IMG/VR virus record: IMGVR_UViG_3300047160_036266
Coordinates: 192,001 to 256,000 of that record
Direction: 5' to 3' (one strand)
From: a virus
Lineage: Duplodnaviria; Caudoviricetes
Length of the DNA stretch: 64,000 nucleotides
Part shown: positions 1 to 64,000 of the stretch, piece after piece
Numbering within the stretch: the stretch's first letter is position 1
How the letters are laid out: each line of letters starts with the position of its first letter
The notes under the pieces: model-generated
What the model was told of the DNA's origin: nothing
The model's database searches: none
What the model saw: the letters and a program-made list of their open reading frames with translations, nothing else
Program-made: the position numbers and the translations under genes

Positions 1-1
1 T

Positions 2-139
2 CATGCCTTTCATATCAGGAGCGGGACCGTTGGGGTTCGCAACCGTGCTACCGGCAAGATGGTTTACCTCCCTCCAGTAAAGACTCCCCAGGAAGCCGAA
101 GATGCAATCAAGCGAATTATTACCGGCGGTGCTATATAA
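2..139 (+). CDS. 3' end of a hypothetical protein (truncated by window)
   Basis: Open frame HAFHIRSG...IITGGAI* ends just before the RBS of the next gene. Confidence 0.4.
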   Translation, partial: HAFHIRSGTVGVRNRATGKMVYLPPVKTPQEAEDAIKRIITGGAI

Positions 140-155
140 ACTCGGAGGTTGAAAT

Positions 156-599
156 ATGCAAACATTCCTTGAGTGGGCGGATGATAACGGTTTATTGTTG
201 GAAGCCGCTTTGGTTAAGTATTTATTTCCCAAGCAGTGGGGTAAGTCCGCCGATGACATGGGACAGAAGGGGTTCGCCATCTATGGCGTACCGATAAATC
301 CCCAAACCATGAAGCCGGCTGGCTCAACAATCGCCGTGTGGGCCAAGGACATCCGGCGAGCCACCCAGGAGGAAGGCCAGTTCGGCAACAACTTCGTCCT
401 GCAAGTCGTGCCGGACCCCAGGTTTGTTCGACAGGCCGGCAACATTCACATGCTCATCCTGGGCGCTGAGAGAGCCAACCAGTTGCTCGATGAATTTGAA
501 TCCTTCCAGAAGCAGCAAGCGATGGCGCAAGCTCAAAGTCAGGTTCGTCGTGTGCCTGGCAGCCGGGGCATGTTCCTTGGGAGAACCGGAACCGAGTAA
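156..599 (+). CDS. Hypothetical protein with capsid-targeting-like N-terminus
   Basis: CTATATA at 132-138, GGAGG RBS, starts MQTFLEW. Confidence 0.75.
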   Translation: MQTFLEWADDNGLLLEAALVKYLFPKQWGKSADDMGQKGFAIYGVPINPQTMKPAGSTIAVWAKDIRRATQEEGQFGNNFVLQVVPDPRFVRQAGNIHMLILGAERANQLLDEFESFQKQQAMAQAQSQVRRVPGSRGMFLGRTGTE

Positions 600-610
600 C
601 TATATACGGC

Positions 611-1210
611 ATGTGGCGATTCCGTGAATATGTTGAATCCAGGGACAAATCCTTTAGCGAACTATGGCAACGGAGTGCGGGCTTACTCGGCTCCAAACAG
701 GCCAAGCTCGCCCCTCCGTCAGCCCAACCTGCCGCAACAGCCCCAGCACAACAAAAAAACTGGCTGACGCCTGTGCCGCAGCACACGGGCGGGCACCTTA
801 CACTTTACCGTGGCATCGGCGGTGACTTCGATCCACATTACTACAGCGCCCAACAAGCGTGGAGCATGGACCTAGAAACCGCCTATGAGTATGCCCTCAA
901 AAACGCCAATGCCCAAGACACCCTCCCAACCGTTGTAAAAACGACGTTGCCAGGACATCTTCTCGATCCAAACCGTATAGGCATACCCACGGACAAAGCA
1001 GTTATGCACGCCAGCGGAACCGCCATTGTAGACATACCGCCGCCCGTATTACAAAAGCTGAAGGTCGAAGTTATCCCCCAACAGGAATTGGACCATAAAT
1101 TTCCATACAACGCTAAATGGGCGTACCAATTACGACAAGCGGCCCACCGGGCTGCTCATGGTATGGACCCCAATGCGGAGGAAGACTGGATGATTTCGGT
1201 GGACGATTAG
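611..1210 (+). CDS. Putative ADP-ribosyltransferase-fold protein
   Basis: LTLYRG...AWSMDLETAYEYA resembles ART R and S motifs; CTATATA 4 nt upstream of ATG. Confidence 0.5.
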   Translation: MWRFREYVESRDKSFSELWQRSAGLLGSKQAKLAPPSAQPAATAPAQQKNWLTPVPQHTGGHLTLYRGIGGDFDPHYYSAQQAWSMDLETAYEYALKNANAQDTLPTVVKTTLPGHLLDPNRIGIPTDKAVMHASGTAIVDIPPPVLQKLKVEVIPQQELDHKFPYNAKWAYQLRQAAHRAAHGMDPNAEEDWMISVDD

Positions 1211-2463
1211 TGATATTCGGTCCCTTCCTTCCGCTCCAGGTACTTGAAGTTGATCGCCTTCACCGCAGCCCGGTCGAAGAACTTGCTTGGATGGTTCTCA
1301 GTGCGTTCCTGGGTCGTGACAATAACGACACCCTCACGCTCCTTAAAGCTGCCGGCCTGTTCCGGGGCGCACATGGTCGTAGCCCCGCCGACATATTCAT
1401 CGACCTTGGCCCGTGAGTACGGACCACGGTAAATCTCCGGCACCATGCCGACCCGGAACCGCTTGGTGGCGGCGAGCAGATCGTCATAGCCCAGGTACTT
1501 GCCATCAACCGTGATGGCGAACACCCGGAAATCCCACTGACCGTTCTGGAAGCCGTAGGCCATGTCCTGCACCCCGGAGCCGAAAACCTCTCCGAAGCAG
1601 ACGATGTTGTGCTGACCGTTGCACAGATGCAGCAGCAGATCACGGATACCTGGCCGGTCCAGAACCTCGAAGAACTGGCTCCGCTTAGTGATCTCGAAGA
1701 ACCACTCCTTCTCCTGCTCGACCAGAGCCTCTTCCCCGGTGGGCTTGCCGCTTTCATCACGGACAGGCTTCATCACCTGTTCCATGACCACCATGCCGTC
1801 CGGGCCGTATTCGGTGCGGCGCTTTCGCTGGGTCTGCATCTCCTTCCGGCGCACGTCATGGCTCCCGGCCATGAACCGCCAGATCGGGGTGCCGTCGTCC
1901 TTGGTGTCCCGGATCAGGCCGACACGGCAGTTCTTACCGTGCAATTTTTCGGTGAACACCACTTCCTCGCCGTCTTTGAGAACGTCGGGGAAGTTCATGA
2001 TGTTTTCCAGGGTGAAGTACCTGTGGAACGCCGGGTGGTCGCGCTCGGCGTCACCGTCCGTGCAGTCCAGAGGCGGTTCCCACTTGCTCAGGTTGTAGTG
2101 GTCCACCACGCTCTGGCCCACCGGCCAGTCCGGGTTTTCCAGGGCCATCGGGAAGCCGTAGGACGGCTCGCCCCGCAGGCGGGCCACCTTGACGCGCACC
2201 CCGATCACATCGCCGCTCTGCTCGTCCTTGACGGGCGAGCCGTACTTGGTGACGTTCAGGCGGTCGGCTAGGGCCAGCGGCAGGATCGTGTCCGGGGGAA
2301 TGTAAACGATCTTATCCCCCTCCACGAACTGCGTCTTGCCGGTCTTGTCATCCCGCTGGATGCAGGTGCGCCAGCCCTTGACCGTGGCGATTGCCATTCG
2401 GTCGGCGTTCGGGTGCTTCTCTACCTTGTCCACCCGACAGACTTCAACGATCAGACTGGACAT
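1207..2463 (-). CDS. RNA ligase, DRB0094 family (OB-fold + nucleotidyltransferase)
   Basis: N-terminal HPNADR motif, TEKLHG adenylation motif, FGEVFG, REGVV. Confidence 0.9.
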   Translation of the reverse strand: MSSLIVEVCRVDKVEKHPNADRMAIATVKGWRTCIQRDDKTGKTQFVEGDKIVYIPPDTILPLALADRLNVTKYGSPVKDEQSGDVIGVRVKVARLRGEPSYGFPMALENPDWPVGQSVVDHYNLSKWEPPLDCTDGDAERDHPAFHRYFTLENIMNFPDVLKDGEEVVFTEKLHGKNCRVGLIRDTKDDGTPIWRFMAGSHDVRRKEMQTQRKRRTEYGPDGMVVMEQVMKPVRDESGKPTGEEALVEQEKEWFFEITKRSQFFEVLDRPGIRDLLLHLCNGQHNIVCFGEVFGSGVQDMAYGFQNGQWDFRVFAITVDGKYLGYDDLLAATKRFRVGMVPEIYRGPYSRAKVDEYVGGATTMCAPEQAGSFKEREGVVIVTTQERTENHPSKFFDRAAVKAINFKYLERKEGTEYH

Positions 2464-2663
2464 GCTTCTTCCAACCTCACTTCCTCGATCTTCTTGACCT
2501 TGCAGACGGGAGGGACGACTGCCATCCCGTCCACGGTATCCACCGCCACCATCACTTCGTCGTCGTCCACACTCACGACGGTGCCGGCGTAATCGACTTC
2601 GATGACCATGCAGCGCTTGTGGCCCAGGTCTTCGCTAAACGTCACCCGCTGCCCGACCATCAC
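2451..2663 (-). CDS. Small hypothetical protein
   Basis: ORF coupled to neighbours, GGAG RBS. Confidence 0.6.
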   Translation of the reverse strand: MMVGQRVTFSEDLGHKRCMVIEVDYAGTVVSVDDDEVMVAVDTVDGMAVVPPVCKVKKIEEVRLEEACPV

Positions 2664-2997
2664 TCCTCTCCTTCATCGCTTGCAAAATAAGACCCTCCAG
2701 TTCGGTCCATTTCTGCTTGTTGTAAGTGGGGGTTTCCTGGTCCTTGCCCCACAGCCGGTGGAAGGCTCCCCACAGTTTTTCCTCCGTGGTGGGCTGGTCG
2801 GTTTCCACAGGCCCGACCCCGACCTGGGCCACCCGGCCACACTGGCACAGGTAAAAACCGGGCAAGCCATCCTCGTACTCCTTGGGCTGCAAGAGCCGCA
2901 GGGGGCGCTTGCAGACAGGACACTTGCTGCCCTCGCACTGGATGACGATATATTTCGCCTTGCAACGATGCCTCCAAGCCATTGCGTCGTCAATCAT
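2635..2997 (-). CDS. Zinc-ribbon hypothetical protein
   Basis: CPVC and CQC motifs; GAGG RBS. Confidence 0.65.
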   Translation of the reverse strand: MIDDAMAWRHRCKAKYIVIQCEGSKCPVCKRPLRLLQPKEYEDGLPGFYLCQCGRVAQVGVGPVETDQPTTEEKLWGAFHRLWGKDQETPTYNKQKWTELEGLILQAMKERSDGRAAGDV

Positions 2998-3283
2998 TGG
3001 GTTCCTCTATTTTGGGTCCGAAGCGAAGACTCGTATCCACACCCCATCTGCCCTGCCAGTCCCACCCTTTGAGTTCGGGACCACCGTGGTTGGGGCCTGC
3101 CACCCAGGTATCGTTATACGCCGAGTGAACATGCACCCCACGGTCTTTGAACAGCGTGATAAAAGCAGGGCAGACGGTGATCTTGTTCCGCTTGTTGCGG
3201 TATTTTATCCAGTACCAGCCCTCCTCAGCGGGTGTTTTCTTGCTCCACCTGACTTTCACAAACTTCCTCCGGGGCCGGGCCAA
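2990..3283 (-). CDS. Hypothetical protein
   Basis: ORF in co-oriented small-gene run. Confidence 0.6.
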   Translation of the reverse strand: MARPRRKFVKVRWSKKTPAEEGWYWIKYRNKRNKITVCPAFITLFKDRGVHVHSAYNDTWVAGPNHGGPELKGWDWQGRWGVDTSLRFGPKIEEPND

Positions 3284-3515
3284 CCGGGCGTGACCCCCAA
3301 TACGCCCACACTTCCGCCTTCAGGCCCAGGTAAAGGCTCTCCGGCATGGCGTTGTACTCATTTCGGTAGTGTACTGCCATTCGGTGGTCGCCGTAAATCG
3401 CCAACCGCATTTTTCCGAAAGGGCGTTGTCCGACTTCAAAATAGGACAAACAACGCCCGCCGGGCAGCCTCAGCCGGTACTGGTAGCGGCGCTTGCGTTT
3501 ACGTCGAAGGTTCAT
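3225..3515 (-). CDS. Hypothetical basic protein
   Basis: ATG overlaps upstream stop (ATGA coupling). Confidence 0.45.
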   Translation of the reverse strand: MNLRRKRKRRYQYRLRLPGGRCLSYFEVGQRPFGKMRLAIYGDHRMAVHYRNEYNAMPESLYLGLKAEVWAYWGSRPVGPAPEEVCESQVEQENTR

Positions 3516-3991
3516 AGCCGCAAGCACTCCGGGTAGCCGGGCAGGGCCGGCTCGTCGCCGTCCTCCATCATCTCACGAGCCGCCAGGGCCATCTCGTGCC
3601 AGAACATCGACCGGCGGGCACCGATGTCGTGTGGGTCTTGCCAGTCCATCTTCCCGCACTTGGAGCAATTCCAGTTGCCGCCAATGCGGATTCGGGCCTC
3701 GTAGCGCTCACAGGCCCACTTCAACTCGTCCCAGGCCAGCATGAACTCGTTTTGCTCCAGGTACTCGTTGAACGACCAGCCGCCCTTGCCCATGTGCCTG
3801 GTAATCAGGCCGGGGGCGTTTTCTTTCTTGGCCTTCTTCGCCTGGTTCTGCTTGACGATCTCGGCCATCCGCTCGTCCGTAAGCGGCAGAACCAGGCGAG
3901 CGTGCTTCAGGTGCTTAATGATCCGTTCCCATTTGGTATCCTCCTTGCGGGGAATCAGCTTGCCGGCCTTCAGGTCTTCTAGCCAGGACAC
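3512..3991 (-). CDS. Hypothetical protein with CxxC
   Basis: AGGAG RBS, high GC3, CSKC. Confidence 0.65.
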   Translation of the reverse strand: MSWLEDLKAGKLIPRKEDTKWERIIKHLKHARLVLPLTDERMAEIVKQNQAKKAKKENAPGLITRHMGKGGWSFNEYLEQNEFMLAWDELKWACERYEARIRIGGNWNCSKCGKMDWQDPHDIGARRSMFWHEMALAAREMMEDGDEPALPGYPECLRL

Positions 3992-3995
3992 GGTA

Positions 3996-4439
3996 TTACT
4001 CCTTGGGTTCGGACTCCAGCTTCTTGAAAACGGCGTGAGCCTTCTGCACGTCTTCCTGCTTGCCGCAGTGGGGGCAGGTGACGACGAACTCGCATTGGCT
4101 CAAGTCCCACTGTATATTCTTATTGAGGGCGGCGTCCACTGTAAAGCGCTTCTTGCACTTGCACTCGTACACGTCGCGCCGGGAAATCTTGAAAATGTTC
4201 CCCTTGACCTTCGAGAGAATATGCTCGTCCATCGCCCGGTGGAAGACCCGGCCCTTGCCCAGCCAGTGCCGCTTCTGGGCCTTCTTCTTAAATTGCTGGG
4301 CCTTGCCCCAGGCAATATTGGAGAACGCCAGCATCAGGCGGTCCCAGGAGACGCATTCGAGCATCACCTGAGCGAAATCCTGGGGTGTCGCTTGGGCAAG
4401 CAGCTTCTTCAGCCGCCGCCTGGTGATCGGCTTCGTCAT
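3996..4439 (-). CDS. Zinc-finger hypothetical protein
   Basis: CKC and CPHC motifs; GGAG RBS. Confidence 0.65.
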   Translation of the reverse strand: MTKPITRRRLKKLLAQATPQDFAQVMLECVSWDRLMLAFSNIAWGKAQQFKKKAQKRHWLGKGRVFHRAMDEHILSKVKGNIFKISRRDVYECKCKKRFTVDAALNKNIQWDLSQCEFVVTCPHCGKQEDVQKAHAVFKKLESEPKE

Positions 4440-4773
4440 GGCTTGGTGGCTCCTAGACGGTGGGGGTTAGATTTTTCCTGAATGCCCACTCAGGGACGGT
4501 CTGGTTTGACTGCCCCCGGTATAACGTCCAGTCCAGTGACTTACTATGGGGGCAACCCTCCCCACAGAAGCAGGTTGGACCGCTGGTGGACTCGCCGCCT
4601 GGACTGTAGCCGGCGGGGTGGAAGTTGCTCCAGATACGGGCTTTTTAGTGTCTGTCATTTTGGGTACTCTCCATGTACGGGGTAATCCATCGTCTGTATC
4701 TAGTTGTTTTCTCAAAATATCTTGGCCCGGTTGGGGGCCTCCACCAGTATAGGTACGGCTGGGACGGAAGCGG

Positions 4774-5349
4774 TCAAGATTTTTTCGGACGGCGCACGCT
4801 GATGTTTGGGACTACCGCCCCCTGAACGACCATCATTTTTTGGGGGGCCGGCTTGCGTTTTTGGATGTATTCCGGTGGTTGTGTGTCGGGAAGATTTTCT
4901 GGTTCGTCCGGCACGCTTGCGAATTCTTCAAGGTGACGGCAAATAGTAATGGCGGCAACCCAGCCATTATTGACATATTGCATGGTGACGGGGAAGGGTT
5001 CTTCGTCCAAGTCCGTCAGACAGGCAAAGGCATGACCATACCGCAGGTATGAGTGTAGCTGCATAGTGGCCTCTGCGTTCAGCAGAAGTACACAGTCGTG
5101 AACAACATCCGCAACTGCCTGGGCTGTTGCCTCTATAACCATTGCAGCCTGGCAGTCGAGGTTCACACTGGCGAACGGGTCGAAGGTCGTTTCCCCACCC
5201 ATAGCAATATCGCAGACGTAAGCGACATTGGCAAGTGCTGCCGCTGTGGTTTCTGAGAATATGAGAACTTCTCCGTCAACTTCCATACCGTATATACCTT
5301 TGTGCAAAATAAAACCCCGGCCTGCAAAGCAAGCCGGGGCTGGATACAT
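4774..5349 (-). CDS. Hypothetical protein
   Basis: 191-codon ORF; start uncertain. Confidence 0.5.
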   Translation of the reverse strand: MYPAPACFAGRGFILHKGIYGMEVDGEVLIFSETTAAALANVAYVCDIAMGGETTFDPFASVNLDCQAAMVIEATAQAVADVVHDCVLLLNAEATMQLHSYLRYGHAFACLTDLDEEPFPVTMQYVNNGWVAAITICRHLEEFASVPDEPENLPDTQPPEYIQKRKPAPQKMMVVQGAVVPNISVRRPKKS

Positions 5350-5370
5350 GCCAGGGTTGAACTGACAAGT

Positions 5371-5817
5371 TTACTCCAAAATAATCTCAACACCGCTCAT
5401 CGGGTCTTCTGTAATGAGGACATCGGGTTCAGGCTGGGCCTTACCCTTGCCCTCGTGCAGTGGCGTCTTCTTGACCGGGAGGACATGCTCAACACGGCCT
5501 GCCTCCGTCACGGTGTCGGGTTGATCCAATATGAGTTTCTGTTCCATGTTTGCCTCCCTTTCCGCCTCTGGCGTCTGAATAGTTTCGATCAGCCTCAATT
5601 CGTTCGACCGAACCATGCCGAAATAGTAGCTATCCCCTTGGAAGCGTCCCTTCGGTCCTACCCGCCGCACGCCACTCTTGGTGGGCCTGGGCAGGGTGAG
5701 GTCGGCCTTGTCGTTGGCGTTCTCGAAGATATATACACCCTCGCCGTGCATATTCTTTGCCAACTCCTTTTCCCGGTTCTCTTTGCGTTGCCATTTGTTG
5801 AATCGTTGTCGGGCCAT
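5371..5817 (-). CDS. Conserved-looking phage hypothetical protein
   Basis: AAGGTG RBS before ATG; high GC3. Confidence 0.7.
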   Translation of the reverse strand: MARQRFNKWQRKENREKELAKNMHGEGVYIFENANDKADLTLPRPTKSGVRRVGPKGRFQGDSYYFGMVRSNELRLIETIQTPEAEREANMEQKLILDQPDTVTEAGRVEHVLPVKKTPLHEGKGKAQPEPDVLITEDPMSGVEIILE

Positions 5818-5944
5818 AATCACCTTATTTTTCGGCTTCCGAATGCTATAATACTACGGGCGGCAGCCGCATTCAAAGCCTGGAAGTCCAGTTCTGTCGC
5901 CCAAATATAGTAGTGTTGCACGGCCCCGTTTTTGGAGACGAAAT

Positions 5945-6268
5945 ATGAAGCCTAAGAAGTGGAGTGAGGTATATCCCCAAGGCACCAAGGAAGGCGACGA
6001 GGAGCAGAAATTCTTCATCGTGTTGGCCCGGCATCCAAAGTGGACCTGGCGAAGCACATCGGCCATCGCCAAAGAGGCCAACCTGACCAAAGAGCGTGTC
6101 GAAGAAATAATCGCCAAGTATTTCAAGAAGCACATGGTCTTCCAGAACCCCCAGAACGAAGACCAATGGGCCTATTGGGAACGAGTGCCGGAAATGTTGC
6201 CCAAGGACCAGGGAACCATCACGGAAAAAGATCAGAAGGACAGGATCAAGAAAGCGATCAAGCCGTAA
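5945..6268 (+). CDS. Hypothetical protein (possible HTH)
   Basis: GGAG RBS; STSAIAKEANLTKERVEEII is HTH-like. Confidence 0.7.
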   Translation: MKPKKWSEVYPQGTKEGDEEQKFFIVLARHPKWTWRSTSAIAKEANLTKERVEEIIAKYFKKHMVFQNPQNEDQWAYWERVPEMLPKDQGTITEKDQKDRIKKAIKP

Positions 6269-6271
6269 AAT

Positions 6272-6297
6272 AAGAAAGCCCCTTTCGGGGCTTTCTT
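6272..6297. terminator. Bidirectional intrinsic terminator
   Basis: aagaaagcccc-tttc-ggggctttctt between convergent genes. Confidence 0.85.
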
Positions 6298-6298
6298 G

Positions 6299-6583
6299 TT
6301 ATTCTGTCTCGTATTCCTTGCCCGGCTCCTCACGGGTGCCGCCTTCCGGCCCGATGGCATAGTCGGGCGGCGTCTTGTGATGAACGTGGTGCTTATATTT
6401 GGTGAACGGCGGGCCGGGTGCCATCTTTTGGATGGCATCGGCAGCGCTGGGGATGAACCAGAGATCGGGGTAGTGGGAGCGTATATATCCATCCGGGTAC
6501 GCCCACCAAGCGATGCCGGCACGCTTGGTGCTTTCATCCAACTCCAGGTTGTGCCCTTCGACCCAATGGAAAAACGTATCCAT
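6299..6583 (-). CDS. Small WAYPD-motif protein, copy 2
   Basis: TKRAGIAWWAYPDGYIR..YPD..FIPSAADAIQKM; paralogue of 6592..6810. Confidence 0.75.
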   Translation of the reverse strand: MDTFFHWVEGHNLELDESTKRAGIAWWAYPDGYIRSHYPDLWFIPSAADAIQKMAPGPPFTKYKHHVHHKTPPDYAIGPEGGTREEPGKEYETE

Positions 6584-6591
6584 CAATCTCC

Positions 6592-6810
6592 TTACGGGGC
6601 TTCGTCAGAAGGTGCCTTGCGGCTAGGCTGATGCTTGCCCATCTTCTGTAGGGCGTCGGCAGCGTGGGGCATGAAATAACCGTCCGGGTACTGCTGGCGA
6701 ACATAGGCATCGGGGTAAGCCCAATGAGCAATACCGGCCCGCTTGGTGTCTTCACTGACTGCGGGGATTTCCAGCTTGTTCTCTTCGGCCCATGCGATAA
6801 ATGTCTTCAT
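6592..6810 (-). CDS. Small WAYPD-motif protein, copy 1
   Basis: GAGG RBS; MKTFIAW start; TKRAGIAHWAYPDAYVR..YPD..FMPHAADALQKM. Confidence 0.75.
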   Translation of the reverse strand: MKTFIAWAEENKLEIPAVSEDTKRAGIAHWAYPDAYVRQQYPDGYFMPHAADALQKMGKHQPSRKAPSDEAP

Positions 6811-6879
6811 ATTACCTCTCGTAGTTTTGGCCAAACTATGATTTTATAGTAGTCTGCATCGCGCAGACCTGGAGTAGTT

Positions 6880-7581
6880 ATGCACGCCGCTGGCAAATTT
6901 AACATTCGTCCTGTCAAGATTTTGGCCCTGCCCGAACTCAATAATGGGGAACTATCCGATAAAGTGACCCGCCAGTGCGATTTCTGTCGCAAGGACGTGG
7001 AAGTGACCCTATTCAACCGGGCGCTGCTTGAGGCCCTGTCTGGTGCCAAGAACTTCTACTGTCGCTTCTGCCTTCAGCACGGGCTGCACACCCGCAACAA
7101 CCGCAACGTCTTGATTCTTAGTTTCCGAAGCATCCTGGGCTACTACTATTACGAGTTCTACCTGGGGGCCTCGATCAACCGGCACAGGATGAGCTATTCC
7201 GAGATCGAGGATTATGTACTGACCCACCAGGCGGTGGGCAGCCAAAACCCCATCTTCATCTTCGACCCCGAAACCTTCTACTGGTTCGTAGATTTCAACC
7301 GAGTCGGCGGCGGCGGAAAGAAGGTACGGGTGGAGGAGGTCCACAAAACCGTGCTGAATATCCTGACCTGCTTCAACCTGTGGGACGTGCCCAACATGCA
7401 GATGCACTCGCTTTACGAGAAGTACCGGACGGCGATTGAAGCCTTCTACCAGAAGCGTTTTCGCCCGGAGGGAAAACGCATCCTGTTGCCGTCCCTGGTC
7501 GGCTGTGGACTTCATGAACCCGTGAAGGGGCTGTTTGAAAAGACCAGGGGCTTCTCCAGCAAACAAATGTGCCTAAAATGA
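6880..7581 (+). CDS. Zinc-finger hypothetical protein
   Basis: CDFC and CRFC motifs; GGAG RBS. Confidence 0.7.
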   Translation: MHAAGKFNIRPVKILALPELNNGELSDKVTRQCDFCRKDVEVTLFNRALLEALSGAKNFYCRFCLQHGLHTRNNRNVLILSFRSILGYYYYEFYLGASINRHRMSYSEIEDYVLTHQAVGSQNPIFIFDPETFYWFVDFNRVGGGGKKVRVEEVHKTVLNILTCFNLWDVPNMQMHSLYEKYRTAIEAFYQKRFRPEGKRILLPSLVGCGLHEPVKGLFEKTRGFSSKQMCLK

Positions 7582-7602
7582 TGGAGTCATCATGAAGTTT
7601 TC

Positions 7603-7631
7603 TTGACTTCACACTAGCTTAGTGATATTGT
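7603..7631 (+). promoter_or_regulatory. Sigma70-type early promoter
   Basis: TTGACT-17 nt-TATTGT upstream of 7674 gene. Confidence 0.7.
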
Positions 7632-7673
7632 GACTGAGTTGCGGTCAAGAGGACATCAAACAAGAAAGGAAAA

Positions 7674-7976
7674 GTGATGAGCAAATTATCAGTGAAAGTC
7701 GTCCAGCGGAAGTCGGACGGCGAGGAATGGTACGAGGGATCGGTGACGATCCCCGGCCTCAAGGGCAATGTGCGACTCGCCCGCAAGTCGGACGGCAACA
7801 CCAAGTTCGCCACCCGCAGTGCCGTCAATGGCGCTGCCAAGAGCCTCGTGACGACCCTGAACGGGTTTACCGAGGTTGACTTCGGCCAAGACACCACAAA
7901 GGCCAAGAAAGCAGCCAAGAAGACTGCCAAGAAGTCGGCTCCCGCCACGACAGCGACCGCTGCCACGTCAGGCTAA
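7674..7976 (+). CDS. Small basic DNA-binding protein with histone H1-like tail
   Basis: AAGGA RBS; C-terminal KAKKAAKKTAKKSAPA. Confidence 0.7.
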   Translation: MMSKLSVKVVQRKSDGEEWYEGSVTIPGLKGNVRLARKSDGNTKFATRSAVNGAAKSLVTTLNGFTEVDFGQDTTKAKKAAKKTAKKSAPATTATAATSG

Positions 7977-8028
7977 GCCGTATTTGACGCTGCAAGGCGT
8001 TGGGCACAGGCAACTAAAGCCGCAGTGG

Positions 8029-8868
8029 TTAGCTGGACCTTGAAGCGGCCTCGCGTTCCTTACGCGAGGCCGCTTCTTTTTCCAACGTGTGTAGCAACCC
8101 CACCAGCTTCAGTTTGTCGTCTTGATAACGCTGTTGTAACGAAAGCGCCATCGACGCCGATTCCGGGCTGATGTCCAGAATGCGTTCCAGGGTTTCCATG
8201 ACGAGGTAATCCATCGCCCAATCTTCAATCAGACAGTTGCCGGCGAGGGTTGAGTGGCCGAGATCACAGTGGACCGCCGCCCCAGGAATGCAGGTGGCAA
8301 TCTTACGCAACTGTTCGCGCAACTCGGTGAACAGCGCTTCGCACGAAGGGGCTTCTTCTTCCGTCCACTTCATCCACGTCTCCCAATCCTGGCGTAAGAC
8401 TTCGGCGGTGGTGGCGAATGTCATCCGGGTGTCCTCCGTGTATCGCCAATGGCTGGCCATCGTCCGCCGCACCTGACTGGTTTCCCCATAGCCATACCCT
8501 GGTCCGTACTTGGCGGGATCGTCGTAGAGGGTGACATATTCTGCCAGTGACAGGCCCTCTGTGATGAGGAGCGGTGCCGCCTCACGATGAATATAATCGT
8601 CCTCCACGAAATATATGTTGCCGTTTAACTCGCAGGCGATCTCCAGGGCACGCCGCATCGACCCGCTGTTGCCGAGGCTGGTGATCTCATATTCCAAGCC
8701 TTGCTCGGACAATAGGGCGTAGGTGCCACCCTCGCAGTTGTCCGCAATTATTTTCAAATTGTCCCTGCCGAATATCTGAAGGTAGTTCTTGAGACACACT
8801 CCCTGAACCACGCCCGGAATGCGGTCTTCGGCCTTGCCTTTATTGCTGATTCGATATATCGCGTTCAT
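8029..8868 (-). CDS. GT-A fold glycosyltransferase-like protein
   Basis: IIADNC and YFVEDDYIH (DxD-like) motifs. Confidence 0.65.
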   Translation of the reverse strand: MNAIYRISNKGKAEDRIPGVVQGVCLKNYLQIFGRDNLKIIADNCEGGTYALLSEQGLEYEITSLGNSGSMRRALEIACELNGNIYFVEDDYIHREAAPLLITEGLSLAEYVTLYDDPAKYGPGYGYGETSQVRRTMASHWRYTEDTRMTFATTAEVLRQDWETWMKWTEEEAPSCEALFTELREQLRKIATCIPGAAVHCDLGHSTLAGNCLIEDWAMDYLVMETLERILDISPESASMALSLQQRYQDDKLKLVGLLHTLEKEAASRKEREAASRSS

Positions 8869-8980
8869 GCTTCTATTTTAGCGGATGGGCTGCGCGTAAC
8901 AATGAATCTTTTCCATAGTGTCAGTTTGTTCACTATGCAAAAGATTTATTTCTTCCTGGGGCGGCATACATAAATAAGGT

Positions 8981-9139
8981 ATGGAGGCCAAGGAAACGCC
9001 GAAGGAAACACCGAAGGCACCAGAGCCGGAGCAGGGTGGCTGCGGCTGCCGCAAGGCACCGCCGGGGAACCCTCGTGTTATCGTTCAACGGCCCGTGCGT
9101 CCGGTACAGCGTCCTCTCCGCAAGAAGACTTATTTATAA
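8981..9139 (+). CDS. Small basic protein with CGC motif (not in ORF track)
   Basis: TAAATA 4 nt before ATG; MEAKETPK...GCGCRK...KKTYL* (52 aa). Confidence 0.6.
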   Translation: MEAKETPKETPKAPEPEQGGCGCRKAPPGNPRVIVQRPVRPVQRPLRKKTYL

Positions 9140-9147
9140 GGGGTAAT

Positions 9148-9366
9148 ATGCCTTGTGGGTGCAAAAAGTTTAACCGCCAGCCTTCGAGGGTCATCACCCC
9201 CGGCTCAAGAGGCACTTTACAGTCGGGACGGACGCCGCCGGCTATTCCGACGCAGTTGCGTTCGACTGGCCCGGTGGTTACGCGCAGCAACAGTGGGATG
9301 ACATTAGAAAGGCGAATGATCGAGAAAAAACGCCGTGATGCAATTCGTGGCGCTTTGGGTCGCTAA
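9148..9366 (+). CDS. Small basic protein with CGC motif
   Basis: AGGGG RBS; MPCGCKK. Confidence 0.6.
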   Translation: MPCGCKKFNRQPSRVITPGSRGTLQSGRTPPAIPTQLRSTGPVVTRSNSGMTLERRMIEKKRRDAIRGALGR

Positions 9367-9415
9367 ATTTGGCGGACCAGACATATATAACCAAAAGTTT
9401 CAAAGGGAGATATAC

Positions 9416-10423
9416 ATGCTAGGATATTCACAGTGGAAGAAGCTGAACGAGTCGTTCGCTGGCGCGATCCCTCTCGGTGTTTCCAGTCCCAACAGCCTGG
9501 GCGTTCGTGGTGGCATCGAGGGCACTCGCATTGCCCTGGAGGAAGCTCGCAAGAAGTCCAAGAAATATGCCGACGTGGATGTTGAGGACGAAGGCGGCGA
9601 TGACGTAATGAATCCAGACACCGACGAGGACGAAGGTGGCTGCAAGTTCTGCGGCAAGTCCAAGAAGAACGCAGCCAAGAAGTCCGTGAAGCGATCCAAG
9701 AAATACATGGGTGCCGATATGGACCTGGGCGGCGGCGATTTTGAGGACGCCGGCCCGCCCCCACCCCACCACAAGCTGGGCAAGGGCAAGCCCTTTGGCA
9801 AGGGCAAGCACCCCCTCCATCCCGACCATCTCGGCGGTGGCGATGATGATGACCTGGGTGGTCTGGGTGGCGATGATGACGACCTGGGCGGTCTGGGTGG
9901 CGATGATGATATGGGCGGCGACCTGGGCGGCGGCGATGATGATATGGGCGGCGACCTGGGCGGCGGCGATGACGATATGGACATGGGCGGCGACCTGGGT
10001 GGACCTCCCGGACACCCCGACCTCCACCATCCTGGTGGTCCCCTCAACAAGCATTCCGCCATGCACAAGAAGCCTTTCCACCCCGGCAAGGGTGGCGACC
10101 TGGATATGAAGATGGCTGCGGCCATGATGAAGAAGAAAATGGCGAAGCGAATGAGGAAGGAAGCCTTCCTGCACGACGATGACGAATGGCTGGCAAGCGT
10201 GAAGTCGATGTTGACGCCCCAGAATGTGAAGTATGGTGACGGTTGGACCGAATATCAGGAGGAGGCGCTATTGCCGCCCTCCGATCCCAATGCGGCTGTT
10301 ACCGATAGGGAGCCTCAGCCCGGCGAACCCGGCTTTGCGCCGGTCGGACGGGTAGGCCCGCCTCTGGGTGGCAACGCCGTTGACGGGTTCAATGAATGGC
10401 GCAGACAGAATCGCAAGCGGTAA
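9416..10423 (+). CDS. Gly/Asp-repeat low-complexity protein, putative head-internal
   Basis: ATATATA at 9383, GGGAG RBS, MLGYSQWKKLNE start, DDDMGGDLGGG repeats. Confidence 0.75.
   Translation: MLGYSQWKKLNESFAGAIPLGVSSPNSLGVRGGIEGTRIALEEARKKSKKYADVDVEDEGGDDVMNPDTDEDEGGCKFCGKSKKNAAKKSVKRSKKYMGADMDLGGGDFEDAGPPPPHHKLGKGKPFGKGKHPLHPDHLGGGDDDDLGGLGGDDDDLGGLGGDDDMGGDLGGGDDDMGGDLGGGDDDMDMGGDLGGPPGHPDLHHPGGPLNKHSAMHKKPFHPGKGGDLDMKMAAAMMKKKMAKRMRKEAFLHDDDEWLASVKSMLTPQNVKYGDGWTEYQEEALLPPSDPNAAVTDREPQPGEPGFAPVGRVGPPLGGNAVDGFNEWRRQNRKR
9839..10000 (+). repeat. In-frame tandem repeats of 30-39 bp
   Basis: Five units beginning ggcgatga(t/c) encoding GDDDDLGGLG / GDDDMGGDLGG. Confidence 0.85.
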
Positions 10424-11309
10424 CGTAAGATCGTATTCCCTCTTTGATACTTACTTTAGGCTCGAACCCCAAGTGGGTTCGAGCCTTTTTCATGTCGCAC
10501 TCAGTATAGCTCTGATAGGTCTTTTCGTAGGGGTTGTCGATCCACAGGGGGCCGCTCAGGTTGTAGGGAGCGTAATACATCGCGTCGGCAATATTGTGGT
10601 ATATGTCAATAAAACTGGTGGCCGTCCCGCCGCCGCAGTTGAAGATGTCGCTCTTGTCATATTCCCAGGCCCGCAAGTTGGCTTCCACGGCATCGTCAAT
10701 ATGGATATAATCTCGACGTTGTTCGCCATATTTGAAAAGCTTTGGCGGGGTGCGATTGCGCATCTGCACGATTATCTGATAAATCATGCTGGCCCGGTGT
10801 CCTTTATGGGACTCGCCCGGCCCGTAGACGTTGCAGTACCGTAGACCCACCATTTGCACGTTATTTTCTTCAGCGAACATCGTGGCCGCTTCTTCGAGAA
10901 TGGCCTTGGATTCTCCGTACCAGTTGAGGGGGCTGAGCAGGGTTTTGTCCTCAACATAGGGCGCTGGTTCGTTTCCATAGACGGCAGTGCTGGAGGCGTA
11001 AATAAACTTTCGGCAGCCAGCCTTGAGGCATTTTTCAAAAAGATATTCCGATGCTTCGACGTTGGCTCGCATCATAGCGTCCCGGTCGGTGCAGAGGGTG
11101 TCGTTGTTGGCAGCCAGGTGGAAGGTCACGTCAATATCATGTATTTGCCGCCAGTCGATACCCAGCAGGCTAGGTTCCAATATTTTGCCAACTCCGACTT
11201 GTTGCTCCGTTTGGTTGCCGGTTATAATTACCTCGTGTCCGAGGGCCAGCAGGCGGCGGGTCAAGTTCGATCCGATAAAGCCGGTGCCGCCCGTTACCAA
11301 TGCTCGCAT
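10389..11309 (-). CDS. rfaD: ADP-L-glycero-D-manno-heptose 6-epimerase-like NAD-dependent epimerase
   Basis: VTGGTGFIG, YASSTAVYG, YGESK, LRYCNVYGPGESHKGHRASMIYQ, RRDYIHIDD. Confidence 0.85.
   Translation of the reverse strand: MRALVTGGTGFIGSNLTRRLLALGHEVIITGNQTEQQVGVGKILEPSLLGIDWRQIHDIDVTFHLAANNDTLCTDRDAMMRANVEASEYLFEKCLKAGCRKFIYASSTAVYGNEPAPYVEDKTLLSPLNWYGESKAILEEAATMFAEENNVQMVGLRYCNVYGPGESHKGHRASMIYQIIVQMRNRTPPKLFKYGEQRRDYIHIDDAVEANLRAWEYDKSDIFNCGGGTATSFIDIYHNIADAMYYAPYNLSGPLWIDNPYEKTYQSYTECDMKKARTHLGFEPKVSIKEGIRSYVTACDSVCAIH
10458..10490 (+). terminator. Intrinsic terminator inside the opposite-strand epimerase CDS
   Basis: aggctcgaaccc-caagt-gggttcgagcct followed by T-run. Confidence 0.75.
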
Positions 11310-11328
11310 ATTACCTCCTGGTGAGAAT

Positions 11329-11469
11329 ATGAAACTCAAGAATTTCTGGCTTCAGAAAATCCGAGAGAAGTCCCTCCTTAAAATAGTCGAGTGGGCGCAA
11401 AAGAACGGCAAGAAGGTGGAAGACCTTTCCCGTGATGACGTGCGCGAGGCCATCGTTTCGCAGCGCTAA
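11329..11469 (+). CDS. Small hypothetical protein
   Basis: 46-aa ORF divergent from epimerase. Confidence 0.45.
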   Translation: MKLKNFWLQKIREKSLLKIVEWAQKNGKKVEDLSRDDVREAIVSQR

Positions 11470-11649
11470 CGCCACAGCTTATTCGACACGCCCGTGGGCG
11501 ACCAATCGTGGGTGTCGGGGGTTGTATTTCCCGAAGGTCGAAGGTCACGAACCTTATCCAGCCGCCGGCGCTTGTCGGCGGACAGGTCTTTGGTTGCCTT
11601 CTCGGTACGTTCTAACCAGGCTTTGAAGCATAGTTTCACGAGAATATCT

Positions 11650-12384
11650 ATGACAACCCTGGAGTATTTCGACCTGTATACCGACTTCGGACTCCAGGTG
11701 ATACCCCTGTTTCCAGGGAGCAAAATACCCGTTTGGTCGCGTTGGAACCAGGATTGGGACCACGCCCGCTGCCGTTCTTATATTAAGGCCCAACCCGCTT
11801 GCAACATCGGCTTGTTGTTGGGCAAGTACGTCGATGTGGAGGGCGACACCGAGGAGGCCGATGAAGAGATCAAGCGCCTGATAGGCGAGTGTCCGCATCC
11901 GTCCTGGCGAAGTGCTAAATCCACCCACCACCTTTTCTTGAACCCGGACCCACGGCTAACCAGCACCCGTTTCAGCGGCATGGAATTCCGGGCACACAAA
12001 CATCAGTCCGTTATTCCCCCCAGCATCCATGCCCAGGGTGTCAAATACCACTGGCAGAGCTTGCACGTCATTCCTGCCATGCCGCAGGCCCTCTTCAACT
12101 ATTACCTGGCCAGCCGCCGCAAGAAGAAGCGCCACAGCGGGTACATGCTGACCGAGTGCAAGTCCTGTGGCGGCAAGGAGTCGATCCATGTCAAACGCCT
12201 ACTGCTGGAAGTACGGGCTTTCCGTGAACTTGGCCTCTTGTGGCAATGTCATAAATGTCGTAAAGTGGACGTTCGCCCGGCCTGCCGCCGGCTGCGGTCA
12301 CTTCTCCGCACTGTGCCGCCAGTCCTGGTAGCCCAGCCGCCCCGAAAGAAATATGGCGGCTTGCACAACATCCTGGGAGGTTAG
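11650..12384 (+). CDS. Bifunctional DNA primase/polymerase N-terminal domain protein with C-terminal Zn ribbon
   Basis: VIPLFPGSKIP, NIGLLLG..VDVEGD, HHLF, VIPPSIH; CKSC/CHKC. Confidence 0.8.
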   Translation: MTTLEYFDLYTDFGLQVIPLFPGSKIPVWSRWNQDWDHARCRSYIKAQPACNIGLLLGKYVDVEGDTEEADEEIKRLIGECPHPSWRSAKSTHHLFLNPDPRLTSTRFSGMEFRAHKHQSVIPPSIHAQGVKYHWQSLHVIPAMPQALFNYYLASRRKKKRHSGYMLTECKSCGGKESIHVKRLLLEVRAFRELGLLWQCHKCRKVDVRPACRRLRSLLRTVPPVLVAQPPRKKYGGLHNILGG

Positions 12385-12957
12385 GCCGTGGGTAATCGCC
12401 GGGTTGGTGGCTTCAATCGTGGAAACTGAGTAACCCCGCTTGAGCAGTGCCTTTTTCATGGGGAGGTAACGCTCGTGCCAACTGAAACAGGTATCATTCT
12501 CGTTGTGCATCAGGAGGAAGGGCGTGTTGAGAAAGCGCGCCGGTGGGGTTTTGCGTGGTTGGAGAATGGCCCCCGAATGCGCTACTACCCCCGCCAACTC
12601 CTCGTCGCTGCGGAACGCGCACTGAAGTGCCATTACCGCACCAGCCGAGAAACCGACGAGGGCGATCTGGCGACTGTTATAGCCCAAGTGACGCTGTACC
12701 AGTCCGATGTTGCGTAATAAAGCCTTGCGGGCCTTTTTCATTCCGTGGACGGCGTTGGCTTGGTCGCCCACGCCGTTGGGGATTGGATACCATTCGACCT
12801 CTGGTTCCATGCCCACGAGGGCGGTGTTGTTTAATTCAGCGTCCTGGTAGGCACGCATCAAGGCGAGGGCGCTGCCTTCTCGCCCTGGAAACAGGATGAT
12901 GCAGCCCTGCGATCTGCCCTTGCCACAAATGAATGTCCTTATCAATCCAGCCCCCAT
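12298..12957 (-). CDS. Alpha/beta hydrolase (phospholipase/carboxylesterase family)
   Basis: GFSAG nucleophile elbow, HNEND, C-terminal His. Confidence 0.85.
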   Translation of the reverse strand: MGAGLIRTFICGKGRSQGCIILFPGREGSALALMRAYQDAELNNTALVGMEPEVEWYPIPNGVGDQANAVHGMKKARKALLRNIGLVQRHLGYNSRQIALVGFSAGAVMALQCAFRSDEELAGVVAHSGAILQPRKTPPARFLNTPFLLMHNENDTCFSWHERYLPMKKALLKRGYSVSTIEATNPAITHGLTSQDVVQAAIFLSGRLGYQDWRHSAEK

Positions 12958-13859
12958 TCCGTATAAAACCCCTGCGATTCCTGGCTTTCGTTGACCCGGC
13001 GGAACAAGTCGGCGGGCATGAATTGTTCCACGATTATCATGAACTTGCCGGCCAGTTCTTTGTCGCAGGTGTTAATTGCTTTCTGAAGCGCCGCCTTGTC
13101 ATAACCGAAGCAACGATAGGCCACCGAAGGGTCATCCTCCTCCAAAAGCTCCTCGTTAAGCTCCCAGAACCGGCGGTAGCCGCCCTTGTTCACGAAATGG
13201 AGGACGAAATCACAAATGTCCCAGACCAGCCCAACCTGGCGGGGTGACTCCAGCCAGAAGGCGCTCAAGGGACGATATTCCAGGCCATAGTCCTTTTCCC
13301 GGTGGCTGCCGGCCAGACCGTAAACGCTGCGCCGGTCCTTACTCGTCTTATCTTGCTCCATGAAGACGGACGGGATGCCCAGGAACAAGTCGAGCATATA
13401 AACCACGAACGGCTTTTCCCATGAGTTTTGCAGGACTCCTCCACCGCCCAAATGGATATGTCCGCCCGCCGTGCGGAAATTCGACTTCTTTATTACCCCC
13501 TTGGGCGGCTCGATCACCTGAAGGGTGTAAGCGTCCCATTCTTCCACGCAGCCGACCTCTCGTGCCTCCTTGGTCTGCATCTGACTCTCCGGGAATTCCT
13601 GAGATGCCTGGATGTGCAGTTTGTAAGGCTTCACCATTTTGGTGTAGAGGGTGAAACAGTCTTGGAAGTTCTTGAGGACTTCCGCACGGTTTTTCCCTGG
13701 TTTTATGGCGCATTCAGCCAGCACGTTGTCGTAGTAGAATTGGTGCCCGCCCATGTCGAGCCGGTATTGCCGGTCGCCCTTGACGATGCCGATGGCGCTG
13801 TAATACTTCCCGCCCTTCATCAGAAGGAACTCAGGATCACTGCCGAAGGTAAACCCCAT
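12942..13859 (-). CDS. phiEco32-like COOH-NH2 ligase type 2
   Basis: FTFGSDPEF, DNVLAEC, FRTAGGHIHLG, YGLEYRPLS. Confidence 0.85.
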   Translation of the reverse strand: MGFTFGSDPEFLLMKGGKYYSAIGIVKGDRQYRLDMGGHQFYYDNVLAECAIKPGKNRAEVLKNFQDCFTLYTKMVKPYKLHIQASQEFPESQMQTKEAREVGCVEEWDAYTLQVIEPPKGVIKKSNFRTAGGHIHLGGGGVLQNSWEKPFVVYMLDLFLGIPSVFMEQDKTSKDRRSVYGLAGSHREKDYGLEYRPLSAFWLESPRQVGLVWDICDFVLHFVNKGGYRRFWELNEELLEEDDPSVAYRCFGYDKAALQKAINTCDKELAGKFMIIVEQFMPADLFRRVNESQESQGFYTEWGLD

Positions 13860-13871
13860 AAGACCACTCCT

Positions 13872-14681
13872 TTAGTAACGGTGCCAGTAGGGTATGTAGA
13901 GCTTGGTCGCTTCATTCGAGAACGACACAATGCCCATCTCGTTGTGCATCGTGTCGATGTCCATGTCCTCTGGGTAGTTATCAAAGATGTCCCGGTGGAA
14001 GAGCCGGCGGGGTCCATAACGCATGATCTTCTGAATGCCGTCTTTGGCCTCTTCCAACTGCGTCTTGTCCGACGTGTAGCGACCTTTCTGGTACGACTCC
14101 ACAATGCCGGTGCGGACGTGACTAATGGTGAAGTTCCACGGCGACCCGACCTTATGAGCAAAGCCCACCCGGATGAACAAGGTGTACAACGACAGCATGG
14201 GTGGGGCAATTTGCCAGAGGCGGCTGCCCTCGAAAAGCCAGACCCCGCACTTCTGATATTTGCGGGGCGTTGGCAGGCAGCGGGTGCAAGTGGTCTTACG
14301 GAGTTTCAAACGAGCCTCGATTTGATTCAGGAAGTCGAGGCACGGCGCTATTTTGTTGCCGAAATCACTGTCTCGTGAGTTGGTTATAAGGATGCGCGTC
14401 CGCCGCAGGTCAATCGGCGGATGCTGGGACGGGTCGTACTCGAACCCGTAGGTTTCTTTTCGTGTATCGTATAAGTAGCCCTGGATGGCGTCTTGTAGGA
14501 AGTCCTTGCACCAGACGAAGTAGCAGCACTGGCGGTTGTCGGCAGAGAGCAGGGAATATTCCAAACCCTGGCGATAAACCTGGAGAATGCGAGGTTTATC
14601 CGCTTCCCTCGATATAAGCCACTGGACTTCGATTGGTTGGCGCATATTGTTGAGGCTATCAGCAAAATAAAGCCGGGTCAA
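13872..14681 (-). CDS. Hypothetical protein coupled to the COOH-NH2 ligase
   Basis: Co-oriented immediately upstream; AAGGAG RBS for ligase follows; start uncertain. Confidence 0.65.
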   Translation of the reverse strand: MTRLYFADSLNNMRQPIEVQWLISREADKPRILQVYRQGLEYSLLSADNRQCCYFVWCKDFLQDAIQGYLYDTRKETYGFEYDPSQHPPIDLRRTRILITNSRDSDFGNKIAPCLDFLNQIEARLKLRKTTCTRCLPTPRKYQKCGVWLFEGSRLWQIAPPMLSLYTLFIRVGFAHKVGSPWNFTISHVRTGIVESYQKGRYTSDKTQLEEAKDGIQKIMRYGPRRLFHRDIFDNYPEDMDIDTMHNEMGIVSFSNEATKLYIPYWHRY

Positions 14682-14698
14682 GCCTAAATATTGTAGTC

Positions 14699-14986
14699 AT
14701 GAACAGCTTCAAAGAGTTTTTCTGGGACGGGGAGGTTATTGGCTTGTACCTCAACCGCCAGGATTTGAAAATATCCGAGATCGCCCGCCACTGCTCGAAG
14801 TCCCAGGCCGAAATATATCGCATCCTGCACGACAACGGCATCAAGCCCAACCGGCTGAAGACCGGCCACGAGGCCGTGCAGCAGCTTGCCGAACGGGGCT
14901 GGACGGTGGGCGAAATTGCCAACATGACCGGCTACACGGATCGGAACGTCCGCTATATTCTCTCCAAGATGAGGCTGAGCGAGTGA
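14699..14986 (+). CDS. Tandem HTH DNA-binding protein
   Basis: ISEIARHCSKSQAEIYRIL and TVGEIANMTGYTDRNVRYIL; CTAAATA at 14684. Confidence 0.75.
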   Translation: MNSFKEFFWDGEVIGLYLNRQDLKISEIARHCSKSQAEIYRILHDNGIKPNRLKTGHEAVQQLAERGWTVGEIANMTGYTDRNVRYILSKMRLSE

Positions 14987-15804
14987 TTACCAACAACGAT
15001 ATTGTCTTCGTTCTCTCCGGCGGTCCCAGCAATACCGATCCCAACGCCTCGCTGGGTGGGGAGCCGTCGTCGCACCAAGTAGCCCCCGGCATGGACAATC
15101 TTTTTGACGACATCACCGACCCCCAGGCTACCCAGGGTCGCACGGACTACCGCTGTTTTTATATTTTCAACAACAGCGCCACGGACAACTTCTTCAATAC
15201 GGCCCTGTGGATCGACTCCGTGACGGCGGGCAGCGGCGATATTTTCTTGGGTTTGACGTTGGCCAACGACCTGCAACAGATCGTCGTTACCGGCACCATC
15301 ACCGGCGGCTCCCTCGCCATCACCTACGAAAGCAGCACCGTAACCTGGAACTGGTCCTCGTCCCTGACGCAGTGGGCCTTGAACCTGCAAAATGCCCTGA
15401 ATACCATTACCAACCCGCCGTTGACCGGCGTGGCCGTCACAGTCAGCCAGTTGGGCCTGAATACCACCTTCCAGGTCCAGTTCGCCGGAAACGACGCCAA
15501 TCGCTATCAGCCTCTCCTAACCCACGGTAATATCAACACCCTGTTCGGTTGCACCGCCGTCGCCATCACCAAGATCGTGGACGGTGGCCCCATCAATTCC
15601 ATAGCCAATACCATCGACGTGGCCACCACCGTACCCTTCGGCATCAACTTCAGCCAACCGTCGATGTCCAGCCCCATTGCCCTGGGTGCCCTGCGCCATA
15701 CCGATGGCTTTCCCGTCTGGGTCCAGCGCAGCATTGCTCAGGGTTCCGGGGCAGTAGCCGGTGCGGGATTTGTCGCCCGCTATAACGGAAGCCCTATTTC
15801 CTGA
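14983..15804 (+). CDS. Putative virion structural protein
   Basis: SLGG, NLFDDI, DYRCFYIFN motifs seen in phage structural proteins; beta-rich. Confidence 0.6.
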   Translation: MITNNDIVFVLSGGPSNTDPNASLGGEPSSHQVAPGMDNLFDDITDPQATQGRTDYRCFYIFNNSATDNFFNTALWIDSVTAGSGDIFLGLTLANDLQQIVVTGTITGGSLAITYESSTVTWNWSSSLTQWALNLQNALNTITNPPLTGVAVTVSQLGLNTTFQVQFAGNDANRYQPLLTHGNINTLFGCTAVAITKIVDGGPINSIANTIDVATTVPFGINFSQPSMSSPIALGALRHTDGFPVWVQRSIAQGSGAVAGAGFVARYNGSPIS

Positions 15805-15855
15805 TTCTCACTTCCGGTTATAATTAGGCATGTCTCTAACCCTGAAAGGAACGCC

Positions 15856-16518
15856 ATGAAAATGCTGTTGCCTATTTTTGTTTGCCTGCTGGGATTGTGC
15901 CAAGCCCCTGCCCAAGAGGAAAAGAAGCCCGTTCGCAAGCCCACCTTGGGCGACTATGAGAAGGTGCTGAAATACTTCACCACCTGGAGCGACAACCTCA
16001 GCAACCCCGAACATTGGAAGAAGGTCACGTTTACCAACCGGAAGACCAAGGAGGTCAGGAAGTTCACCGACCTGTCCGACTATGAAAAGCACATCTTCTA
16101 TTTCATGTCCGCCGAAAAGCTGAGCAACGAGATGAAGCGCATGTCGGGCTTCTGGGAGGACGAATTGAAGAAGTTCAAGGCCCCCAAGGAAAAACCAAAG
16201 GACAAGGACGACGAGGACGAGGATCAAACCAAGGCCGATAAGAAGGAGCCTAAGAAGGAAGAAAAGAAGGACGAAAAGGACACCAAGAAGGAAGAAAAGA
16301 AGGACGACCCACTGGCCAAGGAAGCCACCAAGGCCGACGTGGAAAAATATTGCAAGCAACTGCTGGACATCCGCAAGAAGACTGCCGTGCGCTACGAGGC
16401 CCTGGCCGATAAACTGTTCACCACCTTTAAGGAAAAGTTCACCAAGGAAGAGATCGAACAGACCATGAAGCAGATTCGGGACTTCCACGACAAGGAAAAA
16501 CTCATCGAGCGGAAGTAA
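15856..16518 (+). CDS. Secreted/periplasmic K/E/D-rich protein
   Basis: Signal peptide MKMLLPIFVCLLGLCQAPA; AAGGA RBS. Confidence 0.75.
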   Translation: MKMLLPIFVCLLGLCQAPAQEEKKPVRKPTLGDYEKVLKYFTTWSDNLSNPEHWKKVTFTNRKTKEVRKFTDLSDYEKHIFYFMSAEKLSNEMKRMSGFWEDELKKFKAPKEKPKDKDDEDEDQTKADKKEPKKEEKKDEKDTKKEEKKDDPLAKEATKADVEKYCKQLLDIRKKTAVRYEALADKLFTTFKEKFTKEEIEQTMKQIRDFHDKEKLIERK

Positions 16519-16519
16519 T

Positions 16520-17152
16520 ATGGAGAAGTGTCCTCTGACCGGGCTGGCATGTCCAAATCGAAAGCATATTCACGTCACTGATGTCACCAAGGAAGGTGTC
16601 ACATCACTCAGTTTGTGTGAAGTGTGCGCCCCAACTTTCCTGGGGGAAGCCAAGAAGCCCTCGCCGCCCGAACAACTATTGCAGAAGCATAAGGAAATGC
16701 TGCTGGAGCTTTTCCAGCAGCTTTTCCTTGCGCCGCTCAAAAAAGCTGCACCGCCCACTCCCCAGCCAGAGCCGATAGCCGACCCAGGCTGCCCGGAATG
16801 CGGTATCACTATCAACGAAATAGCGCAGACAGGGCGACTCGGCTGCCCGCACTGCTACGAACATTACAAACAGGAACTCCTGGGTGTCTTGCAGCACGCC
16901 CACGGTAGTATCCGGCACGTCGGCAAAGTGCCAAAGAATTGGCTCAAGAATAAACAAGAGCAGGAGGCCCAGGCCCAGGAAGAGGCCGTCAAGAAACAAC
17001 TACAAATCAATCCAGGCGAACTGATCGAGGACCAAATTCATCGCCTGGAGGCCGAGTTGGCTGAGGCCGTCAAACGAGAACATTACGAAGTCGCCGGCCA
17101 ACTGCGCGATGCCATCAAGGCCCTCCGGGAGCAGGCTCCCCCGGCGGAATAG
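16520..17152 (+). CDS. mcsA: McsA-like protein (CxxC motifs + UvrB/UvrC domain)
   Basis: LCEVCA, CPECG...GRLGCPHCY, HVGKVPK, EAVKREHYEVAGQLRDAIK. Confidence 0.85.
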   Translation: MEKCPLTGLACPNRKHIHVTDVTKEGVTSLSLCEVCAPTFLGEAKKPSPPEQLLQKHKEMLLELFQQLFLAPLKKAAPPTPQPEPIADPGCPECGITINEIAQTGRLGCPHCYEHYKQELLGVLQHAHGSIRHVGKVPKNWLKNKQEQEAQAQEEAVKKQLQINPGELIEDQIHRLEAELAEAVKREHYEVAGQLRDAIKALREQAPPAE

Positions 17153-17870
17153 GCGATAATTCCCCCTCATTCCAGAGCCAATTGAACGTGTCCAAATAAA
17201 GGGGCCGATAAGGTTGTGGTATCCCTTCGTGGTATTTATTGTAAATGAGTTCTTTGATGACTACCGCTTCCTTCCTTCCCGATTTGGTCGTGGCCCATAC
17301 CGTTGAGCCTATATCGTACTTGAAATAGACGTTCCAGGGTCGCACCGGCAAGACCGGCATCACCGGGAAGTGTTCGAGCAACCAGTCCCAATACTGGTTG
17401 AAGCACTGGACCAAATAATTGGCTGTATCTTCGTCGCACAGTTCATCGCCATTGTATAGGGCGTTCAAGGTGTCCGTAATCAAGTAGCCCTCGTTGCCCA
17501 TGTCCTCAATGCACTTGATGGTGATAGTTTCCAACTTGCCCCAGCGGGCCTTGTATGCCAGGTAGACCGTATCCCCCACTTCAAATCGGTAATCCGTGTA
17601 GCCGCCATCGTAACTGTCGTAGGGAGTGGGTTGCGTGTCGCCGCAGCCATCGGGCTGCGGCCCGTATTCCTCTTCCTCCTCCTGCATGTACTGTTCATAC
17701 TGTTCAATCAAAGCGAGTGCTTCGGCCTCACTGCACAGTTCGTAGCTGTTATACAGGGCATTGAAGGTATCCGTAATCAAAGAGCCGTTGATGCACTTGA
17801 TGGTAATGGATTCCAACCGGCCTCTGCGGGCCTTGTAAGCAAGGAAGAAGGTATCACCGACTGCAAACAT
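17115..17870 (-). CDS. Protein with three small beta-barrel (SH3/KOW-like) repeats
   Basis: AGGAGG RBS; FAVGDTFFL / FEVGDTVYL / YDIGSTVWA repeats each ending (LI/YL)TDT.N.L.N..EL. Confidence 0.7.
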   Translation of the reverse strand: MFAVGDTFFLAYKARRGRLESITIKCINGSLITDTFNALYNSYELCSEAEALALIEQYEQYMQEEEEEYGPQPDGCGDTQPTPYDSYDGGYTDYRFEVGDTVYLAYKARWGKLETITIKCIEDMGNEGYLITDTLNALYNGDELCDEDTANYLVQCFNQYWDWLLEHFPVMPVLPVRPWNVYFKYDIGSTVWATTKSGRKEAVVIKELIYNKYHEGIPQPYRPLYLDTFNWLWNEGELSPIPPGEPAPGGP

Positions 17871-17871
17871 A

Positions 17872-20800
17872 TTACCTCCTTCTGCCCCGTTGTTTGTTGG
17901 CCTTGGTTTGCTGCATATTGACCCTCTCCACCGGGGCGGTGCGGGTCGAACTGGATACGGCACGTCCGGCCTTCACGGGGGTGTGCTTCCCGCTGACCCT
18001 CTGGCTCTGGCCCGACCGTCCCGGTACATGCTTGTGGACGTAAGGGGTTGGTATCAAGACTGTGGGCGGTGGGTAACGGCCAACCGGAACGTCCTGTGGC
18101 GGCACCGGAACCGGCGGGGTGGTCGGAACATGCGTCAGGTTCATGAACTGTGAGGGGTGGGTCGGCGCTACGGCCTTAGCGGGGGCTAATGTATAGTTGA
18201 CGCACCCGAAGGCATTGTAGTTGCGAATCGTCTTCCCGTTTTGGGTGGCGGTAATATTGCTCTCGCCGTAGTGTGAAGCCCCACCTTCCAAAGCCTTTTG
18301 AAATGTCATTGCCTGGTAAATCGGGTACTGGTACACCACGCTGAGCATGTCCTCCCGGAAGATACGCCCGGATACCATGACGTAGACGTTCTGCTGGGCC
18401 GTCATGTGGACGGATTCCACAACCTCGACCCGGCAACCTTGCCCCTGGGCGTATACCCATGTTCCCGGCGGGTAAAGGATCGTGCGGCTGGGCAGAGCAA
18501 CAATTTGACCGATGCCATTGACCACCGCATAACCTACCGACGTGCCGGTGGTGTTCAGGATGTACCACGGCTTCGGAGTGAGCTTGGTTGTGCAGGAAAT
18601 ATTCGCCGCCGCAACCCAATGGGCATTGGCATAGGCACCTACCGTGGTATTGCCCGCCAATAGTGCATTGCCAGCAGAAATAACATCCGCATCCGCACCA
18701 AAGTACCATTCGCAAACCACGGACGCAATCCCTCCCAGGATCACGCCGGCAAATGCACCCGTCGTGGTTACGGCCTGCATGTGGCAGACACCGGCTTCGA
18801 TGGCCACGTTGAAGGCTATCAACGTCGTGTCGGCTGCCAATAGGGCCGTTCCACGCAAGGTCATCTGAGCAGTGGACGCCAGGGTGGTGTCGGACGTGAG
18901 GGTGGCTGCGGCGACATAATCAACAATCGCATAGGCAGATAGGGACGCCACGCTCTGAATGGACACCCCCGAAACATGCGCCGTCCAACCCGTGACCAGA
19001 GTGGTTGTGATTGCCCCCAGGCTCGCTTGCCCGTCGAAAATTTCCGACTCCACTGCCGTCAACGTCGTCGTGGAGACGAGTGCGGCCCCAGCAGTGTGCA
19101 GAACGGTAGTAGGTGCCGTCAAGCTGGTGATGCAGGTGAGGATTCCTCGTGGGCCGACGTAGGCGGCTGGGACCAGCGTGGTCTGTGCCGTTATAAGGGC
19201 GACTGCATTGTGGACCGTCAGGCCGGTAGCTGTCACGCTGCTGGTGGCCGTTATATTGGTCACGCCGTTGTGCATTACAGCAGCAGTCGAGGCTACGGTG
19301 GTCACATCGGTCAGCAAGGCGTTTGCGCCCAATATCGTGTCTGCTTGGGCGAGGAACACGGTCGTGGCCGTCATCATGACGTTGCCGACTATAGTGCCGA
19401 CCGTGGCGGCGATGATGGTTGTCTTGCCTCGCATGACAGCGGCAGCCTTGCGGGCGACCTGCGACGTGGCAGCCAGTGTCGTTTTCGCTACTATCGTGGC
19501 TGCGGCGGGCTGAATGGCCAACCCCGCCATCGCCGTGAGCGTGGTATTGACGAGGATTTGGGTGCTGGCTATGTGCGCTACCACGCCCGAAGCGGTCAGC
19601 ATCGTAAAGGCTTGCAAGCCGCCAGCAGCATTGCGAACCGGGTTGCTGGTGGCCGAAACGAGCGTCGTGGCAGCCAATATTGCGGTGCCTGATCGCACCG
19701 ACGCTGGGGTTGCCCCAACGGTAGTATTTCCGATTATATTGCTTCCGCCAGCGTAGACGGCGTTGGCGGCAGCACCAACCGTCGTAACATCCATCAAGTT
19801 GGCAACGGCCTCGTGAGCGATACGACCGGATGAAGTGAAGGTGGTGATCGCCAGTATGTTGACGTGGGCCACCATTGTCCCGGACGTGGCTGCTGTAATT
19901 GTGGTCTTGGCGGTAAGAACCGCAGCGCCCAGGTGGATTGTCGTGCCGGTTACTGTCAAGGAGGAATCGCCCACGATAATGCTCGTGGCATTGTGCGTGA
20001 CAGCACTCGTGCTGGCAAGTGTTACAGTTGCTCCAAGCACAACCGAGGCGGGACGAGAGACTGAGGCGACCGGCAGCAACTTGGTCTGGCTGGTTATATT
20101 GGCGATAGCGTTGTGGAGTACCACGCCCGTACTGGTCAGGGTGGACGTGGCAACGATAAATGCCGCCCCCATGCGTACAGGTGCCGAGTTGGCCATCAGC
20201 AGCGTGATGGCGCTCATGTCGCTCGTAGTGTTGTGCCTGACGGCAGGAGTTATTGCAACAGTTGATACATCGACCAGGGCTGCTGAGGCCCCCATGTTTA
20301 CTTCGGCAATGCCACCCACCAGAGTGCTGCAACTTAACGTAGCCCCGCCGACCACCCGGCGTGATGTGGCGGCTGTAATTGTGGTGATGGAATCCAGTGC
20401 CGCCACGGCGTTGTGGGCCAGGCTGACTTGGGGCGAAACCGTGGTTTGCACGGCCATGTTGCAAGCGCCGGCATGAGTTACTACGCCCGTGCTTAGGAAG
20501 GTGGCGGTTGCGGGTATCAATATCGCCGCTGGACGGATAGCCGATGCGTTGGCTGCAACCGAGGTAACAGCCACAAGATAGCCTATGCCAGTGTGGACTG
20601 CTGCGCCGTTTACGGTAGTGGTGCAGATACCCGTCAGCGATACAGAACCACCGAGGTTGACATTTGGCACTGCCCCAAAGGTCGTGCTACACGTTATCAC
20701 CGCATGACCGACTTTTGTACCCGATGTGGCCAAGACCATCGTAGTCTGGGCGGTCAGGGTCGCAGCCCCATTGTGGACAGGACTTGCAGCGACCATCACG

Positions 20801-23800
20801 GCTGACTGCGCCAGCATGGCACTGGAGCCGATATGATCTACCACTCCCGTCACTAACAGGGTTGTTGTTGCACCTATGGTAGCCGCTCCGTTGCGGGTTG
20901 GAGCGGCAACCGCCATAACCAGAGCAGTGCTGACGATATGGCACGTCGCCCCTTGAGTTACGGCAGCGGTGGTCCCAACGGTAGCAATATCCGTCAAGGA
21001 AGCCGATGCCCCCAACTCGACACTTGGCACCGCCCCCATAACCGTGACACAGCTTAACGATGCTTCGACGGCTACTTTGTTCGACGTGAACGCCGTTATG
21101 GTGGATATGGCCGCTAGGTTTGCAGTGCCACTGTACACCGGGTTGGCGGCAGGGAGAACTGTCGAAGTGGCCACCAAGGCGACTGCGGCTGTATGCGTGA
21201 CGGCGGCACTTGCTGTTACCTGGGTGCTACCCTTTATGGCTGTACCGGCACCGTAAAGTGTCTTGCCAATTGAGGTCACGGTGACAGTGGCGGCTATTGC
21301 AGCAGCCGCCGGTCGTGCTGCCACCGAAGTTGCCGCCAAAGTCGTCACTGCCCCCATATTGGCAGTACCAGTATGCGTGGCACTCCCGACTGCCAGGACG
21401 CTCGAAACGATGTGCAGGCGGGTATCGGCGTTGCGGATCGCCCCGGCAAAGCTCGTGACGACGGTGTTGACCGTAAAGATTACATCGCCAACAAGCGTGC
21501 CTGACGTGGCAGCCGATATTGTGGTCCTGGCGGTCATGCTGACTGCGCCCACATGCGACACTGCTGCCATACTTGTTACGATGGCGTTGCCGACCAACAA
21601 GGCATGGGCAGCGTGCGACACAATGCCGGTGGTGGCGAGCGTTGTGTCTGCCTGCAATGACAGGACTGCGTTGCGGGCGGCAATGGCAGTGCCGGAAACA
21701 GTCAAATCGGATGCCAACAGGGCAGTGGCGGAATAGGCTACCCTGCCAGCATCCGTCAATGTCGTTCTTGCAACCAAAGCAGCAGCGTCCCAGCGAATAG
21801 CAGCCGGCGTTGCGGCCACTATTGTTTGGGCAGCCAAGCTGGCGGCAGCATTATGCGTGACCGTGCCGGTGGGCTGGGCTACCTTAGTCAGCACGCTGAA
21901 GTTGTCCCAGATCGGGTTGGGGTCCGAGACGCTACACAAGCCAACTCTAGTGTCGGTTAAGGTTGCGGTCTGAGTGGCCCCTGTGTGCGTGCCCTTTAGG
22001 ACACCATTGAGGTAAACGTCAACGGTGTCACCGGATACGGTGATCCCAATTGTGTCACCATTGACCGGCGTATATCCCAGGTCAAGGTACAGTGTGCCGG
22101 CGTTGCTAATTACCTCGTAGAGTTTACCCTTGATGCCCCATATCCACAGGTTGTTTGTGTCGATGATGCGGAAGATAAGGCCGTTGTCATTGACGCCGGG
22201 GTTGACGAACGTGATTTGGGCGCTGTAATGGGTGGTGCCGGTATTGGCCCAGGCATAACCGTTCCCACCCAGATTGTTAAGCTGGTTGTTCTGGATATAC
22301 CATGTGCCGGCTGCGACGGTCCATGCTTGCCCCGAATCCATCGTGTGGTTTTGCAGGTAAGTCGAATTCACGTCGGTGAAGTGGTCGAGCAGTTGGACGC
22401 TGACACCGTTCGTGGTGGAAATCAAAGTGGCACCCGCATGGCGGACGGCGGCAGGGATTGCGACAACAGCCGTCGTGGCCTGGATGCTAACAGCACCGGG
22501 TCGGGCAACCGCCGCTGGCGATATGAGGGTGCTTAGAGCCGCCAGGAGGGTGGTCCCGTTGTGGGTAACGGTGGTCGTAGATGCTGTGGTACTGATCGCC
22601 GTTATACGACAGACACCGGCAGCGGTTATACAGCCAACACCACCAAAGCTGGTATCGCCCTGTAACATGACATGGCCGACCAGGGTGCCGGATGTGGCCG
22701 CTGTAATGGTGGTGGTCGCCGTAAGGGTGGCGGCAGCATTACGGGTAACAACCGCCCTTACCCAAGCCGACGCATTGCAGACAAATGACGTTACGCCCGT
22801 ATGGAAGACGGCAGCCTGCCCGATCACGTTGGTAGTGCCGGACAGCAAGATTGCAGCACTGGACTGTGTTCTGCCCGTTCCAACCAGCAGGGAGTTTGCC
22901 GACAATGCGGCAATGGCATTATGAGTGACCATCACCGGGTTGCCGACCTGCATTCCGCCGTTGATGGGACCAGCATTGATTGGCTGGGAGTCAATCATAC
23001 CGAGGTAGCTGTACCTCAGAGCCAGCGTGGCGTTGGCCTCAAGTGCCGCCCCGGCACGCATTGTACCCTGGCTTGTAGCCGCCAAAGTGGCACTTGCTGC
23101 AAGGGTGCTAACTGCATTGCGAATGCAGCGTCCCGTCGTCGCCAGGTGAGTAGTGGCCGATATAAACGCGATGCCCCGGTGTTTGGATGCTGCTTTCGCG
23201 CCAACCGTGGCCCTATTCGTGAGGCTGGCAAAGCCGGGTCGCAATGCTGCCGACCGTGCGATTATGGTGTTCAATGCACGCATGACCGCCGAGGCCACAT
23301 GGGTAACTGCGGCGGTAGCCGCCGTGGTGGTGACGGCAACAAGATTCGCTGTTGCGTTGTGGGTAAGTTTGGCCGTCACCGCAAGCGTCGTATTGGCCTG
23401 CAATACGGCATGGCCCACTAAAGTGCCACTTGTTGCCGCCGTAATGGTGGTAGTGGCCGTCAACATTGCCCCAGCGACACGGGTGGCGACGGCTCTGGCC
23501 AAAACTAGCGTATTGCCAGTGAGTAAGCTGGCAGCCACATGAGTCACCCGACCGGCGGCGACTAGGCTCGATCCCGCAATTATCGTAGTCGTTGCACTGT
23601 GGACGATCACACCCGTAACCAGGGTTGTGGTTGTCGCCAGGAGTGGGGCCACCGCATGATGAACGACCAAGCTCGTTCCGGCAAATGTCGTATTCGCTGC
23701 GATATTAAAGACGGCGTTGCGGACAGGACTGGCCGTGGCAGCCAGCGTGGTCTTGGCCGATATATTGGCGACGGCATTGTGTGCCGTGCTGGCGAATGCG

Positions 23801-26800
23801 CCCAGGACCGTCCTGGCCGATATATTAGCGACGGCATTGTGTGCCGTGCTGGCGAATGCGCCCAGGACCGTCCTGGCCGATATATTGGCGACTGCGTTAC
23901 GAACCGGACTTGCTGTTGCACCAAGCGTGGTTCTGGCCGATATATTGGCCACGGCGTTGTGCGTCGTGGTGGCGAGCGCCCCCAGGAGGGTTCTCGCAGA
24001 GATGGTGACGACGCCGTTGCGTATCGGGCTTGCTTTTGCGCCCAGGCTGGTCATGCCGGCAAGTTGCGCAGAAGCAGCTAAGGTGGAGGTTTCGTTTGCG
24101 GCCAGGGTGGCGACAGCATGGATGGCACTTCCGCTGACATAACGGACTGCTGCTCGTGTGGTCAACGTGGATGCGCTGACCATTTGCGACAGGCCAGGGC
24201 GGATGACTCCTGTGAAGGAGATAACCGTCGTAAGATCGGTGATGAAAACCCTGCCCGTTACCGTGCCCAAAAGAGTGGACGAGACAGTGGTTTTACCTGT
24301 GAGCGTGGCAGTGCCGGCGCGAGTGACAGCGCTGGTGGCACCAAGCGTTGACCGGGCAGCTAGGAGTCCTACGGCATTACGCGCCGCCGCACCCCTGGCG
24401 GTGATTGTCGTAATGTCTGCCAGGTGGCTGGTCGCCACATGGACCACTGCTGCTGTGCCGGCGAGTGTAGTAGCTGCCTGTAGCGTGGCTGCGGCAACGT
24501 GGACCGTGAAGCCCGTTGCTGCGAGCTTCGTGGCAGCCACCATTGAGGTTTGGCCGATATGGGTTATGGTTGCACTGGTGGGCGTGAAGCTGACATTACA
24601 CCGAAGTGCAGCCGAATCACTTCGGACAGCACGGGACACAAACAATGTGGTGGTCGTGCTATTGAGGAGAGCAGCGGCCCCGTAATTGGTTCTTGCTTTC
24701 GCCGTGATGGTAACGCCAGCAGCCAGTGTTGCCGTGGCACTACGAATAAGAGCGGCGGTTGGAACAACAGTTGATACCGCTGTAATGTTCGCAACCGCAT
24801 TATGCGTAATGATGACGGCCTGGCCGGTGACTCCACCGTAGTCAATTTCAAAGGAGTTTACTTCGCTGGAGTCAATTTCGCCTATCTGCGTGTTTTGAAT
24901 AGTGAACGCCGTCGCAGCGACGAGTGCAGCACTTCCATTAACGAACTTCTTGGCCGCAGCAGTCACCGTGCAGACTGCCGCCAGCGGGGCACTGATCTTG
25001 GCCGTTGTTTGGGACGTGCCCGTGAGCTTGGAGGAAGCAGTTAATGCTGCCTGACCATTACGGTATATTTTTCCGCCAACAACAGTCGTGGCCACGGCGG
25101 CAAGTGCCGCCGCTCCATTGCGGAACCTAATGCCACTGAACGTCGTCGTGCAGGAACCTGCCAAGGACGCTTTGCCTTGGTGAGTGCCTGCGGCAGTAAA
25201 GGTTGTTTTCGCAGCAGCGGCAAGGAAAGCTCCACCGACACCGTTCTTGCCTGCCTTGGGAGTTATGGTGCAGACACCAGCCAGGTTCGCAATTGCATTG
25301 TGCGTAACGGTGTAAGGAACGCCAAGGATTTTGCCCCCGTCGATGGGCATGACATCCACTGGCATCGAATCAATCGCCCCTTTTCGCTTAAATGGCAGCG
25401 ACAGGGTGGTTTTCGCCGCTAACGCCGCAGTCGCCTGGTGGACCAAAGGTGCATTGGTCAGCATCGAGGTCGATGCCTGGAGGCTGGAGGCACCCTGAAC
25501 TAATGTTGTAAAGACGGTGAAGTTATCAAACCAAACGTAGTTGGTCGTTGAAACGGCTCGGATTCCATGCTTGGTGGCCGTGGCAAACGTCGGGTCGTTC
25601 CAGGTCGCAACGGGATTGGCATTGACGTAAAACGTCATCTGACTACCCAGGAGGCTAATTTGCATTAGCCAGGGATTGTTGATGTTTACGCCTACGTTCC
25701 AGTTGGTAACTTGTACGGGAGCGCCACCATTAGCCTGGTAGAGTATGTATTGAGCCGGCGATCCTCCATAGTTCATGAGCATCCAGTAATGAGTGCTATC
25801 AACATAACGGAAGACCAGTCCGCAAACCGCATTGGAAAGTGTCAGCGTGGCGGGTCCGCTGCCTGCCTCGCTGTACATATTGCACTTGATCGTGCAGTCG
25901 CTCATCGAGCTATCGACTACATAGCCGGCGTAGCCGGTTGTGTCGATGGTCGTAGGTACGGCAGCAAAGCTCGGCCACACAAAAACCGACCCAGGTGCCG
26001 CCGCCGTAACCATCATGCAGTTGGGGTCCACCCTCGTCCACCCTGGTCCCGCATCCATGATGTGGGTTAGCAGGTCGGTATTGGCAGCGTCAGTAAAGGA
26101 ATCGAATATCTTGAGCTTGAGCGGTCTTGCGGACAAGCTCGATTGGCAGGTAAGTGAAGCCGATGCCAGCTTGATCGGTGGGCCAGGAACGTAATCGACC
26201 ATCAGGCCGGTCCACGTCATTTTGGTCTTGGCGGTGGCCGATAGTTCCTGTGCGCCCGTTTGCACGTTATCAAGGCCCTGTACCAGCCACGGTTGGGTGG
26301 TGGCGGGGTCCACATCACTGATGAGGCCCATCAGTGTATAAGTTGCGGTCTGGCTCGCTCCACCGCCTAAAAGGTTGGTCGTGCCGGATCGCAGTACGAC
26401 ACCGACGTTGGCCCCGGCGGCGCTTTGAGCGCAGGTGGCGGCAGCCATGACGGAGTTGACCGTTCCGTATAGGCCGGCGGCTTCATGGCCCTGAAAGGCT
26501 TCCGTTTCCAGATCGCCCACATGCCCGGTGGATAATAGGTAAGTCGTGTCGCCGTTCGGTGGGCGTTCGTTGACCTGTTGGTAATTGCTGCCGCTGCCCG
26601 CACCAATGGACCACTGCTGATAAGAACCAGGAGCATAGGGCAGGACGCATCTGCAACCACCGGCTCCTGGGTAGCCGGCCATCGTTACCAACAGATCGTC
26701 AAAGCTGAAAGTGAGTGCCCCGGTATTTGAACCCCAAAACTTGCCCACCGCCACAGAGCCGGTGGGGTTGGAGGTAAGGTTGGCAGTTGTGGAATTGCCG

Positions 26801-27531
26801 TCAACTGTACCGTTGATTTTCCATTGGACATTAGCGGCGGGGCCGGTGCCTACCATGCACTCGAAACGATACCATGTGCCGGTGCTTAATGTGGTAGTGC
26901 CGGTTACTACCGCCCCGCTGCTGGGGTAGCAGTATATTTTTCCAGTATTGTCTACGCCGAAATAGCACTTTTGTGATGCGGAACTTCCTTTTTGCAAAGG
27001 AGCCAAAAAACAGGCGGGTGTGCCGGCATTGACTGGATACGAGTCTATCCGTAACATGAGTCGGCAGTAGACCGTGCCTGCACTCATCGCATTGTTTGCT
27101 GTCGTGCCATTACTAGCCCTGCCGCCTATTAAAACATAAGCCGTGTTGGCAGCCGTGGGCGATATTTGCATACCATAGCTGGACCAAGAACCGGGGGTGG
27201 TCGTTATTATGGTTGGCGTACCATTCACCAGGAACGCTTCAGACAAATCGCCAGTTTCCCAGCCGCAAATGATTTGCGTTCCGCTCGGCTTGAAGCCGGT
27301 GGCTGTTATGGTTGTGTTGGCAACCAGCATAGCTTGCGGGTATGAAGGCGAAGTCAGATATAGGCTTCCCAGAGGCTCACCGGCCAGGGGCGCTGGCACG
27401 GTGTTGACCGGGTTGAGTTTACTTAGCTGAGATGTGGACGTAAAGGACGTAACGGCAGCCAGCACAGCTTGAGGCTGTGTGCTGAGTAGACTGGCTTCCG
27501 CATTGCCCGCAATGGGCAGTTGTCCCTGCAT
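17872..27531 (-). CDS. Giant Ala/Thr-rich repeat fibre/adhesin with lectin-like domains (3219 aa)
   Basis: Uninterrupted 9.66-kb ORF, about 20-aa periodicity, LamG-like N-terminal domain, two related beta-sandwich inserts. Confidence 0.8.
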   Translation of the reverse strand: MQGQLPIAGNAEASLLSTQPQAVLAAVTSFTSTSQLSKLNPVNTVPAPLAGEPLGSLYLTSPSYPQAMLVANTTITATGFKPSGTQIICGWETGDLSEAFLVNGTPTIITTTPGSWSSYGMQISPTAANTAYVLIGGRASNGTTANNAMSAGTVYCRLMLRIDSYPVNAGTPACFLAPLQKGSSASQKCYFGVDNTGKIYCYPSSGAVVTGTTTLSTGTWYRFECMVGTGPAANVQWKINGTVDGNSTTANLTSNPTGSVAVGKFWGSNTGALTFSFDDLLVTMAGYPGAGGCRCVLPYAPGSYQQWSIGAGSGSNYQQVNERPPNGDTTYLLSTGHVGDLETEAFQGHEAAGLYGTVNSVMAAATCAQSAAGANVGVVLRSGTTNLLGGGASQTATYTLMGLISDVDPATTQPWLVQGLDNVQTGAQELSATAKTKMTWTGLMVDYVPGPPIKLASASLTCQSSLSARPLKLKIFDSFTDAANTDLLTHIMDAGPGWTRVDPNCMMVTAAAPGSVFVWPSFAAVPTTIDTTGYAGYVVDSSMSDCTIKCNMYSEAGSGPATLTLSNAVCGLVFRYVDSTHYWMLMNYGGSPAQYILYQANGGAPVQVTNWNVGVNINNPWLMQISLLGSQMTFYVNANPVATWNDPTFATATKHGIRAVSTTNYVWFDNFTVFTTLVQGASSLQASTSMLTNAPLVHQATAALAAKTTLSLPFKRKGAIDSMPVDVMPIDGGKILGVPYTVTHNAIANLAGVCTITPKAGKNGVGGAFLAAAAKTTFTAAGTHQGKASLAGSCTTTFSGIRFRNGAAALAAVATTVVGGKIYRNGQAALTASSKLTGTSQTTAKISAPLAAVCTVTAAAKKFVNGSAALVAATAFTIQNTQIGEIDSSEVNSFEIDYGGVTGQAVIITHNAVANITAVSTVVPTAALIRSATATLAAGVTITAKARTNYGAAALLNSTTTTLFVSRAVRSDSAALRCNVSFTPTSATITHIGQTSMVAATKLAATGFTVHVAAATLQAATTLAGTAAVVHVATSHLADITTITARGAAARNAVGLLAARSTLGATSAVTRAGTATLTGKTTVSSTLLGTVTGRVFITDLTTVISFTGVIRPGLSQMVSASTLTTRAAVRYVSGSAIHAVATLAANETSTLAASAQLAGMTSLGAKASPIRNGVVTISARTLLGALATTTHNAVANISARTTLGATASPVRNAVANISARTVLGAFASTAHNAVANISARTVLGAFASTAHNAVANISAKTTLAATASPVRNAVFNIAANTTFAGTSLVVHHAVAPLLATTTTLVTGVIVHSATTTIIAGSSLVAAGRVTHVAASLLTGNTLVLARAVATRVAGAMLTATTTITAATSGTLVGHAVLQANTTLAVTAKLTHNATANLVAVTTTAATAAVTHVASAVMRALNTIIARSAALRPGFASLTNRATVGAKAASKHRGIAFISATTHLATTGRCIRNAVSTLAASATLAATSQGTMRAGAALEANATLALRYSYLGMIDSQPINAGPINGGMQVGNPVMVTHNAIAALSANSLLVGTGRTQSSAAILLSGTTNVIGQAAVFHTGVTSFVCNASAWVRAVVTRNAAATLTATTTITAATSGTLVGHVMLQGDTSFGGVGCITAAGVCRITAISTTASTTTVTHNGTTLLAALSTLISPAAVARPGAVSIQATTAVVAIPAAVRHAGATLISTTNGVSVQLLDHFTDVNSTYLQNHTMDSGQAWTVAAGTWYIQNNQLNNLGGNGYAWANTGTTHYSAQITFVNPGVNDNGLIFRIIDTNNLWIWGIKGKLYEVISNAGTLYLDLGYTPVNGDTIGITVSGDTVDVYLNGVLKGTHTGATQTATLTDTRVGLCSVSDPNPIWDNFSVLTKVAQPTGTVTHNAAASLAAQTIVAATPAAIRWDAAALVARTTLTDAGRVAYSATALLASDLTVSGTAIAARNAVLSLQADTTLATTGIVSHAAHALLVGNAIVTSMAAVSHVGAVSMTARTTISAATSGTLVGDVIFTVNTVVTSFAGAIRNADTRLHIVSSVLAVGSATHTGTANMGAVTTLAATSVAARPAAAAIAATVTVTSIGKTLYGAGTAIKGSTQVTASAAVTHTAAVALVATSTVLPAANPVYSGTANLAAISTITAFTSNKVAVEASLSCVTVMGAVPSVELGASASLTDIATVGTTAAVTQGATCHIVSTALVMAVAAPTRNGAATIGATTTLLVTGVVDHIGSSAMLAQSAVMVAASPVHNGAATLTAQTTMVLATSGTKVGHAVITCSTTFGAVPNVNLGGSVSLTGICTTTVNGAAVHTGIGYLVAVTSVAANASAIRPAAILIPATATFLSTGVVTHAGACNMAVQTTVSPQVSLAHNAVAALDSITTITAATSRRVVGGATLSCSTLVGGIAEVNMGASAALVDVSTVAITPAVRHNTTSDMSAITLLMANSAPVRMGAAFIVATSTLTSTGVVLHNAIANITSQTKLLPVASVSRPASVVLGATVTLASTSAVTHNATSIIVGDSSLTVTGTTIHLGAAVLTAKTTITAATSGTMVAHVNILAITTFTSSGRIAHEAVANLMDVTTVGAAANAVYAGGSNIIGNTTVGATPASVRSGTAILAATTLVSATSNPVRNAAGGLQAFTMLTASGVVAHIASTQILVNTTLTAMAGLAIQPAAATIVAKTTLAATSQVARKAAAVMRGKTTIIAATVGTIVGNVMMTATTVFLAQADTILGANALLTDVTTVASTAAVMHNGVTNITATSSVTATGLTVHNAVALITAQTTLVPAAYVGPRGILTCITSLTAPTTVLHTAGAALVSTTTLTAVESEIFDGQASLGAITTTLVTGWTAHVSGVSIQSVASLSAYAIVDYVAAATLTSDTTLASTAQMTLRGTALLAADTTLIAFNVAIEAGVCHMQAVTTTGAFAGVILGGIASVVCEWYFGADADVISAGNALLAGNTTVGAYANAHWVAAANISCTTKLTPKPWYILNTTGTSVGYAVVNGIGQIVALPSRTILYPPGTWVYAQGQGCRVEVVESVHMTAQQNVYVMVSGRIFREDMLSVVYQYPIYQAMTFQKALEGGASHYGESNITATQNGKTIRNYNAFGCVNYTLAPAKAVAPTHPSQFMNLTHVPTTPPVPVPPQDVPVGRYPPPTVLIPTPYVHKHVPGRSGQSQRVSGKHTPVKAGRAVSSSTRTAPVERVNMQQTKANKQRGRRR
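23754..24000 (-). repeat. 60-bp tandem repeat (20 aa) within giant fibre gene
   Basis: 23761-23820 and 23821-23880 differ at one base; flanking units more diverged (THNAVANISARTVLGAFAS). Confidence 0.9.
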
Positions 27532-27534
27532 TCC

Positions 27535-28713
27535 TTACCCCCAGATAGTCCCTGTGACGCCACCCGCAAGCTGATTGGTGTAAAAGTCATAAAAAGTGAT
27601 GACGTTGCTTCCTGTGATGTACTCGACGGGCTGCAAGTAGTGATAGCCAATCCCCGGAAATTGATTGTATTCGGCAGTTATCATACCTTCGATAGCTGAT
27701 GCTGTCCCACCAAACTGAGGGATATAGGAGTCGGTAAAGCTCGGCGCTCCGGTTCCGTCGAGAGTTAGTCCTAAACTCCCGAAGGTGTTTACAGCACAGG
27801 AGAGTATGCACGAGGCCCGCACATTGACCACCCGCACGGGCGGGGTGAGGCCGTATACAAATTCCACGGCTCGGACTTTGGTAACGTCACCGTTTTGACC
27901 ACGCCAAGCCAAAGGCCCGGTGACATTCCAGCTTCCGGTCTGTGGGAAGTTTGCGATCCGGCGTGGTAACTGGTTGTAGAAGTTCCAAACGAAGCGCTGT
28001 TTTGGAGCATCAGCCGTCGTGGTTGCGCTGGTAGGGTAGATTGTTCCCAGATAGCGCCAGCCATTGGTAACTACGCTGACCATCGGTATGCCGTCCACAT
28101 AATTGATAGCCGTCTGCCGGGTGGTTGCGGTTTGCCATTGGGCGTAGTTCAACTGTAACCCAGCGTTATCTACGACGAACACATCGTAGGGTAAACCGGC
28201 TGTTAAACCCGATAAAGACAAGCTCAGTTCGGTGAAATCAAAAATTCTCCACTGACCCGCTCCCTGCGTTTGTGGCTCCGGTATGGCGATCTGGCCCCCT
28301 GCCAGGGGCGTAAAGTAGAGAGTGGAACCGCTCGTGGAGTCCGCACCTGGCTGTCCGCTGACCAATCCCAAACGTCCTTCGCAGAGAGAAGGTCGCACAC
28401 GGGGCAGATACGCACTTATTGCTGTCAAGAACACATCTTTGTTGCCGCCAGAAAAATTGGTGAACGATCCTGTCCCCACGCTGCCATCAAGGACATAGCT
28501 CCTTGTCAGGGTGGCGCTGCCGCTGTCGATGCTACCGACGCCCGTTTCCCAATCCCCGGCGGTTTGGTGGGCGATGCAGTAGGTGGTCTGGAGGGCAGCG
28601 CCGGTGGTGTTCAACTGCTTCCAGGGGCCGGTGGCGGCATTGAGAGTGAAATTGCCCGTCCCGGTTGACGTTGACGTTTGCTTGCGGCGGTCGTAGTACA
28701 GGGGATTCGGCAT
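27535..28713 (-). CDS. Tail/fibre-associated protein, paralogue 3
   Basis: MPNP.Y.DRRKQ.ST.TG.G.FTL N-terminus; CEGRL; AEYNQ..GYHYLQP. Confidence 0.75.
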   Translation of the reverse strand: MPNPLYYDRRKQTSTSTGTGNFTLNAATGPWKQLNTTGAALQTTYCIAHQTAGDWETGVGSIDSGSATLTRSYVLDGSVGTGSFTNFSGGNKDVFLTAISAYLPRVRPSLCEGRLGLVSGQPGADSTSGSTLYFTPLAGGQIAIPEPQTQGAGQWRIFDFTELSLSLSGLTAGLPYDVFVVDNAGLQLNYAQWQTATTRQTAINYVDGIPMVSVVTNGWRYLGTIYPTSATTTADAPKQRFVWNFYNQLPRRIANFPQTGSWNVTGPLAWRGQNGDVTKVRAVEFVYGLTPPVRVVNVRASCILSCAVNTFGSLGLTLDGTGAPSFTDSYIPQFGGTASAIEGMITAEYNQFPGIGYHYLQPVEYITGSNVITFYDFYTNQLAGGVTGTIWG

Positions 28714-28784
28714 TTATACCCTCCCGTGGTCATAGAATGCGCTCATACCCGTATGTAGTTCTTTTAGATGCAAACCTGCGTGGA

Positions 28785-29981
28785 TTACGCCCAGATGGTG
28801 CCAATGACGCCGGTGGCGTTGCGATTAGCAACGCTGTCATACCATATCACGCCATAGGCTCCTACTGAGATGTCCTCCACGGGTTGCAAATAATGATAGC
28901 CAACGGTTGCTGGAATTTGGTTGTATTCGGCTGTGGCCGTGGTCTGCGCGAAATAGGAGTTGTTGTAAGCGCTACACTCTATTACAACGGAATCGGTATA
29001 GCTCGGCGCTCCGGTTCCATCCAAGGTTAGGCCAAGTCCGACCCAGGTGCCTGTTGTTCCAAGGACGACATAGATCGTAGCGCGAGCGTTGACAGGTCGA
29101 AAGGGTGCCAGGCCGAGGACAAATTCCAGGGCGCGTGCTTTGGTGGCGTCGGCATTCTGAGCGCGCCAGGCCAACAGGCCAGTTGCGGACCAGCTTCCGG
29201 TGCCTGGGAAATTCGCCATTCGCCGTGGCATCTGGTTGTAATAATTCCACACGAATCGCTGTTTGGGGCTGTCAGCCGTGTTGGACGTGTTAGCGGCGTA
29301 AAAGGTGCCCAGGTAGCGATAGCCTTGGGTCGCTGGTCCGACCATTGGAATGCCGTCTACATATGTAATTGCCGATGAGCGGGTCGTTGCGTTGGTCCAC
29401 TGGTTTGCGCCAAGGGACAAGGTGCCGTTGCTATCCCCCACAAAAATATCGTAGCACATGCCGGCAGTAAGACCAATCACACCTAAACTGATGCTCATTT
29501 CAGTGAAATCGTACAGTTTCCACTGGCCGGTTCCCAAAGTAGGTTCCGGCATGGCGATCTGGTTCCCCATGTAAGGGGTAAAATACAAAGTTGACCCGCT
29601 CGCTGAGTCGGCACCGGGCGACCCGCTAACCAGTCCCAACCGTCCCTCGCAAATCCCAGGTCTTACGCGAGGTAGGTACGAACTAATGGCCGTTGAGAAC
29701 ACATCCTTGTTCCCACCCGAAAAATTGGTAAATGTACCGGGGCCGGCGCTGCCATCGAGGGCGTAAGTTCTAGTTAGCGTGCTGCTTGTACTGTCAACGC
29801 TGCCCACGCCTGTCTCCCAATCCCCTGCTGTCTGGTGGGCTATACAGTAGGTGAGGGTGAGAGCAGCGCCGCTGGTGTTCAGTTGCTTCCAAGGGCCTGT
29901 CGGAGCCGTGAGAGTAAAGGCACCCGTCCCGGTAGTAATGGAAGGTTGCTTGCGGCGGTCGAAGTAGACGGGATTGGGCAT
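28785..29981 (-). CDS. Tail/fibre-associated protein, paralogue 2
   Basis: Same motifs and length as neighbours. Confidence 0.75.
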   Translation of the reverse strand: MPNPVYFDRRKQPSITTGTGAFTLTAPTGPWKQLNTSGAALTLTYCIAHQTAGDWETGVGSVDSTSSTLTRTYALDGSAGPGTFTNFSGGNKDVFSTAISSYLPRVRPGICEGRLGLVSGSPGADSASGSTLYFTPYMGNQIAMPEPTLGTGQWKLYDFTEMSISLGVIGLTAGMCYDIFVGDSNGTLSLGANQWTNATTRSSAITYVDGIPMVGPATQGYRYLGTFYAANTSNTADSPKQRFVWNYYNQMPRRMANFPGTGSWSATGLLAWRAQNADATKARALEFVLGLAPFRPVNARATIYVVLGTTGTWVGLGLTLDGTGAPSYTDSVVIECSAYNNSYFAQTTATAEYNQIPATVGYHYLQPVEDISVGAYGVIWYDSVANRNATGVIGTIWA

Positions 29982-29998
29982 TTTTTCCTTTCTTTGAA

Positions 29999-31171
29999 TT
30001 AGGCCCAGATCGTACCTTGAACGCCGCCGACAAAGCGGTTGGCATAATAATCGTACCAGCCTACGGTTCCCGTGCCGACCTGGATGGCTTCTGTGGGCTG
30101 AAGGTAGTGATACCCGATAGGTGGAATTTGATTATATTCGGCAGTCATAAAACCTGACTGGTTGCCGCCACCTTCCACTGTGAACGCATCAGTGAGGCTA
30201 GGTGTCCAGTTTGCCGATGAAGCATCTAGTGTCAGCCCTAGTTCTGGGAAGGTGCCTGCGGGTGTGTTGTAGTAAATCGCCGCACGGACATTAACAGGTC
30301 GCAGCGGAGGCGTTAGGCCGATAACGAACTCAACGGCTCGTGCTTTGGTGGTATCGGTGTTTTGTCCCCGCCATGCCAGGTTGCCCACTCCGCTCCAGGT
30401 TCCGGTGGCAGGAAAGTTTCCCATTCGGCGTGGTATCGAGTTGTAGTAATTCCACACAAACCTCTGTTTGGGGTAGTCCGCCGTGGTAGTCGCAGTAACC
30501 GGGTTGATCGTACCCAGGTAGCGGTAATTACCTATCAATGGAATCCCGTCCACAAAAGTAATTGCCACCGAACGCGCTGTTGCACTGGCCCATTGTTGAG
30601 TGCTTAAACCTAAAACGCCGTTGGTATCAACGAGAGAAACGTCAAATGGGATGTTTGCAATTTGCCCGGAAATCGGAGTGCTGATTTCGGTAAAGTCATA
30701 CAGTTTCCACTGGCCGGCTCCCATACTGGCGGTTTCAGGCATGGCGACCTGAGTGCCTTGAAATGGGGTAAAGTACACTGTCGAACTACTTGTTACGTCT
30801 GTGGTGGGCGAGCCGCTTTGCAGTCCCAGGCGTCCATGACACGTCCAGGGGTTGACGCGAGGCATATAGTTTGCCAGCGGCGTGATGAAAACGTCTTTAT
30901 TGCCGCCGGAGAAATTAGTAAGATTACCCGCCCCGGCGCTGCCATCAAACACTGTACTCCGTGTGAGGGTCTGACTAAGGTTGTCCACACTGCCCAGGCC
31001 GACTTCCCAATCACTGGCGGTCTGGTGGGCAATACAATAGGGAATAGCAAGAGTCGAAGGCGTTGTATTCAGGGCCTTCCACGGGCCGACCACGGGATTA
31101 AGCGTGAAAGCGCCCTGTCCCGTGCTTGTAGACACCTGCTTGCGGCGGTCGAAGTAGATGGGATTGGGCAT
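29999..31171 (-). CDS. Tail/fibre-associated protein, paralogue 1
   Basis: Same motifs; GGAGG RBS; CTACATA at 31210-31216 (minus). Confidence 0.75.
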   Translation of the reverse strand: MPNPIYFDRRKQVSTSTGQGAFTLNPVVGPWKALNTTPSTLAIPYCIAHQTASDWEVGLGSVDNLSQTLTRSTVFDGSAGAGNLTNFSGGNKDVFITPLANYMPRVNPWTCHGRLGLQSGSPTTDVTSSSTVYFTPFQGTQVAMPETASMGAGQWKLYDFTEISTPISGQIANIPFDVSLVDTNGVLGLSTQQWASATARSVAITFVDGIPLIGNYRYLGTINPVTATTTADYPKQRFVWNYYNSIPRRMGNFPATGTWSGVGNLAWRGQNTDTTKARAVEFVIGLTPPLRPVNVRAAIYYNTPAGTFPELGLTLDASSANWTPSLTDAFTVEGGGNQSGFMTAEYNQIPPIGYHYLQPTEAIQVGTGTVGWYDYYANRFVGGVQGTIWA

Positions 31172-31257
31172 TTATACCCTCCTTTGGTCGTATAAAGCGC
31201 TCATATACCTATGTAGGTCCACCAGCCACAATTGTCGCAGGAACACTCCCTTAAACC

Positions 31258-33465
31258 ATGAATGTCATAAAACACTGCCGTAGCGGCCTGATGCTTTTCA
31301 ACAGTAACGACGCTTATATCGGCAAATCCTTTCTGGAATATGGCGAGTTCTCCCAGGGAGAAGTGGACTTATTCGAGGCGATCATCAAGCCGGGCATGAC
31401 CGTCTTGGACATCGGGGCCAATATCGGCGCTTTCTCCATTCCCTTCGCCCAGATGGTCGGGCCGCAAGGCACCGTCTTTGCCTACGAGCCACAACGCATG
31501 TGCTACTATCTCCTTTGTGCCAACGTGGCTCTGAACAACCTGACCAACGTGATCTGCCTCCAGAATGCCGTAGGCAAGGAGGGTGGTCGTATTGACGTTC
31601 CAGAGCTTGATTTCGGCAAGCCAGCTAACTTTGGTGGCCTGGAGCTTGGCAAGGATTACCCGGAGGCTCGCAGCAAATGTTCGGTGAAACTCATCAAGTT
31701 GGACGAAACGGGCTTTGCCAAGGTGGATTTCATCAAGATCGACGTGGAGGGGATGGAGCCAGATGTGTTTATGGGAGCGAGGGAACTTATCCGGCGGGAC
31801 CGCCCCTTTATCTACATGGAATGCGACCGGGGCGAGAATATGAGCCTGCTGGTCAAACTCGCCAAGGCGGCGAGTTATGACATCTATTTCCATGCCCCGC
31901 AATTGTATAATTCTGACAACTATCTCCGCAACCCTCGCAATGAATTCGGCCCGATTTCCTCCATCAACATGCTTTGCTGGCCCCAAGAGGTCGCGTTCCC
32001 CTTGGATGTGGCAAAATACCAGATGTCGCAACTCACCGATGCCTCCCAGGGGAAGGTAGCGTTCAAGAAGAATCCTGCTGAAAAGGAGGCCATCCACGAG
32101 TCCATCAACAAGAACGTCCTTGATGCCCTGCTCACCGCTGCCAACTACTATTCCGAGGCCCTGTTCGACCACGACCGCAGCCTGGCCTTTTGTAAGATGG
32201 CGGTCCAGGTCAACTCGGAGCCGTGGGGGCCGTATTATCAGGCGGGCCTAAACCTGTGCCGCAAGGGTGATTATGCCGCCGCCCTGCCCTTCTTCGACAT
32301 CGCCGCCAACAAGAACCCAGAAGACTTCAAAATAAGACTCAACCGGGCTACCGTCCTGGGCGGATTGGGGCGTTTCGAGGATGCGGTGACGGAATACCAC
32401 CAGGCTATCGCCCTTCAGCCAGCCAATGCCAGTGGCCATTACTATTTGTCCTGCTGCCTCCTGGCTATGGGGCGCTACGAGGAAAGTTGGTCCGAAGGGG
32501 AATGGCGGTTCAAAATGCCCAAGGTGCAGCAGTATACCCGGCTCCTTCCCATCGCCCCGATGTGGGATGGGAAGGCCAAACTAACGGGCAAGCGCATTCT
32601 GTTGTTCTGTGAGCAGGGAGCCGGCGACATGATCCAGCATGTGCGCTACGCCAAGGACGTGAAAGCCCTGGGTGCGCACGTCACCGTCGCCTGCCTGGGA
32701 AGCCTTATCAGGCTCCTCCAACAGTGCGAAGGCATTGACGACTTCGTACTTTTTGGCTCCGATGATCCCAATGTGCTGGATGGGAAGTATGACTATCTTT
32801 GCTCTGTAATGGACCTGCCCCGGTATTTCGGTATCAAAACCGTGGAGAACTATATCCATCCCTCTGGTGAGTCGCCCCATGAAGTTGACGAAACTACGTT
32901 CAACATCGGTATTGCCTGGGCTGGAAACGACATACACGCCCATGACTTTACCCGCTCCTGTCACCTGCATCGTTTCGAGTGCCTGCAAATCCCCGGCGTC
33001 AAACTTTACAGTTTGCAGAAGGACAAGCCCATGCGAATTTGGCAGACGGTGGGCCAGGTCAACCTGCGCGACGGCGGCGAGGGCGTGCAACTGGTGGACT
33101 ACGTTCCTGAATTCAAGGACTTTGATGACACGGCGGCGTTCATGAAGAAATTGGACATGGTAATTACGGTGGACACTGCCGTGGGACATCTCGCCGCTTG
33201 TATGGGTATTCCGACCTGGCTGGCCCTGGGCTTCTATCCCGATCCCCGGTGGCTAAAAGAAAAGACGGATACCAAGTGGTATCCGTCTATGCGGTTGTTC
33301 CGTTCGCCCAATTATACGCCCGATTGGGAAGCGGTTTTCAATAGTATCAGGTGCAACTTAGTTGTCTATCTGCACCGACAGCGAGCCGATGGCGAACTGG
33401 AAGGTATCGCCGTTGCTAACGACCTTGGCGCTGGTCAGGTTGCCCCAGAACAGGGCGTTGCCTGA
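31258..33465 (+). CDS. FkbM methyltransferase + TPR + GT9-like glycosyltransferase fusion
   Basis: LDIGANIG, IKIDVEGME; TPR helices; EQGAGDMIQ, VITVDTAVGHLA. Confidence 0.85.
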   Translation: MNVIKHCRSGLMLFNSNDAYIGKSFLEYGEFSQGEVDLFEAIIKPGMTVLDIGANIGAFSIPFAQMVGPQGTVFAYEPQRMCYYLLCANVALNNLTNVICLQNAVGKEGGRIDVPELDFGKPANFGGLELGKDYPEARSKCSVKLIKLDETGFAKVDFIKIDVEGMEPDVFMGARELIRRDRPFIYMECDRGENMSLLVKLAKAASYDIYFHAPQLYNSDNYLRNPRNEFGPISSINMLCWPQEVAFPLDVAKYQMSQLTDASQGKVAFKKNPAEKEAIHESINKNVLDALLTAANYYSEALFDHDRSLAFCKMAVQVNSEPWGPYYQAGLNLCRKGDYAAALPFFDIAANKNPEDFKIRLNRATVLGGLGRFEDAVTEYHQAIALQPANASGHYYLSCCLLAMGRYEESWSEGEWRFKMPKVQQYTRLLPIAPMWDGKAKLTGKRILLFCEQGAGDMIQHVRYAKDVKALGAHVTVACLGSLIRLLQQCEGIDDFVLFGSDDPNVLDGKYDYLCSVMDLPRYFGIKTVENYIHPSGESPHEVDETTFNIGIAWAGNDIHAHDFTRSCHLHRFECLQIPGVKLYSLQKDKPMRIWQTVGQVNLRDGGEGVQLVDYVPEFKDFDDTAAFMKKLDMVITVDTAVGHLAACMGIPTWLALGFYPDPRWLKEKTDTKWYPSMRLFRSPNYTPDWEAVFNSIRCNLVVYLHRQRADGELEGIAVANDLGAGQVAPEQGVA

Positions 33466-33810
33466 AGCCGTTGTTGCCGAGTCGCAGATGACCACCGCCT
33501 GGACCGTGCCCCAATCCGCCGTTGCCGTGGGGAAGGTGATGGCGGCGACGTTGCTGGTCGTGCCGTTGGTGCCAGAACTCGCGCCTGACGTGGTGCCGTT
33601 GGTGGAATACCAGTTGGCCGTCGTGGCGACAACTGCCTGCCGTGCATACGCTCCACCCGTGATTTCGCTCATGGTTGTACCCGTGGCTGTATCGCCAAGC
33701 GCCGCCGACGACGATAGGGCGACATACAGGGTGGTCGAAACCGGGTAGGCCAAACCACGGAACAAGTGGTCAATCATCTTGTTTTCCAAATAGTCACTCA
33801 TGTTTGCCAT
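33358..33810 (-). CDS. Phage tail-fibre-type structural protein
   Basis: MSDYLENKMIDHLFRG..LYVALS..YARQAV..FPTATADWGTV..GNALFWG..GDTFQF; GAGGAG RBS. Confidence 0.8.
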   Translation of the reverse strand: MANMSDYLENKMIDHLFRGLAYPVSTTLYVALSSSAALGDTATGTTMSEITGGAYARQAVVATTANWYSTNGTTSGASSGTNGTTSNVAAITFPTATADWGTVQAVVICDSATTASGNALFWGNLTSAKVVSNGDTFQFAIGSLSVQIDN

Positions 33811-33901
33811 AACAAGTCTCCTCAAAAAAGGGTGATAGAGGTAGTTATCCCGGTGGCTCCATTTTTCGCAGAGAAATATATGGACATTGCTACATAAGTG
33901 T

Positions 33902-34237
33902 ATGGACAAATCACATACAACCAAGGACATCGTGGTGCGCCTGAAGCCGGCGCTGCACGCTAAGCTCCGTGCCAAGTGCGAGGCCAATTACAAAACCATT
34001 TCGGAAGTGGTCCGGGATTTTATCGTGCATTTCGTTAAGGACCAGGGAACTGTGCATTCGGCCACTGCTGCCGTTCAGACGAAGTTCTCGTGCGCTTCTG
34101 AAGGAAACAGGGTGGTAGATGCTGCTGGAACGCTGGTGCCTCATCAGGGAGGTAGCATTAAGGCAGACCCGGTGGAAAAGAGGATCGTCGGGGCATCGGC
34201 AGTATTAAGGCCAATTCGGCGTCAAGGGAATATATAA
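33902..34237 (+). CDS. Ribbon-helix-helix DNA-binding protein
   Basis: IVVRLKPALHAKLRAKC..TISEVVRDFI; CTACATA 5 nt upstream. Confidence 0.65.
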   Translation: MDKSHTTKDIVVRLKPALHAKLRAKCEANYKTISEVVRDFIVHFVKDQGTVHSATAAVQTKFSCASEGNRVVDAAGTLVPHQGGSIKADPVEKRIVGASAVLRPIRRQGNI

Positions 34238-34241
34238 CTAC

Positions 34242-34673
34242 ATGAGCGGCAAGGGTTCTGGCTTCAGCAGCGATTTGTTGAAACTTATTTTCAACGGCAC
34301 TCCGATCAGCGGCATTGCCGAAAATGCGTCTACGCCGCTGACGGTTTATTATGTGAGCTTGCACACTGCCTCGCCGGGTGTTTACGGCAATCAGTCCACA
34401 TCGGAGGCAACTTATCCGGGCTATGGTCGGGTGCCGGTGCCACGGGATGCGACTCACTGGACGGTCAGTGGTGATGTTGTGTCGCCTGTCAATCCCATTC
34501 AGTTCCCGGCGGCGACGGGCGGGTATGAAACAGAGACTTTCTTTGCGGTGGGGACGGACCCGTTCCCGGTTGCCGGCAGGCTTTTATATTTCGGTCCTAT
34601 CAATCCCAATCTGGGCGTAAGCGAGGGCGTCACGCCTCAACTGCGAAATGTTTCAACGATTACTGAGTGCTAG
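34242..34673 (+). CDS. Phage tail-fibre-type structural protein (second member of family)
   Basis: LLKLIFNG..YVSLHTASPG..GNQSTSEATY..YGRV..FPAATGG. Confidence 0.8.
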   Translation: MSGKGSGFSSDLLKLIFNGTPISGIAENASTPLTVYYVSLHTASPGVYGNQSTSEATYPGYGRVPVPRDATHWTVSGDVVSPVNPIQFPAATGGYETETFFAVGTDPFPVAGRLLYFGPINPNLGVSEGVTPQLRNVSTITEC

Positions 34674-35808
34674 GTTTTAGTTGCTGGAAAAGGTCTTCGA
34701 TACGCACATTCTCCAGCCCCGGCCAGATGTCGGTGTTCAGGAATATTCCGTCTGTGGCATCGCTGCCGATCATGCGATAGGTGCCTTTCCAGCGGGTCTG
34801 GATACATTTGGTGGGGATGCCGACCAGAAGAGTGTAGGTCTTGAGCCAGGTATCCGTGGAAACGGCTTCGGTGGCCCCGTTGATAAGGGCCAGCATGTCC
34901 TTGAGGGTGTGCGTAGTGCGCCGTCCCGTGTGGTCGATAACCCCTTCGGCGGTCAACCAGCGACAACTGGAGTTGTTGGGAATCTTGTAGGCTTCGTAAT
35001 CGAAGGGCGAGCCGGTGACGAGGACGAGATAGCCTTTGGCGAGGTAAAGATTGACCAGTTCGTTATATTCACTCTGGGTCAGGAACCGTTGCCGGTTAAA
35101 GTCATGTCGGCTCGATCCAGTGGGACCGATGACGACAGTGGGGCGGTTAAAGTTGCTCCTCCCGATAGTGTCGGCCCATGTTACCTGGGTGACGAGTCTG
35201 GCCTTGTACTTGTAAGGATTGACAATCCAATCGCCGTAGTCAAGGCCATCCGCCAGGTGCGCTGATACCTGCATATTTTTGAATGCTCGCATCATGTTAT
35301 AGACGTAGCTGCCGGCTTTCTGACCCATGATGTTATGGTGCAGGAAGGCTTTGACATTGAAAAGATCAAACCACTGTTTGGTGAAGTGCGGTTCGTTATG
35401 GAAGAATACCACTTTGGCGTTGGGGTTGTTATAGCACGCCGCCAGCACCAGGAGGGCATCGCCAACGCCACCGAACCCTAGATACCAGTCGCCGTCCTTG
35501 CCCAACCAGTCATGCACCTGGCGCTCGATATGGCCGGCGGCTATCTCTTCGAGTTTTTGCGCAGCTACGAACGGGGATTGGGCCAGGTCCGGTCTGGCGG
35601 AATACCGCTTCTGCCGGCCATTTCTAATCTCATGGACCGGCGCAGGTGGGAGTTGAGCCGGAGCGATGATCTTGTTCAGTTCGTAAACAGGCATACCGCT
35701 GCGAGATGGTTTTTTCGATAATGCTTCCCGTAATCGTTCCTGGTGGATGTCCCTTCTCGCCGTGCCCTTTACTACTTTTTTGTTCCGAGGGTCCATATTA
35801 TTTAGCAT
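34660..35808 (-). CDS. GT9-like (heptosyltransferase-fold) glycosyltransferase
   Basis: GFGGVGDALL and VSTDTWLKTYTLLVGIPT match GT9 spacing. Confidence 0.6.
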   Translation of the reverse strand: MLNNMDPRNKKVVKGTARRDIHQERLREALSKKPSRSGMPVYELNKIIAPAQLPPAPVHEIRNGRQKRYSARPDLAQSPFVAAQKLEEIAAGHIERQVHDWLGKDGDWYLGFGGVGDALLVLAACYNNPNAKVVFFHNEPHFTKQWFDLFNVKAFLHHNIMGQKAGSYVYNMMRAFKNMQVSAHLADGLDYGDWIVNPYKYKARLVTQVTWADTIGRSNFNRPTVVIGPTGSSRHDFNRQRFLTQSEYNELVNLYLAKGYLVLVTGSPFDYEAYKIPNNSSCRWLTAEGVIDHTGRRTTHTLKDMLALINGATEAVSTDTWLKTYTLLVGIPTKCIQTRWKGTYRMIGSDATDGIFLNTDIWPGLENVRIEDLFQQLKPSTQ

Positions 35809-36208
35809 TTCCTAATGGCGATGAGGCGCTTTGGTCCGGCGGACCTCCAGGTGTTACGCCCTGGTCAGGCATATCGCCTTCTCCCTCCGGCAGCGGCAGG
35901 AACTTGATCCTTTGGAAAATCATATTCAAGTCCTTGCGTAATTGGGCCTTGCTACTGTAACCCATACCTTCCAGCGTTTGTAATATGCGGGTAGCATTCT
36001 GAGATAGTTGCCCGCTGGCAGTTGGTTGTGCTTCGTCCGGGTGTCCAAGAGCCTGCTGCTTTTTCATCATGGCCCTCATCTTGGGGTCATCAATGGCAGA
36101 CAGACGGCTCTGGGTTCCTGTCGCGTGAAGGACACCGCCGGGTTGGCCAACCTGGGGTTGTTCTTCATTCAACTTTGTTTCACGCATCCACTGTGCGAAT
36201 TTCCTCAT
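35798..36208 (-). CDS. Hypothetical protein with capsid-targeting-like N-terminus
   Basis: MRKFAQWMRETKLNE; GGAGG RBS. Confidence 0.7.
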   Translation of the reverse strand: MRKFAQWMRETKLNEEQPQVGQPGGVLHATGTQSRLSAIDDPKMRAMMKKQQALGHPDEAQPTASGQLSQNATRILQTLEGMGYSSKAQLRKDLNMIFQRIKFLPLPEGEGDMPDQGVTPGGPPDQSASSPLGNAK

Positions 36209-37087
36209 TTATGCCTCCAAATTTGCTGGCGGTTCCATTGTTTGTTCTGGCGGTCGTGGCTGACCACGCATCTTATCCAGGTAGCCAGCGACCTTATTTA
36301 CGTTGGTCGTCTTGCCGCCACCCGATGCCTGTTCCGCCGGAAATACGGCCTTCAGCACAGCGGCCAGCATGTCCAGGGCGAACTCTTTGACCTGCGGCGT
36401 GTCCTCGCGCCAGTCATCTATATGGTAGTCTTGAGCGTATTTGTTCTTGAGAGTAATAACCGTGTTCCGCAGGTTGCTCAGCATGTGCGGGGGAAGGGGA
36501 ATGCGGTTCTTGCCGACGATCTTTTTGAGTTGATTCCAGTCGCCTGAACCCTCGTCCTCCTGGTTCATTGCTCGGCCCAATAGCCGGGTGTCCGTGGTCC
36601 GGGCGCTGCCACTGATGTCGGAGTCGGGTAGAATGAGCTTGAGAATGGTGCCCATCATTTGGATGGCGAATTTCTTGGCTGTACCGGCAGGTATATCAAC
36701 CTTGAAGTTGGCCCGGCCTTTGTTTTTGGATACCAGATTGGCAAACTGGTCCTTCGTCTTTTCAACTTCCCCGGCCATCGCGTGTTCGTAGTCGGTGGTA
36801 AGTTCGCCTCTGAGTCGATTTGCTTTGGGTTGAAGGGCCGTAACCATCCCCGTCTTCGGCGCGATACGCACCCGATCAAAAAGGTACTTCAGACGCGAGA
36901 AGTCTGAATTGGTTTCTTCGTCTTCCGGGGCTTCCGGTCGGGGCGGTCTTGGCGCACGCTCAGGCTTGGGTGGAGGAGTGGCTGGCTGCGCCTTGGGGGC
37001 GTCCATTGGATCGCCCGGCGGCATCATGGGGCTGGGAGGCGGGGCTTGTTCGTACAGTTTTCTGCGCCATTGGTTGAGCGTTATCAT
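36209..37087 (-). CDS. Pro-rich protein with internal duplicated helical domain
   Basis: MITLNQWRRKLYE; KKFAIQMMGTILKLILP vs KEFALDMLAAVLKAVFP. Confidence 0.7.
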   Translation of the reverse strand: MITLNQWRRKLYEQAPPPSPMMPPGDPMDAPKAQPATPPPKPERAPRPPRPEAPEDEETNSDFSRLKYLFDRVRIAPKTGMVTALQPKANRLRGELTTDYEHAMAGEVEKTKDQFANLVSKNKGRANFKVDIPAGTAKKFAIQMMGTILKLILPDSDISGSARTTDTRLLGRAMNQEDEGSGDWNQLKKIVGKNRIPLPPHMLSNLRNTVITLKNKYAQDYHIDDWREDTPQVKEFALDMLAAVLKAVFPAEQASGGGKTTNVNKVAGYLDKMRGQPRPPEQTMEPPANLEA

Positions 37088-37440
37088 AGTTCGTCACGGT
37101 CCTCCGGCGGTTCTGGCGTACTGCCGCCCCCAAAGGGGTCTTCCTCCGAAGTATGGATGAGCTTGCCACGCTTCTTCGGGTCCGGCACAGCGTCCGCCTG
37201 CTGTACTTTTTCAAGAACGTGCCGCACCTTGCTGTGCCATCCCGATATAACGGTCATAGGCACGCCCAATAGTTCAGACATGCCGGCTCCGTTGTTGATA
37301 ACGAGTAGGAAATCGTCCCAGAAATCCTCCCGCACGTTGATGCCGGTACGGATCGCATCCATCGCCTTCGACTCAGAGGCTTTGTTTTCTTCCTCACGGA
37401 AGTTGTGCATATTTTCCAGAAGCCTCTGGAACGAAGTCAT
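37084..37440 (-). CDS. Hypothetical protein
   Basis: MTSFQRLLE; GGAGG RBS. Confidence 0.7.
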   Translation of the reverse strand: MTSFQRLLENMHNFREEENKASESKAMDAIRTGINVREDFWDDFLLVINNGAGMSELLGVPMTVISGWHSKVRHVLEKVQQADAVPDPKKRGKLIHTSEEDPFGGGSTPEPPEDRDEL

Positions 37441-37449
37441 GGCCCCTCC

Positions 37450-37866
37450 TTACTGCACGGAAACCAGGATCAGCGTGTCCCGCACCGGGTCAGGTGGATT
37501 GGACACATACAGGTTCTTCAAGTAAACCCCCTGATGGCCGAAGGCCACAATGGTATCACCGTGGCGGTAGTAACCGTCCTTCAAGCTGGTGCCAGGTATG
37601 TTTACCTGGGTGCCGTTGGCATTGGTGACAGTACCTTCGCCTGCGTGCGGTTCGAGCCTGGAAAAGCTTTGACCAGGCATAGCGCCCGGAAGCCAGATGG
37701 TTCGGTGGAACTTCTGGTCATCGACTTCCACATAGGTGCCGCCCGAATTACCAATAGGCGTTTGCAGACGGTTGTTCGGATGATCCCACGAGGAATACTG
37801 TTGAGTCTCCAAGTTGACCGTAAAGGTATAAACGGGACCGGGTTGGCTGTTATTTATCTGTGCCAT
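37450..37866 (-). CDS. Hypothetical protein
   Basis: GGAGGAG RBS. Confidence 0.7.
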   Translation of the reverse strand: MAQINNSQPGPVYTFTVNLETQQYSSWDHPNNRLQTPIGNSGGTYVEVDDQKFHRTIWLPGAMPGQSFSRLEPHAGEGTVTNANGTQVNIPGTSLKDGYYRHGDTIVAFGHQGVYLKNLYVSNPPDPVRDTLILVSVQ

Positions 37867-37889
37867 ATATCTCCTCCATTACACCGTAT

Positions 37890-38141
37890 TTAGGGTACTA
37901 CCTTCCTTTTCTTGTCTGGTTCGGGCATTTCTTCCTCGTCTTCTTCCTCATCGCCTTCTTCCTCATCGCCCTTGACTCCGAGGAACAGTTCGTCAGGATT
38001 GAACGTACTAGGCCCATTGGGTGCTTCCCGTGCGTGGTACTTGCTATTGACGCCCTTGATGCCGAACGCGATGTTGGCGTTATTGGGGTCGTCAATTACC
38101 GGCCCCACCATCTCCTGCAACCACTGGCGGAAGGTTTTCAT
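37890..38141 (-). CDS. Small acidic protein with capsid-targeting-like N-terminus
   Basis: MKTFRQWLQE; TATATA 4 nt upstream. Confidence 0.7.
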   Translation of the reverse strand: MKTFRQWLQEMVGPVIDDPNNANIAFGIKGVNSKYHAREAPNGPSTFNPDELFLGVKGDEEEGDEEEDEEEMPEPDKKRKVVP

Positions 38142-38185
38142 GTCATATATAAGCAGCATTGGGGCAATTGTCGCTATATACCTGC

Positions 38186-39559
38186 ATGTTCCGCATGAAC
38201 TTCAGGGACTTTCTGCATGAGGCCGAGATCGTGGGTGGACAGTTGATGGGCAGCGAACAGGCTGCGCTGCGCATCGTCATGCCCTTCAGAAATAGCAACT
38301 GGCACATGCTGACCCTGCTCGATGGCCCACACCATCCGATCCATAGCCCGAAACAAGGCTCTATTATCGACTGCATGACCGTGGAGGAATTCCTGACCAA
38401 CGGCCTAGCCGGCTGGGCGGACGACGACACGCCACGACCTCGCCACCTTGCGGTTCTCCAGGTCATTGATAAGAACGCTGCGATCCGCTGTTTGGACGGC
38501 ACCCACATGACCAATCCCTGGCAATGGTTAAACTTCGACGCCAACTTTATGCGTCAAGCAGCAATGCGTGGCTTAAAAGACATGAAGCCGGTTATGTATC
38601 AGGGCAAGGAAATCAGTCCGGGTGGTGCCCCGAATTGGGAGAAGATAGCGCATCAGATGTTTCACGGCCCTGACCCGTTCGCCAAACCGGGGGCGAAGCA
38701 GCCTGACCTAACGGATCAGGAACGGGATGAGATGTGGCGAGCCAAGCTCGCCAAGACCATCTATGGCGATCTGCCCGACGTGTATGCCAAAGGAACCCGG
38801 CGGGACACGATGTACAACGACAAATATTATCAGCGGTACGGCAAGGTCATGCGGGGTGCCGACATCGACATCGTGGCTGAACATTGCCCGCTGAGCAAGG
38901 GTGGTTTTATCAAGGTCTTCAACCCCAGGGTTGTGCGCGAGGTCGCGCGTTTTCAAATTCGTTCTAACTTTGACGGCTATCGCAGCATGGGTGGTGACTT
39001 TTTGGCGACCAGGCCGGCATCGGAGAAGGAAGCCGAAGGAGTACAAGATAAACTCAACGACATCTTCCAAGATATTGCAGATGCACCGGAGGAAATGAGC
39101 AAGCGCATCGGCTATGTTATGGACAGCGAAGAGATGATGCGTTACATGGGGGGCGAGGAAGTTGAGGGTATCGGCTCGTTTGTGTTCCATGTGCTAGACG
39201 AAATCCACACCATCACCCGGACGGAGGGTATGGAGAAGATGATCCGTGGCTTGTACAAGGCATCCCGGCTCATGGGCATGATGCGCACACGCAGCGGCCA
39301 AGACTTCTCCGATGCCTGGGACGGAGTAGTTCGGTACAATCTTGAGTTCTACAAGAATATCCTGGTCGGCCTCCGGTCGATGAGCAAGCTCATCAAGGAT
39401 CAGTACGCTTACAAGGAAGGTGACAAGTATTACCGTGATGAGGCTGCTAAGCTCGACAAATGGTTTGCTGGGCTGACGCGATCCCTCATGGCCTTTGCGG
39501 ATGTGACGGGCCAATCGACGGAGCTACTGCGGCACCAACTTGGCCTGTTCACTGCTTAA
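38186..39559 (+). CDS. Hypothetical protein, putative head-internal
   Basis: Reads on + strand; CTATATA 5 nt upstream; MFRMNFRDFLHE. Confidence 0.75.
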   Translation: MFRMNFRDFLHEAEIVGGQLMGSEQAALRIVMPFRNSNWHMLTLLDGPHHPIHSPKQGSIIDCMTVEEFLTNGLAGWADDDTPRPRHLAVLQVIDKNAAIRCLDGTHMTNPWQWLNFDANFMRQAAMRGLKDMKPVMYQGKEISPGGAPNWEKIAHQMFHGPDPFAKPGAKQPDLTDQERDEMWRAKLAKTIYGDLPDVYAKGTRRDTMYNDKYYQRYGKVMRGADIDIVAEHCPLSKGGFIKVFNPRVVREVARFQIRSNFDGYRSMGGDFLATRPASEKEAEGVQDKLNDIFQDIADAPEEMSKRIGYVMDSEEMMRYMGGEEVEGIGSFVFHVLDEIHTITRTEGMEKMIRGLYKASRLMGMMRTRSGQDFSDAWDGVVRYNLEFYKNILVGLRSMSKLIKDQYAYKEGDKYYRDEAAKLDKWFAGLTRSLMAFADVTGQSTELLRHQLGLFTA

Positions 39560-40371
39560 AAGTTCTTCCAGATGCACTCGGTCTTGATCTTCTTGACCTT
39601 GGCCTGGGAGGAGTGGTTGGGTATCTTCTTTTTCACGCACTTCCAGCCTTTGTACAGCCGGTAATAGAGGGTTGAGTAATAGCCGCTTATCATGGCCTTG
39701 CCCTGGAAACGATTGAGGGCACGGGCTAACTCGATGTGGTCGGCCTCCGTCATTTCCAACTCGTAGGAGTCGGGACTAACGCGCGTTTCATGGAGGTAGG
39801 TCGGGTCGCAGTAGATGAGCGTATTGGGGTGGTTCCACTTGTCGATCACTTCCAGGGCCGGGCGGCTGAGGATATAAACGGACTTGATGCGTTCTGCAAC
39901 CAGGGGCAGGACATCGTTCAGGGCCGTCTCCCAGGCATTCAGGTCGCCCGGCTGTCCGCCACGAAGACGTTCGGACCAGGCGAACGCCTTCATCAGTCCG
40001 TCACGGGACATCCGCCGCAGGATGAAGGAATTGATCGCCTGATGGAAGAAGGTTATTTGCCGTTCGTCCTTGCACTCCAAAGCGCCACGAAAGACCTCTT
40101 TGCAGTATTTGATCTTCTTGAGGTAGTCGATGAACTCCTGGGTGTTGTCCCGGAGCATCTTGAAGATCAACGTCACGCCTTCGTCCAGGTCGTTGATCGT
40201 TTCCTCGAACTCCAGTGAGGAGGGAGGTTTTTTGTTGAGCAGGACGCTGGCCGCACCGCAATACGGCTCCAGGTAGTTCATCTCGGTATAATTCGGCGGA
40301 AAGTTGGCAATGATCCACGGGGCCAGGTAATACTTGCCGCCATGAATCTTGAAGGGGGGCCGAATGCGCAT
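39556..40371 (-). CDS. dam: DNA adenine methyltransferase (Dam/D12 class)
   Basis: GGKYYL, YLEPYCGAASV, INDLD, YCDPTY. Confidence 0.9.
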   Translation of the reverse strand: MRIRPPFKIHGGKYYLAPWIIANFPPNYTEMNYLEPYCGAASVLLNKKPPSSLEFEETINDLDEGVTLIFKMLRDNTQEFIDYLKKIKYCKEVFRGALECKDERQITFFHQAINSFILRRMSRDGLMKAFAWSERLRGGQPGDLNAWETALNDVLPLVAERIKSVYILSRPALEVIDKWNHPNTLIYCDPTYLHETRVSPDSYELEMTEADHIELARALNRFQGKAMISGYYSTLYYRLYKGWKCVKKKIPNHSSQAKVKKIKTECIWKNF

Positions 40372-40373
40372 GG

Positions 40374-40574
40374 TTACTCTTTCTTGCCTTGGTGAATCAG
40401 TCGCTTGCAGAACACACAGATTATATCATACGGGCCGTAGCCTTTCGAGGCCCCTGGCCAGAACCAGCCGAGGTCCGGGTGATCTTCGTCATGGCATTTT
40501 TCGCACATCGCTGCCATTTTCTGTTCGTCCTCCGGCAAACTTTGGTCAACGAACCAGTAGCTATTTTCTGACAT
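40374..40574 (-). CDS. Small zinc-finger protein
   Basis: CEKC and CVFC; AGGAGG RBS. Confidence 0.7.
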   Translation of the reverse strand: MSENSYWFVDQSLPEDEQKMAAMCEKCHDEDHPDLGWFWPGASKGYGPYDIICVFCKRLIHQGKKE

Positions 40575-40600
40575 ATTTACCTCCTGCCCCTAAATAACGT

Positions 40601-40903
40601 ATGCTGCAAACCCTAAGAAAGATGGCCTGTTCCGTCTACGAACCCCTCACCCAAGCTAACCTGCTCTCCCTGGTGGGTCCGACCAGTGGTGCCTACGCCA
40701 TGCTCTCGCCCCTGCCTCTGGATCGTTGGAAGATCATCAGTTTTGATTCGGCCAATGCTCTCGTGTGCATCCAGATGGACGCCCCATCCGGCAGCAGGAT
40801 AATCAACGTGAAGGTGGACATCAGCGCAATGGAAACCCCACCCCAAACCCAACCGAGACAATTTAACGACGTTCATCCCACCGGGCAATACACGCCGCAC
40901 TAG
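40601..40903 (+). CDS. Hypothetical protein
   Basis: CTAAATA 4 nt upstream of ATG. Confidence 0.65.
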   Translation: MLQTLRKMACSVYEPLTQANLLSLVGPTSGAYAMLSPLPLDRWKIISFDSANALVCIQMDAPSGSRIINVKVDISAMETPPQTQPRQFNDVHPTGQYTPH

Positions 40904-42156
40904 CTCTTGAAATAGTTGCGGTTCCCCAAGCATTCATTGGCTTCGCTGATGCGCTTGAGGGCCAGTGCGTAGCACGCCGTCCGCACCGGGATGTGATACT
41001 GGAACCGCCGCACCATCGTCCGCTCGGTGGCATACTGCATCATCTTTTTCAGCCGGCTGTTTACGTCGTCCAGGGTCTTTAGCTCGGCGGTGCGGTTCTG
41101 CAACCACTCAAAATAGGAGACGACTACGCCACCGGCATTCGCCAATATATCAGGAATCACCACGATATTTTTTTCGTTCAAAATGGCGTCGGCCTCGTTG
41201 GTGGTCGGCCCGTTCGCCAATTCAAATACCATCCTGGCCCGGACTTGATCGGCATTCTCAGCGGTCAAGACGTTCTCGATAGCCGCCGGGGCCAATATGT
41301 CAACGTCCAACAGGAGCAATTCCTTGTTGGTGATCTTACTGCCCTGGCCGTCCAATTCCCCTGACTCCAGGTGCTTGCGCAGGGCGACGGGATTGAGGCC
41401 GTTCTCGTTGTAGACCCCGCCGTTCTCATTGCTTATCGCCACCACTTTCAGGCCATTCTTGTAGCACTTCTCGGCAAACCAGTATCCGACCTTGCCGAAC
41501 CCCTGGATCGCAATGCGGATCGACTCCTTCACCGGCAGGTTCACCTTGTCCAGATAGTGGTCCATCAGTGCTTCCAGCACATAATAGCCACCGTAGCCCG
41601 TGGCCGAGTTTCTTCCTTCGATACCGCCCAGCGCCACAGGCTTGCCCGTCACTACGTCCAGAGGATGTCCGCCCTTGATCTTGCGGTACTCGCTGTACAT
41701 CCAGCCCATCACCCGCTCGTCGGTCCCCATGTCCGGGGCCGGAATGTCGATATTCGGCCCAATAAAGTCGGCCACGGCAGCAATATAAGCCTTGCTCAAC
41801 CGCTCCAGTTCACGATGGGACAGTTTCTTGGGGTCCACGCTGATCCCGCCCTTGGAACCGCCGAAGGGAATGTTCAGGGCCGCACATTTGAACGTCATCC
41901 AGAATGCCAGCGCCTCGCAATGATCCCGGTCCACCGCCGGGTGATAACGCACCCCACCCTTGGCCGGACCACGGGTAGTATCATATTGACAGCGGTATGC
42001 CTTGTAGAGCTTGAGAGTTCCGTCGTCGTGACGCATGGGGATGGAACAGTACAATGTTTTTTGTGGATATTGCAGGCGCTCCCAGCTTTCCGGGTCGATG
42101 TCTGCATATTTGGCAGCGGCGTCAAGCTGCTTCTTCGCGTCTTCGAGCATAGACAT
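40900..42156 (-). CDS. gdhA: Glutamate dehydrogenase (Glu/Leu/Phe/Val family)
   Basis: GPAKGGVRYHP, GGSKGG, IPAPDMGT, VTGKP, QGFGKVG, ELANGPT, PDILANAGGV. Confidence 0.95.
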   Translation of the reverse strand: MSMLEDAKKQLDAAAKYADIDPESWERLQYPQKTLYCSIPMRHDDGTLKLYKAYRCQYDTTRGPAKGGVRYHPAVDRDHCEALAFWMTFKCAALNIPFGGSKGGISVDPKKLSHRELERLSKAYIAAVADFIGPNIDIPAPDMGTDERVMGWMYSEYRKIKGGHPLDVVTGKPVALGGIEGRNSATGYGGYYVLEALMDHYLDKVNLPVKESIRIAIQGFGKVGYWFAEKCYKNGLKVVAISNENGGVYNENGLNPVALRKHLESGELDGQGSKITNKELLLLDVDILAPAAIENVLTAENADQVRARMVFELANGPTTNEADAILNEKNIVVIPDILANAGGVVVSYFEWLQNRTAELKTLDDVNSRLKKMMQYATERTMVRRFQYHIPVRTACYALALKRISEANECLGNRNYFKS

Positions 42157-42234
42157 GGGGCCTCCTTGTATATATCACGAAACCGAGGCAGTTTTATTTA
42201 TTCCAAATCGTCTTCATGGCACCTACATACAAAC

Positions 42235-43044
42235 ATGAAATCGTTCTTTTTTGCGTGCCTATTTACCACATCTTTATTGTTCACCCTGACATCGAGATTT
42301 TCAACTAAGGCGGACGAACCGGACATCGAGTTACATAAAAAGTGTCTGTACCCGACCGTGCGCGTGGAGAATGAAGGGAGTGGCGGCACCGGCGTTATTG
42401 TTCGTAGCGATAGGGTAGGCGACAAGGAATATCGAAATGTTGCCATCACCTGCGCCCATGTTATCCATCCATTGTCAAGATACAAGGTTCGCGTCCCGAC
42501 CTACGAAGAGTGGTCCACCTTCGTGGAGTTCGAGGATTATCCGTGTCGCGTGTACGGCAAGAATGAGGATGCGGACCTGACTGTTCTGTTGTTTACCACA
42601 CCCCGCCCGATGCCAGTGGCCACCTTCGGGTTCCGGGAAAGTTTGTATATCGGCACCGACGTATATCACATCGGTTGCGGGCTGGGGCCTGAGCCTCGTC
42701 TGGATTATGGGAAGATCACTTCCCTTGGCAGCAAGATCGAAGGCCACAGTGCCAAAGCCTATCGGACCTCAATGAACATGGTTCCTGGGGATTCGGGAGG
42801 GCCGGTATTCCACAAGCACCGCCTGGTGGGCTTTTCCCAGGCGATCAAGGTATTGTGTTTCCGGGGCTTCCCCACGCCCATCACACACATATCCTACATC
42901 ATTCCAGTGGAGCGGGTTAAAACCTGGGATGAAAAGGAAAATAACACCCTGCATTTCATATATAAGGAGCGACACGACTTGCCAGAGCTTCCCTTCGCCA
43001 TCTTGCGATTGGAAGAGTATCGCTGGGAGGGTCTTCCTAAGTAG
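42235..43044 (+). CDS. Trypsin-like serine protease with signal/TM leader
   Basis: TCAHV, DLTVL, GDSGG triad; CTACATA 5 nt upstream. Confidence 0.88.
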   Translation: MKSFFFACLFTTSLLFTLTSRFSTKADEPDIELHKKCLYPTVRVENEGSGGTGVIVRSDRVGDKEYRNVAITCAHVIHPLSRYKVRVPTYEEWSTFVEFEDYPCRVYGKNEDADLTVLLFTTPRPMPVATFGFRESLYIGTDVYHIGCGLGPEPRLDYGKITSLGSKIEGHSAKAYRTSMNMVPGDSGGPVFHKHRLVGFSQAIKVLCFRGFPTPITHISYIIPVERVKTWDEKENNTLHFIYKERHDLPELPFAILRLEEYRWEGLPK

Positions 43045-43055
43045 CGGAGAAGGGG

Positions 43056-44627
43056 ATGCAAACTTTCCAAGATTATGTGACTTCCAATAAAATGCACCGG
43101 CTGGCCGGACAGGCGTTTACCCTGATGGTCCAGCACGGCTACGATCCGATGGCGTTCGTAGAGTGGTTTGAGGACGAGGGCGTTTACCTGTCGGTGCGGG
43201 AAGCAGCAGTCCAAGCGAAAGGTGGGCTTCGTCGCCTGGATGAATTATCATGGGCTAACTTGGTAGGAAAAGGGTGGTTGTGGGGGCGTGGCAAGCAACA
43301 GCCAAAAGGACCAAGTTGGGATGAAATCGGCGGGCCGGAAATGTTCCCCCATGATGAAACCCCCGGTGCCGCAGGCGCAGCCCAAGGTGCCACTCCGGGA
43401 CAGCCACAGCAACCAATGACTGCGCCGCAAATGGGCGACCTTACCAAACAGCGTGCAGTCCAAAATGCTGTAACCAAGCTGCAAGATTTGCAATACAAAG
43501 ATTGGATTTATGACAAGAACCCTCAGCTTACTGCGGCGCTGAATCAAATTGTTCAGTTGTTGCAGGCCCCGCAGGTGCCGGTACAGCAAACGCAACCACC
43601 AGCCGCCCCCACAGAACAACCAGCCAAACCACCACAGGTTCATGCCTCAACGATAGCACCCGTTGGGTCGCCGCCGCCGGGTGGTGCGCATATGGCTCCT
43701 TCGTTTATGAATGCCGACTGGCGTACTCCTGCCGGTTCGCCATTGAGGGAGTACAACAAGATGCTTATTGACCGTACCGTGGATAAACTGGTACGGGCAG
43801 GCATCAACCCGATGTTATTTGTGGACTGGTATAGCACCGAAGGTATTTTCTGTGAAAACGCTCAGGTGTTCGAGGGCCGCTTAGGGGATTGGATGGGGGC
43901 CATTGGCAAGGGTATTGGGAGTTGGTTCGGTGGAAGCGGCTTTAAGCACGGTTATGATGCGCGTTACAACACCATTGCCGTGCAGACGGCAGGAGCGGCC
44001 AGGCAAGCCTTGGCTGATCTCCAAAGCACTCACCCAGACCTGGGTGGCCCAAATATGGCCAGCAACCTAAAGTTCGCAATCGGTGAGTTGGATAAGATCA
44101 TCAAAGAGAAGGGCGGCACTGAATTTAAGGACATCAACAAGCCGGCATCGGGAGTGGATTGGTCCAAACTGAAAGGGCCAACGCCTGGTGAAGAGCAACC
44201 ACCGGGTTCGGCGCAGCCGCCTGCGGCGGCTAAGCCTGCGGAACCCGCCCCCGCACCAGTACCGGCGGGTCACACTCCTGGCACTACAGCACCGTCGCAG
44301 GAAGGCATCCCACCGGAGACTATAACCAAGCTCCGTAATGCAATAGACAATCCAAGCCATGCCGATGCCAGCGACCCCCAGGTGGCGGAAATCCTGAATA
44401 ACCCACAGATCAAGGCCGAGGTCGAGCGGATTCACAAACTGGATGACAATGACCCGCAATTTGCCGGAAAAGACCCGCAAACAGCGAAGCACGAACTAAT
44501 TGCCCAGCAGGTCCGAAATATTTGGGACCAACTGCGCAGCGGTCATATTGATGTTGGTGCCCAGGGTGCTGACTGGTACAGACCCATCGGCAAGCCCTTT
44601 ATGGAATGGCTCAGAGAGAGGCAATAA
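43056..44627 (+). CDS. Modular Pro/Gln-rich protein with duplicated domain, putative head-internal
   Basis: MQTFQDY; GYDPMAFVEWFEDEG vs GINPMLFVDWYSTEG; ends FMEWLRE. Confidence 0.75.
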   Translation: MQTFQDYVTSNKMHRLAGQAFTLMVQHGYDPMAFVEWFEDEGVYLSVREAAVQAKGGLRRLDELSWANLVGKGWLWGRGKQQPKGPSWDEIGGPEMFPHDETPGAAGAAQGATPGQPQQPMTAPQMGDLTKQRAVQNAVTKLQDLQYKDWIYDKNPQLTAALNQIVQLLQAPQVPVQQTQPPAAPTEQPAKPPQVHASTIAPVGSPPPGGAHMAPSFMNADWRTPAGSPLREYNKMLIDRTVDKLVRAGINPMLFVDWYSTEGIFCENAQVFEGRLGDWMGAIGKGIGSWFGGSGFKHGYDARYNTIAVQTAGAARQALADLQSTHPDLGGPNMASNLKFAIGELDKIIKEKGGTEFKDINKPASGVDWSKLKGPTPGEEQPPGSAQPPAAAKPAEPAPAPVPAGHTPGTTAPSQEGIPPETITKLRNAIDNPSHADASDPQVAEILNNPQIKAEVERIHKLDDNDPQFAGKDPQTAKHELIAQQVRNIWDQLRSGHIDVGAQGADWYRPIGKPFMEWLRERQ

Positions 44628-45828
44628 TCTTCACGGCTTCGTCGGCATCCTCCATGCTGAAGGTGAGCGGCGGTCGCAGTCGAATACTGCGGTCGCCGCT
44701 TTTCAGCATCAACATCCTGTCGCTCAACCTGCAATAAGCCTCGCCCTGGTCAATCGGATCAAAAGCAATCATCAGCCCCCGACCCCGTACATTACGAATC
44801 GGAACATTGGCGTTGCGGAGTTTGTCCAGCAGGTAGTCCCCGACTTTGGCGGCGTTCTCCACCCACTTTTCCCTCACGATGATCTCACTCAGAATAGTGA
44901 AGCGTATCATATCGAGGATGTTGCCGCCCCAGGTGCTATTGATGCGCCCGCTGTCGTTGAAGACGTGCTTGGTCACTTCGTCCACTTTATGGGTGGCACA
45001 GCAACCGCACACCTGGGTCTTCTTGCCGAAGCACATGAGGTCGGGTTGGAGGTCGAAGTGTTCGTAGCCCCACATTTTGCCGGTCAGACCTACGCCCGTT
45101 TGCACTTCGTCCACGATGAACAGAGCGTCGTATTTCCGGGCGAGAGAACGGAGGCCCTGGAGGTATTGGGGCCGGAAATGGATGTCACCCCCTTCGCCTT
45201 GAATTGGCTCCACAATAACGGCAGCTACATTGCCACGCTCCAGGGCGTTCTGGGCGACCGCTAGACTTGCCTCCTCGCCGTCGTTAGGGGCGGGCAGCCT
45301 GGTCCAGCGGAACTTGGGATAGCCCCAAGTCTTGACGGGCTTGGTGTTGGTGAGGGACAGCGTGTAGCCGCTCCGACCGTGGAACGCATGTTCCAGGTGG
45401 ATCACATCCAATATATTGGCATGTGCGTCCCGGTCCCAGCCCATCTTCTTCATCTTGTAATCAAAGGCGCACTTGAGGGCGTTCTCCACTCCCAGGGTGC
45501 CGGTGTCGATAAAGAAGTAGTAACGGAAGTCTGGGGTGATGCTTTTGAACGCCTCTACGAATTCGGCGTACTCCCGAACGTATACGTCCGACAGGGCGAT
45601 CTTTACCGACAGGAGAGAGCGGAAACGGTCCAGGTGGTCGTTGAAGGAGGGGTGGTTCCAGCCGAGAGGTTGGCTGGCGAACATCGACATGCAATCGAGG
45701 TATTTGGTGCCGGTGCGGGCGTCAACTACATAGGAGCCGAGACTGCGCAGAGGGTCCACAATGATGGGAAGACCATCCCCTATCGTGTGCTTTCGCAACA
45801 CGTCATGGACATCCTCGTTGCGAATCAT
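44611..45828 (-). CDS. lat: L-lysine 6-aminotransferase (class III PLP aminotransferase)
   Basis: ASQPLGWNHP, GVENALK.AFD, AFHGRSGYTLSLTNT, EPIQGEGGD, DEVQTG, FGKKTQV, RINSTWGGN. Confidence 0.9.
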   Translation of the reverse strand: MIRNEDVHDVLRKHTIGDGLPIIVDPLRSLGSYVVDARTGTKYLDCMSMFASQPLGWNHPSFNDHLDRFRSLLSVKIALSDVYVREYAEFVEAFKSITPDFRYYFFIDTGTLGVENALKCAFDYKMKKMGWDRDAHANILDVIHLEHAFHGRSGYTLSLTNTKPVKTWGYPKFRWTRLPAPNDGEEASLAVAQNALERGNVAAVIVEPIQGEGGDIHFRPQYLQGLRSLARKYDALFIVDEVQTGVGLTGKMWGYEHFDLQPDLMCFGKKTQVCGCCATHKVDEVTKHVFNDSGRINSTWGGNILDMIRFTILSEIIVREKWVENAAKVGDYLLDKLRNANVPIRNVRGRGLMIAFDPIDQGEAYCRLSDRMLMLKSGDRSIRLRPPLTFSMEDADEAVKIIASL

Positions 45829-45831
45829 GGG

Positions 45832-46107
45832 TTAAATCCAGCCGGTTTTTATTCCTTGTTGGATGTCTTCCAACGTCACCTTGCGGCCCAAGAAGTCGCT
45901 GACGCTCTGGATAAAATGCTTGGCAATATCTTCCTGTACGGCACGCATGAACTGCGGTCCCATCTTTTGCGCTTCAATGAAAGACGATGAATCCACCGAC
46001 CAATCCAGCATTTCGCCGCCAATGAAAATCTTCTTTTCGATACTCCCGTCTGGGTGCATTCGCATTTTAACTTCAAAAGACTTCTTCTCAAGTGGTTCGT
46101 CAGCCAT
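45832..46107 (-). CDS. Hypothetical protein
   Basis: TATAAT 5 nt upstream of ATG on minus strand. Confidence 0.7.
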   Translation of the reverse strand: MADEPLEKKSFEVKMRMHPDGSIEKKIFIGGEMLDWSVDSSSFIEAQKMGPQFMRAVQEDIAKHFIQSVSDFLGRKVTLEDIQQGIKTGWI

Positions 46108-46139
46108 GTTTTATTATAGTGCGTTCCCTACATATTTCC

Positions 46140-47558
46140 ATGCCAGATGCCCTGTCCTTCCGCCTGTGGTTACAACAGCAGGAGACGCTGCCGCCGTTTG
46201 AGGAAGGCGTCATGCAGTGGCTTGGCGATAAATGGGGTAGGTTCAAGAAGTGGCTGGGCGATTTGAAGCAGGCGGCTGGCGCGACCTATCGCTCCGTCAT
46301 GGTCATGTGGAAGAAAGCCCCGGAACTGCATAACGTGCTGATGGAATTGCCCATTGCCTTTGACGCCGCCATGCGCGACCCCGTTCTCAAGGACACCACC
46401 CTCAATAAGAGCTTCATCGCTGCCCTCAAGCAGATGTCCCAAGACCCCTCGCTGGAAAAACAAGCAATACTCGCCAAGATCAAGAATATTCAGCAGTTGG
46501 TTCAGCAAGGCGGCGACGAGGCAGCCATTGCTGAGGAGTTCTGGCGGTCCAACGTCGGAGGCTTTGTCCGCTGGCTGTGGCAGCTTACTCACCTGGGTCC
46601 GATCCTGAAGCGACTGCCCCAGGTCACGGTGGTAAATGCCTGGCGGACTTTGCAGGCGTTCTGGGATAAGGAGCAGGGGAAAGTATCCGTCAAGGTCGGT
46701 GCCTTTGCCGCCGTTATGGCAGCCCTGGAGTTGTTGCAATTTCTGGCAGCCGGTGCCCTGATGACCGGGTTGTTGGGCAAGGCCCTTATTCTCTTGCACC
46801 TTACCACGCTGGGGGTGGCTTTTGCCGGCGGGGCCTGGATTGCCTGGGCGGTGGTCAGCGCCCTCCATAAAGAGGGAGGCCAAAAGGACTCTGAGGAAGA
46901 GCAGGCTGCCAAGATCATGGCCGGTGTGATGAAGGCCATCGACCCAGGTGCCGACACGGGCCTCATGAAGAATGTGGACTGGTATAAGAGCCATCTGCGG
47001 CAGCGCCAGCAGAAGATACAGCAGCAGCGCGCCGGCGTCCAACCAGCAGTTGCCGAAAGTACCGCCCACGAGTTATACGATAGCGCCGTTGCCGCCTTCC
47101 CCAACACCACCAGGAGGCAACACGCTACGGACCCCATTAGAATCACCCAACTGGAGTGGACGCCCTTCCTGGGACTGAAAACCCTGTTCATCAAGGCCCT
47201 GGCGCAAAACCCGGACGGCACCAGGGGCTTCTCGGAATATCAGCCGATGATTTTGTGGAAGAACGTCAACTACAATCCGAACCGGCGAGTTGTTGAGATC
47301 ATCGCCAGTGACCAGCAGCCCTATCGCTTCGAGAGGTTGGAATATGATGGCAATGACGTGTTGCTGCGCTGTGATTGTGCCGACTTCCACTGGCGATTCA
47401 ACTACTACGACCACCTGGACAAGTCCCTTTACGGCAGGAAGCGGCGCAAATACGAGAGTCAGGGCGGTCCTCCGGCCAACCCCCAGGAGATGCCGGGCAT
47501 GTGCAAACACATCATGAAGCTGTTCAAGGCTTTAGGTGAAGCAGGCGTCGTTGATTAG
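46140..47558 (+). CDS. Hydrophobic-hairpin + SWIM zinc-finger protein
   Basis: CTACATA 5 nt upstream; long hydrophobic segment; LRCDCADF...MCKHI. Confidence 0.75.
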   Translation: MPDALSFRLWLQQQETLPPFEEGVMQWLGDKWGRFKKWLGDLKQAAGATYRSVMVMWKKAPELHNVLMELPIAFDAAMRDPVLKDTTLNKSFIAALKQMSQDPSLEKQAILAKIKNIQQLVQQGGDEAAIAEEFWRSNVGGFVRWLWQLTHLGPILKRLPQVTVVNAWRTLQAFWDKEQGKVSVKVGAFAAVMAALELLQFLAAGALMTGLLGKALILLHLTTLGVAFAGGAWIAWAVVSALHKEGGQKDSEEEQAAKIMAGVMKAIDPGADTGLMKNVDWYKSHLRQRQQKIQQQRAGVQPAVAESTAHELYDSAVAAFPNTTRRQHATDPIRITQLEWTPFLGLKTLFIKALAQNPDGTRGFSEYQPMILWKNVNYNPNRRVVEIIASDQQPYRFERLEYDGNDVLLRCDCADFHWRFNYYDHLDKSLYGRKRRKYESQGGPPANPQEMPGMCKHIMKLFKALGEAGVVD

Positions 47559-47593
47559 TTAATAAGAATTGACGGCAGGTGCATATATAAACA

Positions 47594-47712
47594 AAAGAAG
47601 ATCGGAAAGCACACACTTCCCGACCCTCTTCTGCTTAATTAGAAAGGCTAATAAGGATGAGTCTTAGACCTTTCGACAACGATTCACCGGGGTGACGGAT
47701 CACCCCGGTTTT
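47594..47712 (+). ncRNA. Candidate small structured RNA / 12-aa peptide transcript
   Basis: ATATATA at 47583, 5' hairpin, RBS + MSLRPFDNDSPG* (47657-47695), terminal hairpin. Confidence 0.35.
47686..47712. terminator. Intrinsic terminator
   Basis: accggggtga-cgga-tcaccccggt followed by ttt. Confidence 0.8.
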
Positions 47713-47721
47713 CCATTTATA

Positions 47722-48063
47722 TTACTTGATGTTCGTTTCGCCCGAACCAACCGTGATGATTGCCCAATTCACCGTCGAGCCAACAGGGCTTGTAAAGGTG
47801 AACTGCCCCGGAACTCGTGCGGTCAGGAACGGGGCCGTGGCGTTGTTGGAGGTCAATACCACGATATAGGCAGCGGTGCCGCCTGGGATCGGGGGATGGT
47901 CAACGGTCGTGGATGTGGCGGTAACGGACGGACACGTTCCAGCCGCCATAACGCGAGGACCGATCAAGTGACCGACGCCCAAAGTGGTGTGCGGCGAACC
48001 TCGTGCCATCCCGTCTTGTACCGAACCCCAGCCACTTACACCAGTTACACTTGTTGCTCCCAT
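47722..48063 (-). CDS. Small beta-rich putative virion protein
   Basis: AAGGAG RBS; MGATSVTGVSG..LGVGHLIGPRVMAAGT. Confidence 0.7.
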   Translation of the reverse strand: MGATSVTGVSGWGSVQDGMARGSPHTTLGVGHLIGPRVMAAGTCPSVTATSTTVDHPPIPGGTAAYIVVLTSNNATAPFLTARVPGQFTFTSPVGSTVNWAIITVGSGETNIK

Positions 48064-48180
48064 TGATCTGTTCTCCTTTAGAAATATGAGCTAGTTCTCC
48101 TTTTATCTAAGCACCTGACGGCGAAAATATTGTCGTTTCAGAGCAAATAGTTCTGGCGGCAAAACCACTATATTTACTGT

Positions 48181-48792
48181 ATGAATGACGTGGAATTTCA
48201 AATGACAGGCGACCAAACGCAGACCGTCTTGGGTACGCTGCTGGGAACGGGCAGCATTATATTGCCGAAGGCGGGGAAGAACGCTTATCTGCAAATGCGA
48301 CAAAAGAAGAGTGGCGACGTGAACTGGCTCCGCTGCAAAGCAGAGGAACTGGTGAACATGGCTCGTCCCCATCCCTTTGTGGAGGACAAGGACAGTTGGC
48401 ATTGGGCGAGCGTGGCGAATCCGGTCTGGAATAGGTTTCTGCGGCTCTGCTATGAGAACGGGACGAAGACGGTGACGATGGACTGGTTGGACCCCTTACG
48501 CGACCGGGGCCACGCCGTCTGGTTCTTGGACAAGGGTTTGTATGACCAAAAGACCAGGCGAGTGGTCCTTAAAACCGCCTGGTTTGGGGAGAAAGGCACC
48601 AGCCTTATTCAGAAATACTTTGACCTGTGCGGTTACGAGTGCGAAGTGGAAGTCAATCGCAGCGTGTGGCGATTGGTATTTTCCCAGCAGGGCAGCGAGG
48701 AGTACCTGAAGCTTATTCTTCCTTGTTTTCCCAAATATCTTTTGGATCAAGCCTCTTTTCCCAATCCATCGCATATTCGTAAGTCGGGGTAA
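48181..48792 (+). CDS. Degenerate LAGLIDADG endonuclease-like protein
   Basis: VLGTLLGTGSI and AVWFLDKG occupy the two LAGLIDADG helices. Confidence 0.7.
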   Translation: MNDVEFQMTGDQTQTVLGTLLGTGSIILPKAGKNAYLQMRQKKSGDVNWLRCKAEELVNMARPHPFVEDKDSWHWASVANPVWNRFLRLCYENGTKTVTMDWLDPLRDRGHAVWFLDKGLYDQKTRRVVLKTAWFGEKGTSLIQKYFDLCGYECEVEVNRSVWRLVFSQQGSEEYLKLILPCFPKYLLDQASFPNPSHIRKSG

Positions 48793-49114
48793 TGATTTTG
48801 CAATTGCATACCCGACTGGTGGTATACCGTTTGTTTGTCAGGTCATATATTTCGAGCGCCATCAGGTAGCCGATCCAGTGCAATCTGATGGTGGAACCCC
48901 CGAACGTCGAGCCGGAGATGTGGACTTCGGTGGCGGTCGGCCAGTATTTCCCTCCCTGGAGCAAAAAGCGGTTGCCATAGTCCAGCTTCTCCAGTTTATA
49001 GAGGGTGTTCATCGTTTGCACTTCCAGCTTGGTTCCCGGCTCCAGCTTGGAAAGGTCGATGCCCCCAACCTTGTCCAGTCGCTTCGACAATTCCACGATC
49101 TTGTCTAAATCCAT
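48713..49114 (-). CDS. Hypothetical protein
   Basis: ORF coupled to upstream C39 gene. Confidence 0.65.
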   Translation of the reverse strand: MDLDKIVELSKRLDKVGGIDLSKLEPGTKLEVQTMNTLYKLEKLDYGNRFLLQGGKYWPTATEVHISGSTFGGSTIRLHWIGYLMALEIYDLTNKRYTTSRVCNCKIITPTYEYAMDWEKRLDPKDIWENKEE

Positions 49115-49115
49115 G

Positions 49116-49682
49116 TCAACCCACCTTGGCAGCACGGTAAATGTACCCCGGCTTACCGGACTTCCAGATCGCTATGCCGTAGCGGTTGTAGGTATTGCCG
49201 AAGTAGTCCTCGTCGTGCCAACGCTCCACGAACTGCTTATATGTTAAGTACCCCCGCTTCCCAGGCAAAGAGGAGTCCTCAAAATAGATGTGCTTTTTGT
49301 CATAACCGATGGCTGTGACATAATGGCCGCTGTGGTTCTTGTCCCGATACTTGCTCTTCTTGCCCCAAGCCTGGATGGGGCAAATGACCGGCTTCCCTTC
49401 ATCAAGCCATGCCTTTAATGCTGCGATTTCCATGTCGTGGGCTGCTCTGGCTCGCAGACCAACACTGCGGGCGAAATAGATGATGTTCTCAGGCACGGTG
49501 CCCGCCTTCGCGTCCGCCTCCAGGTACGGGATGTAGTCGAGGTCGCAGCGCATTCCGACCCCCCAATAGCAGCAGACTGCGTGCAAGGCCGCTGCACCAC
49601 ACGAGTACGTCGTGTGCTGTATGACTTCCGGCACCCATACCTTGATCGCTTCATCAGCGATGCGTATAAACCCCTTCGCCAT
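49116..49682 (-). CDS. Stand-alone C39-family cysteine peptidase
   Basis: QHTTYSCG, SGHYVTAIGYD, YFEDS. Confidence 0.85.
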   Translation of the reverse strand: MAKGFIRIADEAIKVWVPEVIQHTTYSCGAAALHAVCCYWGVGMRCDLDYIPYLEADAKAGTVPENIIYFARSVGLRARAAHDMEIAALKAWLDEGKPVICPIQAWGKKSKYRDKNHSGHYVTAIGYDKKHIYFEDSSLPGKRGYLTYKQFVERWHDEDYFGNTYNRYGIAIWKSGKPGYIYRAAKVG

Positions 49683-49772
49683 GTACCTCCAGGCTCTTCC
49701 ATACTCTTATATATTGTCGAGAGGCTGCGTTTCAGAACAATTCACACCTATAATTATAAAGAGGAGCATGGC

Positions 49773-50474
49773 ATGAAGTCATATAACCAGTGGAGCAACG
49801 ATCAAAATATCCACGGCAACCCTATTCCGTGGCCCACGCGCAATAATACCAACCCGTGGGGCGTTCCACAGAATCCTTACCAACCCAATATTCCGCCAAA
49901 CAATATGGGCATCGGCAAGCTCGGAACGAATATAAACATCGGACGTAAGTTCAGGTGGACTCTGGAGTTAAAATACAAGGACTCCACCCTGCTTGGCCCC
50001 TTCTTTGTTAAAGTGGCCAGCCGTCCGAACCTGAATATTGAAGAGACGACCGTGGACTACCTATCGGACAAATATTGGGTGGCCGGGCAGTCACGCTGGC
50101 AAGATTTGCAGGTGAGCGCTTATATTGACGGGCAGAGTGCCGGCGACCCCAAGACCGCCGAACATCAAATAGTCAATGGTATGGGAGAGTTGGCCTACGC
50201 GCAGGGTTTGACCGGGATGTTACGTCTATGGGACGGCTGCGGTACGGAACTGGAAAATTGGGAATTGAAGAATATGTTTTGCCAGAACATCCAGAGCGAT
50301 CTGGAGTACAGCAGCAGCGATATAACGGTGGAAATGACCTTCAAATACAGCGAGGCGAAATATTCCTCAACCATGCAACCTTGGACCCCTGGTGAGTTGG
50401 CTGCGAAGAAGCGGCAGGCACTCATTGACAAGGCGAGGGCCTATGCCCCGCACTTACGGTTCACTGAATTTTAG
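49773..50474 (+). CDS. T4 gp19-like tail tube protein paralogue with N/P/Q-rich extension
   Basis: RKFRW, VKVASRPNLNIEET, W.AG..RWQDLQV, LWDGCG..LENWEL, LEYSSSD..VEMTFKY. Confidence 0.75.
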   Translation: MKSYNQWSNDQNIHGNPIPWPTRNNTNPWGVPQNPYQPNIPPNNMGIGKLGTNINIGRKFRWTLELKYKDSTLLGPFFVKVASRPNLNIEETTVDYLSDKYWVAGQSRWQDLQVSAYIDGQSAGDPKTAEHQIVNGMGELAYAQGLTGMLRLWDGCGTELENWELKNMFCQNIQSDLEYSSSDITVEMTFKYSEAKYSSTMQPWTPGELAAKKRQALIDKARAYAPHLRFTEF

Positions 50475-51081
50475 TGGCTCGGACGAGGTATTGCGGGTCG
50501 GTGTCAGGGGTGCTGTGCCAGCAGATGATACCCAGGTGGTTAGTCTTCTCCCCGCTGGTTTCCTTGTCGTGCCAGCGGTTCTCGAAGTCCTCGTAAGATA
50601 GTTTGCCCCGGTCGCCTTCGATGGACGGGTCTTCAAAGTAGATGTTTTCGCCGTCGTAACCGATGGCGACGACGTAGTGGCCGCTTTCGTCGGTTTTGTA
50701 GTATTTGGGTGCGCCCCAGGCTTGAATATTGCAGATGACCGGCCATTGCTTATCAATATAAGACAGGAGTTCGTTGAGGGACATATCCTCTTTTTTGACG
50801 GCGTTGAGGCCGAAGAATTTGGCCCCTCGCACAATATTGTCCGGCTCAGTGCCTTCCTTTTCGTTGGTTTTGAGGGCCTTGATGAAATCGTCTTCACTGT
50901 CGGGGCCAAGTTTGTAGAACTCGCAAATGGCACGCAGGGCGGCGGCACCGCAGCTAAAGCTTTTTTGCTGTCGCACGCTTGGCAGTGGTATCTTGACATA
51001 CTGGAGTATTTCCCCGTTCGGGACTTGGTGCTTCTTCTCTTCCATGAGAAACCATTCCTTGAAAGTAACCCGTGCATTCAT
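50461..51081 (-). CDS. Stand-alone C39-family cysteine peptidase with capsid-targeting-like N-terminus
   Basis: VTFKEWFLMEE; QQKSFSCG, SGHYVVAIGYD, YFEDP. Confidence 0.85.
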   Translation of the reverse strand: MNARVTFKEWFLMEEKKHQVPNGEILQYVKIPLPSVRQQKSFSCGAAALRAICEFYKLGPDSEDDFIKALKTNEKEGTEPDNIVRGAKFFGLNAVKKEDMSLNELLSYIDKQWPVICNIQAWGAPKYYKTDESGHYVVAIGYDGENIYFEDPSIEGDRGKLSYEDFENRWHDKETSGEKTNHLGIICWHSTPDTDPQYLVRATKIQ

Positions 51082-51090
51082 GTGCCTCCA

Positions 51091-51474
51091 TTACCACCCG
51101 TGTTTTTTGGCGATGCGGTCGGCACACTTCTTAATTCCTCCTGGGTTGGGCGCATGACGGGAATATGCCTTGGCGGCACGGACCTGCTTCTTGTTGGACA
51201 CAGGGAAGCTCTTGCCAGGTGCGCCGCCGGACGGGCCGCAGAACGGTCCTTCGCCGGGGCCGCTGGTTTCCCGCTCCTTGCCGACGTTGGAGCCGCCGGG
51301 CTTGTCATGCACGTCCTTGTGTTCCCGCTCGACCAGCCATTCCTTGAACTTCTTCCAGCCCGCACGCTTCATCTTGGCCTTGTGGGCGGCAGACTCACCC
51401 TCTTCCTCATCATGGTCGAGGTCGATGCCGGTACGTTCTTCCTCACGTTCCAGTTCTCGGTGTGATTTCTTCAT
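51091..51474 (-). CDS. Small charged protein
   Basis: Internal FKEWLVERE; FCGPSGGAPGKSFPV..AKAYSRHAPNP; ATATATA 4 nt upstream. Confidence 0.7.
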   Translation of the reverse strand: MKKSHRELEREEERTGIDLDHDEEEGESAAHKAKMKRAGWKKFKEWLVEREHKDVHDKPGGSNVGKERETSGPGEGPFCGPSGGAPGKSFPVSNKKQVRAAKAYSRHAPNPGGIKKCADRIAKKHGW

Positions 51475-51490
51475 GACCTATATATCAGCG

Positions 51491-51754
51491 CTATTTCTTT
51501 TTCTGCTTCTTGGGACCAGGGGCCGCAGGCATGGGCGGCTTCGCCCCGCCGGGCGCACCACCTACGGGGGCGGCACCGCCCGTCTGCATGGTGCCGGGGC
51601 ACGGACCTGGGCCACCGGCGCAGGAACTCTTGCTGTGGTAGGTTGCTGAGTCGGAAGGTCGCTGGCCGGCTGGAAACTTACTGGCGTCGGCCTTGTCGTC
51701 GGCCACCATCAAGCCTTCACGGACCAGCCACTCCTGAAATGAAAGAAACCCCAT
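51491..51754 (-). CDS. Small Gly/Pro-rich protein with capsid-targeting-like N-terminus
   Basis: MGFLSFQEWLVRE; CTACATA 4 nt upstream. Confidence 0.7.
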   Translation of the reverse strand: MGFLSFQEWLVREGLMVADDKADASKFPAGQRPSDSATYHSKSSCAGGPGPCPGTMQTGGAAPVGGAPGGAKPPMPAAPGPKKQKKK

Positions 51755-51784
51755 GCACTATGTAGTAGTGCATGGGGTTTCTTT
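51742..51784. promoter_or_regulatory. Perfect 19-bp inverted repeat covering a late promoter and start codon
   Basis: aaagaaaccccatgcacta-tgtag-tagtgcatggggtttcttt. Confidence 0.75.
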
Positions 51785-51798
51785 ATTGGGCGAACGGA

Positions 51799-52350
51799 CT
51801 ACTTCTTCTTGGGGGTGGCGTAGCTACCCCGGCCTGGCCGGGTCAGGACGCCCTCGCTGACCATCCGGCTGAGTTCGACGGAGGGGTTGCTGCGGCGGTT
51901 CTTCTTTTCAAAGAACTCCTTGATGTCCTGGTTGCTCGCCACCCCGCCCTGCTCCTTGATGAAGTCCAGAATCAACTGGCGGGCGGTGATGCCTGGCTCC
52001 TCTTCCGGTGGCGGTTGCTCCTCCAGGCCCAGCAGCCCAAGTTGTTGCTGCAAGGAGGAAAAGAGCCGGTCTGACGCCGCCCGGTGCAGCTTGATCTGCT
52101 CCTCGTGCCAGGCCATGCGGGTGCGAATCTTCTCCACCGCTGCCTGAAGCTGACTGACCTCTTCGGGAACCTCTTCGGCGGGTGCCGATGGGGTGTCTGG
52201 GGGAACAACAGGGGCCTCGACCTTCGCCGCCGAAACTTCCGGGGCGGGGTCGGGCGTTATTTCATCCGTGCTGGCCGGCGGCGCTTGTTCAGCAGCGGGT
52301 GCTTCCTGCTCATCTTCTTCCGGCGACCGCTTTTGCGGCTTCTTGGTCAT
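51799..52350 (-). CDS. Coiled-coil + winged-helix protein
   Basis: GGAGG RBS; ILDFIKEQGGVASNQDIKE..SVELSRMVSEGVLTRPGRGSY. Confidence 0.7.
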   Translation of the reverse strand: MTKKPQKRSPEEDEQEAPAAEQAPPASTDEITPDPAPEVSAAKVEAPVVPPDTPSAPAEEVPEEVSQLQAAVEKIRTRMAWHEEQIKLHRAASDRLFSSLQQQLGLLGLEEQPPPEEEPGITARQLILDFIKEQGGVASNQDIKEFFEKKNRRSNPSVELSRMVSEGVLTRPGRGSYATPKKK

Positions 52351-52430
52351 GTTGCCTCCAAAGGGGAAAAAGTTGGACAGTGACGCTCCCTGGAGCATAA
52401 GGGATGCCACCGCCGTTTGCAACATGATTT

Positions 52431-52643
52431 TCAGAAGGTCAACCAGGGATCGTCAATGCTGCGGTACTTGGGCTTCTTCGGCTCGCGTACCGGCACTGGT
52501 CCCGTCTCCTCCTGCGGCGGCGGTTGCTGGGGCTGGATCAGATGATGCTTCTTCTTGTTCGCCCCGACGTTTACAACTGGCGTGGACTGAAGTGGAATGT
52601 ACGGGCAGTAGAAGTACCCTGCGTTTCGGATTATGTTTCCCAT
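52431..52643 (-). CDS. Mini-protein carrying the C-terminal motif of the major capsid protein
   Basis: GYFYCPYIPLQSTPVV vs MCP GYFYCPYVPLTQTPVV; TATAAT + GGGGAG upstream. Confidence 0.7.
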   Translation of the reverse strand: MGNIIRNAGYFYCPYIPLQSTPVVNVGANKKKHHLIQPQQPPPQEETGPVPVREPKKPKYRSIDDPWLTF

Positions 52644-52661
52644 CTCCCCTGCATTATAAGG

Positions 52662-52689
52662 ACGGGGCGGACATCATGCCCGCCCCGTG
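52662..52689. terminator. Hairpin between 52697 and 52431 genes
   Basis: acggggcgg...ccgccccgt stem. Confidence 0.55.
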
Positions 52690-52696
52690 TTCGTTT

Positions 52697-52978
52697 TTAT
52701 TGTCCCGGCTGGGTCGGCAATGACCAGTGGGCCGGGTAGACCGTCTCATCCGAATCCTCCCTGGGCTTGTACCAGATGCGATTCAGACGGCCATACCAGA
52801 ACTGTTCGTCAAGCTCGGCCCGCAGGGTCCACATATCGGTCTTGGGAACCTTGCCGGCGTACTCCTCGTCCGTCTGCGGCCCGCCGTAGCGGTTGACCGC
52901 TGGCACGGTCTTGGCGTTCATGGTGTTGTCGTATATCTTGACAAACTTCTTTTTCTCCTCGATCCAATGATTTTTCAT
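52697..52978 (-). CDS. Hypothetical protein (MKNHW start)
   Basis: AGAAAGGATAAGG upstream of ATG. Confidence 0.65.
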   Translation of the reverse strand: MKNHWIEEKKKFVKIYDNTMNAKTVPAVNRYGGPQTDEEYAGKVPKTDMWTLRAELDEQFWYGRLNRIWYKPREDSDETVYPAHWSLPTQPGQ

Positions 52979-53001
52979 CCTTATCCTTTCTAAATATGAA
53001 T

Positions 53002-53202
53002 ATGCCATTCGTCAGCAAAGCGCAACGACGTGCCTGTTATGCCCGCAACGACCCGAATTGGGATTGCGGTGAGTGGGAGTCCCACACACACGGCGACTTA
53101 CCCGAACGCAAGAAGAAGATGAGGAAATCCTTTAAGGAGTGGGTTCTTGAGAGGGAGGCTCGTTCTGGAGCCGCTGACCCTCCAGCAGAACGGCGTGCAT
53201 AA
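53002..53202 (+). CDS. Small basic phage protein
   Basis: CTAAATA 5 nt upstream; MPFVSKAQRR; KSFKEWVLERE. Confidence 0.65.
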   Translation: MPFVSKAQRRACYARNDPNWDCGEWESHTHGDLPERKKKMRKSFKEWVLEREARSGAADPPAERRA

Positions 53203-53329
53203 ACTGCCCGCAGCCCAGCTTTTCGAGGAGGCCCAGCTTGGCCCACTTTTCACTGCACTCTTTCGCCTCATTCAAGAACCGCTTACTGATCTCTTTCTTT
53301 CGGCGCTGTCCTAACCAATGGTTCTTCAT
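53132..53329 (-). CDS. Mini-protein homologous to the major capsid N-terminal propeptide
   Basis: RFLNEAKE..W..GLLE..AVLLEGQRLQNE vs MCP RFLNEARE..W..GLLE..AVLLENQRLMNE; CTATATA 5 nt upstream. Confidence 0.75.
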   Translation of the reverse strand: MKNHWLGQRRKKEISKRFLNEAKECSEKWAKLGLLEKLGCGQFMHAVLLEGQRLQNEPPSQEPTP

Positions 53330-53352
53330 GGACTTATATAGTTAGCCTTTCT

Positions 53353-53733
53353 TCAAAATGCCTCCTCATACGGCGGCGGATCGTCGCCGCCGAAGAACTG
53401 GACCCGCTTCTTGATCGCGTGGAGGTCCATCTTGTTTATTTTCCAGTACCACACCTGCCAGTCCTTTACCTCCTCTTCCGTGAAGTCGGGGGTGCGGATA
53501 ATCATGCCCGCCGGGTAGCACTCATAGACCCTGGCGTACATCGCCAGTTCGGCTTCGGAGAAGTCCTCGGTCTGGATGCGGGCACCGATGACGTAGTGTT
53601 CTTCGGTGGCCGCATAGAGCGCCCGCCAGTGGGCAATTTCCTCATCCGTGATGGGATGCCGGGATAAACCCCGGATCATCGACATATTCGAGTGGATGTC
53701 CTGTGCCATCTCGATTGAAGCTCGGATTTTCAT
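53353..53733 (-). CDS. Hypothetical protein with short helical repeats
   Basis: ITDEEIAHW / FSEAELAMY / FTEEEVKDW. Confidence 0.6.
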   Translation of the reverse strand: MKIRASIEMAQDIHSNMSMIRGLSRHPITDEEIAHWRALYAATEEHYVIGARIQTEDFSEAELAMYARVYECYPAGMIIRTPDFTEEEVKDWQVWYWKINKMDLHAIKKRVQFFGGDDPPPYEEAF

Positions 53734-53764
53734 GTTTATACAGGTACGCCAGGAGAACCAGTAG

Positions 53765-54706
53765 TCAAAATATTTTCAGATTTGTTGGTAATTTTTCTAA
53801 ACCATTCGGGAACTCTCGATAATTGAACTCCCGGTGTTTGCCGACGAGGTTGCGAAATTGGTAGTATTTTCTATTTGTTTCCGTGGCATTCCCGCCAAAT
53901 ATTGTCCGTTCTGTCCAGAATTCAAACGGCGTGGCGGTAGCTCTTACTGCGTCAGCTTTGGCCGACACTATTGCGTCTTGCGTTTGCGAGGTTGGCTTTA
54001 TTTCGATTATTCCCGTCTCACCGATGATGGACAAAACACAAAGATCGGCTATGTAGGATTTTGTTTCTTCCGAGTCTGGAAGTTTGTATTTGTATCTCTC
54101 GCTTTCGGAGTAGTACCTGAATATAGAGGGATCGTAGTCGAGCTTGATGAAAGCGGCTAGTTCCAGCAGGGACCGCCACCTAATCGGCCCCCGGCGGTAA
54201 TGGGAATTGCACCCCTTGAGGGGGAAGTAGAGGCCAGAAATGGAGGCACGACGCAATGGAATGTATTTTGCTGTTTCATTGCTGATGGGCCGCATCAGGT
54301 TCCTAACAACGTCCGGCACTTCACAGTTGTCATCAAAGACCCTGTACCAAGTGCTTCCGGGGTGGTCTGCCTTGGTCCGCTTTGTTTCTGGGGAGGACCG
54401 CATCCAGCCAACCACATCCGGGTCGAGAGCGGGGTCGATAACGCTGTACCATGTGCAGTTGGGATGGCGGTCGAATAGGATGAAGGGGTCTTCGATTTCC
54501 TCTATTTCGGGGATTTCCAACTTCCAGGTGTTGGGCCTATTTCTGGCGATTGCTTGGTGAATCTTAAATACCAGGCCACTATGGCGGCTGCGAACTTCAC
54601 CGTGGCCTGAGAAATAATGCTCAAAGCAACACCTGGGAATTTGCGTTTGCGTTGGGCGTGTTTCCTTTGACGCCTTCCTGGCTCTCATCATCATAAATCT
54701 GCCCAT
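53765..54706 (-). CDS. TnsA-N / PD-(D/E)xK endonuclease-like protein
   Basis: SLLELAAFIKLDYDP..YIADLCV..IIEIKP; AT-richer than flanks. Confidence 0.75.
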   Translation of the reverse strand: MGRFMMMRARKASKETRPTQTQIPRCCFEHYFSGHGEVRSRHSGLVFKIHQAIARNRPNTWKLEIPEIEEIEDPFILFDRHPNCTWYSVIDPALDPDVVGWMRSSPETKRTKADHPGSTWYRVFDDNCEVPDVVRNLMRPISNETAKYIPLRRASISGLYFPLKGCNSHYRRGPIRWRSLLELAAFIKLDYDPSIFRYYSESERYKYKLPDSEETKSYIADLCVLSIIGETGIIEIKPTSQTQDAIVSAKADAVRATATPFEFWTERTIFGGNATETNRKYYQFRNLVGKHREFNYREFPNGLEKLPTNLKIF

Positions 54707-54731
54707 GCCCTATTATAAGTGCTGGCAAAAT

Positions 54732-54765
54732 AAAAAGCCCCGGTCAGGCGAGTGCCTGCCGGGGC
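54732..54765 (-). terminator. Intrinsic terminator of HU gene
   Basis: gccccgg-caggc..gcctg-ccggggc followed by T-run on minus strand. Confidence 0.75.
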
Positions 54766-54789
54766 CTGCGAGCCGAAGAGATGTGCCGA

Positions 54790-55125
54790 TCAGATGGAAA
54801 CGGCGTCCTTGACGGCCTTGAGGGGCCGGACCCGCACGACATTGCGAGCAGGCTTGGCGGCGAAGACATGGGGCTGCTTGGTGAACGGGTGGACGCCGTT
54901 GCGGGCCTTGGTCGCCGGCTTGCGGACGACCCTGAACTTGGCCAGGCCGGGCAGCGCGAAGACCTGGACGTTCTTCTTGCGAAGCTGGTCCAGGGCAATA
55001 CCCGTCAGGGAGTCGATGACATCCCCGACCTGCCGGGCCGTGAGGCCGGTTTCCTCTGCGATCTTGGCCTTTAGCTCACTCTTGGTGAGGGCCTTGCCGC
55101 CCTTGGCGGCTTGACTTTGCGCCAT
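54790..55125 (-). CDS. hup: HU family nucleoid-associated protein
   Basis: LTKSEL..LPGLAKFRVVRKPATKARNGVHPFT..AAKPARNVVRVRPLKAVKDAV. Confidence 0.92.
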   Translation of the reverse strand: MAQSQAAKGGKALTKSELKAKIAEETGLTARQVGDVIDSLTGIALDQLRKKNVQVFALPGLAKFRVVRKPATKARNGVHPFTKQPHVFAAKPARNVVRVRPLKAVKDAVSI

Positions 55126-55175
55126 CCTGTCTCTCCTTTCAAAACATAGTTGCGGGTACGGAGCAAATCATTCCC

Positions 55176-55204
55176 ATTCTACGGTTGAAACCTTCCCCTG
55201 TAAA
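55176..55204 (-). promoter_or_regulatory. Sigma70-type early promoter for HU
   Basis: TTTACA-17 nt-TAGAAT on minus strand. Confidence 0.7.
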
Positions 55205-55232
55205 GTCGGAACGCCGGGTTTTTGCCGGGTTT

Positions 55233-56234
55233 TCAGAAATCGAATAGTACCGGCGTTGGCGTATCCCAATCATGGTTTTCCAGGGTGTGGAGGACGTAGC
55301 GGGCAACGGCGGCTTCGGTGTGGTAGGTCATGCCATGCTGATAGCCCCGGCTGTAGACCTCATAGCAGCGCTCCGGGTCTTTGAGGTAGCTGCGCACCAG
55401 ACTGCCGATATTGCTGGACACGAAACGGCTGCCGTGGTCGGCGTCGATGACCTCGTATTCAACGCAATTGACCCCAGAATGCAGCGGGCACCGCTGTACC
55501 GTGGGCTGTCCGCCACGGAATAGGAGCGTCCGACACAGGGCTTCTGACTCCCGGAAGGCCGAAATCCCGTAGCCGTCGTAAGAAACGGTGGCTCTGGCTT
55601 CGCCCAGGCGATGAGCGTATTCGCCGTAAGGGAGCCGTCCTCCGTGGGGGTCTTGAATGATATTGATGTCGGCCTTGATGCCAGAGCGTCGTACTTCGTC
55701 GGTGATGTTGGCACGGAAGGGGTGGCTGACACCCCAGGATATGAAAAGGTCCACCGGCCTGGCTAGATAGCTGTTTCTGTCGGGAGCCAGCATGTCCGGT
55801 TCCAGGGTGATCGGATAGTCGATGGGGTGATAACTCGACGGGTAGGGGATGTCGGGCAGAAACTCTCGCAAGAGGTAGGGAAAGGACTTTCCCTTCAGGA
55901 ACAACATGAGGTTGGTCTGCTCGACCATGCTCTTGGTCTGGCTGTGCAAGGCGTCGGGGGTAAAGGCCGAATAATACTGCCGCTGCCAGTTGGGCTGCAT
56001 CCGGTTGAACCAGCCGTATTCGGCGCAGTCAATGAAAGCAAAACGGTAGTCCTTCAGTACGTCGAGGTCGCCGTACTGGTATTCAGGGCTGTGGACCGTG
56101 TGATTGAACAGAAGCACATAGTCATACTTCTTGCGGTAGCGATAGAGTTCGGCGCGTACCCCGATCTGCTGACAGCCCCTCCATAGTTTTGCCTCAATGT
56201 GGTTTACTGCGGTTGAGTAAATCCCAAGGTGCAT
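55233..56234 (-). CDS. GT-B glycosyltransferase-like protein
   Basis: VDLFISWG..YAHRLGEARATVSYDGYG..FRESEAL resembles a GT-B C-terminal domain. Confidence 0.55.
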   Translation of the reverse strand: MHLGIYSTAVNHIEAKLWRGCQQIGVRAELYRYRKKYDYVLLFNHTVHSPEYQYGDLDVLKDYRFAFIDCAEYGWFNRMQPNWQRQYYSAFTPDALHSQTKSMVEQTNLMLFLKGKSFPYLLREFLPDIPYPSSYHPIDYPITLEPDMLAPDRNSYLARPVDLFISWGVSHPFRANITDEVRRSGIKADINIIQDPHGGRLPYGEYAHRLGEARATVSYDGYGISAFRESEALCRTLLFRGGQPTVQRCPLHSGVNCVEYEVIDADHGSRFVSSNIGSLVRSYLKDPERCYEVYSRGYQHGMTYHTEAAVARYVLHTLENHDWDTPTPVLFDF

Positions 56235-56240
56235 GGCCGC

Positions 56241-56402
56241 TCATAGCAATCGGAATATTAGAATGACCAGTACGATGACCACCAGGAACCAGATCAAGCC
56301 GCCGCCGTAGTAAACCGGCCCACCACCGCCGTGGTTGTTATAGGCGTGATAGCCGCCAAACAGCACGACAAGGAGCAGAAGCAATATCAAAATCCATAGC
56401 AT
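56241..56402 (-). CDS. Small two-TM membrane protein (not in ORF track)
   Basis: AAGGAGG RBS; MLWILILLLLLVVLFGG..GGGLIWFLVVIVLVILIFRLL (53 aa). Confidence 0.7.
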   Translation of the reverse strand: MLWILILLLLLVVLFGGYHAYNNHGGGGPVYYGGGLIWFLVVIVLVILIFRLL

Positions 56403-56466
56403 AGAGCCTCCTTGGAAAATAAGGGTATGGGAGTATATAGTAGTGGATCAACCAAAGGAGGTAGAC

Positions 56467-56676
56467 ATGATTTCTCTTTCTGCGGCAGTGACGGTCATCA
56501 TCTATTTGATCGTTGCAGGTCTGATCTTCGGTTTGCTCTGGTGGCTCATTGGCTACATTGCGCCCCCGGAGCCGTTTGCCAAGGTCGCCCGTGTGGTGCT
56601 GGCGATCCTTGCCGTTCTCGTGGTAATCGGTATCCTGTTGAGTCTCGTGACGGGTACGCCGGTCTTTAGACCTTGA
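56467..56676 (+). CDS. Small two-TM membrane protein
   Basis: AAGGAGGT RBS; two hydrophobic helices linked by PPEPF. Confidence 0.75.
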   Translation: MISLSAAVTVIIYLIVAGLIFGLLWWLIGYIAPPEPFAKVARVVLAILAVLVVIGILLSLVTGTPVFRP

Positions 56677-56690
56677 CGCCTTCGCTGCCC

Positions 56691-56720
56691 AAACCCAGGC
56701 TTCGGCCTGGGTTTATTTTT
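56691..56720 (+). terminator. Intrinsic terminator
   Basis: aaacccaggc-ttcg-gcctgggttt-attttt. Confidence 0.85.
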
Positions 56721-56728
56721 GCGCATAG

Positions 56729-56757
56729 AAAAACCCCGGTGATTGCTCACCGGGGTT
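56729..56757 (-). terminator. Intrinsic terminator of major capsid gene
   Basis: aaccccggtga-gcaa-tcaccggggtt-ttt on minus strand. Confidence 0.85.
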
Positions 56758-56779
56758 CAGTGTTTCTATTTGAGACTTT

Positions 56780-58216
56780 TTAGATCACAAAATTCGCAAT
56801 TGACATGCGGGCATAGAACTTGGACCCTTCGCGCAAAAGCTTCTTTCCGTATCTGGTAAGTATACCTTTCCGTGGGCAGAAGCTCTCAGGATCAAGCACT
56901 ACCGGCGTCTGGGTCAATGGGACATATGGGCAGTAGAAATATCCGCTATCCATATAACTGTCGCCTTTATAACCCATAAGTATCTGGTTTGTCGGGAATA
57001 GCGGGTCTTTGTAGAGCCGCCAACGGTTGTTGACCGTGCCGACATACTGGATACCCAGAGACGAAGTGAACGTCTCAGACGGGGCGGGCGCGAAACCTGC
57101 GGTGGCCGTCTCGAAGATGGAAGCGACTTCTGGGGAAGTCACGAGCCAGTTCGCACCACCACGCAACGTCTTCCGGTGGACGACGTTGGAGACTTCTACG
57201 ATTTTCACATATAGTGACTCGTACTTCTCTTTGATAGTTTCGCCTAATGCGGTGTTAAAATCCCATGCCGAAACCGTACCGGCATTATTGCGGAGGTCCG
57301 TCAATACTTCACGGTCGATTTCGAGGTTGATTTCCTGGGCCAGAACGGCGGTCAGTTCCGCCTCGGCGTCCAGGTTGTGCTGCGAGCGCAAGTCCTGCTG
57401 AGCCTCATAGCTCCACACTGCCTTGAGCTTACGAGTCTTGGCAGCGATCTCTTCCGACTCAACCACGAGGTTGATTTCGGGGAGGTCTTGCTGGCACTCC
57501 ATGTTATACTCGTAAGACATAACGGCGTGGTTCGCGCCGGGGGCTGCGTTCCACGTCAACGTCATCTCACCCGTGGTGAGGTTCAAGCTACCAGCCGTGG
57601 CGAAGGTCGCCGGGGAGCCGATAGACGTGAAGTTGAACGTGCCAGCCGAAGAAACCACGAAGGTCTGCACGGCGGTAGTGCCCTGGTAAACCGTACCAGT
57701 CACGGTGCCGGCCAGGACGGGCGTATGCTCGAATGGAGCGTATACGGAGGTCGTCACAACGCCGTTATCGGTGCTGGAGGTTTCATTCTGGACAAACTGG
57801 TGTGAATACCAGATGTCCAGGTTGGCAGTACCGTCAGCCAACTGCTGGAGCGAGTTTACGTCGTCAGCCGGGAACCCGGAGTTGTTGTCAGCGCCACGGG
57901 TCGCGCCCTTGTTGGACGAGTACCGGAAGCGCAGGTAGTACACCAACCCGGTCGGGCCAAGCAATGGCTGGACCGACACGATCTTGTTGGCGATCAACTG
58001 CGGGTAAATACGACGAACGAGCGGGATAGAGATGCGCTTGAACTGAGCAATATCGCTCGTGTCCGTAGACACTTCGTTCATGAGGCGCTGGTTTTCGAGA
58101 AGAACTGCACAGGCAGAACGGACATAACGATCCTCAATACCTTCAAGCAGACCAGTACGGCCCCAACGACTCTCTAATTCCCTAGCTTCGTTCAAAAATC
58201 TAGCGTTTGCGTTCAT
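56780..58216 (-). CDS. gp23: Major capsid protein (T4 gp23-like)
   Basis: AVLLENQ, IPLVRR, SVQPLLGP, KTRKLKAVWSYEAQQDL, EINLEIDREV, GYFYCPYVPL, PRKGILTRYG. Confidence 0.97.
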   Translation of the reverse strand: MNANARFLNEARELESRWGRTGLLEGIEDRYVRSACAVLLENQRLMNEVSTDTSDIAQFKRISIPLVRRIYPQLIANKIVSVQPLLGPTGLVYYLRFRYSSNKGATRGADNNSGFPADDVNSLQQLADGTANLDIWYSHQFVQNETSSTDNGVVTTSVYAPFEHTPVLAGTVTGTVYQGTTAVQTFVVSSAGTFNFTSIGSPATFATAGSLNLTTGEMTLTWNAAPGANHAVMSYEYNMECQQDLPEINLVVESEEIAAKTRKLKAVWSYEAQQDLRSQHNLDAEAELTAVLAQEINLEIDREVLTDLRNNAGTVSAWDFNTALGETIKEKYESLYVKIVEVSNVVHRKTLRGGANWLVTSPEVASIFETATAGFAPAPSETFTSSLGIQYVGTVNNRWRLYKDPLFPTNQILMGYKGDSYMDSGYFYCPYVPLTQTPVVLDPESFCPRKGILTRYGKKLLREGSKFYARMSIANFVI

Positions 58217-58241
58217 GTAGTTCCTTTATTAGACCCTCTAA

Positions 58242-59141
58242 TTAGCGGTCCTTTTTGACTCCAGAAAGAACGAGTAGTTCGTTGATTTCACTGTCGGGGT
58301 TGTTATATTCCGCAATAACAACGCCTTCCTCAGTGTTAGTATGTCCTCTCCCCGTTGCGTTCTTCACTTTCTGCACTCTTTCTTTCTGCTCAGTTATAAG
58401 CTGGCCCTTTTTCTGTTCGCTCTTGGCCTGCCTCTGTTCGGTGAGAAGTTCCTGAGCGTGGCGAACCGTCTCATTTAGCTTAGTATTGTCGTTCGATAAA
58501 CGAATATTGCGTGCTTCCATAATGCGAAGCTGGCCACGAAGCTCGTCATTCCCCTTGCGGGCTTCTTCGAGCTTGCTGCTGGTCGCCAGTGCATAGTCCT
58601 CGTCGGACAGGTAATTGGCGGTGATGTCCACGATCTTGTCGAGGGTGACTTTGTGTTCGGCCATGCGGGGGTCGTTGAGTACATCACGCTTGGCCTGCTC
58701 GTATATCTCGGCACCCTTGAACTGGAGGAACTGGTCCACCTTGTCAACGATGTAGTCCTTCATCTCGCCAAGCTTCTTGTCGTACTCCTCGTACATATCA
58801 ACTTCGAGCGTGTTGTTCTTTTCACGCTCTTGGAGGAGCATCTGATAGGCTTCCTCGTAACCCTCTTCCAGCGCCTTGTTGTACTCATCGCGCTGCATTT
58901 CCAGACGGTTCCGCAGGTCGGCAATAATGCCGTATGCCTCCTGATAGCCCTGGTAGGCGGTCTTCTCCGCATTGGACATTTCCTCAGAAAGCTGCTTATA
59001 CGCTTCCTCCAACTTGTCGTTGTACTCAGACTCCAGTTCACGCTTGCTACTTTCCAGCATGTCGTTGACGGCTGAAGCAACCTCGTTGATCTGGTCCTCT
59101 GGCAACAACTTCTTGAGAGCTTCCACTATTTTGTCTGCCAT
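58242..59141 (-). CDS. gp22: Prohead scaffolding protein (gp22-like)
   Basis: Acidic coiled coil between protease and capsid genes; ends ELLVLSGV. Confidence 0.8.
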   Translation of the reverse strand: MADKIVEALKKLLPEDQINEVASAVNDMLESSKRELESEYNDKLEEAYKQLSEEMSNAEKTAYQGYQEAYGIIADLRNRLEMQRDEYNKALEEGYEEAYQMLLQEREKNNTLEVDMYEEYDKKLGEMKDYIVDKVDQFLQFKGAEIYEQAKRDVLNDPRMAEHKVTLDKIVDITANYLSDEDYALATSSKLEEARKGNDELRGQLRIMEARNIRLSNDNTKLNETVRHAQELLTEQRQAKSEQKKGQLITEQKERVQKVKNATGRGHTNTEEGVVIAEYNNPDSEINELLVLSGVKKDR

Positions 59142-59824
59142 TAGCCTAACCTCGCTTTTATGTTGCTAGTGTGTTCTTTGAAAATACCGCCCAAATACGC
59201 AACCAGCACATCTTTATTTACCGTATGTATGCGGCTACCTTCGTTTTTGGACGGGGATTTATCAGAAAATTGGGGCACATACGTTTCCCGCTTGGGGCCG
59301 GTGGCGATCTTCTCTTGGAAGGCGGCGAACGTGCTGGGATCGGCCACAGCGTCAAACGTGATGAGCTTGTAAGACTCACCAATGACGAGGATACCGTTCT
59401 CGTCGGTTCTACCGTTACCAACGCCCCGGCTGCTAATGCCGACTCTTACGCCGTCGTTGAGGAGGCTTCGTAGAATCTTGCCGTGAGGAGTATTAAGTAT
59501 TTCCCCCTCACCCATCAAGGAAGTTCCCTCCCACCACAACTTCGTAATAACGTGGGACGCTTTCTCAAAGTGGATGATACTATCGGTGGGATGATCCAAT
59601 TCACCCACCAGGCCCCTAGCTTTGATAGCATCGTTCAGCTTCTTGATATTTTCATCAAGGACACCGAATGGATACATCCGCTTGTTCTTATTGACCGCAT
59701 CGGCCTCTTGAAACTTGCCACGAAATTTGGTTAAGCCACCAGGGGTGGTCGTCGTAGACTCATTCAAGTTAAGGACGAAGCCGGCATCTAAGCAACAGTC
59801 GATTAACAATACTTCGTCGCTCAT
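59141..59824 (-). CDS. gp21: Prohead maturation protease (T4 gp21-like)
   Basis: FQEADAVNKNKRMYP, GELDHP, SHVITKL, GISSRGVG, FDAVADPS. Confidence 0.95.
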   Translation of the reverse strand: MSDEVLLIDCCLDAGFVLNLNESTTTTPGGLTKFRGKFQEADAVNKNKRMYPFGVLDENIKKLNDAIKARGLVGELDHPTDSIIHFEKASHVITKLWWEGTSLMGEGEILNTPHGKILRSLLNDGVRVGISSRGVGNGRTDENGILVIGESYKLITFDAVADPSTFAAFQEKIATGPKRETYVPQFSDKSPSKNEGSRIHTVNKDVLVAYLGGIFKEHTSNIKARLG

Positions 59825-59832
59825 TTATCTCC

Positions 59833-61770
59833 TTAGCTTTCCTGGTCTGCCTGGCTGCCCAAGTCCTTTCTAGTGGGCTTGATATAACCCTTATCAACCA
59901 CGAGGTTGTCGTTCTTCATCTTGAAGCCCGTGCCGCCGGTCTTCACGAGTTCTTGCGGCACATACGGGTTCTCAAGATTCGGCCAGGTGTCCTTAGACTG
60001 CCACCGGCTGAAGTCGTCCTGCCCGTCATCGACAGCGGACTTCTCCTTCATCTTGTACTCACCGAATGGCTTTGGCACATATGGGTTACGCAACTCTGGG
60101 TAGGTGTCTGAACCGCCATAATTCATCCACGAATTACGCATTTCGTCGTCCAGACGGTTCTTATACGATTTGCCGTCGCTTACCGGCAGTTCGCTGCCCC
60201 AATCACCTGTATACTTGCTTGGGATAGCGCCCACCTGGGCGATCTTGGCCATGTCGGGGTGGTCGCCGCTAACGGTGCGGTAAGCACTGTTCGATACGTC
60301 CCAGGTTTCACTGGAGCGCTCGACGTTCGCTTCGACAATATTCCGTAGCCATTCGGCAATCGTTTCGGCCAGCTTCAAGTCGGGTTCTTCCTGCTTATTG
60401 AGGACCGCTTCGCAATCCATCAAATAGCTGGAGACTTCTGCCCTAGCGGCCTCGTCCCCCTCCTTTTCCACGATGCGATAAACCTCGTGTAAGGCACGGT
60501 ACAGGTCGCTAAATACCCGATACTTGATCTGCTCGGATTCATCCAAACTCGGATAGAATTGATCTGTCACTTCCTTGAATGCTTCGTAGCAGTTATCACA
60601 CTCCACCGTGGGAGTGATCTGCGAGTGGTTGATAATCTTCTTGGCGCGATCAGCGTAGGCGTGGTGCGCCATGCGGAGGATGCCCTCTGCCATGAACTCG
60701 CACTGCTGGTCGTCATAGTTGCGAACGCCCACCGTCTCCAAAGCCTGGGCGATGGTGTTGGCCAACTCTTCTTGGGTTAAGAACAACACGGTCGGCCAGC
60801 GGCCCACAATGTTTTCCAGGGTTTCCTCCAGGGCGCTATTATCTGACACGGCGTTGAAACGCTTGAGTTCCGCCACGGCGCGACAGAATTGAGCGTCTTC
60901 CTTGAGGTTCTTGGCACCCTTGCGCGAGAACTTGAGGTCCGTATTTAGCACGTCCCAATTGAAATTCAGGATTTTTCCTTCGTTCCGCTTGTGCGCCCGT
61001 GGCATACTCACGTCGGTGACGTTACCCTTGTCGTCGCTCTTGACAAAGGAATCCTTCAGGGCCGGGCCAAGGGCCTGATAATCCAGGTAGTCCATGACGT
61101 TTTCCGTCAGGACCGCCCACTCGTTAATCTTGTGCTTCTGGACCTTGCGGGCGTAGACACGCCAGCGCTTGTTGGTACTGCCGCCCAGCTTCTTTTCGGC
61201 TCGGTCCTTTTTGGCTTTCAACTGACCTGCCAGGCCGGCGGACGCCCCCAGACGGCGCTTGGTCTTTCGCATACTGCGGATTCGCTTGGCTACATCCGAA
61301 CGGCTCTGCTTGCGTCCGAACAGGGGGCCGTGTCCGCTGGGCTTGGAAACACTTACGTCAAAGGCTTCGGTAAGAGCAGCGTCCTTCAAAGTACGGCGAG
61401 TTGCCGGCAGACTCATAAACTGACTGAACAGGGCACTGGCCTTGCCGTCGTTATTATCCAGTAGGCTCTCCACGAAGTCGCTGAGAACTTGCTTGGACGA
61501 TTTCTTCTCCGTATCCTCGTCAATTACTAACTCTTCGATCCCCTCGAAAATAATGTGCGACTCGTTCATCCGATAATTGGCGTGAACGAAGCTGCCGCCC
61601 AGGGTTTCGTAGGTCACGTCTGACTCACCAAAGCAGTGGAGCTTCAAGTCGCCAGAACCCAAGGCCCTGGCCAATACGTCTTCGGCCTCGACTAACTCCC
61701 GCTCCGACGCCGAAAGCGAGTCCTTTTCAAACCTCTGAAAGTCCTCGAACTTCATGAGTTTTCTTTTCAT
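59833..61770 (-). CDS. Large prohead core-like protein
   Basis: Directly upstream of gp21; many LxE sites; GGGAG RBS. Confidence 0.65.
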   Translation of the reverse strand: MKRKLMKFEDFQRFEKDSLSASERELVEAEDVLARALGSGDLKLHCFGESDVTYETLGGSFVHANYRMNESHIIFEGIEELVIDEDTEKKSSKQVLSDFVESLLDNNDGKASALFSQFMSLPATRRTLKDAALTEAFDVSVSKPSGHGPLFGRKQSRSDVAKRIRSMRKTKRRLGASAGLAGQLKAKKDRAEKKLGGSTNKRWRVYARKVQKHKINEWAVLTENVMDYLDYQALGPALKDSFVKSDDKGNVTDVSMPRAHKRNEGKILNFNWDVLNTDLKFSRKGAKNLKEDAQFCRAVAELKRFNAVSDNSALEETLENIVGRWPTVLFLTQEELANTIAQALETVGVRNYDDQQCEFMAEGILRMAHHAYADRAKKIINHSQITPTVECDNCYEAFKEVTDQFYPSLDESEQIKYRVFSDLYRALHEVYRIVEKEGDEAARAEVSSYLMDCEAVLNKQEEPDLKLAETIAEWLRNIVEANVERSSETWDVSNSAYRTVSGDHPDMAKIAQVGAIPSKYTGDWGSELPVSDGKSYKNRLDDEMRNSWMNYGGSDTYPELRNPYVPKPFGEYKMKEKSAVDDGQDDFSRWQSKDTWPNLENPYVPQELVKTGGTGFKMKNDNLVVDKGYIKPTRKDLGSQADQES

Positions 61771-61928
61771 ATATTCAACTCCCTAATTAGGTAACGGGCC
61801 TATGTCTGCCTCGCCTTGAACCACTTATATATTAAGTCGGGTCCGATTTTATTCTGGCCATACCTGCGTAAATAACGTGTCACGCTACTACCTATCTATG
61901 CACAAGGTCGTTTTTCTGAGGGGATTAA

Positions 61929-62333
61929 ATGAAAACATTTGGCCAGTACGTTCGGCAGCGCTTGCGGGAGGATGGAAGCCCTCCGCTTGGGCTGGCACCG
62001 ACCGACGTGGGTATTAAAGCCAAGGATGACGGCCCCCTCGACCGGGACCAGGAAGTGCAGATGGGCAAGCTAATGCAACTGGTCAAGACCGCCACGCAAA
62101 AGCACCCCGAACAGGCTTTGGGCCTGCTGGAAAAGCTGGCGGACCATGACGGGGAAATCCGCAGTGGCCTCGAATCCCTCAAGGGGGAAATGCACCGCTC
62201 CGGCAACCATAAGTTCAAGGACAAGGGCCTGGGCCACCTGGGCAGCGTCGGAGACTACGACCACAAGGATCAAGTCATGCCACCCTATGCCGATCAGACC
62301 TCAGCCGGGGAGACGGACGGCGGTGGTGGTTAA
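61929..62333 (+). CDS. Hypothetical protein with capsid-targeting-like N-terminus
   Basis: MKTFGQYVRQRLRE; GAGGG RBS. Confidence 0.7.
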   Translation: MKTFGQYVRQRLREDGSPPLGLAPTDVGIKAKDDGPLDRDQEVQMGKLMQLVKTATQKHPEQALGLLEKLADHDGEIRSGLESLKGEMHRSGNHKFKDKGLGHLGSVGDYDHKDQVMPPYADQTSAGETDGGGG

Positions 62334-63583
62334 AGCAGATTATATAGCTTCAGATAGCGGTCGGCGGTGACAGGCCAGGTGTTCTGCTCGATATAATTGT
62401 TGATCCGGCCTAGTAACGATTCCTTGTGGACGTGGCTGCTGAATATCCTGTCAATTTCTTTTGCCAGTTCAATGTAGTTGGTCGGCCTGGGAATGACCCC
62501 CTCCATGTCATCAAAGAGATGGCTGTTACTGGCGATTACCGGGATGCCGTTGGCCATTGCCACGCGCAGGGCACCGCTCGCCCCATACACCGTGTTGTGC
62601 GGGTTGATGACGTAGGGGAACAAGGCGATCTTGGCGGTGCGCAGGTAGCTGTTGAGGGCCTGGTCGCTTTGGAATTTGCGGATAATGGCCGTGTTATCCT
62701 CTATCCCCAAATCCTCCACCTTCTTCAGTAGGAAGTTATAGTATTGCGCGTGAATATGGTTGGCGTGGCTATTGTCGCTGCACAGATACAGGTAGAAGAT
62801 GTCCTTGTATTTGTCCGGCTGGCTGGTCTTCAGGTGGGCCACAGCATCCAGCACCACATCAACCCCCTTGTAAAAGAAACCAAAGCCGAACTGGACTAGC
62901 GCGTAAGGGGTGTGGAATATGTTCCACAACTCCGTTCGGTCCTTTTCCTCATAACGCACACACCCGTGTGGGATCACGAACACCCTGGAGTTGTTCCCCA
63001 GCTTGCGGAGAACCTGCTCTCCCTGGTGGCTATGAACGACGATGTTCTTGATGGCAGAAGTGCATACGCTCTTGTCCAAATGTTCGTAGACGGAGTGGAC
63101 GGTCACGATGTAGGGCGTCTTCTCCAGCATTTGGAGCATTTGCAGGAAGAAGGTGGCCTTGGGGAATATGCCGAATTCGTGCTGGACAATCACGAAGTCC
63201 GGCTTCCAGGCCAGGACTTGGTTGATCGCCTGTTTCATGCTCTCGCCCCGCTTCCAGCAGCGGACAACGAACTCCTCGTCCTCGCTGGTTGGTTCCGTGA
63301 CGATTTCGGAGAATACTGCTATTTCCTTGACCTTGGGCCGAATGGCTTCGAGGAGGTATTTGGAGTAAGTAGAAATACCGCAGGGGTCGTTCCAGTTGCA
63401 GATGAAGGCAATGCGAAGACTGTCCGCTTCTTTCTTTCTTTTTTCAACGAGACTCTTGCCGATCCATTTGGACCATTCTTTCTTTGGTATTTCTTTGAAT
63501 TTATGGGTCGTGAGTCCCGTTATGGTGATCGGGGTATCTGCGACCGCCATGATGACGTTATTTTCGTCACATGCAACGTACAT
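62330..63583 (-). CDS. GT4-family glycosyltransferase
   Basis: CGISTYS, QHEFGIF, IPHG, FGFGFFYKG, SGALRVAMANGIPVIAS. Confidence 0.88.
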   Translation of the reverse strand: MYVACDENNVIMAVADTPITITGLTTHKFKEIPKKEWSKWIGKSLVEKRKKEADSLRIAFICNWNDPCGISTYSKYLLEAIRPKVKEIAVFSEIVTEPTSEDEEFVVRCWKRGESMKQAINQVLAWKPDFVIVQHEFGIFPKATFFLQMLQMLEKTPYIVTVHSVYEHLDKSVCTSAIKNIVVHSHQGEQVLRKLGNNSRVFVIPHGCVRYEEKDRTELWNIFHTPYALVQFGFGFFYKGVDVVLDAVAHLKTSQPDKYKDIFYLYLCSDNSHANHIHAQYYNFLLKKVEDLGIEDNTAIIRKFQSDQALNSYLRTAKIALFPYVINPHNTVYGASGALRVAMANGIPVIASNSHLFDDMEGVIPRPTNYIELAKEIDRIFSSHVHKESLLGRINNYIEQNTWPVTADRYLKLYNLL

Positions 63584-63604
63584 AGCCCACCCTTGCCCTT
63601 TTCG

Positions 63605-63931
63605 TTAGGGGAATATAGGTGGTGGTGTGGGGCAAACATCCTCATCGTACTGAATGATCCATTCAATCTCGCACGAATCAGTTCTCACGTCTGCATACAG
63701 AATGAATCCATCGGGCAGGAGACAGGTTGCGTAAAGGCAGATTGTCCCACCGCAGCAGGGGGTGTCGTAATCCGTGGAAGTAAGCATGACACTCGCCGGT
63801 TTACAAGAGGTCGGCACAAAGATTTCGTGCCAACCGGATGATAATGCCATCCCTCCTCTGGTGAAATCCTTTAGACCGAATAGCTTCTTGAAGTAATTCC
63901 ACCACCACTGAGGGCCTAAGATAATAGGCAT
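63605..63931 (-). CDS. Cys-rich hypothetical protein
   Basis: GAGGA RBS; complete ORF. Confidence 0.65.
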   Translation of the reverse strand: MPIILGPQWWWNYFKKLFGLKDFTRGGMALSSGWHEIFVPTSCKPASVMLTSTDYDTPCCGGTICLYATCLLPDGFILYADVRTDSCEIEWIIQYDEDVCPTPPPIFP

Positions 63932-64000
63932 AGTTCCTCACTAACAAATGAAGTAATATAAATCAGAATTTTGCTATCCAGTTCACCTGGCATTCTGCCG

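Follow-up and report, generated by a model that had tools for sequence, protein, structure and literature searches.

An N-terminal FxxW peptide resembling the T4 capsid targeting sequence on unrelated proteins of an uncultivated huge phage

Described head-targeting peptides and the tag of this phage

In phage T4, experiments on the capsid targeting sequence (CTS) of IPIII showed that targeting depends on residues 4 and 7 and processing on residues 8 and 10, and Alt has propeptides at both of its ends (PMC9026906). In the T4 record ipI starts MKTFKEF...ITE, and ipII and ipIII both start MKTYQEFIAE; the distance to the cut site varies within T4 itself, being 10 in IPII and IPIII and 19 in IPI. 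In the phiKZ-like giant phages SPN3US and 201phi2-1, propeptides of head and ejection proteins are cut at A/S/G-x-E by a gp21-related protease (PMC5694885). A literature search found no paper linking capsid-targeting tags with metagenomic huge phages.

The DNA analysed, hereafter called the window, comprises 64,000 nucleotides (positions 192001-256000) of a single contig of 343,421 bp from an uncultivated soil huge phage. Genome-wide, a peptide of the form M-(K)-(T/S)-F-x-(E/Q)-(W/F/Y)-L, followed by a nearby Glu and hereafter called the tag, is conserved at the N-termini of about 50 curated ORFs (~10 % of genes), 18 of which lie in the window (Table 1). The estimate of about 20 tagged ORFs in the initial annotation thus holds for the window and falls short for the genome. 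All 16 N-termini that it had quoted were recovered, with coordinates and strands in agreement, as the openings of ORFs of 72-523 aa; in the ORFs at 46140, 51081 and 51754 the motif begins 3-5 residues after the ATG.

Like the T4 CTS, the tag is N-terminal, is about 10-19 residues long with an M-K-T start, has an aliphatic residue at position 8 and a candidate hydrophobic-x-Glu site downstream, and sits on unrelated, poorly conserved proteins; the proposed likeness is borne out at the mapped positions, residues 4 and 7 being aromatic. The genome also resembles that of T4 in having a Gp23 major capsid protein (MCP), an S77 protease and a candidate LxE-rich scaffold. Unlike in T4, position 7 is mostly Trp, the Glu is mostly at position 9 (W-L-E) or 12 rather than 10, the carriers include large enzymes and number about 50 instead of four or five, extra internal and C-terminal copies are present, half of the tagged genes stand behind a putative leaderless TATA-type box, and the tag is known from sequence alone. 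The phiKZ-like phages similarly load ~50 head proteins, some via cleavable N-terminal propeptides, and have a T4 gp21-related protease, but their propeptides are 80-160 residues long, have no common short motif and are cut after small-x-Glu, whereas the tag is a common peptide of 10-15 residues, of the T4 type. Encapsulin cargo-loading peptides are also short portable helices that address unrelated cargo inside an HK97-fold shell, but they mostly sit at the C-terminus, bind directly to the shell protein, remain uncleaved and have no sequence relation to the tag. Because of the close resemblance to the T4 head-loading tag, the tag probably labels a very large group of virion-packaged proteins, and we regard it as likely, from its sequence, that it is a lineage-specific version of the T4 CTS with the packaging mechanism described below.

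Table 1 Tagged ORFs, ORFs with other motif copies and head-module genes in the window
Positions	Strand	Length (aa)	Feature	Motif	Remarks
156..599	+	147	tagged ORF	MQTFLEW...LLLE	
611..1210	+	199	tagged ORF	MWRFREYVE	TATATA box ending 4 nt before ATG
6299..6583	-	94	tagged ORF	MDTFFHWVE	paralogue of 6592..6810
6592..6810	-	72	tagged ORF	MKTFIAWAEE	paralogue of 6299..6583
9416..10423	+	335	tagged ORF	MLGYSQWKKLNE	low-complexity acidic/Gly body; second copy GFNEWRRQ at C-terminus
11466..11639	-	57	tagged ORF	(M)KLCFKAWLERTE	GTG start; TAGATA box 5 nt upstream
14699..14986	+	95	tagged ORF	MNSFKEFF	helix-turn-helix matches
35798..36208	-	136	tagged ORF	MRKFAQWMRETKLNE	
36209..37087	-	292	tagged ORF	MITLNQWRRKLYE	Pro-rich linker after tag
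37084..37440	-	118	tagged ORF	MTSFQRLLE	
37890..38141	-	83	tagged ORF	MKTFRQWLQE	TATATA box 4 nt upstream
38195..39559	+	454	tagged ORF	MNFRDFLHEAE	
43056..44627	+	523	tagged ORF	MQTFQDY	C-terminal copy PFMEWLRERQ
46140..47558	+	472	tagged ORF	MPDALSFRLWLQQQE	TACATA box 5 nt upstream
49773..50474	+	233	weakly tagged ORF	MKSYNQW	residues 79-202 match tail-tube PHROG
50461..51081	-	206	tagged C39-like (papain-fold) peptidase	MNARVTFKEWFLMEE	
51091..51474	-	127	ORF	KKFKEWLVERE at residue 43 (FKEWLVERE at 44)	internal copy; putative leaderless TATATA box
51491..51754	-	87	tagged ORF	MGFLSFQEWLVRE	
52996..53202	+	68	ORF	SFKEWVLERE	copy near C-terminus
56780..58216	-		major capsid protein, Gp23 family		PF07068, 1.6e-87
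58242..59141	-	299	putative gp22-like scaffold		by position and composition, not homology
59141..59824	-		prohead protease, Peptidase_S77 (T4 gp21 family)		PF03420, 1.3e-25
59833..61770	-	645	putative portal		by gene-20-like position only
61929..62333	+	134	tagged ORF	MKTFGQYVRQRLRE	divergent from head operon

Enrichment, cargo and spread of the tag

The motif [FY]xx[WFY][LIVMF], starting at residues 2-6, was found in 38 of 428 genes; the expectation from the internal motif rate is 4.7 (binomial p 2e-22), and the gene calls were made without use of the motif. Shuffled N-termini, the control that the initial annotation had suggested, gave 4.6 matches on average and at most 12, in agreement with the enrichment. 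A six-frame scan of Met-initiated ORFs, with a profile of columns -1..+5 around the Phe from which the Met columns were left out, resulted in 37 matches, compared with 1 in the reversed sequence. Phe was at residue 3 or 4 in 37 of the 41 seeds; F/Y, and W/F/Y three positions on, were each present in 40 of 41, and these two columns had the highest information (4.2 bits for F and 3.8 bits for the later aromatic). A match at the start of the large terminase (genome position 265759) was rejected as a chance look-alike because the orthologue is without the tag.

After removal of the tag, 51 of 53 tagged proteins shared no similarity, the exception being the one paralogous pair (6299-6583 and 6592-6810), and different Pfam domains stand behind the tag; examples are a UvrD-type helicase, a radical-SAM enzyme and HTH proteins. 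The pair, together with a few weak matches that are probably due to chance (the terminase and MKSYNQW), is what could be said for chance or hidden paralogy, that is, for one diverged family or miscalled starts. We give this reading practically no credence: the controls contain 1 match against 37-41, and the N-terminal enrichment, the six-frame control and the paralogy check effectively refute it.

The UvrD-like helicase and the radical-SAM enzyme would be less obvious, non-classic head cargo and count against the packaging reading. The peptidase expected among the tagged proteins was identified as C39-like, and the ART-like cargo was not confirmed, a search with the ADP-ribosyltransferase family PF03496 having found no such domain. 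The proposed tail-tube paralogue does match a tail-tube PHROG, but its tag is weak. For ORF 38195-39559, an ESM Atlas search returned nothing.

In the C39 family the 14 nearest homologues are tagged and the distant ones have signal peptides or nothing at this position, a distribution that indicates that a C39 peptidase family acquired the tag. In the AF2 model of the C39-like peptidase, the tag (residues 7-17) is predicted, with low confidence, as a helix of its own that a linker connects to the domain. Together with the distribution in the C39 family and the near absence of paralogy, the model supports a portable N-terminal helix on unrelated proteins.

A relative with a genome of 595 kb has 41 tag matches, compared with 1 in the control, at 42 % GC compared with 56 % GC here. 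The codons at conserved tag positions vary synonymously (TTC/TTT, five Leu codons, GAA/GAG/CAA/CAG) and the same peptide is found in this relative of different GC content, and from these comparisons selection on the tag is judged to act at the peptide level. The tag is retained in about 12 of 14 orthologue pairs in spite of divergence of the cargo, and a homologue in the relative was found for 16 of 52 tagged proteins (31 %) compared with 181 of 376 untagged ones (48 %); by this measure the tagged proteins are fast-evolving and fast-turning-over. Across 118 IMG/VR loci, 159 tags were present compared with 1 in the control, and an S77 protease is encoded on 7 of 10 long tag-bearing contigs, including both complete ones. 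A search of sequencing runs for the phage yielded contigs from soil DNA alone, with no raw RNA reads among the results.

The head module, candidate cleavage sites and further motif copies

The prohead protease has the H78, S131/S132 and D158 columns in common with T4 gp21. The N-terminal propeptide of the MCP contains LNE, LLE, LLE and MNE sites, the MNE site aligning near the T4 LTE65 cut. The candidate scaffold, which lies between the protease and MCP genes, shows no homology with T4 gp22 by BLASTP; it has 19 [LIM]xE sites compared with 7.6 ± 2.3 expected from its own composition, and T4 gp22 has 17 compared with 6.7 expected. For the putative portal, sequence searches gave no family match, no PDB match and no detectable gp20 homology. 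Complex prediction with the candidate scaffold and the tagged protein 37890-38141 (-) had a score of 0.00 with low partner confidence and gave no answer either way.

An [LIVM]xE site +5..+12 from the Phe was present in 16 of 37 tags (43 %) and in 14 of 41 (34 %) in the relative, compared with a background of 13-17 %. The (I/L)xE processing site attributed to the tag is therefore above background, but in its canonical form it occurs in fewer than half of the tags. If an aromatic P3 (W-L-E) is allowed the share rises to 76 %, a count that is partly circular. The commonest placement of the Glu makes W-L-E, a site for which we know of no T4 precedent. Inspection of the tags revealed no P1' preference after the candidate Glu.

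In the mechanism proposed on the T4 pattern, the tag would fold as a short amphipathic helix at the N-terminus, with a flexible linker between it and the cargo as in the model, and its two aromatics would dock the nascent protein on the assembling prohead core, probably on the gp22-like scaffold. After closure of the Gp23-type shell, the S77 gp21-like protease would degrade the scaffold at [L/I/M]-x-E sites and also trim those tags that have a hydrophobic-x-Glu site, so that cargo would be freed within the head and would leave it with the DNA in the manner of the T4 IPs and Alt. The lineage would have expanded the four or five proteins of T4 to about 50 unrelated proteins per genome. Both packaging and cleavage of the tagged proteins are inferred here.

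The internal and C-terminal copies FKEWLVERE, SFKEWVLERE and FMEWLRE reported in the initial annotation are all real and are located in three ORFs; FMEWLRE lies at the C-terminal end of ORF 43056-44627 (+), which is also tagged at its N-terminus. Internal copies are commoner than in shuffled sequences (11 compared with 1.0 at score >=13), C-terminal second copies are enriched on N-tagged proteins (5 of 46 compared with 3 of 348) and a Nudix-like protein has the motif at its C-terminus only. Since these copies are above chance, the FxxW motif may be a general docking peptide. The stronger form of this explanation, that the FxxWL helix docks unpackaged proteins on another phage or host hub, such as a chaperone, a replication/transcription factory or a membrane or compartment receptor, would also accommodate the helicase, radical-SAM enzyme and HTH proteins among the tagged proteins and the more than half of tags without a canonical cleavage site. 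We consider it unlikely, however, in view of the ~38-fold higher motif density at N-termini than at internal positions, with a fixed distance from Met1, and of the residue-for-residue match to the T4 CTS at mapped positions in a genome with a T4-type head module; furthermore, no candidate alternative hub was identified. The C-terminal copies are also compatible with head targeting, since T4 Alt has its propeptides at both ends (PMC9026906). The original proposal of a Trp-variant tag loading a diverse protein set is partly supported, by the T4 CTS match, the head machinery and the portability of the tag, and weakened with respect to the canonical cleavage site (43 %) and the ART.

Promoter boxes and possible meaning of the tag

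A TATA-like box 3-9 nt before the start was present at 26 of 52 tagged genes compared with 13 of 377 untagged genes (odds ratio 28, p 5e-18), and box, ATG and tag are arranged in the same way in the relative and in IMG/VR contigs. Both observations would suit an origin of the common N-terminus as a by-product of expression or mobility, either as the preferred opening of leaderless mRNAs made from a CTAnATA-type box 4-5 nt before the ATG or as the conserved 5' edge of a promoter-plus-start cassette spread by recombination, with no role in targeting. This appears highly improbable, as 23 tagged genes have a Shine-Dalgarno leader and no box, many boxed genes are without the tag, and amino acids are conserved while codons vary, the motif being kept across a 14-point GC difference. 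To our knowledge, Trp and Phe three residues apart have no role in initiation.

The promoter class was dropped as evidence of co-expression with the head, the boxed untagged genes being functionally mixed: their PHROG annotations include a helicase, a methyltransferase, an adaptor-like protein and a head protein. Because the boxed class also drives a helicase and a methyltransferase, timing gives the packaging reading no support. No homologue of T4 gp55 (late sigma) was detectable in the genome, which is ~69 % complete, and the TATA-like boxes are therefore not called late.

As a tentative extension of the packaging reading, which we hold to be possible though rather less probable than its alternative, about one tenth of the genes in a widespread soil and aquatic clade of huge phages might encode a capsid-loaded, injected 'starter proteome' of enzymes, proteases, DNA-binding regulators and disordered proteins, with the tag and the leaderless box as a portable cassette through which any gene might be recruited. 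In that case, sequence could directly show which proteins uncultivated phages inject. Should the tag work as in T4, it would already provide a sequence-only listing of capsid-carried, probably injected proteins in a large uncultivated group of huge phages; these proteins, most of them of unknown function, would be candidate anti-defence and host-takeover effectors, and the CTS principle of T4, where it serves a few proteins, would prove to scale up to some 10 % of a genome. Variants of the tag found in nature (W at position 7, shifting Glu, C-terminal copies) could refine the rules for engineered packaging of proteins in T4-based vectors. Among the tagged ORFs of the window, 37890..38141 (-) is closest to the T4 CTS geometry (L8-x-E10), the tag residues of ORF 38195..39559 are invariant across its 3 metagenomic homologues, and the orthologue of ORF 61929..62333 in LR756511 begins MKRFLDYY.

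The N-terminal tag and its distribution

The window comes from a single viral contig of 343,421 bp (55.8 % GC, approximately 69 % complete according to CheckV), which is labelled a provirus in IMG/VR and is present in soil metagenomes of more than 20 studies. The nearest public record, LR756511.1 (595 kb, unannotated, 'uncultured phage'), has a major capsid protein (MCP) 82 % identical to that of the contig, despite a very different GC content (42 % compared with 56 %).

All 16 N-termini quoted in the initial annotation as sharing a T4 capsid-targeting-like tag on unrelated ORFs were located with the correct coordinates and strands, and the three internal or C-terminal copies are present in the sequence. 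The motif is in excess at N-termini: among 428 genes called with a codon-usage and RBS scorer blind to the motif, [FY]xx[WFY][LIVMF] began at residues 2-6 in 38, whereas the rate at internal positions would predict 4.7 (p = 2e-22) and shuffled N-termini gave a maximum of 12. The consensus of 41 clear cases, aligned on Phe, is M-(K)-(T/S)-F-(R/K)-(E/Q)-(W>F>Y)-L-(E)-x-x-(E), with information peaks at the Phe (4.2 bits) and at the aromatic three positions on (3.8 bits). Six-frame scans with a profile built on the contig (columns -1 to +5 around Phe, Met columns being left out) identified 37 Met-initiated ORFs in the contig (1 in the reversed sequence) and 41 tags in LR756511.1 (1 control hit). 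After curation, the tagged ORFs number 18 in the window and about 50 genome-wide, and the observation of a shared N-terminal tag is solid.

In IMG/VR, more than 118 stretches match a degenerate DNA pattern that encodes MKTFx(E/Q)WL. Those listed (1.09 Mb) contain at least 159 distinct tags, 76 of them not selected by the pattern (reversed control, 1), and 75 of the 83 pattern matches listed stand at ORF starts. A literature search turned up no paper on such tags in huge phages known from metagenomes.

The tag is under selection as a peptide and is portable. Codon choice varies at conserved tag positions (TTC/TTT, five Leu codons, GAA/GAG/CAA/CAG), and once the 16 N-terminal residues are taken off, the 53 tagged proteins include a single similar pair. 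The domains behind the tag are varied (C39-like peptidase, DUF3293, radical SAM, UvrD-type helicase, HTH, tail-tube-like), most tagged proteins being without any family assignment. In the C39-like family the tag opens all 14 nearest homologues, distant ones having signal peptides or nothing in its place; an AlphaFold2 model of the tagged protein (mean pLDDT 87) predicts a low-confidence helix at the tag (residues 7-17), then a disordered linker and, beginning near residue 30, a confidently modelled domain. Only 16 of 52 tagged proteins have a homologue in LR756511.1, compared with 181 of 376 without the tag (p = 0.025), and the tag is kept in about 12 of 14 orthologue pairs.

Comparison with the T4 capsid targeting sequence

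The T4 capsid targeting sequence (CTS) reads MKTYQEFIAE in ipII and ipIII and MKTFKEFTSTTTPVSTITE in ipI, in each case cut before a following A. Targeting of IPIII is mainly governed by residues 4 and 7, and processing by residues 8 and 10 (PMC9026906); the former correspond to the two aromatic positions conserved in the huge-phage tag, which are followed by Leu. In T4, gp21 makes a single cut in the CTS, and foreign proteins that carry the sequence as a fusion are packaged (PMC8442874, PMC5694885). The most likely explanation is that the tag is a propeptide of T4 type which targets proteins to the capsid, and that a clade of huge phages has greatly expanded its use; we infer that tagged proteins would be packaged, cleaved and injected.

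The head module of the window encodes a gp21-family (S77) prohead protease, as do 7 of 10 long tag-bearing contigs, including both complete ones; the other three are fragments, rated 33-79 % complete. The N-terminal propeptide of the MCP contains LNE, LLE, LLE and MNE, the last aligning near the T4 LTE65 cut. A 299-aa minus-strand ORF between protease and MCP has 19 [LIM]xE sites (7.6 ± 2.3 expected from its own composition), the same count in T4 gp22 being 17 (6.7 expected); no sequence similarity to gp22 was found.

In the contig, 16 of 37 tags have a canonical [LIVM]xE at 5-12 residues beyond the Phe, as do 14 of 41 in LR756511.1 (background 13-17 %). With an aromatic P3 (W-L-E) allowed, 76 % of tags have a site, a figure which is partly circular because this Glu itself adds to the profile score. 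Many tags could thus plausibly be processed, but processing is proven for none of them; an uncleavable T4 tag can still target (PMC9026906).

Outside N-termini, 11 motif copies scored 13 or more (1.0 in shuffles), and a second copy occurs in the last 40 residues of 5 of 46 N-tagged and 3 of 348 untagged proteins (p = 8e-4). T4 Alt, too, has propeptides at both ends (PMC9026906), but these C-terminal copies would fit a general docking motif equally well. A Nudix-like protein has the motif at its C-terminus only.

The 54-aa T4 hypothetical protein gp61.1 (NC_000866, 18966-19130) begins MKTFKEFIKE, the same opening as IPI, and contains an I-K-E site; judged by this sequence, it is possibly an unrecognised CTS-bearing protein.

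The promoter-like box and other genes

Of 52 tagged genes, 26 have a CTA(n)ATA box upstream, its end 4-5 nt from the start codon; the box precedes 13 of 377 untagged genes, which makes for a strong association with the tag (odds ratio 28). Genome-wide, CTA(T/A/G/C)ATA, which resembles the T4 late promoter, stands at this distance from ATG or GTG in at least 35 genes without a Shine-Dalgarno sequence, with a sharp distance peak, and LR756511.1 and numerous IMG/VR contigs show this arrangement too (e.g. GGCCTAGATAGGGC-ATG). The arrangement implies that genes boxed in this way would be transcribed as leaderless mRNAs. Shine-Dalgarno leaders precede 23 tagged genes, and the box is also found 5' of a helicase gene, a methyltransferase gene and head-related genes. 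It thus does not account for the tag, nor does it show when the tag is expressed. In the divergent region between the putative portal gene and tagged ORF 61929, both starts are Shine-Dalgarno-led and have TATATA and TAAATA boxes some 50-55 nt before them, so the box class also occurs with leaders.

Coordinates of features (window unless marked genome)
Feature	Position	Strand	Remarks
Prohead protease	59141-59824	-	Peptidase_S77, 1.3e-25; aligns with gp21, H, S and D columns common
MCP	56780-58216	-	Gp23 family, 1.6e-87
Putative portal	upstream in head module	-	645 aa; by position only
Box examples	596-610, 38142-38160, 38170-38194, 46125-46139, 51755-51770
Divergent intergenic region	61771-61928
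N-tagged, second C-terminal motif-like copy	43056-44627, 9416-10423; genome 122708-124357, 127076-127423, 260361-261551
Nudix-like protein	genome 186325-186804
Giant ORF	17872-27531	-	3,219 aa
Paralogous ORFs	27535-28713, 28785-29981, 29999-31171		about 390 aa
Glu/Leu/Phe/Val dehydrogenase	40900-42156	-	auxiliary; full-length, E 8e-62
RNA ligase	1207-2463	-	auxiliary
phiEco32-like COOH-NH2 ligase	12942-13859	-	auxiliary
Aminotransferase	44611-45828	-	auxiliary

The giant ORF has no Pfam match and is followed by three paralogous ORFs starting MPNP(L/I)Y(Y/F)DRRKQ; they may encode fibre or host-recognition proteins.

Follow-up and report, generated by a model that had tools for sequence, protein, structure and literature searches.

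The bacterial lysine 6-aminotransferase (LAT) pathway, represented by M. tuberculosis Rv3290c (PDB code 2CIN; family TIGR03251), combines LAT with a piperideine-6-carboxylate (P6C) dehydrogenase. Classical transdeamination likewise couples two enzymes, an aminotransferase and glutamate dehydrogenase (GDH), through a shared 2-oxoglutarate/glutamate pair, the cellular GDH being a housekeeping enzyme unlinked to lat. Among viruses, rumen phage MAGs carry glutamine synthetase and asparagine synthase (PMC13196213) and giant eukaryotic viruses carry GDH, glutaminase and glutamine synthetase (PMC9270025); these virus-encoded central nitrogen enzymes are presumed to reprogram the infected cell. Neither report includes a lysine aminotransferase or its pairing with GDH, and the GDH there is that of eukaryotic giant viruses. 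A further point of comparison is the ArgZ-type route from arginine through ornithine to glutamate. The phage pairing of a LAT-type aminotransferase (Lat) with GDH, originally predicted to be undescribed, was found in no paper in our literature search.

The pair lies in the window, the whole stretch of 64,000 nucleotides that was analysed, which comes from a T4-like huge phage akin to the 595-kb uncultured phage LR756511 (82% identity between their major head proteins, MCP). The original prediction of two complete, same-strand enzymes with intact motifs, about 2.5 kb apart and embedded among phage genes, is borne out by the coordinates (a gap of 2,454 bp, both genes on the minus strand), by Pfam and NCBIfam matches to a LAT-family aminotransferase and a GDH, and by the head protein, prohead protease and RNA ligase genes of the window. 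The features are these:

1207-2463, minus strand: RNA ligase
39556..40371, minus strand: D12-class N6-adenine DNA methyltransferase (Dam-type; Pfam MethyltransfD12 9.9e-18), a syntenic marker 3' of GDH
40374..40574, minus strand: o66, a 66-residue Cys-rich protein (CxxC...CxxC) directly 5' of the Dam-type methyltransferase, a syntenic marker
40601..40903, plus strand: conserved 100-residue ORF converging on the GDH 3' end
40900..42156, minus strand: GDH, 418 residues, small hexameric ELFV type (Pfam ELFV_dehydrog_N 1.2e-53, ELFV_dehydrog 8.1e-62)
42169-42175, minus strand: ATATATA promoter-like box, 13 nt 5' of the GDH ATG, beside an AAGGAGG ribosome-binding site
42235..43044, plus strand: Trypsin_2/DegP-like serine peptidase, 269 residues (Pfam Trypsin_2 1.4e-19), predicted secreted through an N-terminal signal peptide
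43056..44627, plus strand: ORF523, a 523-residue P/Q/A-rich protein, second gene of the plus-strand pair
44611..45828, minus strand: Lat, a LAT-family class-III (PLP) aminotransferase of 405 residues, putative L-lysine 6-aminotransferase (Pfam Aminotran_3 5.1e-77)
45832..46107, minus strand: s91, a conserved 91-residue protein of a family ending in TGWI, its stop 3 nt before the Lat start
46092..47558, plus strand: o488, a 488-residue protein divergent from s91-Lat, a syntenic marker
56780-58216, minus strand: T4-like MCP
59141-59824, minus strand: prohead protease

The top NCBIfam model for Lat is TIGR03251 (LAT_fam), whose score of 447.3 bits may be compared with 189 bits for the runner-up, argD, and with an equivalog cut-off of 520.8. 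It also matches the structure of M. tuberculosis LAT (2CIN, E=4e-96), for which a list of active-site residues is available (PMC9780415). The window enzyme retains equivalents of all of them: K300, E243 (the Glu243 switch), R170, R422, Q274, F167, N328 and T330. The same is true of 20/20 huge-phage homologs, save for N328, present in 17/20. With 19 paralogous class-III aminotransferases as the outgroup of the tree, the viral sequences form a clade (support 97) on a short stem (0.14) within a monophyletic LAT family (support 100). This virus-only subclade shares 41-50% identity with cellular proteins, and its dN/dS is 0.08-0.12. Judged by sequence, the phage aminotransferase is a true LAT-family member, of the same family and fold type as the bacterial enzyme although phage-encoded and below the equivalog cut-off. 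The conserved active-site residues and the phylogeny point to lysine as its probable substrate. Ornithine is a possible alternative, since the viral Lat lineage adjoins an arginine-dihydrolase-like gene in a second phage group.

GDH matches the T. maritima enzyme (2TMG) with E=8e-111 and retains the GPAKGG, GGSKGG, DIPAPD and VSYFEW motifs, those for glutamate binding and catalysis being kept; its scores lie below the NCBIfam equivalog cut-offs. All 23 viral GDHs fall in one clade (support 100), with no more than 45% identity to GDHs from the 40 cellular genomes sampled, and dN/dS is 0.01-0.06. The 'late-type' ATATATA reported ahead of GDH is indeed present; the window has 11 copies of this motif where 1.9 would be expected, and it is also seen 62 nt ahead of the head operon. 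The description as late-type fared less well: the corresponding sequence in relatives is variable or only TAAATA-like, and ATATATA is not strictly conserved. The convergent 100-residue ORF (57% identity by tblastn in L004, weaker in at least 10 relatives; a minus-strand ORF overlapping it is poorly conserved) makes GDH a single-gene unit, apparently monocistronic.

Both genes are hosted by a clade of T4-like huge phages of roughly 0.5-0.7 Mb, with contigs of about 430-670 kb. The order o488 / s91-Lat / ORF523, peptidase / GDH / o66-methyltransferase is found again in another 16 IMG/VR contigs, which derive from 15 samples, so that the co-occurrence in relatives on which the original prediction hinged is found. 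Among these contigs, one of 532,729 bp has a completeness rating of 100%, and its MCP shares 90% identity with the window's. Distance matrices of Lat and GDH are strongly correlated (Mantel r = 0.87; 0/5000 permutations as high). Cellular Lat loci are arranged differently: GDH lies within 8 kb in 0/80, making the pairing phage-specific, and an aldehyde dehydrogenase (Aldedh) is nearby in 27/80, whereas huge-phage Lat is never beside a P6C dehydrogenase, and none was found near the Lat-GDH locus. With both partners present and intact, the pair has the two-enzyme logic of classical transdeamination that was originally proposed, but it departs from the cellular version in that both are virus-encoded and syntenic.

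Misassembly of host DNA onto a phage, or the host flank of a 'provirus', would be an artefact; in its favour, IMG/VR labels the record 'provirus' with a CheckV completeness of 69%, and Lat and GDH are typical cellular housekeeping types. Its probability is negligible. The shared gene order has phage hallmark genes on both sides; L004 encodes an MCP with 96% identity to the window's, about 9 kb away from Lat (about 11 kb in the window); the exact window Lat protein occurs on a 669,797-bp contig, a length within the clade's genome size range; and the viral Lats and the viral GDHs each make up a separate clade, with no more than 50% and 45% identity, respectively, to cellular proteins. GC, GC3 and codon usage of both genes resemble those of other phage genes. 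A host-DNA chimera is effectively excluded by the synteny in 16 independent contigs, the phage-like codon usage and the purifying selection. Lat and GDH are auxiliary metabolic genes owned by the phage and long retained by its clade, and the data establish their identity, conservation, selection and co-inheritance.

Whether they form a module, as first proposed, has a mixed answer: they co-occur, but they are not a single transcription unit and each is kept alone in some lineages. The plus-strand peptidase and ORF523 genes between them mean that Lat and GDH are not co-transcribed in one operon. GDH accompanies Lat in 15/19 scorable lineages; it is missing from LR756511, a complete genome, and from two or more further lineages that carry Lat, and its distribution on the Lat tree requires a minimum of 3 changes. 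Lat, for its part, is lacking in G046 and G048, two records that do carry GDH, and in L011, where GDH stays, it is reduced to a 168-residue remnant. The coupling is facultative, not obligatory, since several members of the clade keep one gene and lack the other.

This pattern could also be produced by two independent glutamate-node enzymes, their proximity reflecting inherited synteny and not function. GDH would then be assimilatory, converting 2-oxoglutarate, NH4+ and NADPH to glutamate and thereby raising glutamate supply or lowering the 2-oxoglutarate nitrogen-status signal, with Lat a separate source of glutamate. Such independence would suit the separate promoters and transcription units, the lineages holding either gene intact without the other, and the synteny of the whole 8-kb block, unrelated peptidase and methyltransferase included, as if gene order were simply conserved in the clade. 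Aspartate carbamoyltransferase (PyrB), also encoded in the window's genome, would imply a demand for nucleotide precursors, and GDH, glutamine synthetase and related enzymes are known singly as viral metabolic genes (PMC9270025, PMC13196213). The retention of GDH by most Lat-bearing lineages argues otherwise, as does the lack, in 343 kb of the window's genome, of a glutamine synthetase or aspartate aminotransferase to pass nitrogen on. Moreover, the two enzymes use a common 2-oxoglutarate/glutamate pair and so would interact in one cytoplasm, however regulated. We regard independence as unlikely, though a serious contender.

The explanation we prefer, with a probability of about 0.5, is that a lysine-type Lat and GDH are auxiliary genes linked through glutamate/2-oxoglutarate that mobilise amino-acid nitrogen. 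Each would have been gained once by the lineage, long ago, and then inherited under purifying selection. Lat would most likely transfer the ε-amino group of L-lysine to 2-oxoglutarate, yielding glutamate and allysine, the latter cyclising to P6C, while GDH would interconvert glutamate with 2-oxoglutarate, NH4+ and NAD(P)H. Drawing on one glutamate/2-oxoglutarate pair inside the infected cell, the two together could remove nitrogen from a basic amino acid: lysine + NAD(P)+ would give P6C + NH4+ + NAD(P)H, with 2-oxoglutarate catalytic. The 343 kb contain neither an aldehyde dehydrogenase gene nor one for P5C reductase, leaving the pathway without an encoded second step. Since the phage DNA examined contains neither a P6C dehydrogenase nor a P5C reductase, P6C would presumably be handed to host enzymes such as ProC, whose reduction of it to pipecolate would render the loop redox-neutral. 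The likely gain would be mobilised amino-acid nitrogen and control over the ratio of glutamate to 2-oxoglutarate, in support of the replication of a very large genome. PyrB and an arginine-dihydrolase-like enzyme, both encoded in this genome as well, would be in keeping with it; the sequence itself offers no pointer to the starved-host role originally proposed.

P6C inactivates PLP. Lat without a P6C dehydrogenase might serve host takeover instead of nitrogen supply, flooding the cell with P6C/allysine or draining lysine so as to interfere with stringent signalling, amino-acid pools or the PLP enzymes of the host. The absence of P6C dehydrogenase and P5C reductase from both the 343 kb and the complete 532-kb relative G055 would fit, and LAT overexpression in mycobacteria is reported to change amino-acid pools and persistence (PMC4726150). 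Nevertheless, phage Lat is itself PLP-dependent, GDH retained beside Lat better fits flux than poisoning, and some relatives encode an aldehyde dehydrogenase; takeover is highly improbable.

A second phage group supplies a further alternative. Twenty contigs of this group carry Aldedh, an ArgZ/DDAH-like gene and Lat side by side. The group is represented by G001 (~160-kb), its sole record read whole, whose genes for TerL, a tail fibre, DNA polymerase and RNR mark it as a genuine phage. The viral enzyme might thus be mainly an ornithine delta-aminotransferase. An arginine-dihydrolase-like enzyme would convert arginine to ornithine and 2 NH3, the aminotransferase would yield glutamate semialdehyde/P5C and glutamate, Aldedh would provide a second glutamate, and GDH would free the remaining nitrogen or regenerate 2-oxoglutarate. 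The contiguous trio agrees with ornithine no less than with lysine, second-group Lat nests within the huge-phage Lat clade, and homologs of all three genes exist in that clade: ArgZ/DDAH-like in the window genome (45% identity), G057 and G058, and Aldedh in LR756511, G056 and G058 (50-57% identical to the second-group protein, which is not ALDH7-like and shares only about 30% identity with the Aldedh proteins encoded beside cellular Lat). Yet Lat is far nearer LAT than ornithine aminotransferases (447 vs 157 bits; PDB E-values of 4e-96 vs about 1e-29 to 6e-35) and sits on its short stem inside the cellular LATs. In huge phages the three genes are unlinked and scattered across the clade; the complete G055 has Lat and GDH with neither ArgZ-like gene nor Aldedh; and the ArgZ-like protein, at 248 bits against 450, is below every NCBIfam cut-off. 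An ornithine route is accordingly doubtful. Together, these genes suggest that the phages hold a broader set of enzymes for handling nitrogen and basic amino acids.

The neighbours of the pair vary in conservation. The peptidase, its start codon re-assigned from the sequence, is divergent from GDH and separates it from Lat at nearly every locus of the clade (33-77% identity); it is a syntenic neighbour without demonstrated link to the pair. ORF523, convergent with Lat with a 17-nt overlap, has no Pfam or PHROG match, and its similarity to proteins at the same place in relatives is weak and partial. s91, with no Pfam family and an AF2 model (pLDDT 76) lacking a fold match, lies directly 5' of Lat in every Lat-bearing huge-phage locus, is kept without Lat in L021 and L023, and has a dN/dS of 0.12. 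At most loci of the clade the methyltransferase lies 0.2-1.8 kb beyond the 3' end of GDH, o66 shows 36-73% identity across about 20 loci, and the C-terminal part of o488 (residues ~320-488) is found by tblastn at 47-92% identity in all s91-Lat loci.

The class-III aminotransferase of the LAT family (Lat) and the glutamate dehydrogenase (GDH) are both encoded on the minus strand and are separated by 2,454 bp, in keeping with the original prediction of two genes about 2.5 kb apart on one strand. They belong to separate transcription units rather than to one operon, with genes of the opposite strand in between.

Features of the Lat/GDH region in the window (coordinates, strand, description)
40374-40574, minus, 66-aa Cys-rich protein (o66) with two CxxC-like pairs, directly upstream of the Dam-type methyltransferase gene
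40900-42156, minus, GDH, 418 aa, small hexameric ELFV type
42235-43044, plus, trypsin-like serine peptidase with a clear signal peptide, between Lat and GDH
43056-44627, plus, 523-aa low-complexity P/Q/A-rich protein, following the peptidase between Lat and GDH
44611-45828, minus, Lat, class-III aminotransferase, 405 aa
45832-46107, minus, s91, conserved 91-aa gene with a 3-nt gap to Lat downstream
56780-58216, minus, T4-like major head protein (MCP)

The start of GDH is divergent from the peptidase gene, 78 bp away, and its 3' end converges with a conserved plus-strand 100-aa ORF, so that GDH is monocistronic. The peptidase and 523-aa ORFs (42235-44627, plus) themselves form a conserved pair. 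The o66 gene is kept directly upstream of the methyltransferase gene in about 20 related loci, and its product, perhaps a zinc ribbon, may partner or regulate that enzyme.

A late-type ATATATA had been reported ahead of GDH. The motif is indeed present, 13 nt before the start codon, and occurs also ahead of the head operon; across the window there are 11 sites against 1.9 expected from shuffles, an approximately 6-fold enrichment. The corresponding sequence in relatives, however, is merely TAAATA-like or variable, and a late promoter at this position is thus no more than plausible from the sequence. ATATATA(A) sites, for example at 34230, 38145, 42169, 47583, 49708 and 61826, usually lie 12-62 nt upstream of ORF starts. 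Other genes, namely the peptidase and the fibre-like genes at 28713 and 31171, are preceded by a CTACATA box.

Both enzymes are complete with intact motifs, as had been claimed. The best family for Lat is TIGR03251 (LAT_fam, L-lysine 6-transaminase) at 447.3 bits, 258 bits above the next, argD (189 bits), although the score lies below the curated equivalog cut-off of 520.8; comparison with Mycobacterium tuberculosis LAT (PDB 2CIN) gives E = 4e-96. The active-site residues listed for the mycobacterial enzyme, Glu243, Arg422, Gln274, Lys300, Arg170, Phe167, Thr330 and Asn328 together with the PLP pocket (PMC9780415), are all conserved in the window protein. The PLP-lysine and PLP pocket (K300, D271, Q274, E238, F167, H168, S329 and T330 in M. 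tuberculosis numbering) are moreover retained in 20/20 huge-phage homologs. The residues of substrate recognition, i.e. the Glu243 switch, Arg422, Arg170 and Asn328, correspond to E212, R383, R152 and N297, and are invariant in the same 20 homologs with the exception of Asn328, kept in 17. At the position of mycobacterial Val63 the window Lat has Phe, as do 72 of the 80 cellular LATs listed. The best reading of these comparisons is that Lat would act on the ε-amine of L-lysine with 2-oxoglutarate; ornithine might also be used, but sequence and phylogeny favour lysine as the substrate.

GDH possesses both ELFV domains (PF02812, 180.6 bits; PF00208, 209.5 bits), which span residues 31-409 of its 418 and mark it as full-length. 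It aligns with Thermotoga maritima GDH (2TMG) with E = 8e-111, its glutamate-binding and catalytic motifs being intact: the Lys of GPxKGG, the Lys of GGxKGG, the DPKK Lys, the PAPD Asp and the VSYFEW Ser are identical. We take these residues to have the catalytic (Lys in DPKK) and glutamate-specific roles usual in the family. Scores fall below the NCBIfam equivalog cut-offs (GdhB_Halo, 439.5 against 620; GdhA_Arch, 433 against 750), to which little weight is attached since these models are lineage-specific. The dinucleotide fold reads GFGKVG ... ISN, which is not diagnostic for NAD or NADP.

The small gene preceding Lat was considered as a possible partner of the enzyme. The s91 family has some 85 conserved residues, a C-terminus that is always TGWI (or GYI/GWL) and an N-terminal extension that varies among relatives; the AF2 model (pLDDT 76) predicts three strands and three helices. 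No Pfam family was found for it, Foldseek returned no match to the model (best E 0.15), and VIA Z values did not exceed 4.2. As s91 persists without Lat at two loci (L021, L023) and is absent from a second group of Lat-bearing phages (see below), it is probably not a dedicated Lat subunit.

The IMG/VR record containing the window (its positions 192001-256000) comprises 343,421 bp of uniform GC content (approximately 0.55), with a CheckV completeness of 69%. The MCP, together with a prohead protease, an RNA ligase and a 3219-aa ORF also in the window, flanks Lat and GDH, so that viral hallmark genes stand on both sides of the two genes, in DNA of viral composition, as expected of phage auxiliary metabolic genes. 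LR756511, an uncultured phage of 595,163 bp, has an MCP sharing 82% identity with the window's; contigs of 584-673 kb carry Lat and GDH homologs, and the exact window Lat protein recurs on a contig of 669,797 bp. From these matches we infer that the element is a huge phage. Its 'provirus' label in IMG/VR is then most likely a trimming artefact. Many records of the clade bear the same label (the window's own genome, G000, and G046, G048, G050, G051, G053, G055 and G057), probably because automatic trimming takes gene-rich metabolic regions for host DNA; on such records the label is evidence of neither integration nor host contamination. The window also contains a LAGLIDADG_2 homing-endonuclease-like ORF (48181-48792, plus; Pfam 8.7e-17), whose LR756511 homolog occupies a rearranged position.

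Scans of IMG/VR with the Lat and GDH proteins and with a Lat alignment yielded 73 loci. The order o488, s91-Lat, (peptidase unit), GDH, o66-methyltransferase, where o488 is a further syntenic marker gene, was found in 16 further contigs from 15 samples, confirming the anticipated co-occurrence in relatives. Identities to the window proteins across these contigs are 48-89% for Lat and 65-98% for GDH. One of the contigs is a 532,729-bp record (G055), rated 100% complete, whose MCP is 90% identical; this genome also contains six short additional matches to MCP pieces, scattered at several places. Comparison with nearest relatives yields dN/dS values of 0.08-0.12 for Lat, 0.01-0.06 for GDH and 0.12 for s91, so that the genes are both conserved in related phages and under purifying selection. 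The Lat and GDH distance matrices of 14 genomes are strongly correlated (Mantel r = 0.87), a value reached in none of 5000 permutations.

An assembly chimera with host DNA, named from the outset as one of the results that would undo the prediction, is ruled out by this synteny, by GC, GC3 and codon usage like those of other phage genes, and by the separate viral clades formed by each protein. A tree with 19 non-LAT class-III aminotransferases as outgroup (quick IQ-TREE, with SH-aLRT support only; an unrooted version was also made) shows the LAT family to be monophyletic (100); the phage Lats are a single clade within it (97), whose short stem arises among the cellular LATs. Phage Lats share 41-50% identity with cellular LATs (80 GTDB species, among the matches listed). 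In those 80 cellular loci no GDH, s91 or methyltransferase gene lies within 8 kb of Lat; an aldehyde dehydrogenase gene (Aldedh) is nearby in 27. The viral GDHs (23/23) likewise group in one clade (100), which has a long stem, and are no more than 45% identical to cellular GDHs (40 diverse genomes, among the matches listed). The single clades suggest that each gene was gained by the lineage once, long ago, and closer donors may exist beyond the sampled cells.

If the two enzymes act as their families suggest, Lat would transfer the ε-nitrogen of lysine to glutamate, and GDH would interconvert glutamate with NH4+, NAD(P)H and 2-oxoglutarate; through regeneration of the latter, a small 2-oxoglutarate pool could serve many lysines. 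The piperideine-6-carboxylate (P6C) formed would be passed to host enzymes. P5C reductase reduces P6C to pipecolate, which would render the loop redox-neutral. Its purpose may be to supply nitrogen and to control the ratio of glutamate to 2-oxoglutarate while a very large genome is replicated: huge phages need some 0.5-0.7 Mb of DNA per particle, for which nitrogen is an obvious bottleneck. A fuller phage-encoded pathway is not apparent, as the 343-kb record contains no Aldedh, P5C reductase, glutamine synthetase, class I/II or second class-III aminotransferase. Nor is there a match to 2OG-FeII_Oxy_3 in the 343 kb, contrary to a role for GDH in supplying 2-oxoglutarate-dependent dioxygenases.

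The idea of a transdeamination pair stands in part: both enzymes are intact and co-inherited, but they do not share an operon and either gene may be kept alone. The complete LR756511 genome lacks GDH, as do the records to which two further Lat loci (L031, L057) belong, and at another locus (L033) the gene is missing from the syntenic place; these absences require at least three changes on the Lat tree. Conversely, GDH occurs without Lat in a 298-kb record of the same clade (MCP 84% identical) and in a more distant 430-kb record (rated 97% complete). At one locus with an intact GDH (L011:6686-7198, IMG/VR 3300032462_000002), s91 is followed immediately by just the C-terminal approximately 168 codons of Lat, as though the loss of Lat were still under way. 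An obligately coupled two-enzyme module is therefore rejected, given the separate units and the existence of GDH-only and Lat-only genomes. Since such genomes exist, each enzyme is useful on its own, as would be expected where host enzymes may supply the partner reaction. Compared with window positions 34660-48792, LR756511 (492190-517434) has no GDH segment between methyltransferase and peptidase, and its s91-Lat block is inverted.

A Lat of the same viral clade is found, without s91 or GDH, in 20 other IMG/VR contigs, where it comes third in a cluster of adjacent genes, Aldedh, ArgZ/DDAH-like (arginine-dihydrolase-like), Lat. These Lats nest within the huge-phage Lat clade. The cluster is exemplified by

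L064:7718-11206, Aldedh/ArgZ-like/Lat cluster of IMG/VR 3300030419_004857 (G001, 161 kb), with 19 similar contigs

and its neighbours there include a GlmS-like gene, a glyoxalase and a UDP-glucose dehydrogenase. G001, the sole record of this group read whole, is rated complete and has a GC content of approximately 0.40-0.42. The contigs gave no match to the T4-like MCP, and none to NCLDV capsids, in a search whose control was likewise unmatched. Cellular or giant-virus DNA is nevertheless rejected for this group, as G001 encodes a terminase (TerL), tail fibre, DNA polymerase and RNR in a strand-block architecture, i.e. that of a phage. It also carries a tmRNA (138153-138536, minus; tag AEKQYALAA) and three tRNAs, as detected by ARAGORN.

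Homologs of the cluster genes are scattered among the huge phages. The window's genome has an ArgZ/DDAH-like homolog, 45% identical, approximately 150 kb upstream, and the gene is present also in two relatives (G057, G058). The Aldedh proteins of LR756511, G056 and G058 are 50-57% identical to that of the second group; the complete G055 has, from this gene set, Lat and GDH only. Best PDB and NCBIfam matches of the viral Aldedh, inspected for an ALDH7-type P6C dehydrogenase, are generic, and no consistent operon surrounds the gene in the relatives. The clustering of Lat with Aldedh and the ArgZ-like gene leaves ornithine as a possible substrate, and together with the scattered homologs it supports a mix-and-match viral gene set acting on basic amino acids. 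On the fullest reading, a tentative one to which we give a probability of roughly 0.3, the virus-restricted LAT lineage and the phage GDH, ArgZ-like and Aldedh genes would be a mix-and-match toolkit moving lysine and arginine nitrogen through glutamate and ammonium to nucleotide synthesis for very large genomes, in which a minimal Lat plus GDH, with host ProC, would run a redox-neutral 'lysine to pipecolate + NH4+' loop.

The nitrogen-related auxiliary genes known from phages act for the most part in nucleotide synthesis or on glutamine/asparagine, and a phage lineage of lysine-type aminotransferase, conserved under selection and paired with a phage GDH, would extend viral rewiring of cells to basic-amino-acid catabolism, with a bearing on soil and sediment nitrogen turnover. 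Taken singly, Lat and GDH are unremarkable members of their families, and genes for nitrogen metabolism are, as a category, already known from viruses (PMC13196213, PMC9270025). The searchable literature links neither huge phages with GDH nor phages with lysine 6-aminotransferase, in agreement with the earlier impression that the pair had not been described in phages. Three points are new with respect to that literature: a LAT lineage confined to viruses, the conserved placing of this Lat near a phage-specific GDH in huge phages and, in another phage group, its grouping with Aldedh and an ArgZ-like gene. Lat and GDH offer a clean, testable pair of soluble enzymes, and the virus-only clade, spanning two unrelated phage groups, could show how the choice between lysine and ornithine is set in the family.

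The ArgZ/DDAH-like gene of the window's genome lies in an islet (G000:80822-85754; L193:4823-9754) where this guanidino-modifying enzyme is accompanied by an aspartate carbamoyltransferase (TIGR00670, 297 bits, above the equivalog cut-off of 237), a GlpX fructose-1,6-bisphosphatase and a PGAM-like histidine phosphatase. In G058, a 381-kb relative, Aldedh stands in a row of genes of one direction that also encodes a TPP-dependent enzyme, IF3 and a DnaJ (L196:672-7166).

Follow-up and report, generated by a model that had tools for sequence, protein, structure and literature searches.

Short genes of a huge soil phage that pair major capsid protein segments with conserved terminal motifs

The 343-kb IMG/VR record IMGVR_UViG_3300047160_036266 encodes, besides its major capsid protein (MCP), two tiny ORFs resembling the start and the end of that protein. 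Are these ORFs the debris of a decayed capsid gene, recent copies of the resident gene, or genes in their own right? We addressed this question with the 64,000-nt stretch at positions 192001-256000 of the record (hereafter the window; coordinates below are those of the window), its relatives in metagenomes and deposited phage genomes.

Two capsid-like ORFs in the window

The window contains a T4-like head module, with an MCP of the gp23 family (478 aa, Pfam Gp23 E-value = 1.6e-87) that is related to T4 gp23 structures. The nearest GenBank record is the 595-kb uncultured phage LR756511.1 (82% MCP identity). The stretch occurs in soil metagenomes from 17 studies, and the identical mini-proteins are also found on contigs of up to about 670 kb. 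The features discussed here are the following.

59833..61770, portal-like ORF
59141..59824, prohead protease (phrog_207, E-value = 2.3e-47)
58242..59141, scaffold-like ORF
56780..58216 (-), full-length gp23-family MCP, the source fold of both fragments
53353..54706 (-), ORF o126 plus a TnsA-like endonuclease gene
53333..53340 (-), TATATAAG box 3 nt before the N-mini ATG, without a Shine-Dalgarno sequence (leaderless-type start signal)
53132..53329 (-), N-mini gene, 65 aa: MKNHWL start, basic stretch, MCP-propeptide-like segment, stop 8 residues after LQNE
53159..53281 (-), segment of N-mini (residues 17-57) resembling MCP residues 6-48
52996..53202 (+), conserved 68-aa gene (MPFVSKAQRRACYA...), its 3' end overlapping N-mini by 71 nt
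52697..52979 (-), mid93 gene, 93 aa from its MKNHW start
52662..52688 (-), 12-bp G+C-rich hairpin between the mid93 stop and C-mini (MFE -31.6 kcal/mol, z -2.3), followed by TTATAAT and GGGGAG before the ATG
52431..52643 (-), C-mini gene, 70 aa: MCP-like core, P/Q/K-rich linker, C-terminal tail motif
52572..52640 (-), core of C-mini (GYFYCPYIPLQSTPVV) resembling MCP residues 418-440
52443..52469 (-), tail motif KYRSIDDPW, 3 residues before the C-mini stop
51799..52425 (-), AbiEi_4-like wHTH/coiled-coil gene (Pfam E-value = 3.4e-7) starting 5 nt after the C-mini stop, with an alternative start at 52350 that has a GGAGG

The N-mini ORF aligns with MCP residues 6-48 (23/48 identities, pairwise E-value = 1e-10), and the C-mini ORF with MCP residues 418-440 (14/23 identities, E-value = 2e-9), matching 13 of 16 residues in the GYFYCPY.PL..TPVV core. 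A six-frame search of the whole record returned only the MCP and these two places (E-values of 1.3e-5 and 3.4e-5). A permissive tblastn of positions 51000-56700 revealed no other MCP-like stretch in any frame, and blastn revealed no similarity at the DNA level. C-mini matches positions 314-332 of the 376-position Pfam Gp23 profile (PF07068) at 18.9 bits, below the curated cut-off of 24.4 bits, and N-mini gives no hit. Both are derived from the family, but they are not capsid proteins. The observation made in the preliminary description of this locus is therefore confirmed, including the strand, the order, the distances (3.45 and 4.1 kb downstream of the MCP stop) and the MKNHW start of the intervening ORF, although that description omitted the plus-strand 68-aa gene. 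The intervening mid93 shares its N-terminal tag with N-mini and has an ortholog (61% identity by tblastn) in L034, a related locus with a 96% identical MCP. It exhibits no similarity to MCP and was rejected as a capsid piece.

The two ORFs do not behave as exons of an intron-split capsid gene. No Rfam family was found in 47000-59000, only MCP residues 6-48 and 418-440 are present, and an unrelated gene and an opposite-strand gene lie between them. Nor are they a pair. In L034 the block made of the TnsA-like endonuclease, o126 and N-mini is missing between HU and the 68-aa gene, and the endonuclease is also missing in the contig that carries P0003, a C-mini homologue. The side-by-side position of the two fragments is an accident of this genome.

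The C-mini family and its terminal tail

We fetched 80 loci with MCPs 83-100% identical to that of the window. These, together with large relatives, revealed orthologous mini-genes in L034, L016, L038, L211 and the complete 532-kb relative G001 (L188), plus the protein P0003; seven orthologs were recovered from loci. All have an MCP C-terminal segment with the core GYFY(A/C)PY(I/V)P...TPVV, a variable linker rich in P, K or E, and the tail (K)K[YFH]RSI[DT]D.W at 3-10 residues before the stop. A search for related loci with the C-mini alignment was dominated by full MCP genes, and was replaced by a tail-only DNA pattern and a profile search limited to short proteins. The strict tail pattern occurs in only 7 IMG/VR contigs. 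The profile search gave 817 hits (E-value<=1e-3), and of the best 120, 35 carry both core and tail. C-mini belongs to a widespread metagenomic family. We define the family by a GYFY.PY.P...TPVV core near the N-terminus and [YFHW]R[ST]I[DTN][DE].W a few residues before the stop (3 here, 2-17 in the family) in a protein of 60-115 aa, and the window ORF has both. The usual form keeps MCP residues from about 410 to 470, so that the window's copy is a shortened member. The window's copy, P0003 and G001 share IPLQSTPVV where MCP has VPLTQTPVV, which points to descent from a common mini-gene rather than repeated capture. Five of the six large relatives examined have an intact copy; the sixth, G005, has a truncated one with a stop. 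A search of phage genomes for short matches to the gp23 termini had been suggested beforehand: among 50,697 deposited phage records, only 2 of 1,551 with a match have a second place for this segment, one being LR756511.1 and the other not listed. No cultured phage in the collection has these mini-genes.

The gene context is conserved. C-mini lies upstream of an AbiEi_4-like wHTH gene on the same strand, which follows it directly in six phages (L034, L038, L016/L158, L188, L213 and L215) and after one 77-aa ORF in a seventh (L217). The order C-mini, wHTH, C39 peptidase, LAGLIDADG holds in the window (52643 down to 48181), in L034 and in the distant contigs L215 and L217, while L213 keeps C-mini, wHTH and LAGLIDADG with no C39 hit on record. 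No MCP gene lies within the 5-kb flanks fetched for the distant contigs. A complex prediction of C-mini with the neighbouring wHTH protein, using paired 8-row alignments, scored 0.00 without controls being run, and counts neither for nor against binding. AF2 with a 35-row alignment predicts no secondary structure for C-mini (pLDDT 69), with the highest local confidence at the core and at the tail. C-mini is best described as a disordered peptide with two short linear motifs.

Neutral evolution had been named in advance as the outcome that would reduce the fragments to debris of a decayed second capsid gene. Such a gene could have been a gp24-like paralog, and debris of illegitimate recombination is a further form of this reading. 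The substitution patterns are against it. Where dS is measurable, orthologous C-minis give omega values of 0.41, 0.15 and 0.18, and the neighbouring wHTH gene 0.14-0.22. Elsewhere, between the minis and the MCP and between orthologous minis, synonymous differences are saturated (pS 0.71-1.0) whereas pN is 0.14-0.43. Frames stay open, and starts and stops are conserved. Population variants for pN/pS were sought in the soil runs, but the contigs were identical and of low depth, and the nine contigs carrying N-mini are near-identical. There is no direct evidence of transcription or translation, since no RNA run contains the stretch. The debris reading finds some support in the absence of N-mini from the closest syntenic relative, in the truncated C-type remnant of G005 and in the larger partial MCP paralogs of L086, another related locus. 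However, neutral debris would not have kept open frames, boundaries and up to 88% identity to MCP over such divergence. We consider this reading very unlikely, and already largely refuted for C-mini. A gp24-type vertex paralog likewise derives from the major capsid gene and lies downstream of it on the same strand, but gp24 is a full-length fold, whereas these are 23-65-residue pieces with their own starts, tags and purifying selection.

The fragments are not recent copies of the phage's own MCP either, contrary to what the preliminary description implied. They are equally distant from 82 clade MCPs, so that no recent donor is visible among those sampled. At conserved residues, codon identity is what chance gives (123 observed against 136 expected). 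Recent duplication, gene conversion or a DNA repeat was rejected on this chance-level codon identity and on the lack of DNA similarity. Active avoidance of shared codons was also rejected (z = -1.5).

The tail is a peptide motif and not a DNA element. At least 16 small ORFs of G001 end in it; in these 16 copies Arg is encoded by CGN and AGR codons, Ser by TCN and AGY codons, and every other position varies synonymously. A reversed-pattern control gave zero. Five of the 16 ORFs hold MCP pieces, one a prohead-protease fragment, one a PrkA fragment, one a gp32-like core, and one an N/P-rich piece that by eye resembles the N-terminal extension of the window's tail-tube-like ORF. The rest have no recognisable parent; two of them begin with a hydrophobic stretch that looks like a transmembrane segment, although this was not formally predicted. 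Together with tail-less pieces in G001 and a further piece (residues 105-240) in G004, another large relative, the clade's MCP fragments cover residues 1-58, 55-102, 105-240, 237-310, 318-368, 403-448 and 438-463. No common neighbour gene of the tail ORFs was found in G001. The window's own genome (G000) has three tail ORFs: C-mini, a truncated gp32 paralog (G000:99953-100669) and a fragment of a phrog_5931 protein (G000:150121-150588). The main gp32 homolog (G000:61944-62996) ends in an ordinary acidic domain without the motif, so that the tail is not the C-terminal tip of the main SSB.

The position of the tail, always 2-17 codons (usually 2-10) before the stop and often overlapping the next start codon, might suggest a nascent-chain signal controlling translation of the downstream gene, the upstream coding sequence being filler. 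Some tail ORFs of G001 stand in tandem with ATGA or overlapping stop-start junctions, and only 5 nt separate C-mini from the wHTH gene. A purely cis-acting role does not explain why the MCP-like core is conserved in more than 35 family members, or why 5 of 16 G001 tail ORFs hold MCP pieces. The tail also ends 225-240-aa gp32 paralogs, and the residues after the W vary in number and kind. This possibility appears very doubtful.

The N-mini gene

L038 carries a 64-aa homolog of N-mini on the other strand (L038:12653-12847(-)). It exhibits the start MKNYWL, a basic stretch, FLDEA...W...LEGQRLSNE and a stop 9 residues later. The tag, the G in LEGQRL (MCP has LENQRL) and the short ending are shared derived features, and a CG pair is also shared. 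Between the two genes pN is 0.40 against a pS of 0.98. We define this family by an MKN[HY]WL start, FL.EA...W...LEGQRL.NE and a stop within about 10 residues; the window ORF fulfils the definition, but only two strict members were found. N-mini thus rests on a single close homolog plus looser relatives, and its last 71 nt are antisense to the conserved 68-aa gene (80% aa identity to L034, omega 0.16 at dS 0.84), so that its C-terminus may be accidental. Among the looser relatives, G005 has KNFWL plus the MCP N-terminal segment, and in G001 and the locus L223 this segment precedes a Cys-rich, zinc-ribbon-like domain, behaving as a portable N-terminal module. The start MKN[HY]W[LI] heads seven small ORFs in the window's genome, including mid93, and three in a row in G001.

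N-mini has the TATATAAG box, a TATA box placed directly before the ATG as used in this genome: 18 of 100 such boxes lie 0-8 nt before an ATG that opens an ORF of at least 40 aa, and the portal gene has the same box further upstream. The minis lack the TAATTAG leader shared by the MCP and portal genes, and a sigma-70 promoter scan gave no more than chance.

By the shared W..LLEG and ENQ motifs, and without an alignment to T4 gp23, the MCP-like segment of N-mini corresponds to part of the T4 gp23 N-terminal region. These 65 residues are removed by gp21, and small core proteins (gp67, gp68) are degraded with them (PMC9958956). T4 proteins bearing capsid-targeting sequences and minor prohead core proteins (IPI-III, Alt, gp67, gp68) are likewise small, carry short terminal signals, enter the prohead core and are cut by the prohead protease. 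PHROG and Pfam searches showed no sequence relationship with them, and N-mini imitates the MCP propeptide itself. A T4-type targeting signal would be followed by a protease site (L/I-x-E). The MKNHWL tag is followed by E at the right place in only some carriers (WIEE, WLDE), N-mini having WLGQ, and this pattern, in the absence of data on packaging or cleavage, settles membership neither way.

Possible roles of the tagged fragments

We interpret both ORFs, with moderate confidence, as separately expressed, selected protein-coding mini-genes, each joining one conserved linear segment of the gp23-type capsid protein to a clade-specific terminal peptide. What the analysis demonstrates is the homology to MCP, the family membership, the conserved synteny, the purifying selection, the conservation of the tail at the peptide level and the predicted disorder of C-mini. 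The rest is inference, function not having been measured. We infer that they work as two-motif "bait plus tag" mimics, in which resemblance to an MCP segment is itself the selected property. The MCP-derived segment would engage whatever normally recognises that segment of newly made capsid protein, either a phage assembly component or a host factor or sensor, and the terminal tag would dock onto a common, still unidentified partner. No binding partner is known for either motif. We further infer that N-mini mimics the MCP propeptide on the prohead scaffold and is probably cut at LQNE, which is only a putative protease site, and that C-mini acts together with the wHTH gene translated just downstream of it. 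The interpretation in the preliminary description is partly supported. Its view that the ORFs have their own expression signals is borne out, and the orthologs, the frames kept open despite saturated synonymous sites, the omega values for the C type and the start signals indicate separate genes rather than debris. It treated the two as copies of the phage's own MCP and missed the terminal tags, the defining feature. Its functional proposals (decoys, assembly or size modulators, exclusion factors) are neither tested nor excluded.

Head assembly fits N-mini best. In this view N-mini would be a free propeptide occupying MCP-binding sites on the scaffold and degraded by the prohead protease, like gp67 and gp68, and C-type fragments would insert at MCP interfaces and tune lattice size or timing. 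The TATATAAG box shared with the portal gene, the MCP N-terminal modules on zinc-ribbon-like proteins and the tailed prohead-protease fragment are compatible with this. On the other hand, in several phages C-mini is linked to a wHTH/C39 module and is not near head genes. Tagged gp32 and PrkA fragments, and tagged ORFs with hydrophobic N-termini, are unrelated to heads, so that the family's role is not specific to head assembly. Disordered 23-residue cores are unlikely lattice parts. As a general account this is doubtful. Encapsulin cargo-loading peptides offer a comparable architecture, with diverse N-terminal parts, a flexible linker and a conserved C-terminal peptide of roughly 10 residues in a system built on an HK97-fold shell. 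No sequence likeness with them is known, the tail also sits on a gp32 core and on ORFs with a hydrophobic N-terminal stretch, and binding to the shell was not assayed.

The range of parent proteins fits instead the decoying of host factors or sensors, the tagged fragments titrating or disabling sensors that read conserved phage epitopes, and the tail acting as a common warhead or recruiting motif. MCP, prohead protease, a gp32-like SSB and the N-extension of a tail-tube-like protein belong to protein classes reported as defence triggers, and Avs sensing of MCP and tail tube has been described (10.64898/2026.01.04.697583). The fragments are the most conserved MCP segments and are held close to MCP in sequence. 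A 29-residue T4 gp23 peptide (Gol) is enough to engage EF-Tu and Lit (PMC3014915), a case of a short linear capsid piece that is by itself a ligand and is read by a host defence. However, Gol is part of gp23 and not a separate gene, it involves no tag, and the window's fragments cover other segments; only one mini of G001 covers the region that aligns with the first quarter of T4 gp23. The Avs sensors in that preprint recognise whole conserved folds, which disordered pieces of 25-60 residues cannot mimic, and a Gol-like peptide would activate a Lit-type defence rather than block it. PrkA fragments and tagged ORFs with hydrophobic N-termini or of unknown origin do not fit, and the host and its defences are unknown. 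We hold this reading to be unlikely, though no observation here tests it. Phage mimics or decoys against host defence share the idea of a small protein imitating another molecule to occupy its binding partner, but those known imitate DNA or signalling molecules, or are folded inhibitors.

Exclusion of co-infecting relatives or satellites, by dominant-negative pieces poisoning capsid or other oligomer assembly, is a further untested and very unlikely possibility. The fragments come from oligomeric proteins (MCP, protease, SSB) and differ from the resident MCP by 12-57%. Yet their equal distance from all 82 sampled clade MCPs reveals no preferred target, and they would also meet the resident MCP.

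A more speculative extension, which we regard as improbable but not excluded, is that huge soil phages keep a modular library in which short pieces of their own core proteins (capsid, prohead protease, SSB, tail-tube extension) are each fused to one common docking peptide (YRSIDDPW, or the N-terminal MKNHWL). The bait would find whatever host sensor or factor reads that protein, and the tag would bring a common partner that neutralises or relocates it, a programmable counter-defence built from self-fragments.

Literature searches found no description of capsid-fragment mini-genes, nor, in the papers we could search, of a library of tagged pieces of a phage's own proteins. Short proteins made of pieces of a virus's own capsid protein, kept by selection and capped with a shared peptide tag, are not part of any described phage system that we could find. 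They also warn annotators that short "Gp23" hits in metagenomes are not all truncated capsid genes. If the tag is a docking signal, these families define a new modular principle in the largest phages, and a 9-residue peptide would give a handle for fishing out its partner. If the baits are decoys, the families would show directly which segments of core phage proteins host immunity reads. If they act in assembly, they bear on how very large capsids are built.

Genes surrounding the two mini-genes

The regions flanking N-mini and C-mini, the mini-genes resembling N- and C-terminal segments of the major capsid protein (MCP), contain the following genes (window positions):
52996..53202 (+), conserved 68-aa gene (MPFVSKAQRRACYA...CGEW...KSFKEWVLERE)
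53353..54706 (-), TnsA-like endonuclease gene and o126
50461..51081 and 49116..49682, two paralogous C39-like peptidases
49770..50474, tail-tube-like ORF with an N/P-rich extension (phrog_4542, 1.3e-10)
48181..48792, LAGLIDADG_2 endonuclease

The 68-aa gene lies on the strand opposite to N-mini and was skipped by gene callers in favour of the overlapping N-mini. It is 80% identical in L034, a relative of this phage, with an omega of 0.16. The TnsA-like endonuclease gene (Pfam Tn7_TnsA-like_N, 1.7e-3; phrog_218, 3e-9) and o126 form, together with N-mini, an indel relative to L034, whereas the endonuclease alone is absent in the contig carrying the C-mini ortholog P0003. It may be a mobile, homing-type gene. 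The two C39-like peptidases flank the tail-tube-like ORF, and the order C-mini, wHTH, C39, LAGLIDADG recurs in distant contigs.

Terminal motifs and start signals

An N-terminal motif MKN[HY]W[LI], followed by a basic stretch, heads seven unrelated small ORFs in the genome containing the window (G000:245329, 244978, 63844, 45934, 21568, 164151 and 163263, all on the minus strand) and three tandem ORFs in the complete relative G001 (286352-287630). It may be a second terminal tag family. Another motif, [ST]F[KQ]EW[LF]..E, recurs at or near the N-termini of o87, o127 and C39_206 (gene starts at window 51754, 51474 and 51081, minus strand) and inside the 68-aa gene (53118-53150, plus strand). This motif resembles the T4 capsid-targeting sequence MKTYQEFIAE, a likeness that was not put to a test.

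The C-terminal tail of C-mini is also found on other genes. In G001, tail-tagged mini-genes stand in tandem with overlapping stop and start codons, three in a row and two in a row (517817-518509 and 351097-351617). Outside the window, a 238-aa paralog of gp32 (G000:99953-100669, minus strand) has its acidic C-terminal domain replaced by ...KKGRVYRSIDAEWEV, while the main gp32 (G000:61944-62996) is intact. G001 has the same kind of gene at 36315-36992.

Across the whole genome, TATA[TA]A-type boxes lie 0-8 nt before the ATG of an ORF of at least 40 aa in 18 of 100 occurrences, those in the window being at 53340, 51484, 49713 and 61831. This suggests leaderless transcripts from a T4-late-like promoter.

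Other capsid-like segments

The relative L086 carries larger partial MCP paralogs (L086:9841-11557; residues 255-473, 1-91 and 252-476, at 28-34% identity) about 3.4 to 5 kb downstream of its MCP. They may be intermediate or independent capsid-derived genes. In G001 (475461-475757, minus strand) and in the locus L223 (3001-3381), MCP N-terminal propeptide-like segments are fused to Cys-rich, zinc-ribbon-like C-terminal domains. In a PHROG scan of the window MCP and C-mini, small PHROG families with profiles of 43-128 positions (phrog_12830, 13936, 14392, 27117) match short MCP segments. Short capsid-like ORFs may therefore also exist in deposited phages, perhaps as exons or fragments.
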